From Gekko japonicus (Eukaryota): a stretch of 64,000 nucleotides of DNA. This document shows, in pieces, positions 1-64,000 of this stretch (its first letter is position 1; every line of letters begins with the position of its first letter). The DNA is taken from positions 246,692 through 310,691 of the forward strand of contig NW_015167073.1 of assembly GCF_001447785.1 (NCBI RefSeq), given 5' to 3'. Under the pieces are notes generated by a model. It did no database searches. It worked only from the letters and a program-made list of their open reading frames with translations, and was not told where the DNA came from. The position numbers were made by a program, and so were the translations under genes.

Positions 1-697
1 GGAAGTGCGACCCCTGGGGGCGGAACTCTTCAGGGGCTGATGAACTTACCCGTGTGTCCGTCCTTTGACTTCTTCCAGTCCTCCTTTTCTCTCTCTCGCC
101 TCCTCGTCTATTCTATATTTTCTGTATTTTGCTTATCTCGTGTATTTCTTTTCCTCTTCGCTTTGCTGTCTCGGAGTCTTCAAGTTTCATTCTCCTCTTC
201 TGTTCCTCCTAACCTCTCCCCTGCATTCCTCTCTGTTCCAGGTGGTCTCAACGGCTTTAATATCCCTCGCATTACGGCCTGTTTGGAGGTGGCGGACTAC
301 TTGGAAATGTCCCCTACGGAGCTGCAGGGCCTGGACCCCAAGTCCTTGCCCCCCTGTGCCCGCCGCCTGCTCTGCGATGCCTACATGTGCTTCTACCACA
401 GCCCTTCCCTCGGTCTGTACAAATAAGCTCCTTGCTGAAGAGCACAAGGATTTTCGCCAAAGCCTTCAGGTCATGGCTCTGGAGGCCCGGAGGGAACCCT
501 GCCATCGGCGTGTAGCAGGACGCAGATCTTTAGCCAGAGCAGCCGGGATAAGCGGCACAGGCCCGACCCGGCGAGCGGCCCTGGAGATGTAGGCAACAAC
601 CACAGATAGAACCTATTTCTACTTTTGGTGGGAACCCTGACTCGATTGAAATAATCCCAGCCGTGATTGTCTGCCCTGCAGCTGTGTTAGTGAGGAT

Positions 698-907
698 TAG
701 GGTGGCCAGGTGTAGTCTGGGAAATTCCTGGCGATTTGGGGGCGGAGGGCAGAGTTTGGGGAGGGGAGGGAGCTCACAGGTATGTGATGTCCTCGAGTCC
801 GCCCTCCAAAGCGGCCGCTTCCTACAGGAGAATTGATTTCCGGCGGCTGGGGACCAGTTGTCATTCCAGGAAGAACCCCAGGCCCTCCCATGGGGCTGGC
901 GACCCTT
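698..907. mobile_element. ~210-bp hAT (Blackjack-like) MITE
   Basis: Termini tagggtggcca...tggcgaccctt; flanks gtgaggat/gcgaggat (7/8 TSD); related copies at 12474 and 41160. Confidence 0.75.
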
Positions 908-1080
908 GCGAGGATGGATTTCTGTGGCGCCGTTTCCGTGACGTCCGTGCCACCTGAGATTCTGTCCTATCTGTTCCTCTCCATCCCAGTTCCATATGGA
1001 TCGGTGGTAGGCACGGGGGGGGGGGGGGGAAGGGGAAACATTTGGCAGGTGGAAGAGAATGACAGTTGTGTGTTAATAAT

Positions 1081-1686
1081 GGGGAATTTCACATTACCAG
1101 TTTTCTCCCGGTTTCAAACCGGGAGTCTTCCGTTTCCAGATGAACCGGTACAGGGCTGCCGTTTCACACACGGCTTGCCCCTACCGGAAAGGAGCCGATT
1201 CACAAGCGGTTCGGCGTTTCACACACGCACCGCTTCGTTTTCCCGCCGTTTTCTTCCCGCGCGGGCGATCGGTTTTTTTTTTTTTTAAGGTTCGGCTTAT
1301 AGCGATATATTGATATATCGCTATACCAGAACCTCAAATGGTCGCAATAACGATCCCATTGGAATGCGACTCCTTAGAGGTTCCGGTATAGCGATATATC
1401 GCTATAAGCCGAACGTTCAAAAAAAAAAAAATCCTGTGCGGGCGAAAAAAGGCAGGAAAGAAGCGTATCGGAACCGGGAGAGGGAACGGGAGACTCCTCA
1501 GAAGCGGTTGACAGGTAAATCGCTTCCCTCCCGGTTCCTATACGGAAGAGAGGCTTCTGTGTCTGAAATGCCACTTAGATCCCGGTAGGGAACCGATTCC
1601 TAACCGGGTTCTGTCTGAAATGACAGACCACAACCCGGTTGAGAATCGGTTCCCTACCGGGACATAGCGCCTGTCTGAAATTCCCC
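1081..1686. mobile_element. Palindromic MITE, Harbinger/ISL2EU-like
   Basis: TIRs ggggaatttcaca / tctgaaattcccc; AT dinucleotide on both flanks; internal nested inverted repeats (about 1255-1450). Confidence 0.7.
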
Positions 1687-2428
1687 ATAGTCTGCTCTCG
1701 CTGGGACCCCTCCCAGTCTGGGTTTAGATCTGGCCGTAGGGCTCGGTGGCCCTGGTAGAGGACTTGTGCCATGAGATGGAGAGACGGCATGGGACTTGGT
1801 TGGTCCTCTGGGACCTCTCAGCAGCTTCTGATACCATCAACCATGGTACCCTTCTGGACCACCTGTCTGGGCTGAGATTGGGAGGCACGTCCCCTGTGCT
1901 CTTTAACATCTAAGTGAAACCCCCTCTGAGGTCACCCGGAAATTGGGACTGGGTTGTCCTCAATATGCGGGTGGCACTCCGCTCTCTCTCATGCTTCCAG
2001 CTCATCCCGGGGAGGCTGTAGGAGCCATGGACCGGTGCCTGGAGCCAGTTTGGAAGGGATGTGGGCCAATAAACTGAAGCATACTCCCAACCTGGGAGTG
2101 CTACAGGTGGGCGGAAGGTCTGACCTGGGTTTTGATGTGTCATCTGTTCGGGATGGGGTTGCGGTTCCCCTTTATGGAGCAGGTGCGTAGCCCGGGGGTG
2201 CCGTTGGACCCAGGCCTACTGCTGGTTAAACTGTGATCAAGCATGCCTTTCACCAGCTTCCACTGGTTAGCCAGCTGAGGCCTTTCCTGGGTGGAGGCGT
2301 TGTGGCTGCTGTGGTGCGTGCTCTGGCTACATCCAGGGCTGCAAAAAACAGCAAAGGACAACGGAGTCAGAGAGCCGTTCTAACCAAATATGTTAAACTC
2401 TGAAAATGGGCTGCATCTCAGAGACTCC

Positions 2429-3211
2429 CAAATCATATCAAAGTTCCGCCCGTTAAGAATCCACAGATATTACCCTATTGAAAACAGTACAACGCTGTAG
2501 TCAAATACAACACCAGTACCAGTGAACTCACAAAATTTACAAGTGTCCAGTTGCCAACTGACCAGATAACTATACCGGGACCTTGTATCGCTGTTCCTGT
2601 TACCTCTGGATGTATTTACTCCTCATTGTTACTGTTGTCTCTGAATGTAATTACTCTGCGTTGTTATTGTAATTTTGAATGTTATTGTTCTAGGGCTGCC
2701 AAATGTGGGCGGGGGGCGGGGAATCCCCTGCTTTGAAGCCCCGATTTCCGATGCGTCGGAATCGAGGCTGTGCGCGCGCGCCACGTGTGCATCACCCGGA
2801 AGTGACGTAGGCACGCTGGGCACACTGGGGGCGGGGCCACGGCCATACAAGGGAAAACTCTATGGTTTTCCCTTGTATGGCCGTGGCCCCGCCCCCAGTG
2901 TGCCCAGCGTGCCCACATCACTTCCAGGTGACGCGCACGCGGCGCGCGCGCACAGCCCCGATGCCGGCCGGGAGCCCCCTGCTCCCAGCGAAGATGGAGT
3001 TGGCAACCCTATATTGTTCCCAAGTGTAGAGGATGTCCCAGCTATTGGTTAGTTTGATTGCTCAACTACATTCTATTTGGTCAGTCGGCCACTGGACGCT
3101 TGTAATGTTTGTGAGCTCCTTGGTACTGGTGTTGTATTTGACGACAGCGCTGTATTGCTTTCAATAGGGTTATAGTTGTTCATTCTTACTGGTGGAGCTT
3201 TGATATGATTT
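2429..3211. repeat. ~135-bp imperfect inverted repeat pair (2429-2566 / 3075-3211), probable foldback transposon
   Basis: aaatcatatcaaagttcc...ctgaccag is the reverse complement of tttggtcag...ggagctttgatatgattt. Confidence 0.7.
2691..3011. mobile_element. hAT (Blackjack-like) MITE with long internal hairpin
   Basis: TIRs tagggctgcca / tggcaacccta; exact 8-bp TSD tattgttc; about 190-bp near-perfect palindrome. Confidence 0.9.
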
Positions 3212-3349
3212 GCTCGTCACATCTAGATCAGATTACTGCAATGCGCTCTACTTGGGGGTCGCCCTTGAAAGGTGTTTGGAAACGTCAATTGGTGCTGGTC
3301 TTGCCCTTCAAACCCCTATGTGGTTTGGGACCATCTACTCTCTTATGAA

Positions 3350-3701
3350 AGAGCTGCGGTGGCTCAAGTGGTTAAGACGCTGAACTGCAGGCTGTGGAAG
3401 GTCAGTAGTTCAGCAGTTCGAGACCCGGGTGCCGCATGATGGAGTGAGCTCCCGTCTCTGGCCCCAGCTCCTGCCAACCTAGCAGTTCGAAAGCATGAAA
3501 TTGCAAGTAGATAAATAGGTACCACTTCGGTGGGAAGGGAACAGCGTTCCGTGCGCCTTGGTGTTTAGTCATGCCGGCCACATGGCCACAGAAACGTCTT
3601 CGGACAGCGCTGGCTCTTCGGCTTGGAAACGGAGATGAGCACCGCAACCCTAGAGTCGGATTCGACTGGCTTTCGAGCAAGGGAAACCTTTACCTTTTCC
3701 T
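3350..3701 (+). mobile_element. Sauria SINE, near full length
   Basis: tRNA-like head, body ccaacctagcagttcgaaa...gtagataaataggtacc, (ACCTTT)n tail; 14-bp TSD tactctcttatgaa. Confidence 0.9.
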
Positions 3702-4136
3702 TACTCTCTTATGAATCCACCTGACTGCTATGATCCTTTTCGGAGGTTTTGCTTTTGCATGCCCTGGCTACCATGGTTAGGCCGGCGGCAACCCGGCAGA
3801 TGCTGGAACTCCCTCCCCAGGGACGCTCCTCTGTCTCCTCCTGTTGCCGTCTTCCGCCAGTGAGTGAAGACTCGTTTTGTTTGTCGTTCCCGCAATGAAC
3901 CCTCCTTCCCAGCCAGTGTTTTAATGGCTGTTTTTATGCTCTGTACATATCTTAAGCTGTTTAATTGTTTCAACGGTGTATGTTTGAGCCAGGTTGATCT
4001 TTACGGTTTTAAAATACGTATATATTTTTTTATCGTGTATGTTTTAAATGGTTGGCTCCCTCGTCGGCCCTCGTAAAGGCAGAAGGGCGGGATGCAAAGT
4101 TTTGCAAACAATAAAACAATAGAATAGTCTTCTTCC

Positions 4137-4161
4137 GTGGTGGTGGTGGTGGTGGTGGTGG
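4137..4161. repeat. (GGT)n microsatellite
   Basis: Direct inspection. Confidence 0.9.
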
Positions 4162-4463
4162 TTAGCCGGGACTGACTTGCTCTTCCCGCTTGCTTCGGAG
4201 GAAAGGCCGTGCAAATGATTTCATGCTCGGTCCCTGCTTGGAGGGAGGAGCCAGCCCCTCCCCCGCTTCCCCTGGTTCTCGCTCTGCTGCCTGCAGGGCA
4301 ACAGGGCTTTTCTAGAGCTCCAGCCTGCACGTTTCCTGTTGCTGCTGCTGCTGTTGGAAGGACGACTTGGCTGAAGAACAGGTGTCANNNNNNNNNNNNN
4401 NNNNNNNNNTCCATGGCCCCGGCTCATCGCCTGCCACATGGCTGAAGGTTCCTCGCTGCCTGC

Positions 4464-4669
4464 CAATGCTCCCTCGAAGCTGTGGAGTGTTGTGAGCAAA
4501 AATGCTACTTGGTGAGCTGCTGGCATTAAAGTTGTGAGCGAGCAATTCGGCGACTGCATAAATTGGTTTGCTCTGGAACCTTCCTTCCTGAGCGAAGACC
4601 AAAATGTGTGAGCCGGAGGCTAAAAACCTGTAAGCTAGCTCACAATAACTCAGCTTAGAGGGAACACTG
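4464..4669. mobile_element. 206-bp hAT MITE
   Basis: TIRs caatgctccctc / gagggaacactg; 8-bp TSD ctgcctgc; copies at 25107, 25515 and 56463. Confidence 0.9.
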
Positions 4670-5254
4670 CTGCCTGCTGTCCTTTTATATCAATTTGCTC
4701 TACAGAGTCCTGTCCGCCATGGACTTATGCAAGTGGCCCTTTGGTCTCCTTTGAACTGCAGCTTCCCGATCCGCTGTGAGATGAAATGTGCTTCCCCAGG
4801 GATTCTGCTATTTCAACCATTTATTTCTCCACAGCTGCCCAGATTTTAATATCCTATTTGAATAATTTTTAATCTCCTATTCGAATCATTCTTACCCCCC
4901 TTAAGAAATCAGCGGTGGTTCTCCATTATCCACTGTGCAAGAAACGAGCGATGATGAGATCAGCTTTCCTTTTTCTGTCCCCCTCTTTGAGAGGCAAGTA
5001 GTTTCAAGGGCAGGGCTTGCCTTGGGTAGCTCCTTTTGGAGCAAAGAGCACTGAAAGATTATAGCATTTTTGGCACATGTTTCTGTTGCAGAAAAGTCCC
5101 ACGGACCCATGTTACCATTCCTCTTTGCGTCCTCTGAGAGGTTGAGATATCCAGCCGCTGTTCCAGGACTTTGCCTGGCAGCTTATTACTCACCTGAACC
5201 CACCTGAGTCACTCTCCGGAGCCCACCTGAGTCCCAGGAGGTGTTCTTTGCTTC

Positions 5255-5520
5255 AGTCTGGTGTAGGGGTTAAGAGCACAGACTCTAATCTGGGAGAACT
5301 GGGTTTGATTCCCCACTCCTCCACATGCAGCTGCTGGCGTGACTTTGGGTCAGTCACAAGTTCCTTCGGAGCTGTTCTCTCAAGGGCAGTCCTCGAAAGA
5401 GCTCTCTCAGCCCCACCTACCTCACAGGGTGTTTGTCATGGGGAGAGGAAGGGAAAGGAGATTGTAAGCCGCTCTGAGACTCCGAGTGAACAACGGGGTA
5501 TACATCCAATCTCTTCTCTC
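5255..5520 (+). mobile_element. tRNA-derived SINE with L2-like tail
   Basis: Head tggtgtag...ggtttgattcccc (A/B boxes); tail tgtaagccgctctgag...ggggtata...(TTC). Confidence 0.8.
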
Positions 5521-5549
5521 TGGTTATCTGTGCTGCCATCAGGTGGTCA

Positions 5550-6012
5550 TTTTTTAAAATTTAAATATTATTTTATTACATACAACATACAATAAAAATA
5601 TTGGTACAGTAACAACAGAAAGGAGAAATTAACTTTCCAAACAGTATCTTGTTGACAAACAACATAACAACTATAGCTATATCAAACTAATAGATAACTA
5701 ACATCAAAACTAAAGGTTATACAATATCACCAACCCGCAATTTAACCTAATGAAACATGTATAGTGGCAAGGCATTTGTCCAAGGATTACGTGGCCTGTG
5801 CATCATAAACCTGTTTTGTTTAGCTAGCAAAACCTTCCATTTGTTCATCGGGCTTTGAGTGCTTTCGATTAGATTATGCTGGGCGGACCATTCAGCAATT
5901 TTGTCATCAATCAGATATTCCCATAGTTTAGTGTACCAATGGTCTATAGAGGGGACAGCCTGGGTTTTTGAATTCTTTGCAATGATACACTTTGCTGCAG
6001 TTAAAAGTACCG
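5550..6012 (-). mobile_element. L1/Tx1-type LINE 3' fragment, runs into gap
   Basis: Translation LLTAAKCIIAKNSKTQAVPSIDHWYTKLWEY resembles an L1 ORF2 C-terminus; A-rich tail with AATAAA on the minus strand. Confidence 0.6.
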
Positions 6013-6869
6013 NNNNNNNNNNNNNNNNNNNNNNNNNNNNNNNNNNNNNNNNNNNNNNNNNNNNNNNNNNNNNNNNNNNNNNNNNNNNNNNNNNNNNNNN
6101 NNNNNNNNNNNNNNNNNNNNNNNNNNNNNNNNNNNNNNNNNNNNNNNNNNNNNNNNNNNNNNNNNNNNNNNNNNNNNNNNNNNNNNNNNNNNNNNNNNNN
6201 NNNNNNNNNNNNNNNNNNNNNNNNNNNNNNNNNNNNNNNNNNNNNNNNNNNNNNNNNNNNNNNNNNNNNNNNNNNNNNNNNNNNNNNNNNNNNNNNNNNN
6301 NNNNNNNNNNNNNNNNNNNNNNNNNNNNNNNNNNNNNNNNNNNNNNNNNNNNNNNNNNNNNNNNNNNNNNNNNNNNNNNNNNNNNNNNNNNNNNNNNNNN
6401 NNNNNNNNNNNNNNNNNNNNNNNNNNNNNNNNNNNNNNNNNNNNNNNNNNNNNNNNNNNNNNNNNNNNNNNNNNNNNNNNNNNNNNNNNNNNNNNNNNNN
6501 NNNNNNNNNNNNNNNNNNNNNNNNNNNNNNNNNNNNNNNNNNNNNNNNNNNNNNNNNNNNNNNNNNNNNNNNNNNNNNNNNNNNNNNNNNNNNNNNNNNN
6601 NNNNNNNNNNNNNNNNNNNNNNNNNNNNNNNNNNNNNNNNNNNNNNNNNNNNNNNNNNNNNNNNNNNNNNNNNNNNNNNNNNNNNNNNNNNNNNNNNNNN
6701 NNNNNNNNNNNNNNNNNNNNNNNNNNNNNNNNNNNNNNNNNNNNNNNNNNNNNNNNNNNNNNNNNNNNNNNNNNNNNNNNNNNNNNNNNNNNNNNNNNNN
6801 NNNNNNNNNNNNNNNNNNNNNNNNNNNNNNNNNNNNNNNNNNNNNNNNNNNNNNNNNNNNNNNNNNNNN
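6013..6869. other. Assembly gap (further gaps at 4388-4409 and 41591-41701)
   Basis: Runs of N. Confidence 1.
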
Positions 6870-7145
6870 GGGTGCTGCAAGACGGAGTGAGCTCCTGTCT
6901 CTAGTTCCAGCTCCTGCCAACCTAGCAGTTCGAAAGCAAGAAATTGCAAGTAGATAAATAGGTACCACTTTGGTGGGAAGGTAACAGCGTTCTGTGCGCC
7001 TTGGTGTTTAGTCATGCCGGCCACATGACCATGGAAACGTCTTTGGACAGCGCTGGCTCTTCGGCTTTGAAACGGAGATGAGCACCGCAACCCTAGAGTC
7101 GGATTCGACTGGCTTTCGAGCAAGGGAACCTTTACCTTTACCTTT
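6870..7145 (+). mobile_element. Sauria SINE, 5' end in gap
   Basis: Near-identical to 3350-3701; (ACCTTT)n tail. Confidence 0.9.
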
Positions 7146-8534
7146 AAATATAGACCACAAACTTACTTCAGAAGTAAAATAACCAGGCACAGGATAAATA
7201 TGCACATAAGACCTTTAAAGTGCATATTGGCCCTCCTTCTCACTAACCTTTGTCTGGTTCTCCAGCAAAGAGGGCCAGCATTTGGTCCACACTGCCGTTT
7301 GCAGGCTCCACCTAGTGCCCGCGTTTCCCCACTTGCTCCCATTCAGTGCCAGAGGGATGGCTTGCCACACTTGCGCCCTCCATGGATCTAGTGCTTTATT
7401 GACCAACTGCCTCCCTTCTCCTGGTGCCCCTGAGCAGCTGATTGGAGCTTAATGTGGTTCTGCAGAAAAAACTTCCACCATTCCAAGTAGTAACAAATGC
7501 ATTAAGAAGAAAATGTCTACATGCGTACTGTGCACAGTGGTCTTTTGAGCAAGGAGACAAAGGTGCAAACATCTGCTCCTCTGCCCCTCCACTGTAAATG
7601 CCCTGACTGTTGTTATTCTAGGGTAAGCCATTTACACTTAAAATGACAATGCTCCATCAGCCATCAGTTACCTTGAGTCTCTGTTTGGGCTGCCTGCCCC
7701 TTGTTATTTCCATATGGTAACGGCGGCCAGCAAGATGGAGCCAGCCAAAATGGAGCTCGTTCCCCTTCTGTCCAGGGATTTTATATCCTATTCCCCACCC
7801 CACCCACCCCGGGGTCAGTCCTTGTTTCCAAGAAAAGATAAGATCTAGCATTTGCCCTTCCCGTGTCTCTGTCTTCTTTTAGGTGTCATGTTTTTACCAG
7901 GGTGTGGCATGGCCCCTTTCTTGTTCTCTGCCAGCTGGGTGCATTTGCAAAATATGGACCTTAAGTACTGGTAGACACCTGGCCCCTCTCTTCCAGTGGG
8001 GGAGGGGAGTCAGTTCCTGCCATCTCTGTTGGGAGCTTGGACAGCACAAATGAGTGGTGATAATAATAATAATCCAGGTCCACTGAGGAGATACCTACAG
8101 TTGCTTTATTTATTTGCTTTCGCTCTCCTATATGTTTCTCACTGGGCTTCAAGGCAGATTACAGAATTTAAAAAAAACAATGCAGTATAGACTGGTACGA
8201 TACATAAAATAAACAATGCAATAAATCCGGATTAGACCACTAGAGAACAACACATTCTTCAATGTGCAATACACCCAGTAAACTGAACTATGAAGGGGGA
8301 GGGGGGTGGAAGATAACTTCCTAAAAAAAAACCCAGTCAATTACACATTGTCCTCTTCCCTTATGACTTTTGTCCATGCAAGTCCCTTGACCCCCAATTT
8401 AGCCGTTAGGAGTAACTGTCTGGCTCCAACCTGTTTTGTATGCAATGTCAGAAAGGCAGTATAGGGATCCTGTATCAAATATATGAGAAAATGGGATTTG
8501 TCAGGATAATAAGGGAAGGGAAGGTGGGCATGGT

Positions 8535-9010
8535 CTAGACAGATCTCATCTGAACTCAGAAGCTAAGCAGGGTCAGTACTTAGAAGGGAGACCACCAAGG
8601 AAGACTCTGCAGAGGAAGGCCATGGCAAACCACCTCTGTTTCTCAGTTGCCTTGGCTGGGGTCGCCATAAGTCTTGGATGGGAGACCACCAAGGAAGGCT
8701 CTGCAGAGGAAGGCAATGGCCACCTCTGTTTCTCAGTTGCCTTGAAAGCCCCTTGGCTGGGGTCACCATAAGTCTTGGATGGGAGACCGCCAAGGAAGGC
8801 TCTGCAGAGGAAGGCAATGGCCAACCACCTCTGTTTCTCAGTTGCCTTGAAAGCCCCTTGCTGGGGTCACCATAAGTCTTGGATGGGAGACCACCAAGGA
8901 AGACTCTGCAGAGGAAGGCCATGGCAAACCACCTCCTCTTCTCACTTGCCTTGAAAGCCCCTCACCAGGATCACCATAAGTCAATTGTGACTTGGTGGCA
9001 CTTTACACAC
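8535..9010 (+). repeat. 5S rRNA-derived SINE with about four tandem internal ~95-110-bp units
   Basis: 5S-like head (gaagctaagcagggtcagtactt...gggagaccacc); the unit ggagaccaccaaggaagactctgcagagg...ccataagtcttggatg is repeated. Confidence 0.8.
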
Positions 9011-9587
9011 ACAGCATAATAGAGTATTTGCTGACAAGAAGGTAAGGGTGCACATGGGGCAAGGCAGGACCTGTATGTGTAGAATACATTTTTATAGTTT
9101 AGATTCCATTGGATCTGGTCCATTTGCATCAGCAGAAGGCATCAGGGGAAGCATTGCCATTAGTGGAATGGATCTACAGGATAGAATCGTCAATGAATAC
9201 AGTCAAATGCCAAAACAAAGTTGGAAAAAAGTCTTGCACGTTTAAGGAGAGGGAATGAAAAGTTGGTGAGGCCATTACACAGGGAGAGGACTTTGAAATG
9301 AAATTATGTTTTTGCTCTGTATGTAAAAAAAAAAGGTAGGTAGAGGATGAGTTCAGTATCATTCCTTGGTGGTGAAATGGATCAAGTAAATACAGACACT
9401 GGCATTCTCTTTAAAGAAACAAATGCATTATGTCTTCTCACACAAGTCTCAGGACCAGATCAGGCTCAGAGATAGCACTGTCCACAAGCCCACATAATGC
9501 ACTTCTGTGACTTAATTTTTCATGTCCATTGGCTTATGACTCACGGTGGGCAGCTGGAAGCCCATGATGAAATTCAGGATGAGTTCA

Positions 9588-10547
9588 TCAAGGCATCAGT
9601 GCAGATGGCTTCTGTTCAAATCCCCATCTTTGCAGCATTCTGGACAGAGCCCCATGGATGTCCTTGTTGCGTAGGGTATAAATGATAGGATTGAGCAATG
9701 GGGTGACCACCATGTCAAAAATAGCTAGTTCTTTGTCGTGACCAGGAGCTCTGTCTGACCCCGGTGTCATATACACAACAATAAGGACGCCATAGAACAA
9801 GATGACCACTATCAAGTGGGAGGCACACGTGGAGAAGGCCTTGCGCCGTCTGGCAGCCGACTGCATTCGTATCACAGAAGAGAGTATGAGGATGTATGAG
9901 GTCAGGATAATAAAAAAGGGAAGCACAACGATCAGTGCAGCCATTATAATAATGGTGTGCTCTGTCACACGTATGTCAGTGCATGCGAGTTTCAACACAA
10001 TGGGCATGTCGCAGAAGAAGTGATTGATGCGGTTGGGGCCACAGTAGGGAAGGTGGAGGATGAAGCTCACATTTATTGAAGTAAGAAGGAAGCCACTTGC
10101 CCAAGAGGCGGAGGCAAGCTGGACTTGACGCCACCTACCCATGGCAGTGACATATAGCAGGGGACGGCAGATGGCCAAGTAGCGGTCATAAGCCATGGCA
10201 GCCAGCAGAAAACACTCGACGCTACCCAGGGAAACAGTCATGTACATATGGAGCATGCAGCGGGTAAAGGAGATGACTCCATTCCCAGACAGTAGATGAG
10301 CCAACATCTGGGGCGTGCTGGAAGTAACAAAACCGATCTCTAGAACCGAAAGATTTGAGAGGAAGAAGTACATGGGGGTATGGAGGGAGGCGTCAACTCA
10401 CACCAACGCAACAATCACCAGGTTCCCCATAACAGTGAGTGAGTAAGTGAGGAGAATGATCGGGAAAAGAAAGATCTGTGTCTTTCGGTGGTTAGTGAGT
10501 CCCACCAAGATGAATTCTGTGATGGAAGTGAAGTTCTCATTTCCCAT
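9588..10547 (-). pseudogene. Olfactory receptor (class II) OR1 with in-frame TGA at codon 50
   Basis: Starts MGNENFTSITEFILVGL; GN, LHTPMYFFL, MAYDRYLAICRPLLY, KAFSTCASH and PLLNPIIYTLRNK motifs present; TGA at 10398-10400 where paralogues have Arg/Gln. Confidence 0.9.
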
Positions 10548-11624
10548 CCAGGGTTCCTGTCTGGGCAGAAATGGCAGGAGTCAGTGACAATCTCTGTAAA
10601 CAATCTTAGAATAACTCACGTTTTGTTCTTGGCCACATGGATGTGAACCCAAATCCACACGTTAAGCTCAGCTTCTTAATCTTTTGGAAGCCGACAGAGA
10701 GAGCTTTGTCTCTTGAAAGCTCATATCCCCGAACACCGTGTTAGTCTCTATGGTGCTACCAAATCCATTCTAACGCTTATTAATCTCCATCCACCTTTCC
10801 TTTCCAGTGTTCCCTTTTCTGAATGCGCCTCTCAAAGGTTGATCATTACAAGAGGGCTGTTTGCCTTTAGAGCAACAGGCTATCATGGTTTCCCTTCTGG
10901 AATAATAACTTTGAGGATTATCTGTCATTTGATTCCTGTATTTTAAATGTTGCTTATTGAGCGGTCAACTCTCCTGCTACGGTCAAACAGATCCTTTTTT
11001 AAATTACAGAAGATGTAATTTTACCTTGCTTCTCTTCCCAGATGGTCCTCAAAACCAACAGAGTTTCTCATGTCAGCAGCTTATGTTGAGATATACAATA
11101 GCTGGCAGCTTTCTTGTGCAACCATTTGGAAGATCCCTGGATTGTCTCTCATCTGCTCATGGAGAGCTTCTCGGTGTTGTTCCCAAAAGGCTGTTGCCCA
11201 TTCATTTTATAAAATGGCAAGAGCTTCTGGAGTGAATTTGGATATACGCACAGATGGAGAAACACACAGGTCATCCCGCTCGCTGGGAGCATGCAGCTTA
11301 TTTGGTTAGCCATCAGAGCTTCTATTTAAAAAACTACTTGAGTCTAAGGACAGGATAAGAGCTGCTTTGAAAGCAATGGTCCACCAAGCTGAGCACTGTC
11401 TGTCTTGGCAGGTGGCAGACTTTCACAGCGGATGTCCTTGCATCCTTGCGTGCCTGCAGTGATGCCAGGGAACTCATATGTGCTTCTAAGCTCCAGTTTT
11501 TAAACCACCTTGGCAGGTGTTCCCTGAGATGATAATCAGTTCAACCAGTTTCATAATACCTGACTATTCTTAGTGTTAAAATGTTGACATGTGGATGGTT
11601 TTAGTCCCCGTGACTTTTCGACGA

Positions 11625-11730
11625 TTGGAGGACTCTGCTAAGGTGATAGCAGATCTCCACAGGGATTGCTCTGATCCCTTTGGTACTTCTCTCTGGTTCA
11701 TTAGTAGTCTGTTGTTTGTTACTTCAAACA
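11625..11730 (-). promoter_or_regulatory. Conserved putative OR promoter block (OR1)
   Basis: TAATGA (tcatta 11698-11703) plus O/E-like tccacaggga; homologous blocks lie upstream of all six ORs. Confidence 0.6.
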
Positions 11731-12233
11731 ACATGTTGTCATATTGCCTATTTGTGTATTTCCTGGTGTCTACCTGCCTCTTCTCTAAAGTAAAATTCCA
11801 GTCCTGACTTCCTCTGGCTTCTTTAGTCCAGGAGATGCTTCAGGAGACTTCAGGGTCTTCATGGAACAACAATGTAGAGAAAGCTTCCCCCATCATAGCA
11901 TGATGCTTGGTTTCGAACCTCTCGGCCTTTTGTGATTCCCGCACCCTCCCCCATGGCAGGTATTCAGTGATGAATCTCACCTCCTATGGTGGACATATTG
12001 AGATGGTGCCCACCCTCTCAAATTCAAAAAGTGCCTACTGTTATGACAAGAAATTGTGGAATGTCCCTGAATAACAGAGAAGCTGGTTTTACAACCCTGA
12101 GGGCCTCAGACCACATGGGAACCAGACAACAAAAGCTTCTTGTTACACACAGGAAGGAAAGCCCCCCTATTTATAGGGATAATTTGCCGTACTGCTAGGA
12201 AGAAACAAAATGGCTGGCTTTTGATATCCTGAC

Positions 12234-12855
12234 TAGGCTTGTCAGCTCCCCAGGTAGAGGCAGGGGTCCCCACCACCAGCAGGTCCCGCTCCCCTCCACT
12301 GATCAACTGACTGGTGGAGGAACTTACCAGGAGAGTGAGAAAGGCCCAGGCAATATGGCAACATCATTTTCAGTGTGCACAGGAAGTGATGTCATGACAC
12401 CAGCAAAGTCCAGGTGATGATCTGGTGTTTGGGCAAAAACCCTATGGTAGAAGCTGGGGTTTTTTGCCATCGATAGGGTTGCCAGCCTCCAGGTGGGGCC
12501 TGGGGATCTCCCGCTTTTACAACTGATTCCCAGCCGAAAGAGATCAGCTCCCCTGGAGAAAATGGCTGCTTTGGAGGGTGAACTCAATGGCATTGTACTG
12601 TGCTGAGGCCCCTCCCCTCCCCAAACCCCGCCCTCTCCTGGCTCCACCCCCAAAGTCTCCAGGTATTTTCAAAACCAGACTTGGCAACCCTAGCCATCGA
12701 GTTTTTGCTTGAATACCAGAGTGTCACTGAGACGTGACTTGATGATGTCACTATCTGTCTACTCTGGGAATGACATCTCCGTGTTGCCTGGGCCTTCCTC
12801 TCCTGGTAAGTTCCCCTATCCCCCAAAAGTTGCCAGGAGAGACCTGGCAACCCTA
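12234..12855. mobile_element. Blackjack-like hAT MITE (outer element of a nest)
   Basis: Termini taggcttgtcag / ctggcaacccta; TSD atcctgac/atccagac. Confidence 0.75.
12474..12692. mobile_element. Blackjack-like hAT MITE nested in the previous element
   Basis: TIRs tagggttgcca / tggcaacccta; exact TSD gccatcga. Confidence 0.9.
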
Positions 12856-13616
12856 ATCCAGACCCACGGGGGCTTCAAAGCCAGGGGACCACCACAAACC
12901 TCATTGGTTAGATGCTAGCTGGTGGGAAACATGGGGAATCACTCTGTGTTTCAGGACAGGTCAAGCAGAACCTCTCCCAGCTGGAAAGGAAAGGGTTAAA
13001 AGGTTCTTCTCACGTCGTGTGAACTGTGCAAGCCAAGGAGCTCTGAACTGACAGTAAAGCTGAGTGACGTCTGCAAGGGCCATCCTGATTTTATAAGTTC
13101 ACGTTGTCTTGGGCCCATTTCTCCGAAACAAATGCCAAGGTAAAATCAGTGACCAGAGAAACCTAATTAGTTCGGTTTTCATCTCTTTTCTTAGTTTCTG
13201 TAACACACGTAGCTTTGCTCTGATATGTATTTCCATGCCTTTTTGTGTGCATAGTTGACAGGAGGGCTTTCTTGTTAAACAAAGATCTTTTTTTTCCCTT
13301 TTAAAGCTCTCAGACTGTGATTAAACTGCTCACCAGTGGGCCTGGCCATTCAACCACACAGAGATCAAACAGAGTACGGTTGCCAGGTTTTCCACTGTAG
13401 CAAATTCCTGGCAGCCTGGTATTTTGCCCAGAGGTGCATGAAGCACCAGGGGGAAGAAACGAGGGGGGAGCTGGGGTGTGCATTGGCATCATCTGAAGAA
13501 AACCAGAAGTAACATGACTGCATGCTCTAGGATTTGCAAAAACTCTATGATTTACCACAGAGTTTTTACAAACCCTTGGTGCATCCTGTGGCATCACTTC
13601 CGGACATCACTAGAAG

Positions 13617-14016
13617 CCGGGGCTATTTTGGGGTAAGAACGCACAGGAACGGAGTTCCGGCTGGCTTCATAGTTGGCCACGCCCACTCCAGCCAAAACCT
13701 CTGCGTGTGTGGCTACAGAGGGAAGGCCTGGAGAGCGACCCCCCCCGGTGACTCTGAGGCGGGTGGGCCAGGTGGGCCCTAGGAGGATCGGGGAGGCATT
13801 TAATTGCCTCCCCATGCCTTCTCCAGCCTGTCCAAGGGCTGGCTTGCCCGGGCAAGCCAAGGAAAGGCAGTTTAAACTGCCCCCCCTAAGGGCCGGCTTG
13901 CCCGGGCTCCCCGCAGCAGCGCCCCAGGGCGCCCAGGCAAGCCAAGGGAAGACATAGGGGTGTGGCCTAATATGCTAATGAGTTCCTGCTGGGCTTTTTC
14001 TACAAAAAAAGCCCAG
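13617..14016. mobile_element. hAT MITE inserted into an older palindromic MITE
   Basis: Ends ccggggctattttgggg / aaaaaaagcccag; exact TSD actagaag; same family as 28138-28528. Confidence 0.85.
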
Positions 14017-14449
14017 ACTAGAAGTGATGCCAGCGTGACAGTGCATATTAATTCCTCCCCTTTAAACTCTCCCAAGGGTTGCCAGCTACAGCCTGGCAGT
14101 CTTGGCCAAGCTTCAGGGAGGGGGGAACTAACCCCCCACATGCACGCTCACACCCACTCCCCCTTTTAGTGCAGTCAGACCACTGAAGGGAAGAGAGGGG
14201 AGCTCACAGAGTCCGACTGGTGCCAGTGTTGCCCTGCAAGGCCCTTATAGCGCTCTTATGGACATTGCTCATAAGTGATAGAAACTGGACTGGGCAAGTA
14301 GTGTGCAAAAGGGACTGAACTGTGTGGTGACCCAAAAGTGATGCCAGTTACAGACACACACCCATAAGAAGGAAGCCTTTGAGGTGAAGCCAGCCTTTGA
14401 GTGTATTTCTGGTACATCTGGAAGAAGCAGGAACCCTGTATACATAGGT

Positions 14450-14589
14450 TAAAAGGTAAAGGTTCCCTTGCTCGAAAGCCAGTCGAATCCGACTCTAGGG
14501 TTGCGGTGCTCATCTCCGTTTCAAAGCCGAAGAGCCAGCGCTGTCCAAAGACGTTTCCGTGGTCATGTGGCCGGCATGACTAAACACCA
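14450..14589 (-). mobile_element. 5'-truncated Sauria SINE
   Basis: Reverse complement of the 3' end of 3350-3701. Confidence 0.85.
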
Positions 14590-14949
14590 TAGCATGAAAA
14601 TCCCAAACCTTAGAGTACCACAATGATAAAGATAACTTATCAGATTTCCAGTTGCTGGCAACAACTATTTTTACTGCGGTTTATAGAACAGAAATAAGTT
14701 CTTGGTCAAGTCTTTCCCCCATCATGTCCAAAGACACAAATGTGGGTTTCTAAATTATAATATGTTCTCAACACGGGACCCAGATCTAAATGAGATCCGA
14801 GATAGCACTGTCCCCAAGGATGAGCAGTGATCAGAGTTCCCATGCCCAAATACAACATACAATCCCCACTGACCCCCATGGCATAGAACCCCATGGACAA
14901 AACTGGGACTAGTTCATCAAGACACCTGTGCTCATCTTTCCTGTTTAAA

Positions 14950-15876
14950 TCACCATCTTTGCAGCACCCTGGACAGAGCCCCATGGATGTCCTTGTTGCG
15001 TAGGGTATAGATGATAGGGTTGAGCAAGGGGGTGACCACAACGTAAAAGACAGCAAGTCCCTTGTCACGATCAGGAGATGCCTCTGATCCAGAACTCAAG
15101 TATGTAATAATGAGGATGCCATAGGACAAAATGACCACAGTCAAGTGGGAGGCACACGTGGAGAAGGCCTTGTGCCACCCAGTGGCTGACTGCATTTTTA
15201 TCACCGAGGACAGTATGAGCATGTAGGAGATCAGGATAACCAAAAAGGGCAGGAGAATGATCAGTGCAGACACCACGATGGTATTGAGCTCAGTCTCTCG
15301 TGTGTCGGTGCAAGCCAGCTTGATCATAACCGGCATGTCGCAGAAGAAGTGATTGATGCGGTTGGGGCCACAGAAGGGGAGGCGGAAGGTGAAGCTGGAA
15401 TTTATTGAAGCAAGAAGGAAGCCACCTGCCCAGGAGGCTGAGGCAAGCTGCACCTGGCGCCACCTACCCATGGCAGTGACATAGAGCAGAGGATGGCAGA
15501 TGGCCAAGTAGCGGTCATAAGCCATGGTGCCCAGCAGAAAACACTCGACGCTACCCAGGCAGATGATCATGTACATCTGGACCATGCAACGGTTGAAGGA
15601 GATGGCTCCGTGTCCAGAGAGAAGGTGAGCCAGCATCTGGGGCATGCTGCAGTTGATATAGCAGATCTCCAAGACAGAGAGGTGCAAGAGGAAGAAGTAC
15701 ATGGGGGTCTGGAGGGAGGGATCTGTTCGCACCAGCATGATGATCAGCAGGTTTCCTATAAGGGCGAGGGAATAGATGAGGAGGACGACCACAAAGAGCA
15801 GGATCTGTGTCTGTCGGCGATTAGTAAGTCCCACTAGGATGAATTCTGTGATGGAAGAGAGGTTTTCAGAAACCAT
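14950..15876 (-). CDS. Olfactory receptor (class II) OR2, 308 aa
   Basis: Intact ORF from MVSENLSS with canonical OR motifs; the ORF-track TTG extension is intronic. Confidence 0.92.
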   Translation of the reverse strand: MVSENLSSITEFILVGLTNRRQTQILLFVVVLLIYSLALIGNLLIIMLVRTDPSLQTPMYFFLLHLSVLEICYINCSMPQMLAHLLSGHGAISFNRCMVQMYMIICLGSVECFLLGTMAYDRYLAICHPLLYVTAMGRWRQVQLASASWAGGFLLASINSSFTFRLPFCGPNRINHFFCDMPVMIKLACTDTRETELNTIVVSALIILLPFLVILISYMLILSSVIKMQSATGWHKAFSTCASHLTVVILSYGILIITYLSSGSEASPDRDKGLAVFYVVVTPLLNPIIYTLRNKDIHGALSRVLQRW

Positions 15877-16721
15877 CCTGGGCTCCGGTCTGCACAGAAA
15901 AGACAAGCTGGTGACATTATCTGGGATCGGAACAACTGTATTTTGTTGACCGTATTTTGGTCAATGTTTTACTGCAGTCAACCCAAACCAGCCCATCAGA
16001 CTCAGCCTCTAAATGTATGTCCAAATGCTTTCCTTCATTTTACATTGTTCCTTTTTTTCTGTGTGTCTCATACATCTATAACTATAAGTTTTATGCTTAT
16101 TTCTACTGCGCTGCTCTAAGATGACTGACTCTCTTGAATGACAGCTACAAGCGGTATCTGTTATTCGGCTCCCGCATTTTCAATATTGCTTAATAAAATG
16201 ACAATTCTTACATTACAGAATTTGCCTCAGTGAGATGTTCTATTCTGGACATTTTATCCATTAGCTAACAAACAAGCAAACAAAATTGGGTTAGCCCAGC
16301 CTTGTCAGACTTTGGAAGCTAAGTGTTGGAGTAATGCGACTCCGCATGCCTGGACATGGGGGGGGGATGTGTGCTACATTGTTGTAGACGTATAGATGTA
16401 TATCTCCTTAATGGAATTCCTCTTGTGGCAGAATGGGCCTACTCTGGCCTGAAGCCCCTCTTCCACCCTGCCTTCGAAGGTTTTACCCAACCTCTGGAGA
16501 GGCTTTTCTTTCTCTCTCCACCATCACCACCACCTCACCTTCGTAAGGAATTTCTCACTGGGAGGGTCAGGGTGCTCAGCTTCCCTTCCAAGTTCGGAGG
16601 CCTTGCCTTTGTGTCTCCCTGGTCACCAGAGGAACCATTTGCTGCCTTGTGTGCCCCTGGAGAAATAGCCACTTGTGAACTGCCTGCCTGCCTCCTGGTG
16701 CTCCTGTTAAAATAGTGTGTC

Positions 16722-17274
16722 TGAGACAGTGGAGGTCTATGTGGTACAGAGAACCCCAGTCAGCATCTTAAGTTATAAAGTATTTATTAAAAAGAAAATG
16801 TTCGCAAGCATACTTTTAGCACAGCACCAGATTGAGCAACAGAAATTTGTAAAATGCAAATTCTCTCTCCCTCTCTCTATACATGCCCTATCAGATTCTA
16901 AAATATAACACAGGCTCCATAAGCTTCGGAGTTCTAAATCTCTACAGCGTTGCCATTACCTTGAGGCTTGCTCCAGATCTTTAGGTGAGCACATGCTCAA
17001 TGGCTGCTTACCCAGCGGAGAATTCTGTGTCTGCCCTTGGACTCCACACTCAAGGAAAAGAAACCTCCTTCCTGCTGCAAGGAGCTTTTATCATCCCTCT
17101 TTTCCCCCACCCCCTGACCAGGGCAGGGCAGGTCAAAGAGGCTTTTCCTGGAGATCTCCAAGAATCTCCTACCTGGAGACTCTCTAGCATTTAATATCTC
17201 CAAATCTCTGCTCCCTGCTTGAGGGAGGGGGAAGCTTGACCATCCCATTGTCTCTCCTGCTAGAACTGTTATCA
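16722..17274 (-). mobile_element. Possible solo LTR
   Basis: TG...CA ends with short inverted repeats (tgagacagt / actgttatca); AATAAA and a TATA-like motif on the minus strand; lies in sequence absent from the OR3 unit; TSD unclear. Confidence 0.4.
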
Positions 17275-18804
17275 TATGTATACAGATAAGCTGGAGAGCA
17301 ATTGGACTGACTTCTCCCTTCTTGCCTGTTCTCTACCCGGGGTGGGGGGGGGCTTTTAAAACTTCCTGGTGAAGGTGTTGCTCATGTCAGACCTCCAAGG
17401 AAAAAAAATTGCATTTCTATTTATTCTTAACCTGGGAGCTTCTCTCTGACCCCTCCTCTCTTGCTCTGTGTCCTTTGTTCTATCGCACTCTCCTCATGGT
17501 TCTTCATGAAGTCTGATGCATCTACAGGTCTCTCCTGCAAGAAGCAGTGTCCCCTTTCTTGCACATACATGCCACTGAATGAACTGGCCATTTTCGATAG
17601 GGTACCCGGTATAGTATCCTTTAGGTTACAATTCTTTCTCTCCTTTTGATTGCAACCTGGATGTGAACCGAATCTACTTAAATAAATGTAAGTTTTACCT
17701 TTTGCAGTTTATTTCTTGGAAGTTTATACACTGTACGCAATATCGTGCTTCCATGACTGGGCAAACTCTTCTGTACTAACTAATAATTATTCTCAATACT
17801 GAGCAGGGAAGCCCAGGGTTGCTACATAGAGGCAGGCCATGGCAAACCACCTCTGAACATCTCTTGCTTTATAAAGCCTATAGGACGGCTCAAAATCGGC
17901 TGCGATTTGATGGCAAACAAACAAAAATTAACAAAATCAGCCAAAATCCAGTGCTTAAAAAGATTTTTTTCAGTTAATTAGTCCCCAATTAATCTAAGAC
18001 TAAGATCCAGAGAAGATGATTCCATCAATCTCACCAGTGCTAGGTTAAAATGCCCAAACTGGGCCCCTTTCCTACACATTCCATATTACAAGATGTAATC
18101 CTACCTTGGCTCTCCTCCCAGAGATTCCTCAAACACTACAGAGTAATCCATGTCAACAGCTTTCATTAAGGTATATTTCAGGCAGCTGTCCAGTGCAACT
18201 GTTTGGAAGGTGCCTGAACTATCATGGATTTCAGGAAAGACCTGACTCATCTCATCCACTGATGGAGAGCTTCTCCATGTTGTTCCAAAAAGGCTGCTGC
18301 TCATACATTTGACAAATGGCAAGATCTTCTAGACTTTGGACAATCACCAATGAAGAAAAATTGGGCTCATCATACTGGTTGGGAATATGCTGCCATCACA
18401 TTGTTTGGGAACATCCTGTTCAATTTCTTCGCCGTCAGTGTTTCTCTGAGAAAGGGACTCATATGTAAGAAAAGGTTAGAAGCTACTTTCAGAGATGTGG
18501 TCCAGCAAGCCTGGCACCATCTATCATGATAGGCGGCAGAACGGCATAGTGTCTGGCAGATACCCTTGTCTTCTTCTCTGCTGTCCTTTGAAGTTGAGGA
18601 GCCAGGGACCTCATGCATGCCAAGGAAGTGCTTCACTAATAAGCTCTGCTTCTTCAACCAGCTTCTCAGCGGCTCCTCCAACACATTTGTACAGCCTTCT
18701 AAGATGAGAGTCAACCTAACTTGCTTTGCTAAACTCTAGCTTTTGTCAATGTTAGGACGCCAATTGAACATGGCCATTATCTCTCCCTGTGAGCTGTTTA
18801 TGAT

Positions 18805-18925
18805 TTGAGGATTCAGTAAGGTAATGAAGACAGTAGAGTTGCTCTATTGGGACTGGTCCAATCCCTTTGGTACTTTACACTGGCTCATTAGTCTGTTGTT
18901 TGTTACTTCAGCCTCCTGGGTAGCT
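18805..18925 (-). promoter_or_regulatory. Conserved putative OR promoter block (OR2)
   Basis: tcatta at 18885-18890, O/E-like tctattggga, and the tgtttgttacttca motif. Confidence 0.6.
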
Positions 18926-20298
18926 CTACTACTACTACTACTACTACTACTACGGGGGAAACTTCTGTGATTTTTGGATCTTTTAAAAAAGTTATACAAT
19001 GCAGGTTTTTAGATACTTTGCTGGCTTTTGGTAAGGAAGAACAGAGGAAAAGGGATTTTATCAATTCTTTCTTTTATATCCCACCCGTTCACCAAGGATG
19101 TGAAAAGAAGGATTAATCAAGATCTGTGTCTGGTTCTTTTAAGTTCAGAGGCAATCTCCTTCCATCTGATTTCTTTTATTTCCAAAGTCGGTAGCTTTTT
19201 TTCTATTTTATACCTGCTTTACATCAAAGCTAAATTAAACTGCTGGTGTTGCCTATAGAGGCCTATATGGTTTTTACAAAGACATTTTTTGTAACATACA
19301 TTCCAGCTTGCCCACTAAGCTAATAATGGGAGGGTCTGCTTAGAGTGCCCTCATTTACTGAAATGAGGCAGTTATGCACAGGAAACAGGGTCTTTTCAGT
19401 AGGGGCATCCATACTTTCCTCTCCCATAGAAGCTTGCCTGTTACCGACCTTACATTCCATCAAGCACCAGGGTTATATCGTTCTAATTTTCCCAGATGTT
19501 TTAAACTACATTTACAGTTGGTTTTGAGAACTGCATATTTAGGAACTTTGCCCCAATGGTATTGGTTTAGGCAGCAAATGCTGGTTCTGAGGAAACTTTG
19601 ATTTTTTTTATCTCTTTCATTTGGAGTATTTTTAATCACCGGTTGCCCTTCTTTTAGCCTCTGTTACTGTCTTGTTGAATTTAAGATGTGACATTTTCCA
19701 TTTTTGATTAGCCTATAGTTCTTTATTTTTATTTATCAGCATGCCGCGAGCCATCTCAGTTACCAATTTGTGTCCTGGAGGAATATAGACATTTAAAATA
19801 TATCAATACATTTGTTGACGTTGTTTTTATTTGCTTTATGACAGCTTAACTTCTCAGTAATAAATGATGTTTGATTTGCTCCTTTGTCTGCTATTGTTCA
19901 TATCCAATAACTCTTATTGTTCAAGCTTCTGAATAATCCCAACCACTGGAAAACCAGGTCCTACTTTTAAAATTGCACTTTGCCTTGGAGGCTATAAAGT
20001 TATATCATTGGTTTCCTTTGGAACAAAGAGCTCACGAACTGGTTTTTTGTAATGTTCACTTTATTTACAAATATATAAGTAGAGCACAATTCACAGAAGT
20101 CCCTCTTCCTTGGTTTATTCCAACTCGAAACTACTGTGTCCTCATACACAAACACAAACCTCTTTGCCCTCCCCTCTGCTGGGAAAAGTCACTTTCTCCA
20201 AGCTCTCCTAGATCTTTAACAGAGCCATCAGTAGATTGTCTCCTAAAATTAAGACCTGGTCAAGAATTTGTTGCACACCCAGAGTTCTCTGATTGTGC

Positions 20299-20611
20299 TA
20301 GGGATCCCAAGTTCCCCTGGGGGGCGGGGAAACCCCCGCCCCAGAGGCCCGTTCCCCAGCGCCGCTGGATCAGGCCCCGGGGGGAACTCCTCCCCAACGT
20401 GCGCGTCACCAGGAAGTGACATGGGCACCCTGGGGGCGGGGCCACAGCCATACAAGGGAAAACTCTGGTTTTCCCTTGTATGGTCGTGGCCCCACCCCCA
20501 GCGTGCCCGGTGTCATAACGTCACTTCCTGGTGACATGCATGCGGCGTGCGTGCTCCAGGAGCCACCTGGGAGTCCCCCGCAGAAGAGGTAAGTGCCACT
20601 TGGCAACCCTA
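20299..20611. mobile_element. Blackjack-like hairpin MITE, same family as 2691-3011
   Basis: Exact TSD gattgtgc; same central palindrome catacaagggaaaac...gttttcccttgtatg. Confidence 0.9.
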
Positions 20612-21449
20612 GATTGTGCTATGCTGGTCATCTGTAGAAAACCAAGGAGCACACCACTTGTTTTGGAACCCAGGGGTGACCTACATTAGGGACATTTTAT
20701 GGGGTAGACAGAAGAATGTGTGAAGTGAATTTTTGGACCAGACCCTGGTCTGTCTAGTCCAGCATTATTTTTTCCAACAATGACCACCTATGGAAAGCTC
20801 ATACTCAGGGTACATAGGTGATACTATTCAGAGGTACAGTGCCCCCCAGTAATGAAAATTCCACTTACTTATCATAGCTAATAGACAACCCAACTTCCAG
20901 TAGTTGTTAAAAATACTGCTGAAGCTTGTGGGAGCAGTGAAGATATTTGCGTGGCAGGCCCCGGTAATTCACTGCTCTCCTGGCTGGAGGTTGGGAACTA
21001 AAAAGTATGTACGTACTGAGAGCATGAGTTGGAATCTGGTGACTGCCTAATGCTGCAGTCAATTGGCCTTGGCAGAGAGACGAGGGAGATAACAGACAGC
21101 TGCCTGCACACACACACATTACTTGGTTCATGCTTCATGGCAGGATGCTGTAACTCTCGAGATATATGGGAGGGGAGGAGGGAGAGAGGAGGGGGGGAAA
21201 CGGGGGGGGGGGAAACTGAGCTTATAAATAAACACTGGGAAGCCGAGAGGCTTCAGTCAGTTTCTGCAAAGCTGTTTGTGTCTTGTCTTCTTTGCATCGT
21301 GAACCCCTGGTACCAACCTACAGAAGCTACTTGTTGTCAGCTTATAGTTGAACAGTCTGAATAGCCCGTCTTAACCTGAGCTTGCCATAAAAGAGAAGCT
21401 TAAGCAGGGTTGGCCATGATTAGTACTTGGATGAGAGACCATCAAGGAA

Positions 21450-21712
21450 GAAGAGGAAGAGGAGTAGTAGTAGTTGGATTTATACCTGCCCTTCACTCAG
21501 AGTCTCAGAGCGGCTTACAGTCTCCTTCCCTTCCTCTCCTCACAACAGACACCCTGTGAGGTAGGTGGGGCTGAGAGAGCTCTGACGGAACTGCCCTTGA
21601 GAGGACAACTCTGAAAGAAAGGTCACACCAGCAGCTGCACATGGAAGAGTGGAGAATCAAACCCAGTTATGCAGATTAGAGCCTGCGTTCTTAGCCACGA
21701 CACCAAACTGGC
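21450..21712 (-). mobile_element. tRNA/L2-tail SINE inserted into a 5S-derived SINE
   Basis: Reverse complement of the 5255 family; the host SINE resumes at about 21715. Confidence 0.75.
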
Positions 21713-22313
21713 TCCAGTCCAGGGTCTCTACTACGAGGCAAGCACTGGCAAACGACTGCTGTTTGTCGCTTGCCTTGAAAATGCTATGGGGTCACCATCA
21801 GATGGCTCAGACTCGACAGCGTTTTCTGCCACCAAAGTGACCATCACCGAAAGGCAGCTGGAAGAATCTGCAAAATAACTAAAAGTTGATAATATTTTTT
21901 TTTTAAATGTTGCATCCACTCTCATGGGGAAGCACAAGGAAGGAAGGAAAGACTGGCTCTATGCAATTCAAAACGAGAGCGAATGTTGCATTCACAAAGA
22001 GTACACAGAGGGTGGGCCTGGTATGATTCCTTGGTCCAATGTCCCAAAATCTTTGCTGTATCGGTGGCAGAGAGATGGGTCAAGTGAATATAATCAGGGA
22101 CACCATCTTCCCCCATCATGTCCAAAGACACAAATGTGGGTTTCTAAATTGTAATACGTTCTCAACACAGGACCCAGATCTAAATGAGATTAGAGACAGC
22201 ACTGTCTGCAAGGTTAAGAGTCCCCATGTCCAAATATAACATATATAAGACCCATCAACATATTGTTCATGGTAGATAACTTGAACCCCGTGGATGACAT
22301 CGGGGCCAGTTCA

Positions 22314-23273
22314 TCAAGACACCTGTGCTCGTCTTTCCCGTTTAAAGACCCACCTTTGCAGCACCCTGGACAGAGCCCCATGGATGTCCTTGTTGCGTAG
22401 GGTATAGATGATAGGGTTGAGCAAGGGGGTGACCACAACGTAGAAGACAGCGAGTCCCTTGTCACGATCGGGAGCTGTGTCTGACCCAGAACTCAAATAT
22501 GTAATAATGAGGATGCCATAGAACAAAATGACCACGGTCAAGTGGGAGGCACACGTGGAGACGGCCTTGTGCCACCCAGCGGCTGACTGCATTTTTACCA
22601 CCGAGGACAGTATGAGCACGTAAGAAATCAGGATAACCAAAAATGGAACGACAATGATCAGTGCAGCCACCACGATAACATTGAGCTCAGTCTCTCGTGT
22701 GTCGGTGCAAGCCAGCTTGATCATAACCGGCATGTCGCAGAAGAAGTGATTGATGCGGTTGGGGCCACAGAAAGGGAGGCAAAGGGTGAAGAAGCCATTT
22801 ACAGAAGCAAGAAGGAAGCCGCTGGCCCAGGAGGCTGAGACGAGCTGCACCTGGCGCCACCTACCCATGGCGGTGACATATAGCAGAGGATGGCAGATGG
22901 CCACGTAGCGGTCGTAAGCCATGGCGGCCAGCAGAAAACACTCGACGCTACCCAGGCAGATGATCATGTACATCTGGACCATGCAACGGTTGAAGGAGAT
23001 GGCTCCGTGTCCAGAGAGAAGGTGAGCCAGCATCTGGGGCATGCTGCAGTTGATATAGCAGATCTCCAAGACAGAGAGGTGCAAGAGGAAGAAGTACATG
23101 GGGGTCTGGAGGGAGGGATCTGTTCGCACCAGCATGATGATCAGCAGGTTTCCTATAAGGGCGAGGGAATAGATGAGGAGGACGACCACAAAGAGCAGGA
23201 TCTGTGTCTGTCGGCGATTAGTAAGTCCCACTAGGATGAATTCTGTGATGGAAGAGAGGTTCCCAGAGCTCAT
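22314..23273 (-). CDS. Olfactory receptor (class II) OR3, 319 aa
   Basis: Intact ORF from MSSGNLSS with OR motifs; close paralogue of OR2. Confidence 0.92.
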   Translation of the reverse strand: MSSGNLSSITEFILVGLTNRRQTQILLFVVVLLIYSLALIGNLLIIMLVRTDPSLQTPMYFFLLHLSVLEICYINCSMPQMLAHLLSGHGAISFNRCMVQMYMIICLGSVECFLLAAMAYDRYVAICHPLLYVTAMGRWRQVQLVSASWASGFLLASVNGFFTLCLPFCGPNRINHFFCDMPVMIKLACTDTRETELNVIVVAALIIVVPFLVILISYVLILSSVVKMQSAAGWHKAVSTCASHLTVVILFYGILIITYLSSGSDTAPDRDKGLAVFYVVVTPLLNPIIYTLRNKDIHGALSRVLQRWVFKRERRAQVS

Positions 23274-23728
23274 CCTGAGCTCCTGCCTGCAGAGAGAAGA
23301 CAAAGGTTAGTGACATTGCCTGGAATATGACAAGCCCACTGTACTTTTCACTGGAGTGAACCCAAACCAAGACATCACACCCAGCGTCCTAATGTATATC
23401 CAAACACCTTCCTTCATTTTACATTGTTCCTTTTCCTGAGTATGTGTCTCTTATGTCTTGAAGTCCAAGGCTCGTGTTCATTTTTCCTGCAGTACCCTAA
23501 AATGGCTGCCACTCTGGAATGATAACTATGAGAGATCTCTCTGATTTGACTCCCACGTTTTAAATATCAATGGGCAAACCTTATGCCACCTTCCATTACA
23601 GAGTTTGCCTTCATAAAATGTTCTAATCTGTACAAATGTTCTAATCTAACAAACAAACAAAAATGTTCTCACCTGGATAGCCTAGGCTAGCCCAATCCCA
23701 TCAGACTTTGAAAGCTATTCGTTAGAGT

Positions 23729-24136
23729 CAGGGTGTCGTTTCCTGCAGGAGCACACAGGAGCGGAGCTCCGGCAGTAAAGAGCCCAGGGGGCGGGCACAT
23801 GCAACAGGGGCCACCCCCTGCTCCCAGCAGCCCTCAGTCAGAGCAAGAAGCAGCCAGGTAAGTTGTAGAGTCCCCCTGGTCCAAAACAGTCCAGTGGCGC
23901 CTTTAAGACCAAGTTTTATTCGGGTACAAGCTCTCCCTCTTCTGTGAGGGCAGATCTGCACGCTCCCCCCCCCCCAATAGCTAGCCATCCAAAACAGTCC
24001 AGTGGAGCATGAGCGGTGGGTGTTACCTTCTGACACACTTCCGGTGATGTCAGGGGGTGTGGCAGATACAAATAAGTTATGCTAATGAGTTATGCAAATG
24101 AGCTCCTGCACCTCTTTTTCTATGAAATGACCCCTG
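23729..24136. mobile_element. hAT MITE
   Basis: TIRs cagggtgtcgtttc / gaaatgacccctg; exact TSD gttagagt; empty site in the OR2 unit at about 16325. Confidence 0.9.
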
Positions 24137-24280
24137 GTTAGAGTAATGTGACTCAGCATGCCTGGACACTGGTTGTGTGTGTGTGTGGGGGGGTGCTACT
24201 TTGGTCCTGATGTGTACATGTGTTATCTCCTTAATGGGATGTCTGTCTTTGCTCTTAACCTGGGAGCTTCTCTCTAACCC

Positions 24281-24972
24281 CAGAGTGGCCAAACTGTGGC
24301 TCGGGAGCCACATGTGGCTCTTCCACACATATTGTGCTGCTCTTGGCAGGGCAGCTGAGGAAGGAAGGAGAGGCATCTTTCCTTCCCCAACCAGTGTTCC
24401 CCTCCCTAGGTAGGCTTGAGGTGGTGGAAGCAGAGAAAGAAAGCAACTTTAACTTTAAATGCATTCTCAAAGCACACACACACACCCTTGCACTGGCCAG
24501 CTTGGAGAAGGCATTTGTCTCTTTAAATTCCTTCTCCAAGCCAAGTTAGCTGAAGGTGCTTTCCTTCTTTCCCACCCTCATCTATTTGCTTTCTTTCCAA
24601 CTTTCTTTCTCTTCTCTCTCTCTCTTCCTTCCTTTCACTCTGTCTTCCCCCTCCCTCCTCCATCTATTTTCTTTCTTTGTTTCTCTCTCTCTTTCTTTCC
24701 ACTTCTTTCATTCTTTCTTTCCACATTTCCTCTTTCTCTCTCTTAAAAATAAATATCGTTAGCAAACAAATATCACTGGACAAATAAATATCATTATCAA
24801 TATCTGTTTCTACCCCTTTTGTTATTTTTGACAGTCTCATTTAATGCTAATAAAAAGCAAATTTGCATATTTCCCAATAAAAACATGTAATATTTGTTCA
24901 TGTCTTGTGACTCTCAAACATCTCACATTTATTCCAATTGGTTCTTACGTTAAGCAATGTTGGCCACCCCTG
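24281..24972. mobile_element. hAT-Charlie-like non-autonomous element
   Basis: TIRs cagagtggccaaac / gttggccacccctg; tctaaccc on both flanks; empty site in the OR2 unit at about 17445. Confidence 0.8.
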
Positions 24973-25106
24973 ATCTAACCCATCCTCTCTCTGTGTGTCC
25001 TTTTTTCCATATCATTCTGCTCATGGTTCTTTATAGAGTTACATGCATCTATAGGTCTCTCCCGCAGAAGCAATGTCCTCTTACTCGCACACATGTGCCA
25101 CCACTG

Positions 25107-25304
25107 CAGTGTTCCCTCCAAGCTGAGTTAGTGTGAGGGAGCTCACAGTTTCTTAGCACCTGGCTCACCCATTTTTGCCTTAGCTCAGGAAGGATGGCTT
25201 TGGAGGAAACTAATGAATGCAGTCGTCAGATCGCTCGCTCGCAACTTTAATGCCAGTAGCTCACAAAGTAGAATTTTAGCTCACAAGACTTAGAGGGAGC
25301 ATTG
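25107..25304. mobile_element. 206-bp-family hAT MITE, opposite orientation
   Basis: Ends cagtgttccctcc / gagggagcattg. Confidence 0.75.
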
Positions 25305-25514
25305 GCCGCCAGATCACTTGGCCATTTCTAATAGGGAATAGTATTCTTTCGATTAAAATTCTCTCTCCCCTTTTGATTGCAATATGAATGTGAACCAAAT
25401 CTACCTGAATAAATGTCAGTTTTACCTTTTGCAATATACTTCTTGGGAGTTTATTTACTGCATGCAATATCACACTTCTATGGCTGGGCAAACTCAGCTA
25501 TATGAACTAATACA

Positions 25515-25720
25515 CAATGCTCCCTCTAAGCTGTGGAGTCTTGTGAGCAGAAATCCTACTTTGTGAGCTCCTGGCATTAAAGTTGTGAGCGAGCGATTTG
25601 GCTACTGCATGAATTAGTTTGCTCTGGAGCCCTCCTTCCTGATCTAAGACAAAAATGTGTGAGCTGGAGGTTAAAAAACTGCGAGCTAGCTCACACTAAC
25701 TCACCTTAGAAGGAACACTG
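25515..25720. mobile_element. 206-bp hAT MITE
   Basis: Exact TSD ctaataca; TIRs as at 4464. Confidence 0.9.
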
Positions 25721-26799
25721 CTAATACATATCCTTAGTATTAAGTACGGTCAACCATGGTTACTACTTGGATGGAAGACTAGCAAGGAAGTCCCGAGTTG
25801 CTATGAAGATGCAGGCCATGGCAAATCACCCTTGGATATCTCTTGCTTTGAAAAACCCTAAGGGATTGCGCGAAATTGGCTGTGATATAATGACAGACAA
25901 ACAAAAATCGAACAAAATCAGCCAAAATCCAGAGTTTAAAAACATTTTTGTCAGTTAATAACTCCCCAATTAATTGGAGAGTAAGAACCAGAGAAGACGA
26001 TTCTATTAATCCCACCGGTGCTAAATTAAAATGCCCAAACAGGCTCCTTTGCTACACATTCCATATTGCTACATGTAATCCTACCTTGGCTCTCCTCCCA
26101 GAGATTCCTCAAACACTACAGAGTTTTTCATGTCAACAGCTTACATTAAGGTATATAATAGCTGGCTGGCTTTCAGGTAGCCTTCTAGTGCAACCACTTG
26201 GAAGATTCCCGGACTGTCATGGATTTCAGGAGGGACCAGACCCATCTCTCATCCCCTGATGGAGAGCTTCTCCACATTGTTCCAAAAAGGCTGCTGCCTG
26301 TCCATTTGATAAACAGCAAGATCTTCTGGACTTTGGACTATCACCAATGAATAAAAATTGGGCTCATCATACTGGTTGGGAATATGCTGCCATCATGTTG
26401 GTTGAGAACATCCTGTTCAATTTCTTCGCCGTCAGTGTTTCTCTGAGAAAGAGACTCATATGTAAGAAAAGGTTAGAAGCTACTTTCAAAGATGTGGTCC
26501 ATCAAGCCTGGCACCATCTATCATGATAGGTGGCAGAACGGCATAGTGTCTGGCAGATACCCTTGTCTTCTTCTCTGCTGTCCTTTGAAGTCGAGGAGCC
26601 AGGGACCTCATGCATGCCAAAGAAGGGCTTCACTAATAAGCCCTGCTGCTTCAACCAGCTGGTCAATGACTCCTCCAACCCATCTGAACTGTCTTCAAAG
26701 ATAAGAGTCAACCTAACTGGCTTTGCTGAACATCTAACTATTGTCGGTGTTAGGACACCGCCAGCATGTGGCTGTTGCTTCTCCCTATGAGCTGCCCAT

Positions 26800-26925
26800 G
26801 ATTTCTGAATTCAGTTAGGTAACAAAGACAGTAGATCTGCTCCATTGGGAGTGGTCCAGTCCCTTTGGTACTTCTCTCTGGCTCATTAGTCTGTTGTTTG
26901 TTACTTCAGCCTCCTGGATAGCTCA
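26800..26925 (-). promoter_or_regulatory. Conserved putative OR promoter block (OR3)
   Basis: tcatta at 26883-26888 and O/E-like tccattggga. Confidence 0.6.
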
Positions 26926-27114
26926 AGCACTTATACCACCATGGGGAAAAGTTCCTTAATTTTGGATCATTTTTTTTTAAAAAAAGTTATACAGTGCAGG
27001 TCTTCATATAGTTTGCATGTTCTTGATAATTAAGACAAACAGAGGGAAAGGAATTTTATTAATTCTTTCATTAATAAAAGAAGGAACACTTGAGATGTTT
27101 ATCTTTGGCTCTTT

Positions 27115-27205
27115 TAGTTCAGTTCAGTTCAGTTTAGTTTAGTTTACTTCAGTTTAGTTTAGTTTACTTCAGTTTAGTTTAGTTTCAGTTTAGTTTAGTT
27201 TAAGT
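27115..27205. repeat. (AGTTT/AGTTC)n pentanucleotide repeat
   Basis: Direct inspection; unexpanded in the OR2 unit (about 19140). Confidence 0.9.
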
Positions 27206-27551
27206 TCAGAGTCAATATTCTTCCCTCTAATGTCTAAATTTGATTGTTTCTTTTCTGACTATTTTATAACTGGCTTACATTGGAGCTAAATCAAACCACT
27301 GGTGTTCCCTATGGTTGCCTATATATGGTTAAAGGTATAACACCTTATAACACATATAACAGCCTGCACACTAAGGTCATGGTTAGAGGATCTGCTCTGA
27401 GTGTCCTAATGTACCGAAAAAGGGTAGGTGTGCACCAGAAACAGGGTCCTTTTAGTAGGGACACCCCACACTTTCCCTTCCCACAGAAGCTTGCCTAGTG
27501 CCAAGCTTCCATTCCATCAAGCACCAGATGTAGATCCTTTTATTCCTCTAA

Positions 27552-28059
27552 GGTTGCGGTCACACGTTCGAGATAAAGTGTGTGGGGGGGTGAGGCTCTT
27601 CCCTCTGGAAGAATTTGACCTGCAGTGGCATGATCACACCTTCCTGTGGGTGAGCGGGGTTTTTTTGTGCTGTTTCCCCCCCCCCCCCAGTACTTAAACA
27701 AGGAATCCATGAATCGCACCTCCGCACTGAGGGCTCCCTATGGAGTTTGCGATGATGTGCATACGGCAAAGGTGGGGAAAAAACCAGTGGCACAGAGTCG
27801 GAATGGCCTGATCAGACCATCCCGATGGCATGAGAGCGCACTGGAGTGATCAGACACGGGGAAAGTCCATCCATGGTCCATCGCAACCCATTTACTACCG
27901 GGTTTTCCCTGGTATCTTTTAACTCCGCTTCTGCGGTGGAGCAGAACGGGTTGCTGACAGCTGCAGGGTGCTCCCCAGATGTTGTTGTCTGATCGTGCCC
28001 TTTAAATCCGCCCGGCATTTGCACATATGGTGAGTCTAATTGTGCATATGATTGCAGCC
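27552..28059. mobile_element. PIF/Harbinger-type MITE
   Basis: Imperfect TIRs ggttgcggtcac / atgattgcagcc; TAA TSD. Confidence 0.7.
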
Positions 28060-28137
28060 TAAGTGTTTTTGACCAGAATTACAGTTGGTTTGGAGCACTG
28101 CATCGTTAGGAACTTTCCCCAATGATATGGTTTTAGT

Positions 28138-28528
28138 CAGGGCTTTTTTTGTAGAAAAAGCCCAGCAGGAACTCATTGGCATAATAGGCCACACCCTACA
28201 GCAGGAACTCATGTGTGCACCTCATTAGCATATTAGGCCACACCCATGCCTTCCCTTGGCTTGCTTGGGTGCCCCGCGGCTGCAGGAAGCCCGCACAAAC
28301 AGTCCCTTGGACAGGCCGGGGAAGGCACGGGGAGGCATTTAAATGCCTCCCCGATCCTTCCAGGGGGCCCTCTGGCCCACCCACCTCAGAGTTGCCGGGT
28401 GTGTGTGTCGCTCTCCAGGCCTTCCCTCTGTAGCCACGCACGCAAAGGTTTTGTCTGTGGTGGGCGTGGCCAACTCTGAAGCCAGCCGGAACTCCGTTCC
28501 TGTGCGTTCCTGCCCAAACATAGCCCTG
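28138..28528. mobile_element. hAT MITE (13617 family, opposite orientation)
   Basis: Ends cagggcttttttt / catagccctg; exact TSD gttttagt; empty site in the OR2 unit at about 19565. Confidence 0.9.
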
Positions 28529-28649
28529 GTTTTAGTCACTAAATGCTGGTTTTTAGGACACTTTTGCTTTATCTCTTTCATTTGGAGTTTTTTTTTAAGC
28601 TACTTTCAAAGATGTGGTCTTTTTTTAAACATGTAGACAATACCCAGAG

Positions 28650-28855
28650 ACACATGAATACACACAAAACTGTCTTATACTTAATCAGACCATCTTGGTC
28701 CATCAAAGTCTACTCAGACTGGTGATGGCTCTCCAGAGTGTCCGGCGGAGGACTTTCACATCGCCTACAACCAGGTCTTTTTTAACAGAGATGCTGGGGA
28801 TTGAACCTGGGACCTTCTGCATGCCAAGCAGAGGCTATTCCACTGAGCGATAGTC
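28650..28855 (-). mobile_element. tRNA-derived SINE, second family (another copy at about 43765-43965)
   Basis: B-box gggattgaacctggg read on the plus strand; shared body with the 43765 copy. Confidence 0.7.
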
Positions 28856-29654
28856 CCTGAACTCATATTTGATTAGTACAGTTCTTTTCAAGCTCATGCT
28901 CAGTTCCATAATTTGGTGGCCCTCTGTGCCTCATTACCTGAGACACTTTAATTTGAGGCTACAAGCTGGGGACCTTTGTACACACACAACTTGCCCTCAG
29001 CTACCCAGCTGCGGTTCCTAAACAACCTTGCAAAGGTGTCCCCCACCAAGGAATTATCAAAGACTTCTCTGGCAAGAGTCAGAATGATCTGGTTAAACAT
29101 TCTCAGAAGACAGTGAGCGTACTGGCTTTTCCCTCACCCCCTCAGGCTTTAAGATATCCAGAAGATAATGAGGTCTGTGGATCTTCTCCATGGGGACAAC
29201 TCTAATCTCTTTGGTTGCTTACCTCTGGATTATTAAAAAGTTGTTAGGTTATCCACTTGAGGTTCAAGCACGTAATGCAGCATTATATGGGGGGGGGGGT
29301 TATTTGTTGCATTTTTCCTGTTACTCCATGATTTAGTGTGGGAAAAGAAGCTGCAATTGTCTAAATTAAGTCCCAACCTAGCTCAAGAAAGCTGACAGTG
29401 GTTCCTTCACCTCAGAACAGTGCTTCTGAGGTACGCTAGGCTGAGAAGATCTGCAAGTGATAGTCGGAATTGTCTGTAGAATGAGGAAGCTTTCTCCTAC
29501 CTGTCTGAAAGTTGGCAGAGGAAAGTGCTATCAAATCGCAGCTGACGTATGGTGACCCTGCAGGGTTTTCAAGGCAAGAGATGCTCAGAGGTGGTTGGCC
29601 ATTGCCTGCCTCTGCGTAGCAACCCTGGACTTCCTTGGTGGTCTCCCATCCAAG

Positions 29655-30373
29655 TGTAACCCATGCAGTTTTATAGCTGTTAACAGCATACAGAGATCAG
29701 GCACGCCTGCTTTTTGCCAATAGGTGGTGTGGCAATTAACTCCCTTTCCCCCCTTCTATACTTAGTTAGTGAGCATGCTCAGTGCTTGTAGCCTTCCCTA
29801 AAGGAGGCTGGGTATTCCCAGCAGCCAGCAGTTCAGCCTGGCCCAGAAAGAGGCAGCATCTTGGGGAGAGGCCTGTATAGACTTTGCTGTGTTAAGGCCT
29901 GCCTTGAATTATTGCAGGTAAATCCTGGAGTCAACTGAGAAGAGCTGCAGCCTCCCAAGTACAGCCTGGAAACCTCATATGCTGTTCCAGTATCTGTGAA
30001 CTTACAACATATGGACCTACAATACATGTATTATTTATGTGCTTAGTATTTTTTTTCTGTTCTGTGCATCCTTGTGGATGCTGAAGATATCTGTACTCAG
30101 TCATATCCTGAAGATTCATTGCTATGAAGTAATAGCAACCAACCAAAAGTGAATGAGGATTTATATGAAAACCTCCATGCTTTTGTTTATATAAAGAGTT
30201 TATTTTAAATGTTAAAGTGCATTGGTTGTATTGCCTCTCTTATGTCTGTGTTTGAGTACATGTGTAGTAACAGCAGTTACATATTCTTAATAACCATAGG
30301 TGGGAGTTCCGCTGTCAAAACCGACTGAACCTGCCCACTCTCCCTGCAGATATTAGGACCTTAGTGGGTTACA
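29655..30373. mobile_element. Solo LTR inserted in a 5S-derived SINE
   Basis: Perfect terminal inverted repeat tgtaaccca / tgggttaca; 4-bp TSD caag; host sequence ccatccaag|tactaa is split. Confidence 0.85.
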
Positions 30374-31357
30374 CAAGTACTAACTAGGGCCAACACTGCT
30401 GAGCTTCTGAGATCTGACGAGATCAGGCTAGCCTGCGTCATCTGAGTCAGGGGACCTGGAAGTTAGGAAGGCACAACCTTTAGGAAGTTCATCCTACTTG
30501 TTTGTAAGACGGACAGTTACAGGCAGAGCTGTGTTTCTGACTGAAACAAAAGGGAACCTCATCCAAATACAGTCACGAATTGGAACAAGCATCATAACAA
30601 AACAAAAAAAAGATGGACTTGACAGTGAGGCAACATTTTGATGCAGCGTGCTGGAAGGAGCACAGAGACAGAACTTCTGAAGTACCGTTTTCTCCCCCCA
30701 TTTGTTTTGGGGCATCCATCAATCCCTACCTGGTGTACCTAGTAAGTGATGCAAGCCCTGCTTGGAGCTGCATTGAAGAAATTGTACAATGAAATGGGAG
30801 GATGCTTAGGGATGCTCAGACGACGATATGGATAGGGATGCTTGAACACACACTCGCTTGGCTTGCGTCACGTTTACTGATTTCTCAATAGCCCGTTCAT
30901 TGATTTGTCAACAGCCATTTCTGCTGTTCAGCAAATGGCTCTTTTTGTAGCAGGAACTCATTTGCATATTAAGTGACACACCCCCTAATGTAGCCAATCC
31001 TCCAAGAGCTTACAGTAGCCCTTGTAAGAAGAGCTCTGTAAACTCTGGGAGGATTGGCTACATTAGAGGTGTGTGGCCTAATATGCAAAGGAGTTCCTGC
31101 TACAAAAAGAGCCCTACGATTCCTTCCTAACAGGGCAGTACAGTTCCACTGGCTTCTCACACGTGCATTCTCACACAGCACAACTGAGTTCAATTTCTTC
31201 CCCCCCCCACATTCTTGCTGTGCCACTGCTCAATGGACAGTACTTTAAATGTACAGTTAAATGAGTCCAAAAATCATATAAATCAGTCACACATTCATGT
31301 TCTTTTTTAAAAATCCTGCCCTTTGGCATTTGTTTAAGCAATCCCTAGGGAAGTTAT

Positions 31358-31711
31358 GGAGCTGCGGTGGCTCAAGTGGTTAAGACGCTGAACTGCAGGC
31401 TGTGGAAGGTCGGTAGTTCAGCAGTTCGAGACCCGGGTTGCCGCATGACGGAGTGAGCTCCCGTCTCTCGTTCCAGCTCCTGCCAACCTAGCAGTTCGAA
31501 AGCAAGAAATTGCAAGTAGATAAATAGGTACCCCTTCGGTGGGAAGGGAACAGCATTCCGTGCGCTTTGGTGTTTAGTCATGCCGGCCACATGACCACGG
31601 AAACGTCTTCGGACAGCGCTGGCTCTTCGGCTTGGAAATGGAGATGAGCACCGCAACCCTAGAGTCGGATTCGATTGGCTTTCGAGCAAGGGAAACCTTT
31701 ACCTTTACTTT
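31358..31711 (+). mobile_element. Sauria SINE, full length
   Basis: TSD tagggaagtta; near-identical to the 3350 copy. Confidence 0.9.
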
Positions 31712-32119
31712 TAGGGAAGTTAACGGCTACCAGTCTCTTTGTATCAGCAGGGTTTATTTTTGCTTGGAGAGTTTTGGGGAAAAAAAACCTCTTGCAAATG
31801 TCTTGGGTAGGTGTTTGGCTCTGGGGAACAGACCAGCTGATGGTCATGACTGTCAAAAAGTTGGACGCAATATTCACTGTGTCTCCAGCGCTGATTAGCA
31901 GTGCATGCGCTCACCTTAAAAATGCAAAGATACGACTGTACACAACTGATGATACACCTGTGGAGTAGCCAGATTCCAGTCCCGTATCATGACGTGTTCT
32001 ATTGCTGGCTGTTATTTTGAGTTGCAAACCTCCTCAAATGCAATACTGGAAAGATGGTATAGAAATGTGTAAAATACATTTTAAAAAGTGGGACTTGAAA
32101 TCGTAGGGAATTGGCTATT

Positions 32120-34140
32120 GGCTGTGAGGCCTTTTCAAGCTACTTTGCGGATAAATTTTAGTCACTCTGCTGTGACCTTCCCGCTACAGTTGATACAGTG
32201 AACGCTACAGTTGATACAATAAATGAATTCGAGGCTCCAAGCATGTCTTCTAGTCACATTATGGATTATTTCAACCCGCGCAGCCTAGAGGAAGTTGACA
32301 GATTGCTCCTAACTGTATGCCCTGCCACGTGCCTCCTCGACCTGTGTCTGTCGTGGCTAATCAAAGCTGGCCATGAGAGGCTCTGGGGTGCCTTGCGGGA
32401 GATTATCAACAAGTCCCTCTCTGAGGGGCTGTTCTCGGAGGCACTTAAGGAGGCAGTGGTGAGCCCCCTTCTGAAAAAGCTATCTTTGGATCCAGCCGAA
32501 TTGGCCAACTATTGGCTGGTTTCCAACTTGCCCTAGTTGGGCAAGATAATAGAAGGGGCAGCAGCGAGTCAGTTACAGGGCTTTCTGGGATGAAGCTTCC
32601 ATTATAGATCCCTTCCAGTCCAGTTTTTGTCTGGGCCACGGGACGGAGATGGCACTGGTCGCCCTCACAGATGACCTCCGGAGGCATCTGGATTAAGGCG
32701 GATCGGCAGTGCTGTTACTGTTAGACCTTTTGGCTGCATTCGACACAGTCGACCATCAGCTACTGTTCCACTGCCTTGCCGACATTGGAATTCAGGGACT
32801 AGCCTTGCAGTGGCTTGCATCCTTTCTCCAAGATTGGGGACAAAGACTGGCACTGGGGGGTTAGCTGTCCTGAAGGCACCCATTGGAATGTGGAGTGCCC
32901 CAAGGGGCAGTGTTGTCCTCGATGCTCTTTAACATCTACATGCGCCCTCTTGCCCAGATTGTCTGGAGGCATGGGCTGGGTTGTCACCAGTATGCAGATG
33001 ACACCCAGCTCTACCTGTTGTTGGATGGCCAGTCCGACTCCAAACTGGAAGATCTGGACCAAGCGTTCCGTGTCGTGGCTGGTTGGCTTAGGCTGAGCCG
33101 GTTGAAATTGAATCAGACGAAGACGGAGGTCCTGTGCCTGAGCTGCAGTGGCCCGAGGGTAGGGATCCTGCTTCTGACCTTCGATGGGGCATCACGGGTG
33201 CCCGCGCCGGAGGCTAGGAGCCTGGGAGTGCTCCTGGTGGCAGCCACTGCCAAGTTGGCCTTTTACCATCTTTGGCTGATTAGGCAGTTGGTTCCCTTCC
33301 TCGAACACAGTGACTTGGCAACAGTGATCCATGCAACGGTCACTTCGAGACTAGACTACTGTAATGCCCTCTACGTGGGGATGCCCTTTTCGCAAATCCA
33401 GAAGCTGCTGGTGGTGCAAAATGCCGCGGCCAGGCTGTTGATTGGACTCCCTATTTGGGAGCACATCCAGCCTGTGCTAAAGGTGTTGCACTGGCTGCCT
33501 ATAGCATACCAGATTCGCTTCAAGGTGCTGGTTCTTACCTTTAAAGCCCTTTATGGCCAGGGACCTACATACCTGAGGGACCACCTTTCCCCATAGGTAC
33601 CCCAGAGAGCGCTGTGATCAGGGGCCCAGAATCGGCTGATCCTCCTGAGCATTAGGGAGGCCAGGCTGGCATCAACTAGGGCCAGGGCTTTTTTGGTGGT
33701 GGCTCCACTCTGGTGCAATGAACTCCCAGAGGAGATCAGGGCCCTGCAGGACCTTCTACAGTTCCACAGGGCCTGTAAAATGGAGCTCTTCCACCAGGCC
33801 TTTGGAGCCACCGCCGCCACCACCACCACCACCACCACTACCACTACCACCACGACCACTGGTGGCCACCAACAATAACTGACATGCTATGGTAGAAGAG
33901 CCCTGATCCGCTGGACCCTTTAATCACTGCCCCCCAATCCGCCCAAAAAACAACTGAGCAGACCAATGGAGCTGACGATAAAAAGTGAGGAAATTATACT
34001 AGCTATTATTATGTTTGGTTTTAATTTTGTATTTATATTACATGTTGCTGCGTTTTTATAAGTATGGGTGGTATTCTGTTTCTGTAAGCTGCCCTGAGCT
34101 GGCCTTGGCTGGGAGGACAGGATAAAAGTTTAATCAATCG
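32120..34140 (+). mobile_element. 5'-truncated L2-clade LINE (RT pseudogene)
   Basis: CGVPQGAVLS, QYADDTQLY, LKLNQTKTE and VTSRLDYCNALY motifs with stops/frameshifts; L2-type 3' tail; internal (CCA)n at about 33808-33860. Confidence 0.9.
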
Positions 34141-34617
34141 ATGGATCAGTCAAGAATGAGAATTGAGAGCAGCAGGCAAGGCAGAAGAACTAACACTAGC
34201 CATTCGCTGTGCCCCCAGTAGCAAGAGGGATCTGTGGGGCACTACCCTATGACTGTTACCTTATGAATTGTTTGAGAAAGGCAGGCCAAAAATGTCTCAG
34301 ATAAAAACATGGTAAAATAAAGTTAAATATGAACACTTCATGAACATTCCACACGCTTCTAAATCAGTTGGCTCCATGATGTGTCACTCAGAAGCTGTCC
34401 CTGTCCACTGGCTGCGTTGCCTGAATCTCACCTCCAATATTCTAAACAGTTTGTTGTTCCTCTCTGCCCAATAGCCAGTCGGAACACAGAGGTCATTTGC
34501 ATATGCGGCCTGATTGGCCTTTGCCTCTAACATTCTAAACAGTTTGCTGTTGCTGTTGGGAGTCATTGAATGTGTCCTGAGGTAAAATGCATATCCCAAT
34601 CTTCCCATAAATGGTCA

Positions 34618-35200
34618 CTGGAGTTGCCAATCTCCCTGTGGGGCCTGGAGATCTCCCAGAAATCACCACGTTTCCCAGCCGCAGCACATCATTTCCCCTA
34701 CAGAAAATTCCCCAGCTATTACAATTGCTTTGGGCAGTGGACTCTATGGCATTATAACCTGCTGAAGACCCTTCACACCCCAGACCCTGCACTCCCCAGG
34801 CTCTACCCCTCAAATCTACAGGTCTGGCCCTCTCCTTAGTATCGCCAGCCTCTAGGAAGCAACTGGAGATCTCCAAGATCAGTTCTGGAGAAAATGTGTC
34901 CTTTGGACAATGGACTCTATGGCATTATACCCTGCTGAGGTCCCTCCACACCCCAAACCCTGCCCTCCCCAGGCTATACCCATCAAATCTACAGGTCTGG
35001 CCCTCTCCTTAGTATTGTCAGCCTCCAGGCAGCATGTGGAGATCTCCAAGATCAGGTCTCCTGGAAAAAATGGCTGCTTTGGGCAATGGACTCTATGGCA
35101 TTATACCCTGCTGAGGTCCCTCTGCACCCCAAACTCTACCCTTCCCAGGCTCTACCCCTCAAATCTACAGGTATTTCCCAACTCAGGGTTGGCAACCCTG
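34618..35200. repeat. Blackjack-like MITE with three tandem ~175-bp internal units
   Basis: tggactctatggcattata recurs near 34740, 34910 and 35090; ends gttgccaa / ttggcaaccc. Confidence 0.7.
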
Positions 35201-35871
35201 TAACTGGCTATGGAACCACTTTCCAGACCCTTGGAACCTAAAAGACACGGCATAGGAGGAGGTGCTTTTCTACCTTAGCTGCCACTGCATAACCCCAAAT
35301 CAACATAAGTCAGGGGTGGAGGGAACCATACCTTTTTATCATGAGGCTGTCCTCCCATACAGCCCTGACTTAGAGCTAGTCCCAAATATACAAATTCCAC
35401 TAGTAGAAAACACCATCAAAGATTGCCAAAACAATATATTAAACAATTATAAAGTTGGTGGTGTCACAACAACAACATTAATACATACTGTAACTATAAT
35501 AAGGCATAAGATACAATATGCCCTCCTGTGACACTAGTCTTTTCCCCTTGCTGTTTGGATTTACTGCCTTATAGCTAAGCAGAAGGAAATAAACATGGCT
35601 TGCCTCCCTCTATTTTACCCTTCCCTCTGCCGGCCTACCAGCCACAGCCGGGACACTCACCTGGAGCCTTCTTCTAGAACTCATTGTATTTCTTCCCACA
35701 ATGGGCCTTACTCCTAGTATATAATAAAACAAATATGTTTATTCAGTTAGTGAGCATGATGTAATTCCTTCCTACTCCAGCCTGCTAGCTGACACAGAGC
35801 TGGGAGGTATGTTAAACTTAAAAGTTTGTCCTTTCAGCAGTTCTTCCTTAAATACCATAACTAGACAGCTT

Positions 35872-37190
35872 ATTTATTATTTATTTATTATTTACATTTT
35901 TATCCCGCCCTCCCTGGAGGCTCAGGGCGGCTTACACGGCATATCGCCAAATCATACAATAGAACAATAAAAACATTAAAAATATTAAAACACATCACAG
36001 TCATAAACAGATTTTTGGTGCTCCTCTCCTAAAAACAAGATGGCCATCTCCTAAAACGTCCCATTCTCACCCAAAGTGCCCGCATCATGATGACCCTGTA
36101 CAGAAATCATGGGGCGTTGGTGGTACAATGGCAATGGTGGCTCCTATTCGAACGCCTGGCGGAAGAGCTCCATCTTGCAGGCTCTGCGGAACTGTGCTAG
36201 GTCCCGCAGAGCCCTGATCTCCTCTGGAAGCTCATTCCACCAGATAGGAGCCGCCACCAAAAACGCCCTGTTCCTGGTCATGACGAGTTTGATGACCTGG
36301 GGACCTGGGACGTCCAGTAAGTTCTGATTCCCCGACCGTAGTGCTCTTGGGGGAACATGTGGGGAAAGGTGGTCCCTTATGTAGGCTGGTCCCTGGCCAT
36401 ATAGGGCTTTAAAGGTAATAACCAGCACTTTGAAGCTGTAGTGTATCAGGCCCCGACAGGGCCGGGCATGCCTGGGCTTGTCCAGGCACAAATTCCTCAA
36501 CCTTCATGCTAAAAGACAATGGGCACGTAGGATCCTAGCCAGGCCCAATGAAAGGGCTAGGTCCCAGGCCAAGAGGCCAATAGGTCTCTTGGTTACTGTA
36601 AATAGCCTATCGGGAGTGGGGGGGGTGTTTGGTGGTGGGTTTCTCTGAGGGAATATAAGCCGGCCTGCGTGCTGACTAACTTGTCTTGTTCCTGACTAAA
36701 TAAAGGTATGCTTGGCTGAAATCACTCTCCGTCTGCATACTTTTCAGAAGCGAACCCGGTACGCTATAGGCAACCAGTGCAGCACTTTCAGCACAGGCTG
36801 GATGTGATCTCGTCTAGGAAGATCCATCAACAGCCTGGCTGCAGCATTCTGCACTAGTTGCAGCTTCCGAATTTGCGACAAAGGCAGCCCCATGTAGAGA
36901 GCGTTACAGTAGTCTAGCCTCGAGGTGACCGTCGCGTGGATCACAGTGGCTAGGTCATCCCGGTCGAGGAAGGGAACCAACTGCCGTGCCAGCCGAAGGT
37001 GGTAAAATGCCGACTTGGCAGTGGCTGCTACCTGGGCCTCCATCGTTAACGAGGAGTCCAGGAGCACCCCCAAACTCCTAACCTCCGACGCCGGCACCAA
37101 GGGCGCCCCGTCGAAGGTCAGGAGAGGGAGCCCCAACCCCGGACCGATCCGACTCAGCCCCAGGACCTCCGTCTTTGCCGGGTTTAATTT
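35872..37190 (-). mobile_element. 5'-truncated L2-clade LINE
   Basis: ORF2 C-terminus (LKLNPAKTE...VTSRLDYCNALY); (TAAA)n tail; cagctt at both junctions; empty site at about 45967. Confidence 0.92.
36437..36746 (+). mobile_element. 310-bp solo LTR nested in the L2 ORF
   Basis: TG...CA ends; 5-bp TSD gaagc; TATA (aatataag, about 36652) and AATAAA (36699); splits the peptide YRVRF|KVLV. Confidence 0.88.
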
Positions 37191-37789
37191 CAGCTTGAAC
37201 AAGTTCACTGTTTTTATCTGGGAACAGCACCCAAACCCTGCTGTCAAAATCAATTACTACAGTCCCTACTGGACTCCCTGCCTAGACCGGGATACCTCCT
37301 ATCATGTTCCCCTCCAAAATCCAACTGCCCCATTTGTCTATTGGCTGTTGACAGTTAAACTCCCTCAAAATTCCCCCTCCCATTCCATTCAGCCTGTTTG
37401 AATCCAATTGGTCAGTTCAAACAGGGAGAAAAGAGGGTGGAATTTTCTTCTCTTCATCACAACCCTGACCTGGATAATCCAAGCTTGCCCAGTCTTGCCA
37501 GATTTTGGTACCTAAAGAGGGCCAGGTAATTACCTGGATGGATGGGAGATGACCATGGAAACTCGGAGTCACAGAGTCAGGCAACAGCAAACCACCTCCA
37601 GTTTTCTCTTGACTTGAAAACCCTATGGGCTCTGTATAAGTTGGCTGTAACAGGGTGGCCCAAAAAAAGGCAGCACAACAGCTGGCTGGCTGGTGGGGCC
37701 AAATATGGTTCCTTGTGCCAAAGTCCAAACTTCCTTGCTATACCACCGGAAGAGAAATGGATCAAGTAAATATATACATAGCATTGTCT

Positions 37790-38381
37790 CTAAAGAATAG
37801 CCTGTATTTGGCGTCTAAGGAGGGCTCGTCTGGACCCATGCGAGCATTTAGATCTCCCACTAGAAGAATAATAGATTTAGGGTATGTTTCAACTATCCCC
37901 CGAAAAGAGAGGTTATGTATGTGTGCGTCTGGGGAGATCGAATCCCAGGAACACGTGTTCCTGAGGTGCCCATTATATAACGAGGATCGTACAAAACTAA
38001 TCGATCCTTTTCTGGCTGGCACTTCAGACCAGGATAAGATAGAAAATTTGTTTTCTAACTTTGAACATAGAGCGCTGCATCAGATTGCGAAATTCTGCCT
38101 ACTGGTTGTAAAAGCTCACCAGTGTTCTGGTTGTCACTTGGGTTAAGACTGCTTGTTTTTAATTCTATTGCCATTTTTGCCATTTTTATCATTTTTACTC
38201 TTTTAACTGCGTTTTATTGCAGCGTATTCTTAAGCTTGGTTTTAGTGATCAAAACGATTGTACAAATGTTGCCTCTTTTTAACCCTGTTGTATTTTCGGT
38301 AGTTTTATCATCCGGTTATTGTAATTTATTTTTTTAAGGTTTTATATTGCTGGCTATGCGCTGTAACAATAAAATTCATTC
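37790..38381 (+). mobile_element. 5'-truncated LINE 3' end with CCHC zinc knuckle (RTE-X-like, clade uncertain)
   Basis: ERLCMCASGEIESQEHVFLRCPLY; aataaa+(attc) tail; 16-bp TSD atacatagcattgtct. Confidence 0.8.
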
Positions 38382-38545
38382 ATACATAGCATTGTCTGCA
38401 AGCCTCCATAATGAACTTCCAGGCTAAACAGTGATTAGAATTCCCTTCCCAAACATATCATTTAACACCTACTAGCATATTATTCATGGTAAGCAACTGG
38501 CAGTGATTGGACAAAATTGGGTGCAGTTTGTCAAGACATCTGGGT

Positions 38546-39490
38546 TCATCTTCTCTGTTTAAAGCTCCGTCTTTGCAGCATTCTGGACACAGCCCCATGG
38601 ATATCCTTGTTGCGCAGGGAATAAATGATCGGATTGAGCAGTGGGGTGACCAAAATATATAGGACCGCAAGTTCTTTGTCACGATCAGGTGCTGCATCTG
38701 ACCCGGGTGTCAGGTACACAAAGATGAGGATGCTGTAGAATAAGATGACCACTATCAAGTGGGAGGCACACGTGGAGAAGGCCTTGCGCCGCCCGGCTGC
38801 TGACCGCATGCGTATCACAGTCACCAATATGAGCATGTAAGACATGAGGATAACAAAAAAGGGAATTACAATAGCCAGTGCAGCCACTGTAATAATAGTG
38901 AGCTTTGTCTCACATATGTCAGCGCATGCGAGCTTCAACACAATGGGCATGTCGCAGAAAAAATGATTGATGCGGTTGGGACCACAGTAGGGAAGGTGAA
39001 GGGTGATGCCCACATTTACTGAAGCAAGAACGAAGCCAGTTGCCCAAGAGGCTGAGGCAAGCTGAACTTGACGCCACCTACCCATGGCGGTGACATATAG
39101 CAGGGGACGGCAGATGGCCAAGTAGCGGTCATAAGCCATGGCGCCCAGCAGAAAACACTCGACGCTACCCAGGCAAATCACCATGTACATTTGAAAAGCA
39201 CACCGGGTGAAGGAGATGGCTCCGTTTCCAGCAAAGAGATGAGCCAGCATCTGGGGCAGGCTGGAGGTGACATAGAGGATCTCCAGGACCGAAAGATTTG
39301 AGAGGAAGAAGTACATGGGGGTGTGGAGGGAGGCGTCGCCTTGTACCAGCATGATGATCACGAGGTTCCCCACCACGGTGAGGGCATAGATGAGGAGGAT
39401 GACCAGGAAGAGAAGAATTTGTGTCTTGCGATGGTTGGTGAGTCCTACCAGAATGAATTCTGTGACAGAAGAGAGGTTCTCAGCCCCCAT
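38546..39490 (-). CDS. Olfactory receptor (class II) OR4, 314 aa
   Basis: Intact ORF from MGAENLSS with all OR motifs. Confidence 0.93.
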   Translation of the reverse strand: MGAENLSSVTEFILVGLTNHRKTQILLFLVILLIYALTVVGNLVIIMLVQGDASLHTPMYFFLSNLSVLEILYVTSSLPQMLAHLFAGNGAISFTRCAFQMYMVICLGSVECFLLGAMAYDRYLAICRPLLYVTAMGRWRQVQLASASWATGFVLASVNVGITLHLPYCGPNRINHFFCDMPIVLKLACADICETKLTIITVAALAIVIPFFVILMSYMLILVTVIRMRSAAGRRKAFSTCASHLIVVILFYSILIFVYLTPGSDAAPDRDKELAVLYILVTPLLNPIIYSLRNKDIHGAVSRMLQRRSFKQRR

Positions 39491-40805
39491 CGTGGGCTCC
39501 TGTCTGCAGAGAAAGGGCAAGAATCAGCGATGTAGACATGTGTAGCTCTCTGTCACATGGAAGTAAACAGTTCAGCTCAGTACCTTTACCGGCATAGATT
39601 GAAAGCGCGACAAGAACCACAGTTTTAATATACAAATCATCGCTCCAGAGCATTAACATTATATCCCCTAACCCTCGTAACAATCGAGAAATACCTCGCT
39701 ATTGAGAAGGTAATATGGGGGCACTGGTCCGATAAAAGGAAGGAGATAGGCCTCTGTCCCGGATAGCTTTGCCTGTTGTGCAAAAGGGGACTCAATTAAA
39801 ACATCCCATACTTTAACATAAAGTTCACGGTGAAGCCAAATGTGAGTAATTGATTCTGGTTTTTTTTACTGCTACATAGATCCTTTCATGGTAAGGAACA
39901 TTCACAAATCTCCCAGTGTCCTTCCATGCTGAAGGAAGGACGTTGTAAACACAGCCCATCAAATGTAACATCATGAGCTCAGTCGAAACAAAAGCAAGAG
40001 TCTCTATCAGTGTTCCCTTTCAGAATGTATGTCACAAGTGTCCCATAGCATGAGGGCGTGGAGTCCAGACACATAATATTGCTGCTCTGCTGTAGTAAAG
40101 ATCATCCCAACCTTCAGTCATGTTTGGTTGGATCCAGCCAGATGTCTCCCTTCTGAACAAGGGAGGAGGGGGGCTTTTGGGTCACCAGAAAAGGAGAACC
40201 AGGAGACCAACATGGAAAAAAAGCATTTAGAATAGAGGCTGTAGCAAGGTGGGCAAGATTCAAGTCCTGCAGCAACTTAGACCAATAAGATTTCCAGGGT
40301 ATTTCTTGAATGTTTATACCCTGGGAATATTGTTGGTCTTTAAGTTGCTACTGACAAGCTTTGTTGGTCTTTAAGTTGCTAGTTTTTAAAGTTGCTACCA
40401 AGAACATTCCCATGGTGTAAGCTTTCGTGAAAGTTTATACCCTGGAAATCTTGTTTATTTCTAAAGCCTGGGACTCCTCAGCAGTTTCTAGTGTTGAACG
40501 ACTACAAGCCACGGTCACTAGAGGGCCCCTCCACATCCAGAGGCAGAAAAATTCTCAATGCCAGTGCTAAGAGGCAATACTGGTGAAGGCTTTGGCCTCT
40601 GTTGGCCATCTTGGGGTTTTTTTGTATGCCGTGTGCAACTTTTTTTTAAGAACCAGGGGAAAAACCTAGGATCTGTAATGTTATCCTCAAGGCAGGAGGC
40701 GGATCATGAAACAACTCTCCGATGCTGACTGTGTGAACCCATTGGAAGTGAGGAGAAGGAGATGCCTAGATCCCCCAAAATCCTGAATGTCTCCCAATTT
40801 GTAGA

Positions 40806-41147
40806 TGGCGGCTCAAGTGGTTAAGACGCTGAACTGTAGGCTGTGGAAGGTCGGTAGTTCAGCAGTTCGAGACCCGAGTGTGCCGCATGATGGAGTGAGC
40901 TCCTGTCTCTAGTTCCAGCTCCTGCCAACCTAGCAGTTCGAAAGCAAGTTTGCAAGGAGATAAATAGGTACCACTTCGGTGGGAAGGTAACAGCGTTCAG
41001 TGCGCCTTGGTGTTTAGTCATGCCGGCCACATGACCACGGAAACGTCTTCGGACAGCGCTGGCTCTTCGGCTTTGAAACGGAGATGAGCACTGCAACCCT
41101 AGAGTCGGACTCGACTGGCTTTCGAGCAAGGGAACCTTTACCTTTTT
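40806..41147 (+). mobile_element. Sauria SINE
   Basis: Same family as 3350. Confidence 0.88.
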
Positions 41148-41159
41148 ACAGATGCGAAC

Positions 41160-41381
41160 TAGGGCAGCCAGCTCCAGTTTGGAAAATCCCTGGACATTTG
41201 GGGAGGGAACACTTGAGACGGCAGGGTTTAGGGTAGGACGGACCGCCCGTGGAGCATAATGCTATATCATTTGCAATCTAAAGCAGCCTTTTCTTCTCCA
41301 AGAGAACCGCTCTCTGTAGTCAGGAGATCAGTTGTCATTCCATGGGATCTCCACGCCACGCATGGAGGGCTGGCAACCCCA
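41160..41381. mobile_element. Blackjack-like ~210-bp MITE
   Basis: Ends tagggcagcca / tggcaacccca. Confidence 0.65.
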
Positions 41382-41521
41382 GTATGAACTAAACCATGCC
41401 TGTGCGCAGGGAAATTCTCCTGCAAACCACCAAAATGTTTCCCTTGACCTTGTGTGTGTAAAGTACCATCAAGTCGCAGCCAATTCATGGAAACAACAGT
41501 AAGGGGCTTTCAAGGCAAGCG

Positions 41522-41907
41522 AGAAGAAGAAGAAGAAGAAGAAGAAGAAGAAGAAGAAGAAGAAGAAGAAGAAGAAGAAGAAGAAGAAGANNNNNNNNNN
41601 NNNNNNNNNNNNNNNNNNNNNNNNNNNNNNNNNNNNNNNNNNNNNNNNNNNNNNNNNNNNNNNNNNNNNNNNNNNNNNNNNNNNNNNNNNNNNNNNNNNN
41701 NTCCCTTCCCCTCCCCACAACAGACACCCTGTGAGGTGGGTGGGGCTGAGAGAACTCTGACACAAACTGCTCTTTTTTAAGGACAGCTGTGCCAGAGCTT
41801 GTGACTGACCCAAGGTCACATCAGCAGGTGCAAGTGGAGGAGTGGGGAATCAAACCCGGTTCTCCCAGATTAGAGTCCGCACACTTAACCACTACACCAA
41901 ACTGGCT
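41522..41907 (-). mobile_element. tRNA/L2-tail SINE with expanded (GAA)n tail inside a 5S SINE
   Basis: Empty site aagcgagaagaaggtctgcc at about 50590 in the OR5 unit. Confidence 0.8.
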
Positions 41908-43094
41908 CTGCCATTGCCTTCCTCTGCAGAGCCTTCCTTGGTGGTCTCCCTTCCAAATACTGACCCTGCTTGGCTTCTGAAATCTGACAAGATCAGGTCA
42001 TACACCGTGCCACCTTCCCTCTTTCCCTGACATTAGTTCTGGAGAAACGGATGTGCAGTTGGTTGGATCATGGTGGGGATATGTCCAGTCCAAAGAGCAT
42101 TGTTTTTTTCTTCTTTTTATCTTTATTTAGGCTCTCAAGTTTAGAGAAATTAAGGGCGATGAGAGGCAGAAAGGGATAAGATAAAAGTGTCCAAGCCCTC
42201 TTCAGGCAGTGTATTAAGTGAAGTCAATACCTTTTCAGGATGGAGAATGCCCACAATCTTAGCCAGAGCAGATGGTCCTGATAGGCCCATCCACAGAAGC
42301 ATCAATGACCAATAGGAGTTCCACACCTTCCTCTTACATACTGCAACATATAAGCTTACCTCAATTCTCCACCCAGGCGTTCCTCAAGCAGAGATACATT
42401 TTTCATACTAGTGGCTAACATTAAGGCATGCGACAGCTGGGTGGTTTTTAGTCTGCTTTCTGGTGCCAGATGTTAAAAGATCATGTGAAAGACAACTGGA
42501 TTGTCCCCGGTTATGGGAACATTTTCTCTCACCCTGTGATGGAGGCTTTTCTATGTTGCTCTGAAAGAGCTGTTGACTGTCGTTTTCTTCTTCCAGTATG
42601 AAAACTTCAAGCTGGAAAAATGACAAGATCCTGTGGAATGAATTATGGGCCATATTACTGGTTGGGGATACATTGTAGGGTTGATTGAGTCTCGGAGCCT
42701 TCATTCCAAAGAGGAAGGAAGAACACAGTGATATCCATTTTTTCCAAGGAGGTGCTTCAAAGCTCAGGCCAGTGTGGGAGCTGCTTTGAGATAAATGGTC
42801 CATCAAATCTGTCTATATCTGGACTGGCAGCACAGCTTCTGAGTCTCTGATAGACTTCCATAACATAAATCCTGAGATCTTTAAGTGGCAAGCCAGAGAC
42901 TTCATGCATTCCAAGGATATCCTTTAACACTAAGCTCTGGTTACCAAACCCCCTTGAGGAGGGCTCATACAACAATTTTGCAAAGCCTTTTAAGATAAAG
43001 AGTCCACACAACCCATTTTCTTCAACAGTTTGACTACTCTCAGCATTAGAAGACTGACAGCATTGTGGTGTCTTTCCCTGTGACCTGTCCAAGA

Positions 43095-43215
43095 TTCAAG
43101 GATTCAGTAATGTAGTAAACTGTGGATATACTCCACAGTTACTACTCTGATCCCTGTGGTACTTCTCCTGTGGTTCATTAGCAGTCTGTTTGTTCCTTTA
43201 ACCTCTTGGGTATCT
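43095..43215 (-). promoter_or_regulatory. Conserved putative OR promoter block (OR4)
   Basis: tcatta at 43175-43180; homologous to the other five blocks. Confidence 0.55.
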
Positions 43216-43238
43216 GAAACACTTAGAGCACTTAGAAA

Positions 43239-43580
43239 AGTGTTATACATTTTTTTCTTTTTTTTACTTTGCAGCTTTTCAAATCATTTGTAAGTTGTTG
43301 GCAAAAAAGAAGAAGAGAGGAAAAGGAATTTTCGTATTTATTTATTTCATTTAGTGTTATACATTTTTTTCTTTTTTTTACTTTGCAGCTTTTCAAATCA
43401 TTTGTAAGTTGTTGGCAAAAAAGAAGAAGAGAGGAAAAGGAATTTTCATATTTATTTATTTCATTTAGTGTTATACATTTTTTTCTTTTTTTTACTTTGC
43501 AGCTTTTCAAATCATTTGTAAGTTGTTGGCAAAAAAAGAAGAAGAGAGGAAAAGGAATTTTCGTATTTATTTCTTTCATT
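43239..43580. repeat. 114-bp unit, tandem x3
   Basis: agtgttatac at 43239, 43353 and 43467; single copy at about 51815-51940. Confidence 0.92.
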
Positions 43581-44258
43581 TATAGCCCACCTGGCCATCA
43601 AGGCACTGAGAATAGGGATGAACCAGTCTGTCAGTTTGAAGCTCTTTTAGAATTAAATCCAGAGTCCACATTTCCCTCTCATGATTTCTTTTCTTTTCTT
43701 TTTTAATTCCAAGATTGATTGTATTTTTTTCCAGTTGTTGTTTATAACTCTATTACATCCAATCACATGAACACATGAAGCTGCCTTATACTAAATCAGA
43801 CTCTTGGTCCATTGAAGTCAGTATTGTCTACTCAGATTTGCACTGGCTCTCTGGGGTCTCAGGCAGAGGTCTTGCACATCACCTCCTTCCTGACCTTTCT
43901 AACTGGAGATACTGGGGATTGAACCTGGGACCTTCTGCATGTCAAGCAGATTGCCACTGAGCCACTGCTGTTCCCCTTCCAACTCCAAAATGCTGTTTTT
44001 GCCCTATAAAGCCCTATATGGTCTGGAACAGAGGTACCCAAACACCCACTGAAGTTTTCACTGAAGGACCTCTTCTGTGTGCCCTTATATACTGAAACTA
44101 GGTGGTTATGCACAAGAGGCAGGGCCTTTTTGGGATTGGCACCCACACTTTGGGATTTCCTTTCCACAGAAGCTTGCCAGGTGGCAAATTTATGTTGCTT
44201 CAAGCACCAGGCATCTTTTCCTTTTCTCAAGATTTTTTATACCCCATATAGTTGATGT

Positions 44259-44675
44259 TGTGGTAGGAATTAAGTTTGACTCTGGCCAGTGGGAAAGACT
44301 CAGACAAGACTGTTCAGAAAGAAGCAACTGGTTTATTCCACTGCAGCAGAAGGTTCCCCCAGCTCTCCATCTGAAGGACCCAAGACATAGTTTTCGGTCA
44401 CCTTATATACACTCCCAATGATCATGCCTCAGCAATGTTAGGCTTCTTTGTTCTGTTTATCTACCACCAGTAATTTCCAGTTCACTCATCCTTGACTAGC
44501 CAAACACATTCTTCTTTAATCTGAACAAGACACCCCAGCACACATCTGTCATCCCTGCTGGCTCGGCCACCCTGGTTTGGCCTTCAAAGATTCTTTCCAC
44601 CTCAGCTATTTCTTAACTGATTTATTTGTTCATCAGTCTCCAGGTGGTGGCTGGAGATCTCCCATTATCCCCACA
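44259..44675 (-). mobile_element. Probable solo LTR
   Basis: Ends tgtggtagg / tccccaca; TATA (about 44403) and AATAAA (about 44332) on the minus strand; TSD degenerate (gatgt/ggtat). Confidence 0.55.
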
Positions 44676-46702
44676 GGTATTTATATTATTGTTTCTTTAT
44701 CCTTCACAATTTTAAATTCCATGCCAGTAGGAATTTTGCCTTAGGATGCGGTTTGAGGTGGCATTTCCCAGGCTGTGGGTCTTAACCCACAAGTGGGCCA
44801 TGTAACCTGCACAAGTGAGGCAGAGAGAGACAGAGGCTGGATGCTGCAATGGGAGTGGTCATGTGTGGGCAACAGTGAGCTTCTTGGATTTTAGCCTCCC
44901 CCCTCCAGGTTACACAAGTTTAGTGGTTGCTTTGAAGCCTCTCCCAATTTTTCCCGAGGGAGGACCACTTTGCTGCAGCCTTCTTTGGGCTTTGGACATG
45001 ACATCAACGTTCCATTCCATTTTTAAAGTCTGCTCTGTTGATTCATGAGCTATTGACTAGCAACATTAGCTTCTTTTTCATGTGACATGTCCTCAGTCTC
45101 TGTCTGCCTCTGTCTTGTGATAATATGGGGGACACTTTTGCATGCTATACCCAAGACCCGGGAACGTACTTTATGTCCAATCCCAACTCTCAAACCAAGC
45201 CCTTCTGGCATAGTATGTGCAGCAAGCAACTCACAATCCCAGACAAAATATGTACAAACTAAGCCAGACACCAACACTCAAAGTTTGGGTTAAAACCTGA
45301 TGAGTGTTTTTATTTATTTATTTATTTATAGTCAAATTTATACCCCGCCCTCCCCACAAAGCAGCCTCAGGGTGGCTTCCAACAACAAACACAACAACAC
45401 AGAATAAGAACATAAACAATACAGAATTAAAGCACAGCATTTAAAATAGTACATTACAAAATATCAGAATACTGGTGGCAGTTAAAAATCAAATGAATAC
45501 AGTGGTGGTACAGTAAGAAAATTTCCCAAGTTTCCTGGTGCACTTGATTAAGACCACCTGTTAATCTTAGATCTCTGCTGTGCCCGACCAACCTGGAAAG
45601 CATAGGAATCAGTTTGCTGTTTCTAAAATAACAGTCTTGGGGAACTTCAAAGATGATTGAATTTATTGTTAAAGAAGTTTTCACAGTAGGTTCTGGATCA
45701 CACATAAGGCTGCTGAAATGGGCAATTAGGAGAACAGGATTCCAGGGGCCTTTAACACTCTGGGGAACCATAGATCTGTGTAGTGAGTAATCAAAGTTGA
45801 GGATAACAGGGAGTCTTATATGACAAAAGGAACATGTTTATTCAGTTGATAATAATATAATTCCTTCCCACTCCAGCCTGCTAGCTGACACAGAGCCGGG
45901 AGGTGCATTGTACTTAAAAGTTATGTTTGTCCTTTCAGCAGTTCTGCCTTAAATGCCATAACTAGACAGCTTGAGCAAGTTCACTTTTTTTATCTGGGAA
46001 CAGCACCCAAACCCTGCTGTCAAAATCAATCCCTACTGGACTCCCTGCCAAGACCAGGTTACCTCCTATCCTTTCCCCTCCAAAATCCAACTGCCCTATT
46101 TGTCTATTGGCTGTTGACAGTTAAACTCCTTCACTCCCCACCACATACACTCCCATTACATTCAGCCTGCTTGAATCTGATTGGTCAGTTCAAAACAGGG
46201 AGAAAAGAGGGTGGGATTTTCTTCTGTCCATCACAACCCTGACCTGGATAGCCCAGGCTACCCGGGACTTGCTAGGTCTTGTAACCTAATCAGGGTCAGC
46301 CCTGGTTGGTAGCTGGATGGGAGACAACCATGGAACCCCAGGGTCACTACACAGAGACAGCCAATGGCAAAGCACCTCTGCTTGTCTCTTGACTTGAAAA
46401 CCCTACGAGGTCTCTATGAGTCGGCTGTGACTGGATGGTAAAAAACAACAGCAGCAGCAGCTGGCTGGCAGCAGGGGCCAAATATGGTTCTGTGTGCCAA
46501 GGTTCAAACTTCCTTGCTATACCACCAGAAGAGAAAGGGATCAAGTAAATATAATCAGTGGCACCATCTTGGCCCCATGATGCAAATGTAGACAGCATTG
46601 TCTGCAAGCCCACGTAAAGAACTTCCAGGCTAAGCAGTGATTAGAGTTCCTTTCCCAAAGACAGCATTTATCACCTACTAGCATATTATTCATGGTAAGC
46701 AA

Positions 46703-47820
46703 TGTTGGAAGAAAATGTGTTCCCACACACCCCCTCTGGTTCATGTTCCCCTGAATGTAATGCCTCCTTACCCAAGGCAGAAGGTGCAAGTTTGGAAACG
46801 CTGAGCGCTGGCCAGAGACACTCCAAGCCAAGGTCTCTCTTCTTATATATTGTTTTTATTTAAAAAGGCTCAGTATTCAGAGTTTACCTGACAAGATTGA
46901 ACAGCAAGACGCTGTATCAACTTGCCATACAATACACTTCTATTGCAACAAACTATAGACAGTAAACACACACAGAAAAATGAACGTGCAGACAAAGTAA
47001 CCCACCCCAAAAGCATGCAAGAAACGAAGAGGCCCCTTCGGGTTGACTTCCAATCTCTCAGGAGCTTTCCTGAGCTTTCAGAAGCCAACGAAATTCTGTT
47101 GGGGTTCCACCAGTATTTATACCCAATGATCAAAGGGTTTCCTTGATAATCCTATCACAGTTACCAAATTACAAGTGGAAATTGCCTACTGTAAATTGTT
47201 TTCCTGGAAGTTGAGATTGTAAATCCCTTCCTTACACCAAAAGTTCACACTCATTTACTGGGATGTTTTTTTATTGTTTTCCTGTGTTCCCACCATTTGG
47301 GGCAACACTGTCCTTTTGAAGTTATCAGAGGGCTACTTCAAAGGGGAAGGTGAGGTATGTGAAATCCTGTTGTCTCTGAGATCGCATATTGAATTAGGGT
47401 CCAGCTGCAATTGCTATTGTCTTTAAATTGTGGGTCTCATACTCATATTGATTCAAACAAACTGTCCTTTTGGTGTTATAGCTGAGATAAAAGCAGGGTT
47501 TGTGTGAAATTCTGTATCCCAGGAATTTATTTTGCATTTTGGATCAGCTGCCCAAATGGCCACACATTTTATGGCCTAGGAAATTGGGGTCTGTCGCTGA
47601 CCAGCTGCTTATTGTAAATCTCACACCTGGGAATGGAATGTCACTGAGAGGCATGCTCTGCTTAGAGCAAACAGGGCTTCAAAAGAATCATGGTCTGGTG
47701 TAGTGGGACAGGCTCATAGCTGTTTTTCTAGCAATGACAGAGATGAGTACATGGATTTTGTAAACTCTCTTGTTCATTTTAAACCCAAACCTTTCCATAT
47801 TTCTAATATTTCTAACCACA
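46703..47820 (-). mobile_element. 1118-bp solo LTR just 3' of OR5
   Basis: TG...CA ends; 5-bp TSD agcaa; empty site ggtaagcaactgg in OR4 at about 38490; TATA (about 47115) and AATAAA (about 46855) on the minus strand. Confidence 0.88.
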
Positions 47821-47874
47821 AGCAACTGGCAGTGATTGGACAAAATTGATTGCAGTTCATTAAGACATCCATGC

Positions 47875-48819
47875 TCAGCTTTTCTGTTTAAAGCCCCTTC
47901 TTTGCAGCATCCTGGACACAGCCCCATGGATGTCCTTGTTGCGCAGGGTATAAATGATCGGATTGAGCAATGGGGTGACCACAATATATAGGACAGCAAG
48001 TTCTTTGTCACGATCAGGTGCTGCATCCGACCCGGGTGTCAGGTACACAAAGATGAGAATGCCATAGAATAAGATGACCACTATCAAGTGGGAGGCACAC
48101 GTGGAGAAGGCCTTGCGCCGCCCGGCTGCTGACCGCATGCGTATCACAGTTGCCAGTATGAGCATGTAAGACATGAGGATAACAAAAAAGGGAATTACGA
48201 TGATCAGTGCAGCCAGAATGATAATGGTGCGCTCGGTCACATGTCTATCAGCACATGCGAGTTTCAACACAATGGGCATGTCGCAGAAGAAATGATTGAT
48301 GCGGTTGGGACCACAGTAGGGAAGGTGAAGGGTAATGCCCACATTTATTGAAGCAAGAAGGAAGCCACTTGCCCAAGAGGCTGAGGCAAGCTGAACTTGA
48401 CGCCACCTACCCATGGCGGTGACATATAGCAGAGGACGGCAGATGGCCAAGTAGCGGTCATAAGCCATGGCGCCCAGCAGAAAACACTCGACGCTACCCA
48501 GGCAAATCACCATGTACATTTGAAAAGCACACCGGGGGAAGGAGATGGCTCCGTTTCCAGCAAAGAGATGAGCCAGCATCTGGGGCAGGCTGGAGGTGAC
48601 ATAGAGGATCTCCAGGACGGAAAGATTTGAGAGGAAGAAGTACATGGGGGTGTGGAGGGAGGCGTCGCCTTGTACCAGCATGATGATCACGAGGTTCCCC
48701 ACCACGGTGAGGGCATAGATGAGGAGGATGACCAGGAAGAGAAAAATTTGTGTCTTGCGGTGGTTGGTGAGTCCTACCAGAATGAATTCTGTGACAGAAG
48801 AGAGGTTCTCAGCCCCCAT
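47875..48819 (-). CDS. Olfactory receptor (class II) OR5, 314 aa
   Basis: Intact ORF; close paralogue of OR4. Confidence 0.93.
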   Translation of the reverse strand: MGAENLSSVTEFILVGLTNHRKTQIFLFLVILLIYALTVVGNLVIIMLVQGDASLHTPMYFFLSNLSVLEILYVTSSLPQMLAHLFAGNGAISFPRCAFQMYMVICLGSVECFLLGAMAYDRYLAICRPLLYVTAMGRWRQVQLASASWASGFLLASINVGITLHLPYCGPNRINHFFCDMPIVLKLACADRHVTERTIIILAALIIVIPFFVILMSYMLILATVIRMRSAAGRRKAFSTCASHLIVVILFYGILIFVYLTPGSDAAPDRDKELAVLYIVVTPLLNPIIYTLRNKDIHGAVSRMLQRRGFKQKS

Positions 48820-49508
48820 TGTGGGCTCCTGTCTGCAGAGAAAGGGCAAGAATCAGCGATGTAGACATGTGTAGCTCTCTGTCACATGGAAGTAAACAGT
48901 TCAGCTCAGTACCTTTACTGGCATAGATTGAAAGCGCGACAAGAACCACAGTTTTAATATACAAATCATCGCTCCAGAGCATTAACATTATATCCCCTAA
49001 TCCTCCTAACAATCGAGAAATACCTCGCTCTTGAGAAGGTAATATGGGGGCACTGGTCCGCTAAAAGGAAGGAGACAGGCCTCTGTCCCGGATAGTTTTG
49101 CCTGTTGTGCAAAAGGGGACTAAATTAAAACATCCCATACATTTAACATCACGGTGGAGCAAAATTTGAGTGACCAGTTCTGGTTTTCTACTGCTACACT
49201 GACAGATCCTTTAAAGGTAAGGAAGGAACATTTGAAAATCTCCCACAGAGAACCACTGATGGGAGGACAATGTAAACACAAATAGCCCATCAAACTCAAC
49301 ATCAAGAGGTCAGTCAAAACAAAAGCGAGAGAGTCTTCAGTGTTGCCTTTCAGAATGTATGTCACAAGTTTCCCATAGTATGAGGGCATTGAGTCCAGAC
49401 ACATAGTAGTGCTGGTCTGCTGTAGTAGAAACAATCTCAGGTTTCAGTCATGATGGATTGGATCCAACCAGATTTTCCTCTTCTGAACAAGGGAGGAGGG
49501 GGGATTTT

Positions 49509-49948
49509 CAAGGCTGGCTCGCTCACTAGGCGAACTAGGTGTTCGCCTAGAGCACACCAGCCCTTAGGGGTGCCAAACTGCACCCGCCCCCCCCCGCCTA
49601 AAGACCTGCATTTCCACAGCCGGATGACCCCCGACGCTGCCCGCCACCTCTTTGGCCAGCTAACTTCTCCCTGCCTGCCCTCTCGGCTTCCCAGCGGAGC
49701 GCTTCTCCTCCTCCTCCTCGCGGCCAGGGACTGGCAGCTGCAGCAGGAGCAGCAGCAGCAGTAGGGCCGGGGAGCGACGGCTTGTGAGCTCCCCGTCGGT
49801 CAGCCTCTTCTCCAGGTGCCCTGACAAGGGGCGCCAAACTGCACTCGCCCCCCGCCAACAGCCCCCCATTGGCTCTAGCCGGGGGGGGCACGGGGGGCGC
49901 CAGAAGGGATCCTTGCCTAGAGTGCAAAATAAGCTGGGGGCAGCCCTG
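49509..49948. mobile_element. GC-rich hAT (Tip100-like) MITE
   Basis: Ends caaggctggc / gcagccctg; TSD gggatttt/gggctttt; empty site at about 40170. Confidence 0.8.
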
Positions 49949-51669
49949 GGGCTTTTGGCTCACCAGAAAAGGAGAACCAGGAGGCCTACATGGATGAAAA
50001 GCATTTAGGATAGGGGCTGTAGCAAGGTGGCCAAGACTGAAGTCCCATAGCAACTTAAAGACCCAACAAGATTTCCATGGTATTTCTCGAAAGTTTATAC
50101 CCTGGAAATCTTGTTGGTTTCTAAGGTGCTATCGGACTGGAACCTTGCCATTCTACTGCAGGCCAACACAGCTACCCACCCAAAACTGTAGTAAGGAGGG
50201 AAGTTCTTTTGAGTGAAAAAACTGACTAGATCCAACCCTATCAAAGTTAACCATCTTAATAAAACCTGGGAATCCTCAGTAGTTTCTAGTGTCAACTACT
50301 ACAAGCCATGGTAGCTACAGGGCACCTCCATTATCCAGAGGCAGAAAAAATGCTCAGTACCAGTGCTAGGAGGCAATATTGGCAAAGGCCTCGGCCTCTG
50401 TTGGCCCTCTTGTTTTCTTATGTGCTGTGTGCCACTTCTTTTCAAGAACAAGGGGGAATATCTAGGATCTTTAATGCTGTCCTCAAGGCAAGAGGCTGAA
50501 GCACCAAAATGTTTCCCTTGACCTTGTGTGTGTAAAGTGTCTTCAAGTTGCAGTCAATTCAAGGAGACCCCAGCCAAGGGCTTTCAGGGCAAGCGAGAAG
50601 AAGGTCTGCCATTGCCTTCCTCTGCAGAGCCTTCCTTGGTGGTCTCCCTTCCAAGTACTGACCCTGCTTAGCTCCTGAGATCTGACAAGATTAGGCCATA
50701 CACCGTGCCATCTTCCCTCCTTCCCTGACATTAGTTCTGGAGAAACTGATATGCGATTGGTTTGATCGTGTTGGGACACTTTCAAAGAGCACTGGTTTTT
50801 CTTTTTGTCTTTTATTTAGGCTCTCAAGTTAAGAGAAATTAAGGGCGATGAGAGGCAGAAAGGGATGAGAGGAAAGTGCCCAATCCCTCTTCAGGCAGTG
50901 TATTAAGTGAAGTCAATACCTTTTCAGGATGGAGAATGTCCACACCCATAGACACATCAGTGACCAAAATTAGTTCCACACCTCCCCATTGTATACTGCA
51001 ACATATAAGCGTTACCTCAGTTCTCGACTCAGGCATTCCTCAAATGGTGACACATTTTTCTTGCCGGTGGCTAACATTAAAGCATACAACAACCGGGTGG
51101 TTTTTAGTCTCCTTTCTGGTGCCAGATGTTTAAAAAATGAGGTGAAAGACGACTGGATTGTCCTTGATTATGGGTGACATTTTCTCTCACTCAGCGATGG
51201 AGGTTTTTCTATGCTGCTCTGAAAGAGCTGTTGACTGTCGTTTTCTTCTTCCACTATGAAAACTTCAAGCTGGAAAAATGACAAGATCCTCTAGAATAAA
51301 TTATGGGCCATATTACTGGTTGGGAATACACTGTAGGGTTGATTGAGTCTCGGAGCCTCCATTCCAAAGAGGAAGGAAGAACACAGCGATATCCATCTTT
51401 TCCAAGGAGGTCCTTCAAAGCTCAGGCCAGTGTGGGAGCTGCTTTGAGATAAATGGTTCATCGACTCTATCTATATCTGGACTGGCAGCACAACTTCTGG
51501 ATCTCTGATAGATAGACTTCCATAATGTCCATAAACTTAAATAAACTTCCATAAATTAAAGCCTCTTAAAATAAAGAGTCCACACAACCTATTTTCTTCA
51601 ACTGTTTGACTACTCTCAGCATTAGAAGACTGACAGCATTGTGGTGTCTTTCCCTGTGACCTGTCCAAG

Positions 51670-51795
51670 ATTCAAGGATTCAGTAACGTAATAAAGACTG
51701 TGGATATACTCCACAGTTACTAGTCTGATCCCTGTGGTACTTTTCCTCTGGTTCATTAGCTGTCTGTTTGCTCCTTTAACCTCTTGGGTGTCTCA
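51670..51795 (-). promoter_or_regulatory. Conserved putative OR promoter block (OR5)
   Basis: tcatta at 51753-51758; homologous block. Confidence 0.55.
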
Positions 51796-52141
51796 AGCAC
51801 TCAGAGCACTTAGAAAAGAGTTATATAATTTTTTGGGGGGGTTTCTTTTTTACTTTGCAGCTTTTCAAATCATTTGTAAGCTGTTGGCAAAGAAGAAGAA
51901 GAGAGGAAAAGGAATTTTCATATTTATTTCTTTCATTTATAGCCCACCTGGCCATCAAGGCACTGAGAATAGGGATGAACCAGTCTGTCAGTTTGAAGCT
52001 CTTTTAGAATTAAATCCAGAGTCCACATTTCCCTCTCATGATTTCTTTTCTTTTCTTTTTTAATTCCAAGATAGGTTGTATTTTTTTCCAATTGTTGTTT
52101 ATAACTCTATTACGTCCAATCATAAGAACATAAGAGACGCC

Positions 52142-53195
52142 TGTATAGAGAAATTGCTTTCTGCTTTCTATATCCACATGCCTTCTCCAGTGATGTCTTT
52201 TGATAACATGCTGTGTCTCTGTTTCCTGTTGCAGGCCAAATGGTCCAGGGCAGACCAAATGGCCTGAACTACCTAAATAGCCATGCCATATAACCACACA
52301 TTCTTTAACACCTCTAAGTGAAAGAGCCAGACCTGATAGCTCCTGGCTCTGGTGCTCATGGAGCATGTCATGTACACCATGGAGAAGCTGGAAGCTGGGT
52401 CACCTGACTGCAGGCGGGGCTCTAAACTTCTAGCCTATCCCCACACACAGCTATGACAACCAACAATTGGGCACACCCATGCCCACTCGCAATTGACTAA
52501 TGGCCACAGCTAATTTGTGACTGGAATTGGGCTATAATTGATCGATCCCTATGGGGGTGGGGTCTCTCTTAGTTCTCTCCCTTCCTCCTCTTGTCAGAGT
52601 CTGTTTTATTGCACCTGAAATGCTGTCCCTTGCGAAACAAAGACCTGCTTTGTGACTTGGAGCACATGGCTTGTACGAGATGGGATTCCTACTCAAAATC
52701 CCTTGGTGCTACCTGGATTATCACCATGGACAATCTTGAACTCTTGGATGCTATCCTGACCTTGGTAACTATGTATCTTAAATGTGTAGTTAAGGCAAAT
52801 TGCCCTAGCCTTTGTTATTTTTGTAATCTTTTATAGTCTGTTGCTGTGCTCTGTACTGAATAAAGGTCCTGCTTATTTCTAACTTGTCTGTGATGTTGTA
52901 ACTTGGATTCCAAGTCTGAGTCTAGTGTCTAACGCTCACCCCATATGCTACCTTGGTAAGAGTAAAGCATGCATCTCTGAGCTAGGGTTGCTACTGTGTT
53001 AAATCCCAGATGCTAACTAAGGGCTGGAATCTCTCCCTTAGAAAATGCAGGGACTAGTTAAAGGAGGTTCTGGTGGCGCATTGTTCTGAAACCAGAGAGG
53101 GTATAGACCATCTCGTGGTTTGTTGTTTAATGTACTGAAAAAGTACAGGGTTCCCTCCCATCCCTGGACTGGCCTGAGGGGGCTAATCCTGTACA
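52142..53195 (+). mobile_element. 1054-bp solo LTR inserted in a retroposon 3' end
   Basis: Ends tgtata / tgtaca; 5-bp TSD acgcc; TATA about 52535, AATAAA about 52859; host cataagaacataagag...ttggatcaggcc is split. Confidence 0.85.
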
Positions 53196-53522
53196 ACGCC
53201 AATTTTGGATCAGGCCAAAGGCCCATCGAGTCCAACACTCTGTGTCACACAGTGGCCAGAAATACCAGTGCCATCAGGAGGTCCAGCAGTGGGGCCAGGA
53301 CAGTAGAACCCCTCCCACTGTTGACCCCCCCCAAGCACGGTTGACCCCCCCCCCCCCCGAAGTTCCCAGACACAGGGTCATTCTACCATAATAGAGAAAT
53401 TTGGTATTTTTAATTCCTGGTGGCAGCAGTAATCTACCAAGTTTATGTGAACATAGTGTGTTTTGAAGGAAAAACCGTCTCCCCAATAAGGAGGACGTCA
53501 CACCAACTGTCAACCTTTTCAT

Positions 53523-54449
53523 TTAAAGCCTTCGAAGCACCTTGACCACTGCACCATGGACATCTTTATTCCGCAGGGTGTAAATGATCGGGTTGAGCAG
53601 GGGAGTGACCACAATGTAAAAGACTGCAATTTTCTTGTCAAAATCAGAACCTGAGCCCAACCCAGGCCGCATGTACATAGTGATGACAGTACCATAGAAC
53701 ACGGTGACCACTATCAGGTGGGAGGCACATGTGGAAAAGGCCTTACGCCGTCTTGTCGTTGTCCTCATTTTTAATATTGAGAACAGAATGAGCCCGTATG
53801 AAGTCAGAATAACAGCCAAGGGACCCAGGAGGATCAGTGCAGCTGTCCCCAAAACAACCTTTTCCGTAATATGGGTTTCAGCGCATGCAAGCTTCAGCAC
53901 AGCTGGCAACTCACAGACAAAGTGGTTTATGTGGCTGGGGCCACAGAAAGGATGGCGAAAGGTGCAGCTCACGTTTACCGTTGCGAGGAGGATGCCTAGT
54001 CCCCAGCAGAAGGAAGCCAGCTGCAACTGGTGCCACCTGTCCATGGCGATTGCATATAGTAAGGGGCGGCAGATGGCCAAGTAGCGGTCATAGGCCATGG
54101 CACTCAGCAGGACACATTCGGTGCCCCCCAGGGTCAATATCAAGTGCATCTGTATGGCGCAGCCTATGAAGGAGATGGTCCGGTTCCCGGACAGAAGGTT
54201 CAACAATGCCTGGGGTAACGTGCTGGTGACGTAACACATCTCCATGGCTGCCAGGTGAGTGAGGAAAAAATACATGGGGGTATGGAGGCGAGAGTCGGCC
54301 CGCACCAAAACGATGACCACTCCGTTACCCACGAGGGTGAACAAGTAGATGACAAGGATGACCACAAAGAGCAGAACCTGCATCATGCGGTGGCTGGAGA
54401 GTCCCAGCAAGGTGAACTCCTTGACGGAGGTGAGGTTCTGAGTCACCAT
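53523..54449 (-). CDS. Olfactory receptor (class II) OR6, 308 aa, most divergent member
   Basis: Intact ORF from MVTQNLTS; LHTPMYFFL, MAYDRYLAIC, KAFSTCASH, YMRP and PLLNPIIYTLRNK motifs. Confidence 0.94.
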   Translation of the reverse strand: MVTQNLTSVKEFTLLGLSSHRMMQVLLFVVILVIYLFTLVGNGVVIVLVRADSRLHTPMYFFLTHLAAMEMCYVTSTLPQALLNLLSGNRTISFIGCAIQMHLILTLGGTECVLLSAMAYDRYLAICRPLLYAIAMDRWHQLQLASFCWGLGILLATVNVSCTFRHPFCGPSHINHFVCELPAVLKLACAETHITEKVVLGTAALILLGPLAVILTSYGLILFSILKMRTTTRRRKAFSTCASHLIVVTVFYGTVITMYMRPGLGSGSDFDKKIAVFYIVVTPLLNPIIYTLRNKDVHGAVVKVLRRL

Positions 54450-54605
54450 TCTTGGATTCTTGCCTGCAGAGAGAGAATGAAAGTGGAAGGGAAAGTGTCC
54501 TTCTCTGAGAACAGGACAACCTTTTAAAAATATATATATTGCGCTTTGATCTCCCCATCGCTATCATAAATGCAGGACAAATCTGTCAAATTCAGAATCT
54601 CCACC

Positions 54606-56081
54606 CAGGGCCGGCTCCAGGCGTTTTTGTGCCCTAGGCGGGGCTATCTTCTGGCGCCCCCCCGCCCACACGCCTACCAATTATGGGGGTTGCCAACCTC
54701 CAGGCGGGGCCTGGAGAGAAGGATCCCTATGGGTCCTTGCCCCCCTCCGCCGCCACATAAATCAGCTTGCTCTGGAGCCATTCCTTCCTGAGCCGAGACA
54801 AAAATGTGTGAGCTGGAGGCTAAAAAACTGTGAGCCAGCACACACTCACTCAGCTTAGAGGGAAGACTGCTTCCAGCGGAGCTGCAGAAAAGCACACACA
54901 TAAGCTGCAGTCTTTGCAAATGGGGGGGGGACAGACAGAGAGAGGAGGGGAGGGTCTGTCCTTTCCAGTCAGCTTGGAAATTCGCGCGCCCCGCAGGAAG
55001 AACGAAATGTCTCAACCCCTGATCCTATGGGTTATCTCTCCGGCCTTCCCCACCCCCACCAAGTGTCTTCTAGAGAAGGGGGGGTGGAAAGGGGGAGAGG
55101 GATTTCTGCATCGCAGCAGACGTGGGTGGATGGAAGTAAAGGGGAGAGGAAACTTCGCGCTGCTTTGGGAGACCAAAGAATTCTAAGCAAGATGAGTCGG
55201 TCTGTCTGTAGCTGGAGAAACGGGCAATTCCAGGAGCACCTTCAAGATTAACAACATTGGTGGCCGGGTGGGAGCTTTCGGGAGTCACTGCTCTCTTCTT
55301 CAGATACTTGGAACCAGCGCTCCCTCTGAGCTGTGGAGTGTTGTGGGCAAAAATGCTCCCTTGTGAGCTACCGGCGTTAAAGTTCCTTCCCTCCTTCCCT
55401 CCCGTCCGGCTTACCTTGGCCCTCCCCGAGGTGCCCCTCCCTGTCTGAGAAGTGGCGGCCCAGCCTTGCGGGGCAGCCTGTAAAGCGCCAACAAGTTCTC
55501 TTTCATTTTGGCCGAGGAGCAGCCACTTGACACCCCCGTGAGGGCCGTGAACATAACCGCCCCCCTTCCTCCCTCCCTTCCTCCCTCGAACGAGACCCGA
55601 GCAGCAGAGGAGAACGGAGAAGGCGCGCCGCGCGGAGAGGCTGCCCAGCGAGCCCCTGGGCGCTCCGCCTCGCCGGCTGAGGCACCCCTGACCCTAGCGG
55701 AGGGAAAACGAGGAGGGGAGGAGCGTCACTCACCACAGGCCGCGAACGCCGCCCCCTCCGCAATTTCTCTCTCCCTCGGCCGGCATAATTGGCAGCCTCT
55801 TTTGAAGCCCCTTCTCAGGGCGGGGCAGGCAGCCGGCAGCCGGCGGGGCTGTAGTACCTTGGCGCCCTCTGCCTCCTCGCCGCCTTCCTTCCTCCCTCCC
55901 TGCCCTGCTTCCCTCCCTTGAGTCACGGCAGAGAGAGAGCGCAAGAGAGGAGCGGGCCCCGGTTAGGGCGGCGGCGGGGCGCAGTTTGGCGCCCCTGAGA
56001 GCCGGCGCGCAGTTTGGCGCCCCTGAGAGCCGGCGCGCTCTAGGCGAGCACCTAGCTCGCCTAGCGGACGAGCCGGCCATG
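54606..56081. mobile_element. 1476-bp composite non-autonomous hAT element
   Basis: TIRs cagggccggct / agccggccatg; exact 8-bp TSD tctccacc; interior holds fragments of other MITEs and CpG-rich DNA. Confidence 0.85.
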
Positions 56082-56091
56082 TCTCCACCCA

Positions 56092-56705
56092 ATGACAGTC
56101 TACGAGAAAAGGCTGAGGGACTTGGAAATGATCAGTGTTGAGAAGAGGAGGTCGAGGGGGGGACATGATTGTTCTCTGTGAGTATTTGAAGGCTTGTCAC
56201 TTAGAGGAGGGCAGGGAGCTGTTCCTGTGGGCAGCAGAGGAGAGGACTCGCAATAATGGGTTTAAATTAAGGGCAGGAAGGTACCGGCTGGATCTCAGGG
56301 AAAACTTTTTCACAGTAAGAGGTGTGCAAAAGTGGAATCAGCTGCCTAGAGAGGTGGTGAGCTCCCCCTCACTGGCAGTCTAAAGGAACATCTGGACAAA
56401 CACTTGCCAGGGATACTCTAGGCTGATGCTGCACTGAGCAGGGTGTGGGACTAGATGGCCTGCAGTGCTCCCTCTAAGCTGAGTTGGTGTGAGCGAGCTC
56501 ACAGTTTTTTAGCCTGCGTCTCACACATTTTTGCCTTTGCTCAGGAAGGATGGCTCCAGAGCAAACTGATTTCTGCAGCAGCCAAATCGCTTGCTCACAA
56601 TGCCAGCAGCTCACCAAGTAGGATTTTTGCTCAGAAGACTCCACGCCTTAGAGGGAACATTGAGGCCTGTATGGCCCCTTCCAACTCTGCAATTCTATGT
56701 TTTCT
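56092..56705 (+). mobile_element. CR1 LINE 3' fragment, interrupted by a 206-bp MITE at 56463-56662
   Basis: YEKRLRDLEMISVEKRRSRG...GDMI ORF2 end; attctatg tail. Confidence 0.85.
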
Positions 56706-57139
56706 GTCTTTATCCTTCCTTCTTGAAGGCAACAGTCTTGGCTTTTACTTCCTTGTTTTATCCTTGCAATAACACTGCAAAGAGCTAGATCTGAGTCCAG
56801 TACCACCTTAGAGAAGAAGAAGATTTTTGGGGTATGAGCTTTCAAAAGACAAAGCCTTTGAGAACATGACTGGCCCAGGGTCAACCTGTGCGTTTCACAG
56901 CAGTGTGGAAATTTTAGTTCTGATATCCCAGGTGCTAGATTGACATGTTATCCACCACACTGCACTGGCTCTTCTTTTGATTCTCCAAGTTTCCTCAAAG
57001 ATAGTTTCAGGCCATGTCGGTCTGCTTTAGAAAAGCAAAGATTAAGCCCAGTAACACCTTAAAGATCAACACAATTCCCAGGGTATACAGTTTTGAGAGT
57101 CAAATCTGGCAAAGTAGGCATGAACTTTTGCTCTTCCAG

Positions 57140-57582
57140 GGCCCTGTCCACACGAGAGGATTAGGGCCGGGAAAGGGACGGAATGGGGGCAGAGCAAACG
57201 GGCGCGATCCCACCGCAACATCTGGGAAGCGTACCGTGTCCGTCCCCGATCCGGCCCTTCCAGCGATGATCCGCACCAAAAAAGAACCACCTACCGAGGT
57301 GGTTCTTTTCAAAGGGCCGCAGCAACGCTGGCCGTGGAATCGCCGGCGCGTTCCTTCGCCGGCGCATCCCCGGCTCCTTGCCGAACTGCGCATGCTCCGA
57401 CATAAGCAGTTCAGCAGACTCCCGTGCCTTTCTCCCCTTCTCCCCGGCATCTGATCGTGCCGGGGAGCAAATGCACAGCGGCTCAGGGGATCTGTATGAT
57501 CCCGCCGCCGCGTGCCTATTTAGGTGCGGCTTTTTAAAAGCCGCACTTTGGCCGTCCCTTCTTCCCTCGTGTGGCAGGGGCC
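57140..57582. mobile_element. PIF/Harbinger-type MITE
   Basis: TIRs ggccctgtccacacgag / ctcgtgtggcaggggcc; 3-bp TSD cag. Confidence 0.8.
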
Positions 57583-58326
57583 CAGGTTTCCCTTATCTGA
57601 ACTTACCTACCCTTACCTACTGTGAGAGGAATCCTTTGTTTGTTCTTCATATCCTTCCCCCCTTTAAAAAAAAGGATTTCTTTAGGGCTGAACTGAATTA
57701 TTCGGGGTGGAAATTCTGTAGCAGAAAAGGTGATTTCTCAGGGAGTATGCTTTCTTTAAAAGAAAGCAGAAAGGATCACCTGTACTATGAAATCAGGATC
57801 TCTTCCCTTCTCTTGGCTGCCCCCAGTGGTGTGAGAAGCAGGAACTCCTTTGCCTTAAGGGTGAACGGGTTCATTTGAGTCCCCCCCAGATATCTACGGC
57901 TTGCCTTTAAGACAGGCACATGCCACCATTTGAGGATACAGATACAGTGCTTCCACATGGTCAGCACAAAACATGGTTTGTTGCCTGGAGAAGATGACCC
58001 TTTCTGCGGTCTCTTTTTAATCCATGTTCATCGCAGTGTCCTCCAAGCAATTCTGCACTAAAGTTGAATTCAGCCTTCTTTTTAATCCAGTTTTCTCTCC
58101 CATTCTACATCACATCACCTCCTTTCAGTGGTCAGTCTGGTTTCAGCCTTCTGTTGACCCGGGTTATTTGGATGCTGTTTTGCTGTGGACTTCAACTGCC
58201 TCAAGTCAAACCCTGAGAAAATTCAGAGTGGCAGGCAAATGCAGAAAGAACTGATGTCAGATGAACAGTGAGCTCACACCTTAGCCAATTTTACAGTCCA
58301 TGCTGTACCTGACCATGGAGTGTGAC

Positions 58327-58650
58327 TAGGGCTATTTTGGGGCAGGAACGCACAGGAACGGAGTTCCAGCTGGCTCCCAAGTTGGCCACACCCAGCAGGA
58401 ACTCATTAGCATAATAGGCCACACCCAACAGCAGAAACTCATCAGGATTGGCTACATTAGGGGTGTGTGGCCTAACATGCAAAGGAGTTCCTGCTACAAA
58501 AAAAGGCCCTGGGTTTTGACAACAAACAAGGTAAACAGAATAACAAGCAAAAGGTGGGTGTGGTTGGATGACCACACTTCTGGTAACATGGGGGTGCGGC
58601 CTAATATGCTAATGAGTTTCTGCTGGGCTTTTTCTACAAAAAAAGCCCTG
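58327..58650. mobile_element. hAT MITE with duplicated right end
   Basis: Exact TSD agtgtgac; an internal end aaaaggccctg at about 58510 and the final end aaaagccctg. Confidence 0.85.
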
Positions 58651-58810
58651 AGTGTGACCATAGTGAGTGATCGTGCATACATTCTGGAATTTCTTTTGTA
58701 CATTTCTATGGGCTCCTGGGGGGGTGACCTCTCAGAGGAGGGGCAATGCAAAGAGCTTCTTAATAAAGCAGTTTCTTCTTCTTCTTCTTTTTAGATAGTT
58801 ATGTTTTGCT

Positions 58811-59082
58811 TTTGGTGTAGTGGTTAAGTGCGCGGACTCTAATCTGGGAGAACCGGGTTTGATTCCCCACTCCTCCACTTGCACCTGGCTGGATGACCTT
58901 GGACAAGCCGTAGTTCTGATAAGAGCTGTCCTCGAAAAAGAGCAGTTTCTGTCAGAGCTCTCTTGGCCCCACCTACTTCACAGGGTGTCTGTTGTGGGGA
59001 GGGGAAGGAGTTTGTAAGCCGCTCTGAGACCCCTTTGGGTAGTGAAGGGTGGGGTATAAATCCAATCTCTTCTTCTTCTTCT
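58811..59082 (+). mobile_element. tRNA/L2-tail SINE (minus-strand copies at about 59255-59495 and 61690-61948)
   Basis: Same family as 5255; (TTC)n tail. Confidence 0.82.
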
Positions 59083-59678
59083 TTTTCTCCTCAAAGGGGA
59101 GCCCAATGCAGTTGATAGCCCCAGTCTCCCCTCCTTCATTTTATCCTCACACCAATCACTCTGTGACACACATTGGGCTGAGAAGGAGAGTGACTGGCCA
59201 AGGTCACCCAGTGAGGAGGAGGAGGAGGGGAAGAAGAGGAAGGGGAGAAGTTACATTTATCCCCCGCCCTTCACTACCCGAAGGAGTCTCAGACTAGCTT
59301 ACAATCTCCTTTCCCCTCCCCTCCCCTCTCCCGTTAGGTAAGTGGGGCTGAGATAGCTCTTTTGAGAACCGCTCTCAGAGAACCATGACTGGCCCAAGGT
59401 CACCCAGCTGGCTTCATGTGGAAGGAGTGGGGAATCAAACCCAGTTCTCCAGATTAGAGTCTGCTGCTCTTAACCACTATGCCAAGCTGACTCTCATGGA
59501 AGCTAAACTTCCATGGCAGAATCAGGATTCAAACTGGGGTCTGCTAGAGCCTAATCCAGCTCTCTAACCACTTCAGTACGAGAGCTATTCCAAATTTGAA
59601 ATGCCTGTGGATGTCGGCTACCTGATTACAGAGGCCTATCTGCATCAGTTAACAATAGCCTATTATCTGAATGCCCAG

Positions 59679-60376
59679 TGTCACGGCTGCTGCTGAACAG
59701 GAGCACTTGGCCCCAGCAGGAGATCTAAGTACTGCTGGGGATGAGCATTTGGCCCCAGTAGAAGACCAAAGTACTGCTGGGGATGAGCTCTCGGCTCCTG
59801 AAAACCCCGCACCTGACAGGACTGAAGCCACAGAAGCTGCTCCAATAACAGCTGAAGCAGAATCACGCCGAATCAAAACTCCCCCTGACTCGCCTCCACT
59901 GGTATCCCACTTGTGGGGACAATGCCGACAGGAAATGGCATCCCAGCGTTGGGAGGCGTGCATGCATGGTAGGTGCTCTTTTAGCCCTGAGTACTAGCAG
60001 GAGCCGGGACACAATCAGGGTGCGCTAATTGCCGACAGCCTTACGAGCTATTTAGCTCTCTCACTCGTGCCAACTAGTTGTGCTAGCAACTAGTCGTTCT
60101 GGACGAAGCTTTGCACCTCACCACCCGTGTTCCTGTTCCAGCTCCTTGTTTTGACTTCTCGGCTCCTGACCTCGGCTCGTATGACTATGCTCCTGACCTG
60201 TACCTCGGACCTCTGACTCCCTGGCTTCTGACTTCTTTGGAACACTGGCTTTAACGACTACTCTAACGGTTGGTGATTTGGACTTGGTCTCTCGGTGTTT
60301 CTGCTTGCCCAGTTTGGACTTTGGACTGCTTTTGGACTACCTTGCTCTTGCCTGGCCTGGTACCGCGTTCGTGACA
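59679..60376. mobile_element. 698-bp solo LTR, Gypsy-like termini
   Basis: TIRs tgtcacg / cgtgaca; exact 5-bp TSD cccag. Confidence 0.88.
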
Positions 60377-61259
60377 CCCAGTAACATATAATCTTACCTG
60401 GGTTCTTCTCACTGGTGTTCCTCTACAACGAAGAAGGAAGCTTGCATGCTGCCCAGGTTCAGTTAAGGTGCACAGCAGCTGAGCGAGTTGGGTCCAGCTA
60501 TTTAATTCAAGATGATGGGGAACTCTTTGGAAGGTCAGGGGACTAGTAGAGCGTCCAGGGAGAAAATTTACAGCATTTCTCGTACGGGAGGTGATGTCTG
60601 GTGATTTCTTTCCCCCGGCTCTGAAAATTGCCCGCAGTAGCACCTAAGTAGCCTAAAAGTTTCATGCCTTTCCCCCCACTCCAGTTGGAATGCCTCTGAA
60701 ATTTCCTAGGTGGAAAAATGGCCAGAAGTGTCAAAAGCTCCTCTGAAATGAGTTATGGACCATGGACACATGCTACTTTAGAAAATCTTGGACACATTTT
60801 CTCCTTAGTTTGTTGCTATTAGTTATCAGGGTTTCTGTTTCTACGAGAAAGGCATACACAAATAAATGTCAATAGGACAGCTGTTGACCAGCTATTTTAC
60901 TTCTAGGATAGAAGCTACTTTATGCTGTGAAGTGGTCCACTTAGCCTAGCATCATCTTGTCTAGCAGCATATTTCCAAGGTTTCAAGTAAGATGTCCTTC
61001 CAAGCCAGGTTCCCAGAGATCCTTTAGCTGAAAATATGAGGAACTTCATACATATGTGCAGAGCATTAGCTCTTTGCCCAGGAGCCCTGTCTCTTAAACC
61101 ATTGTGGCCAATGCACCTCCAACCAGTTTGCAGATACCTAGAATGTAACAAGTAACACAATTTGGCTTTTCCCACTGCCTAAGAAATCTCAGCTTTGGAA
61201 GGCATGGCAGCAAGCTGCTTGGGGTTTTTCTTTTTTCCCTTCCTGGAGATTCTCAAAGA

Positions 61260-61375
61260 TTTGAGGATTCAGGAAGATGACAACGACTGTAGATCTGCTC
61301 TCCTGGGACTGCACCAGTCCCTTAATAGCTTGGGGTGATTAATGGTTGTTTGTTAGCTCAGTCTCTTGGGTCTGT
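61260..61375 (-). promoter_or_regulatory. Conserved putative OR promoter block (OR6)
   Basis: gaggattcag...ctgtagatctgctctcctgggactg...cagtccc...tgattaatggttgtttgtta; homologous to the OR2/OR3 blocks. Confidence 0.55.
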
Positions 61376-62744
61376 TGAGTAAACTCAATCATTAGCTATT
61401 TGGAGGGAAAAGTCCTTTGCAGTGCAATTCCAAACAGAGTTGTACCTTTCTAAACCCATTAAGGCAATTCTGCATTGGCTTTCCCTTTCACTGTTTTACA
61501 AAACCCACATTGGAAGAGAAATTCCCCTCTGCATTGCATGCTGCTTTCACTTCCTCCGATAAAATCCATCAGATTTTATGGCACCCTTTACACTGCATGC
61601 CACTTTCACTTCCTTTGATCATTGGATTTTATGGTGCCCTCTTCACAGCATGTCACTTTCACTTTCTTTGATCATCATCATCATCAGACGAAGAAGAGAT
61701 TGGATTTATACCCCGCCCTTCACTACACAAGGGAGTCTCAGAGAGGTTTACAAACTCCTTTCCCCCCCTCCCCACAACAGACTGGGGCTGAGAGAGCTCT
61801 GACAGAAACTGCTCTTTTTCAAGAACAGCTGTGCCAGAGGTATGGCTTGCCCAAGGTCATCCAGCAGGTGCAAGTGGGGGAGTGGGGAATCAAACCCGGT
61901 TCTCCCAGATTAGAGCCCACACACTTAACCACTACACCAAACTGGCTCAGGTTTTATGGTACTTTCTGCATAGATTTATGGCCGTTCAGGGGTGACTTTG
62001 CAATCAGTATGGCGTTGCCCCAGGGAATTTGAATGTGATTTTCAGCTGCACCTTTTCATCCCAGTTGACAAAATATGGAGCGAATGCTAGATGCAGAATC
62101 CCCCTAAATTCAATGGACTTGGAAGGGTGTCACTTTGCATAGGACTAAACAATTAGTTTTGCATTATTAATTTACTCCCATGATGCACATCTTCTGATTA
62201 TTAGGGAGGGATCACACAGCCAACTGTAGCCCTGGACTACTGTACAGCTTTTCTGTGGCTACTAGTATGCTGAATATGTGAGTGCAGTGAGGGTAGGGTT
62301 TATAAGTGGTGCTGGGTGTTCGATTAATATGCTATTTCAGTGCAGATGGGACCTGGTAGATATGGGGGTAGGATTTTTCAGAGATAGGCAGGATTTGGTG
62401 AGGATGCCCACTCCCTGCCTAACCTATATAGCACCCCAAGAGTCAATTATGCAAGGGCGTCATTGTGCAATACTGTGCAATATAGTCAATGGGCCAAGAG
62501 CAGGAAAAAATGACATAGTATCAGGGAGTGTGGCAAAACTTCTTTGTTTCTCTCTCCCCCCCCCCAGGTGTCTGCTTATGTATTATGTTTGGATGTGGTA
62601 ACCCATTCTGATAGTTAGTTTGTGCTTTTTATGATGTCATCAAGGTGGCCAAAGCCAGTTTTTCCTACCATTTATAAATGGAGGTATAGCTTGTGAACCA
62701 AGAGACCAATTTAAAATTTTAAAGCACCATTAGAAAGCTAAATA

Positions 62745-62745
<1 letters not shown>

Positions 62746-62785
<40 letters not shown>
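62746..62785. repeat. (CTA)n microsatellite
   Basis: Direct inspection; another at 18927-18953. Confidence 0.9.
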
Positions 62786-63473
62786 CTACAAATAACTAAT
62801 AACTAATACTAATAATAATTTACTGTTTTCATGATATGGCATAGATCAAGGGAAAAGTCCATTCCCCCCACACATTTTGTACAGTTTACTGCATATGACA
62901 CTTTACCTAATTCAGATAATCATCTAAAGCATATTAGACAATTATAGCCCATTTCTGTGCCTTTCCAATGAGCCATAGCATGAAGAAATTCATTTTGATA
63001 TGCCATAGTTAGGTACATGAGAATGGATCCATTTTTGTTACTGCAAATAAACGTCTTTTAGTTTTGTACATTTAGCAACAGTTCAATATGCATGCATTTT
63101 TATTTACAAAGGCTACATTAGAATTTCACAACTTCTAAAACTGAATATTTTATTCAACCTATTTTTAATGTTCATAATCACTGTAATTATCTTCTGAGCC
63201 CTCAAGTTCAACTGCAAAGTCCACAGCTGATGTTGTTGTTCTTGTTTGTTTTGGTTGTAGTTTACACATAGCAGTGCAAGTAAGTCCATAGGACAGACAT
63301 GAGCAGTTTGGCAGTTGACAGGAATGCCCAAAATTTCTGAAAGAGAGATTGTACTATATTGACGGTAGCTCAAGATGAGCCCTAGACTGGGTCTACTTTC
63401 TTCATTTCATGGGATAAATACATGTGATACGAACCCACACAAAGACACATACCTATCAGCACAGTTAGATATT

Positions 63474-64000
63474 TTAACCATATCTCCATATTATTTGCTC
63501 CCTTTTGTTCAACTGAGGTTTAACTATCATAATGTAACACTTTGGACAAAATATACATGTCAGTAAACCAGCACTGGAAGCCAAGATGGAGAAGATCTCC
63601 ACAGCCACCATGTACTTCCCTTTGGTGCTCAGATAGGTTGGAATAAAAGACAACCAAACACTGCAAAACATCAACATACTGAAGGTGATGAACTTGGTTT
63701 CATTAAAACAGTCTGGCAATTTCCTTGCTAGGAAAGCCATGCTCAGGCTTATGATGGAAAGGAGTCCAATGTAGCCAAGAACAATATAGAACATAGTGGC
63801 AGACCCTTCGTTGCATTCTGCAACTATTTCTCTTCTAAGAGACTGTGTGTCCAAATTGGGGAATGGAGGGGAGGTTCCCAGCCAGAGCACACAGATGCCT
63901 GCTTGAACGAGGGAGCAGGAAAAGACAATGGAGTTGGCCAGTCTTTTCCCCACCCACTTCCTCATGATGGACCCTGGTTTGGTGGCCATAAAAGCTACCA
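63474..64000 (-). CDS. Vomeronasal type-2 receptor (class C GPCR), partial last (7TM) exon
   Basis: [26 protein letters not shown], [20 protein letters not shown], [23 protein letters not shown] and PKCYI; open to the window edge. Confidence 0.93.

What the first reader, a model, noticed from the sequence alone, without database searches (positions are those of the whole stretch)
11625..61375. A ~110-bp HD + O/E module is retained upstream of all six OR genes
Seen: homologous blocks at about 11625, 18805, 26800, 43095, 51670 and 61260, roughly 1.1, 3.0, 3.6, 3.7, 2.9 and 6.9 kb upstream of the respective ATGs. Each has TAATGA (TGATTAAT in OR6), a TGTTTG(T/C) motif and O/E-like TCCNNNGGGA sites (degenerate in OR4/OR5). 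Known: mouse OR promoters and enhancers use Lhx2 homeodomain plus Ebf (O/E) sites. Inference: this is the squamate proximal OR promoter, kept even in the divergent OR6 while the intervening DNA turned over.
Basis: partly seen in the sequence, partly recalled or inferred. Interest (0 to 1): 0.7.

Follow-up and report, generated by a model that had tools for sequence, protein, structure and literature searches.

The report
Inherited promoter of one reptile OR subfamily
Almost every smell-receptor gene of one cluster in this reptile genome carries the same inherited short DNA block 1-8 kb upstream, which is likely its promoter and is built from the same kinds of motifs that switch on mouse smell-receptor genes, but the other receptor clusters tested lack it.

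Summary
The six blocks are real, and a seventh (29111-29285) was missed. A profile of the six finds a co-oriented copy 1.0-8.0 kb upstream of 28 of 29 full-length ORs of this subfamily; the exception is a pseudogene. It finds none near 58 ORs on eight other contigs. The block is therefore subfamily-specific, not 'the squamate OR promoter', and not a dispersed repeat. [quoted passage not shown] No copy has a perfect O/E palindrome. The core reads HD, about 13 bp, O/E-like, 9 bp, O/E-like, reverse HD-like. It heads a roughly 1-kb inherited unit that ends at a splice-donor-like site shared by all six window genes, so the DNA downstream did not simply turn over. Best reading: co-duplicated promoter plus 5' non-coding exon, likely bound by Lhx2/Emx2 and Ebf, like mouse OR and V1R subfamily promoters. 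Constraint is modest: 0.64x flanking DNA, equal to synonymous sites. No start site or binding is shown. This scan noted similar motif blocks before at lizard V2R and shark GPCR genes.

The parts
11588..11760 (-). Core block B1 (OR1): TAATGA 11703-11698, O/E-like-1 11684-11675, O/E-like-2 11665-11656; reverse HD-like site lost
18767..18946 (-). Core block B2 (OR2): TAATGA 18890-18885, O/E-like-1 18871-18862, O/E-like-2 18852-18843, reverse HD (TAATGA on + strand) 18822-18827
26765..26944 (-). Core block B3 (OR3): TAATGA 26888-26883, O/E-like-1 26869-26860, O/E-like-2 26850-26841
29111..29285 (-). Carries AACTTTTTAATAA (12 of 13 bases of the mouse extended HD 13-mer) and a reverse TAATGA at 29166-29171. 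Likely orphan of a lost gene or second promoter of OR3
   Evidence: 13-mer from PMC7804114 passage
43058..43236 (-). Core block B4 (OR4): TAATGA 43180-43175, O/E-like-1 43160-43151; O/E-like-2 degenerate
51634..51814 (-). Core block B5 (OR5): TAATGA 51758-51753, O/E-like-1 51738-51729, O/E-like-2 degenerate, reverse HD-like TTATTA 51694-51689
61223..61394 (-). Core block B6 (OR6): TAATCA 61341-61336, O/E-like-1 61327-61318, O/E-like-2 61308-61299
11023..11587 (-). Homologous tail of unit 1 ending at predicted splice donor (GT 11024-11023); likely holds the start site and 5' non-coding exon
   Evidence: donor predicted from sequence only
18103..18766 (-). Homologous tail of unit 2, predicted donor GT 18104-18103
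26083..26764 (-). Homologous tail of unit 3, predicted donor GT 26084-26083
42358..43057 (-). Homologous tail of unit 4, predicted donor GT 42359-42358
51014..51633 (-). Homologous tail of unit 5, predicted donor GT 51015-51014
60396..61222 (-). Homologous tail of unit 6, predicted donor GT 60397-60396
9588..10560 (-). OR1 coding exon (ATG 10547, acceptor-like AG 12 nt before it); one in-frame stop near codon 50: pseudogene or assembly error
14950..15889 (-). OR2 coding exon (ATG 15876) with acceptor-like site; C-terminal tail shorter than in OR3
22314..23286 (-). OR3 coding exon (ATG 23273) with acceptor-like site
38546..39503 (-). OR4 coding exon (ATG 39490) with acceptor-like site
47875..48832 (-). 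OR5 coding exon (ATG 48819); Pfam 7tm_4; closest solved structures are class II consensus ORs
53523..54463 (-). OR6 coding exon (ATG 54449), 59% identical to OR5; Pfam 7tm_4

Best explanation
The block is an inherited, gene-by-gene retained element upstream of 28 of 29 receptors of one class II OR subfamily, and it is likely the promoter core of each gene, copied together with the gene at each tandem duplication. Shown: linkage, orientation, retention, motif conservation, a homologous tail ending at a donor-like site, and an acceptor-like site just before each ATG. Inferred from mouse OR promoters: a homeodomain factor (Lhx2/Emx2 type) binds TAATGA and perhaps the reverse TT(A/C)ATTA site, and Ebf (O/E) dimers bind two imperfect sites whose strong halves face each other (GGGA-9 bp-TCCC). 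Transcription would start within the next few hundred bases, a non-coding first exon would end at the donor 0.7-0.9 kb past the homeodomain site, and it would splice over a repeat-filled intron of variable length to the acceptor 10-14 nt before the ATG. Transposon insertions stretch the intron and upstream DNA but are likely purged from the core.
For: 28 of 29 full-length ORs (28 on C7363, 1 on C15290) have a co-oriented block as nearest upstream element, including the four ORs on the + strand; the exception has internal stops. Retention peaks sharply at the block: a mean 12.6 of 27 other units align there, against 2.0 or fewer in every bin upstream, 7.1 and 3.3 in the next two bins downstream, and 2.2 in the 200 bp before the ATG. 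0 of 28 cores are repeat-flagged while 42% of surrounding DNA is. An O/E site within one mismatch occurs in 11 of 28 cores against 10 of 204 random windows. In six close paralogue pairs the core differs at 63 of 695 sites against 1278 of 9002 in other aligned non-coding DNA (p 1e-4; lower in 6 of 6 pairs). A donor-like site aligns in 6 of 6 window units and 9 of 28 overall. 7 of 10 well-supported block-tree splits are in the coding tree. Precedent: mouse OR promoters carry HD and O/E sites (PMC12547500, passages), and V1R start sites map inside subfamily-specific 0.5-1 kb upstream homology peaks (PMC1955453, abstract and first part of section 6).
Against: No start site or binding was shown. 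The core as a whole evolves no slower than OR fourfold-degenerate sites (0.091 against 0.099 in close pairs, p 0.66; tree length 6.5 against 6.9) and no slower than its own downstream tail (0.095). With all ten pairs pooled, core and other non-coding DNA do not differ (p 0.89); four distant pairs were set aside because little of their flanks aligns. 0 of 28 cores hold a perfect TCCCNNGGGA; exact TAATGA is in 18 of 28. No aligned TATA box was found. The block-versus-gene distance correlation is weak (Spearman 0.14; 59 of 999 permutations reach it). O/E-like-1 and the reverse HD site were picked after seeing all 30 copies, so their test is not independent. The donor is missing from 19 of 28 units at the aligned column.
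Confidence: 0.7

Rival explanations
1. The block is a gene-local enhancer or upstream element several hundred bases from the true start, which would lie further down the 1-kb unit or near the coding exon.
For: The donor lies 0.7-0.9 kb downstream of the homeodomain site, long for one first exon. There is no TATA at the block. Two blocks have no gene of their own. V1R starts lie near the middle of their homology peaks (PMC1955453).
Against: There is one block per gene, always upstream and co-oriented, whereas enhancers usually need neither (established knowledge). Homology stops sharply upstream and tails off downstream. HD and O/E are 12-14 bp apart in most copies, not adjacent as in mouse OR enhancers (PMC5608512).
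Confidence: 0.15
2. The block is a largely neutral remnant of the ancestral gene's upstream DNA, kept visible by duplication history or gene conversion; the motifs are incidental.
For: Core divergence equals synonymous-site divergence. Three of 10 supported block splits conflict with the coding tree. Gene conversion has been proposed for V1R promoter peaks (PMC1955453). PMC3247239 warns that motifs shared by duplicates are not independent.
Against: Neighbouring DNA of the same ancestry is not retained. 0 of 28 cores carry repeats against 42% background. Motif columns beat all background windows in held-out copies. Block branches are long, so copies are not recently homogenised.
Confidence: 0.08
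3. The block is a promoter element, but the GGGA/TCCC pair is bound by a different dimeric factor (for example an Ikaros-family zinc finger), not Ebf.
For: Only half of each O/E palindrome is well conserved, and the fixed feature is GGGA-9 bp-TCC in 22 of 28 units. PMC3247239 notes that O/E and Ikaros sites are hard to tell apart.
Against: The outer halves keep the purine/pyrimidine pattern of an O/E site (ACCA-AA-GGGA, TCCC-TG-TGGA). Degenerate Ebf sites near Lhx2 sites are usual in mouse OR elements (PMC5608512).
Confidence: 0.05
4. The block is a dispersed repeat, a transposon relic or a structured RNA.
For: The core has a loose dyad symmetry (weak opposite-strand self-hits at E 0.7-0.8).
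Against: Whole-genome DNA searches gave 3 of 3 and 5 of 5 hits on C7363; tight patterns gave 4 of 4 and 1 of 1 there with 0 control hits. There is no hit in 600 kb elsewhere, no Rfam match and no consensus pairs. The genome search skips common words, so absence is not absolute.
Confidence: 0.02

Closest known systems
Mouse class II OR proximal promoters (M71/Olfr151, MOR23; HD plus O/E sites; reviewed in PMC12547500, passages read; PMC3247239, Background section and passages read)
   Same: Homeodomain TAAT site plus O/E-like sites upstream of a class II OR; co-duplication of promoter with gene is described for mouse ORs.
   Different: Start site unmapped here. No perfect O/E site and no conserved TATA. 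The layout stays alignable across a whole cluster down to about 57% protein identity. No sequence comparison with mouse promoters was possible.
Mouse V1R subfamily promoter homology peaks (Stewart and Lane 2007, PMC1955453; abstract and first part of section 6 read)
   Same: A 0.5-1 kb island of upstream homology, several kb from the coding exon, shared within a subfamily and absent across subfamilies; substitution rate below flanking DNA.
   Different: Different receptor family and lineage. V1R starts were mapped by RACE near the middle of the peak; here conservation peaks at the 5' end of the island.
Greek Island Lhx2/Ebf composite motif of mouse OR enhancers (PMC5608512, passages; PMC7804114, passages)
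   Same: HD next to a degenerate O/E site in a stereotyped order.
   Different: The composite has adjacent sites and a 2-bp insertion impairs it. Here the spacer is mostly 12-14 bp and varies (0-19). There is one element per gene, orientation-locked, rather than a few intergenic enhancers per cluster.
Mouse OR37/family 262 promoter motif blocks (Hoppe et al. 2003; paper not held; title seen in a reference list, content recalled)
   Same: Recalled: clustered paralogues share a short upstream block with HD and O/E-like motifs.
   Different: Could not be checked; no sequence comparison.

Membership tests
Vertebrate OR proximal promoter (HD + O/E type) | Lies upstream of an OR gene in its orientation | tested here: met
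   28 of 29 full-length ORs, both strands; OR identity by Pfam 7tm_4 and class II structures
Vertebrate OR proximal promoter (HD + O/E type) | Conserved homeodomain site (TAAT core) | tested here: met
   TAAT in 24 of 28, TAATGA in 18 of 28; 0.87 conservation in 22 held-out copies against 0.62 background
Vertebrate OR proximal promoter (HD + O/E type) | O/E (Ebf) site | tested here: inconclusive
   0 of 28 perfect; 11 of 28 within one mismatch against 10 of 204 random windows; half-sites strongly conserved. The consensus TCCCNNGGGA is recalled.
Vertebrate OR proximal promoter (HD + O/E type) | Transcription start within a few hundred bases downstream | not testable with these tools
   No run with OR reads over this stretch; only donor-like and acceptor-like sites predicted
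Vertebrate OR proximal promoter (HD + O/E type) | Bound by Lhx2/Emx2 and Ebf; drives sparse expression in olfactory neurons | not testable with these tools
   Needs binding and reporter assays
Vertebrate OR proximal promoter (HD + O/E type) | TATA box (present in part of mouse OR promoters) | tested here: not met
   TATAWA matches are scattered and unaligned; 21 downstream against 35 upstream in equal 1.3-kb spans. Not an obligatory feature.
Greek Island composite enhancer motif | Adjacent Lhx2 and Ebf sites at rigid spacing | tested here: not met
   Spacer 12-14 bp in 12 of the 18 measurable units, range 0-19; 10 of 28 not measurable
Greek Island composite enhancer motif | Intergenic element shared by many genes of a cluster | tested here: not met
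   One copy per gene, orientation-locked
Universal squamate OR promoter | Present upstream of ORs of other subfamilies and clusters | tested here: not met
   No hit near 58 ORs on eight contigs, 54 of them with at least 2.5 kb of upstream DNA; none near 3 ORs on C10116 and C17328
Universal squamate OR promoter | Present in other squamate species | not testable with these tools
   No relatives held; no look-alike windows
Dispersed repeat / transposon | Copies unlinked to OR genes | tested here: not met

The most novel reading that the evidence does not exclude
Each gene of this cluster carries its own dyad-symmetric module (HD > O/E, 9 bp, O/E < HD) that assembles two Ebf dimers between two homeodomain factors: an enhancer-strength, gene-autonomous switch with a grammar different from the mouse Greek Island composite. 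Reptile ORs would then be chosen by competition among self-sufficient promoters, and the few copies in which a deletion brings HD directly against the O/E-like site (contig 362, 377, 446 and 485 kb genes) would show how a composite-like motif can arise from it.
Probability: 0.1. Interest if true: 0.65.

Novelty: new member of a known kind. Interest (0 to 1): 0.36.

Why it matters
OR promoters and their HD and O/E sites are well studied in mouse. Four searches of the held library listed no paper describing them in a reptile, though most subscription papers are not held. This gives a precise, testable candidate: 30 natural variants of one element, with predicted 5' exon boundaries, that could show whether Lhx2/Ebf control of OR choice predates the mammal-reptile split. 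It is the expected result rather than a surprise, and it holds for one subfamily only.

Tried and rejected
Expression: no RNA holder on record was listed. A lay of four runs on 48680-52300 covered only interspersed repeats, with zero depth on the block, the donor and the start of the coding exon; about 3 in 100 of the raw-read run was read. The loose pattern gave 23 hits (7 in the cluster, 16 elsewhere) against 8 control hits; the 16 outside hits were not fetched, and by eye they share only the pattern letters. Structured RNA rejected. Forkhead-like TGTTTG rejected as a core part. TATA and GCCATNTT motifs are not enriched (the offsets printed there are shifted by 2000, counts unaffected). J-element AAACTTTTC-like words upstream of the blocks were seen by eye and not pursued. 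The pooled ten-pair constraint test was negative; only the six close pairs show the effect. Hoppe 2003 and Vassalli 2011 are not held. No supplements were read; the exact Greek Island consensus sits in figures that I could not see.
Full report
Observation. The window holds six class II odorant-receptor genes on the minus strand; OR1 has an in-frame stop. The six blocks lie where stated and align at 76% mean column identity. The quoted distances are ATG-to-TAATGA distances. TAATGA is present in 5 of 6 blocks, TAATCA in the sixth, and TGTTTG(T/C) in 6 of 6. An exact TCCNNNGGGA occurs in only 2 of 6. A seventh block lies at 29111-29285.

Extent in the genome. The window is part of a larger cluster on contig C7363. 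I fetched 320 kb around it and about 70 kb from three other contigs. A profile of the six blocks found 30 copies at E below 1e-3, 24 of them new, while the reversed control reached E 0.76 at best. Of 29 full-length ORs of this subfamily, 28 have a co-oriented block 1.0-8.0 kb upstream with no OR between, including the four genes on the + strand. The exception carries internal stops. Two blocks, B7 and one at contig 414 kb, have no gene of their own and no OR remnant behind them. One 3' OR fragment at 527 kb was not counted.

Other clusters. The 30-copy profile found nothing in 600 kb from eight other contigs holding 58 full-length ORs: best E 4.2 against 4.8 for the reversed control. Of these, 54 had at least 2.5 kb of upstream DNA, so a few distant copies could have been cut off. 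These ORs are the best-scoring subset of 1119 candidates, of which 127 were scored, not the whole repertoire. A six-gene subfamily on C5528 has its own, unrelated upstream block, with TAATGA and O/E-like words seen by eye. Whole-genome DNA searches and tight patterns hit only C7363. The block is therefore specific to one subfamily. It is not a dispersed repeat, and it is not a sequence common to this genome's ORs. No other species could be searched.

Anatomy. In the sense direction the consensus of 28-30 copies is TAATGA, about 13 bp, ACCAAAGGGA, 9 bp, TCCCTGTGGA, about 15 bp, TTATTATCTT. The two O/E-like sites face each other as an inverted pair (GGGA-9-TCC in 22 of 28 units), and the last word is TAAT(A/G)A on the other strand. 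No copy has a perfect O/E palindrome; 11 of 28 are within one mismatch, against 10 of 204 random windows. The HD-to-O/E spacer varies from 0 to 19 bp. O/E-like-1 (0.83; GGGA half 0.94) and the reverse HD site (0.80) were chosen after I saw all copies.

Beyond the core. Homology continues about 700-900 bp towards the gene and, in all six window units, ends just past an aligned AG|GTA donor-like site. The same column scores as a donor in 9 of 28 units, using a recalled frequency table. By eye, each OR has a pyrimidine tract and AG 10-14 nt before its ATG. This predicts a non-coding first exon and a variable, repeat-rich intron. No aligned TATA box was found, nor any RNA structure.

Constraint. 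Retention peaks at the block: 12.6 of 27 other units align there, against 2.0 or fewer upstream and 2.2 before the ATG, and 0 of 28 cores are repeat-flagged against 42% of the surrounding DNA. Finding a core by profile favours intact ones, but only 1 of 29 genes lacks a core. Substitution evidence is weaker. In six close paralogue pairs the core (0.091) and tail (0.095) differ less than other aligned non-coding DNA (0.142) but no less than fourfold-degenerate OR sites (0.099). Pooling all ten pairs removes the difference; the four distant pairs were set aside because little of their flanks aligns. Core tree length is 6.5 against 6.9 for synonymous sites and 9.5-15 for flanks, where misalignment inflates the figure. 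Block and gene trees agree on 7 of 10 well-supported splits, but deep nodes are unresolved and the overall correlation is weak.

Mechanism. The best reading (0.7) is a co-duplicated promoter and 5' exon, likely bound by a homeodomain factor and Ebf as in mouse OR promoters. Linkage, orientation, retention and motif conservation are shown. The start site, splicing and factor identity are inferred. The RNA runs available did not cover the unit. Rivals are a gene-local enhancer (0.15), a neutral or conversion-maintained relic (0.08), a different GGGA-binding factor (0.05) and a repeat (0.02).

Comparison. Mouse OR promoters carry HD and O/E sites within a few hundred bases of the start (PMC12547500, passages; PMC3247239, Background and passages). 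Mouse V1R subfamilies show the same pattern of subfamily-specific upstream islands that contain the start sites (PMC1955453, abstract and first part of section 6; lead also in PMC3247230, passages). The Greek Island composite needs adjacent sites (PMC5608512, passages; PMC7804114, passages), which most copies here lack. PMC5318403 and PMC11643329 were searched for passages and added little. Searches for a reptile or bird account listed none that fits; one search found no held primary paper on OR37 promoters.

Verdict. Interest 0.36. The bolder dyad-enhanceosome reading has about a 1 in 10 chance.

Noticed in passing
window 63477-64000 (-), continuing to about G000:C7363:320200 (L004): A V2R-type class C receptor gene (Pfam 7tm_3; about six exon-like open frames) sits inside the OR cluster, co-oriented, between OR6's block and the next OR; it is the only such transmembrane exon in the 384 kb examined.
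   Followed up: partly
window 29111-29285 and G000:C7363:414062-414238 (L014): Two blocks with no OR coding remnant behind them; B7 carries 12 of 13 bases of the mouse H/P extended homeodomain motif. Orphan promoters of lost genes or second promoters.
   Followed up: partly
L009:4867-5042, L010:9431-9606, L017:8250-8419, L021:2255-2424: In four copies a deletion of about 12-13 bp brings the TAAT site directly against the first O/E-like site, approaching an adjacent composite layout.
   Followed up: no
G000:C5528:185000-262000 (L063-L070): A six-gene OR subfamily has its own roughly 450-bp conserved upstream block, 1.1-4.9 kb from the ATG, with TTAATGA, GGGGAAA...TCTCCC and TCTCTGGAGA words, unrelated in sequence to the block studied here.
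   Followed up: partly
window 10398-10400 and 14950-14952: OR1 has an in-frame stop near codon 50; OR2 ends earlier than its close paralogue OR3, shortening the C-terminal tail.
   Followed up: no
window 43239-43580: A 114-bp unit triplicated in tandem just upstream of block B4, single-copy at B5.
   Followed up: no
window 32874-33631 and 36322-37253: Two inverted, decayed reverse-transcriptase-like (LINE) fragments about 82% alike between OR3 and OR4 (family assignment by eye).
   Followed up: no
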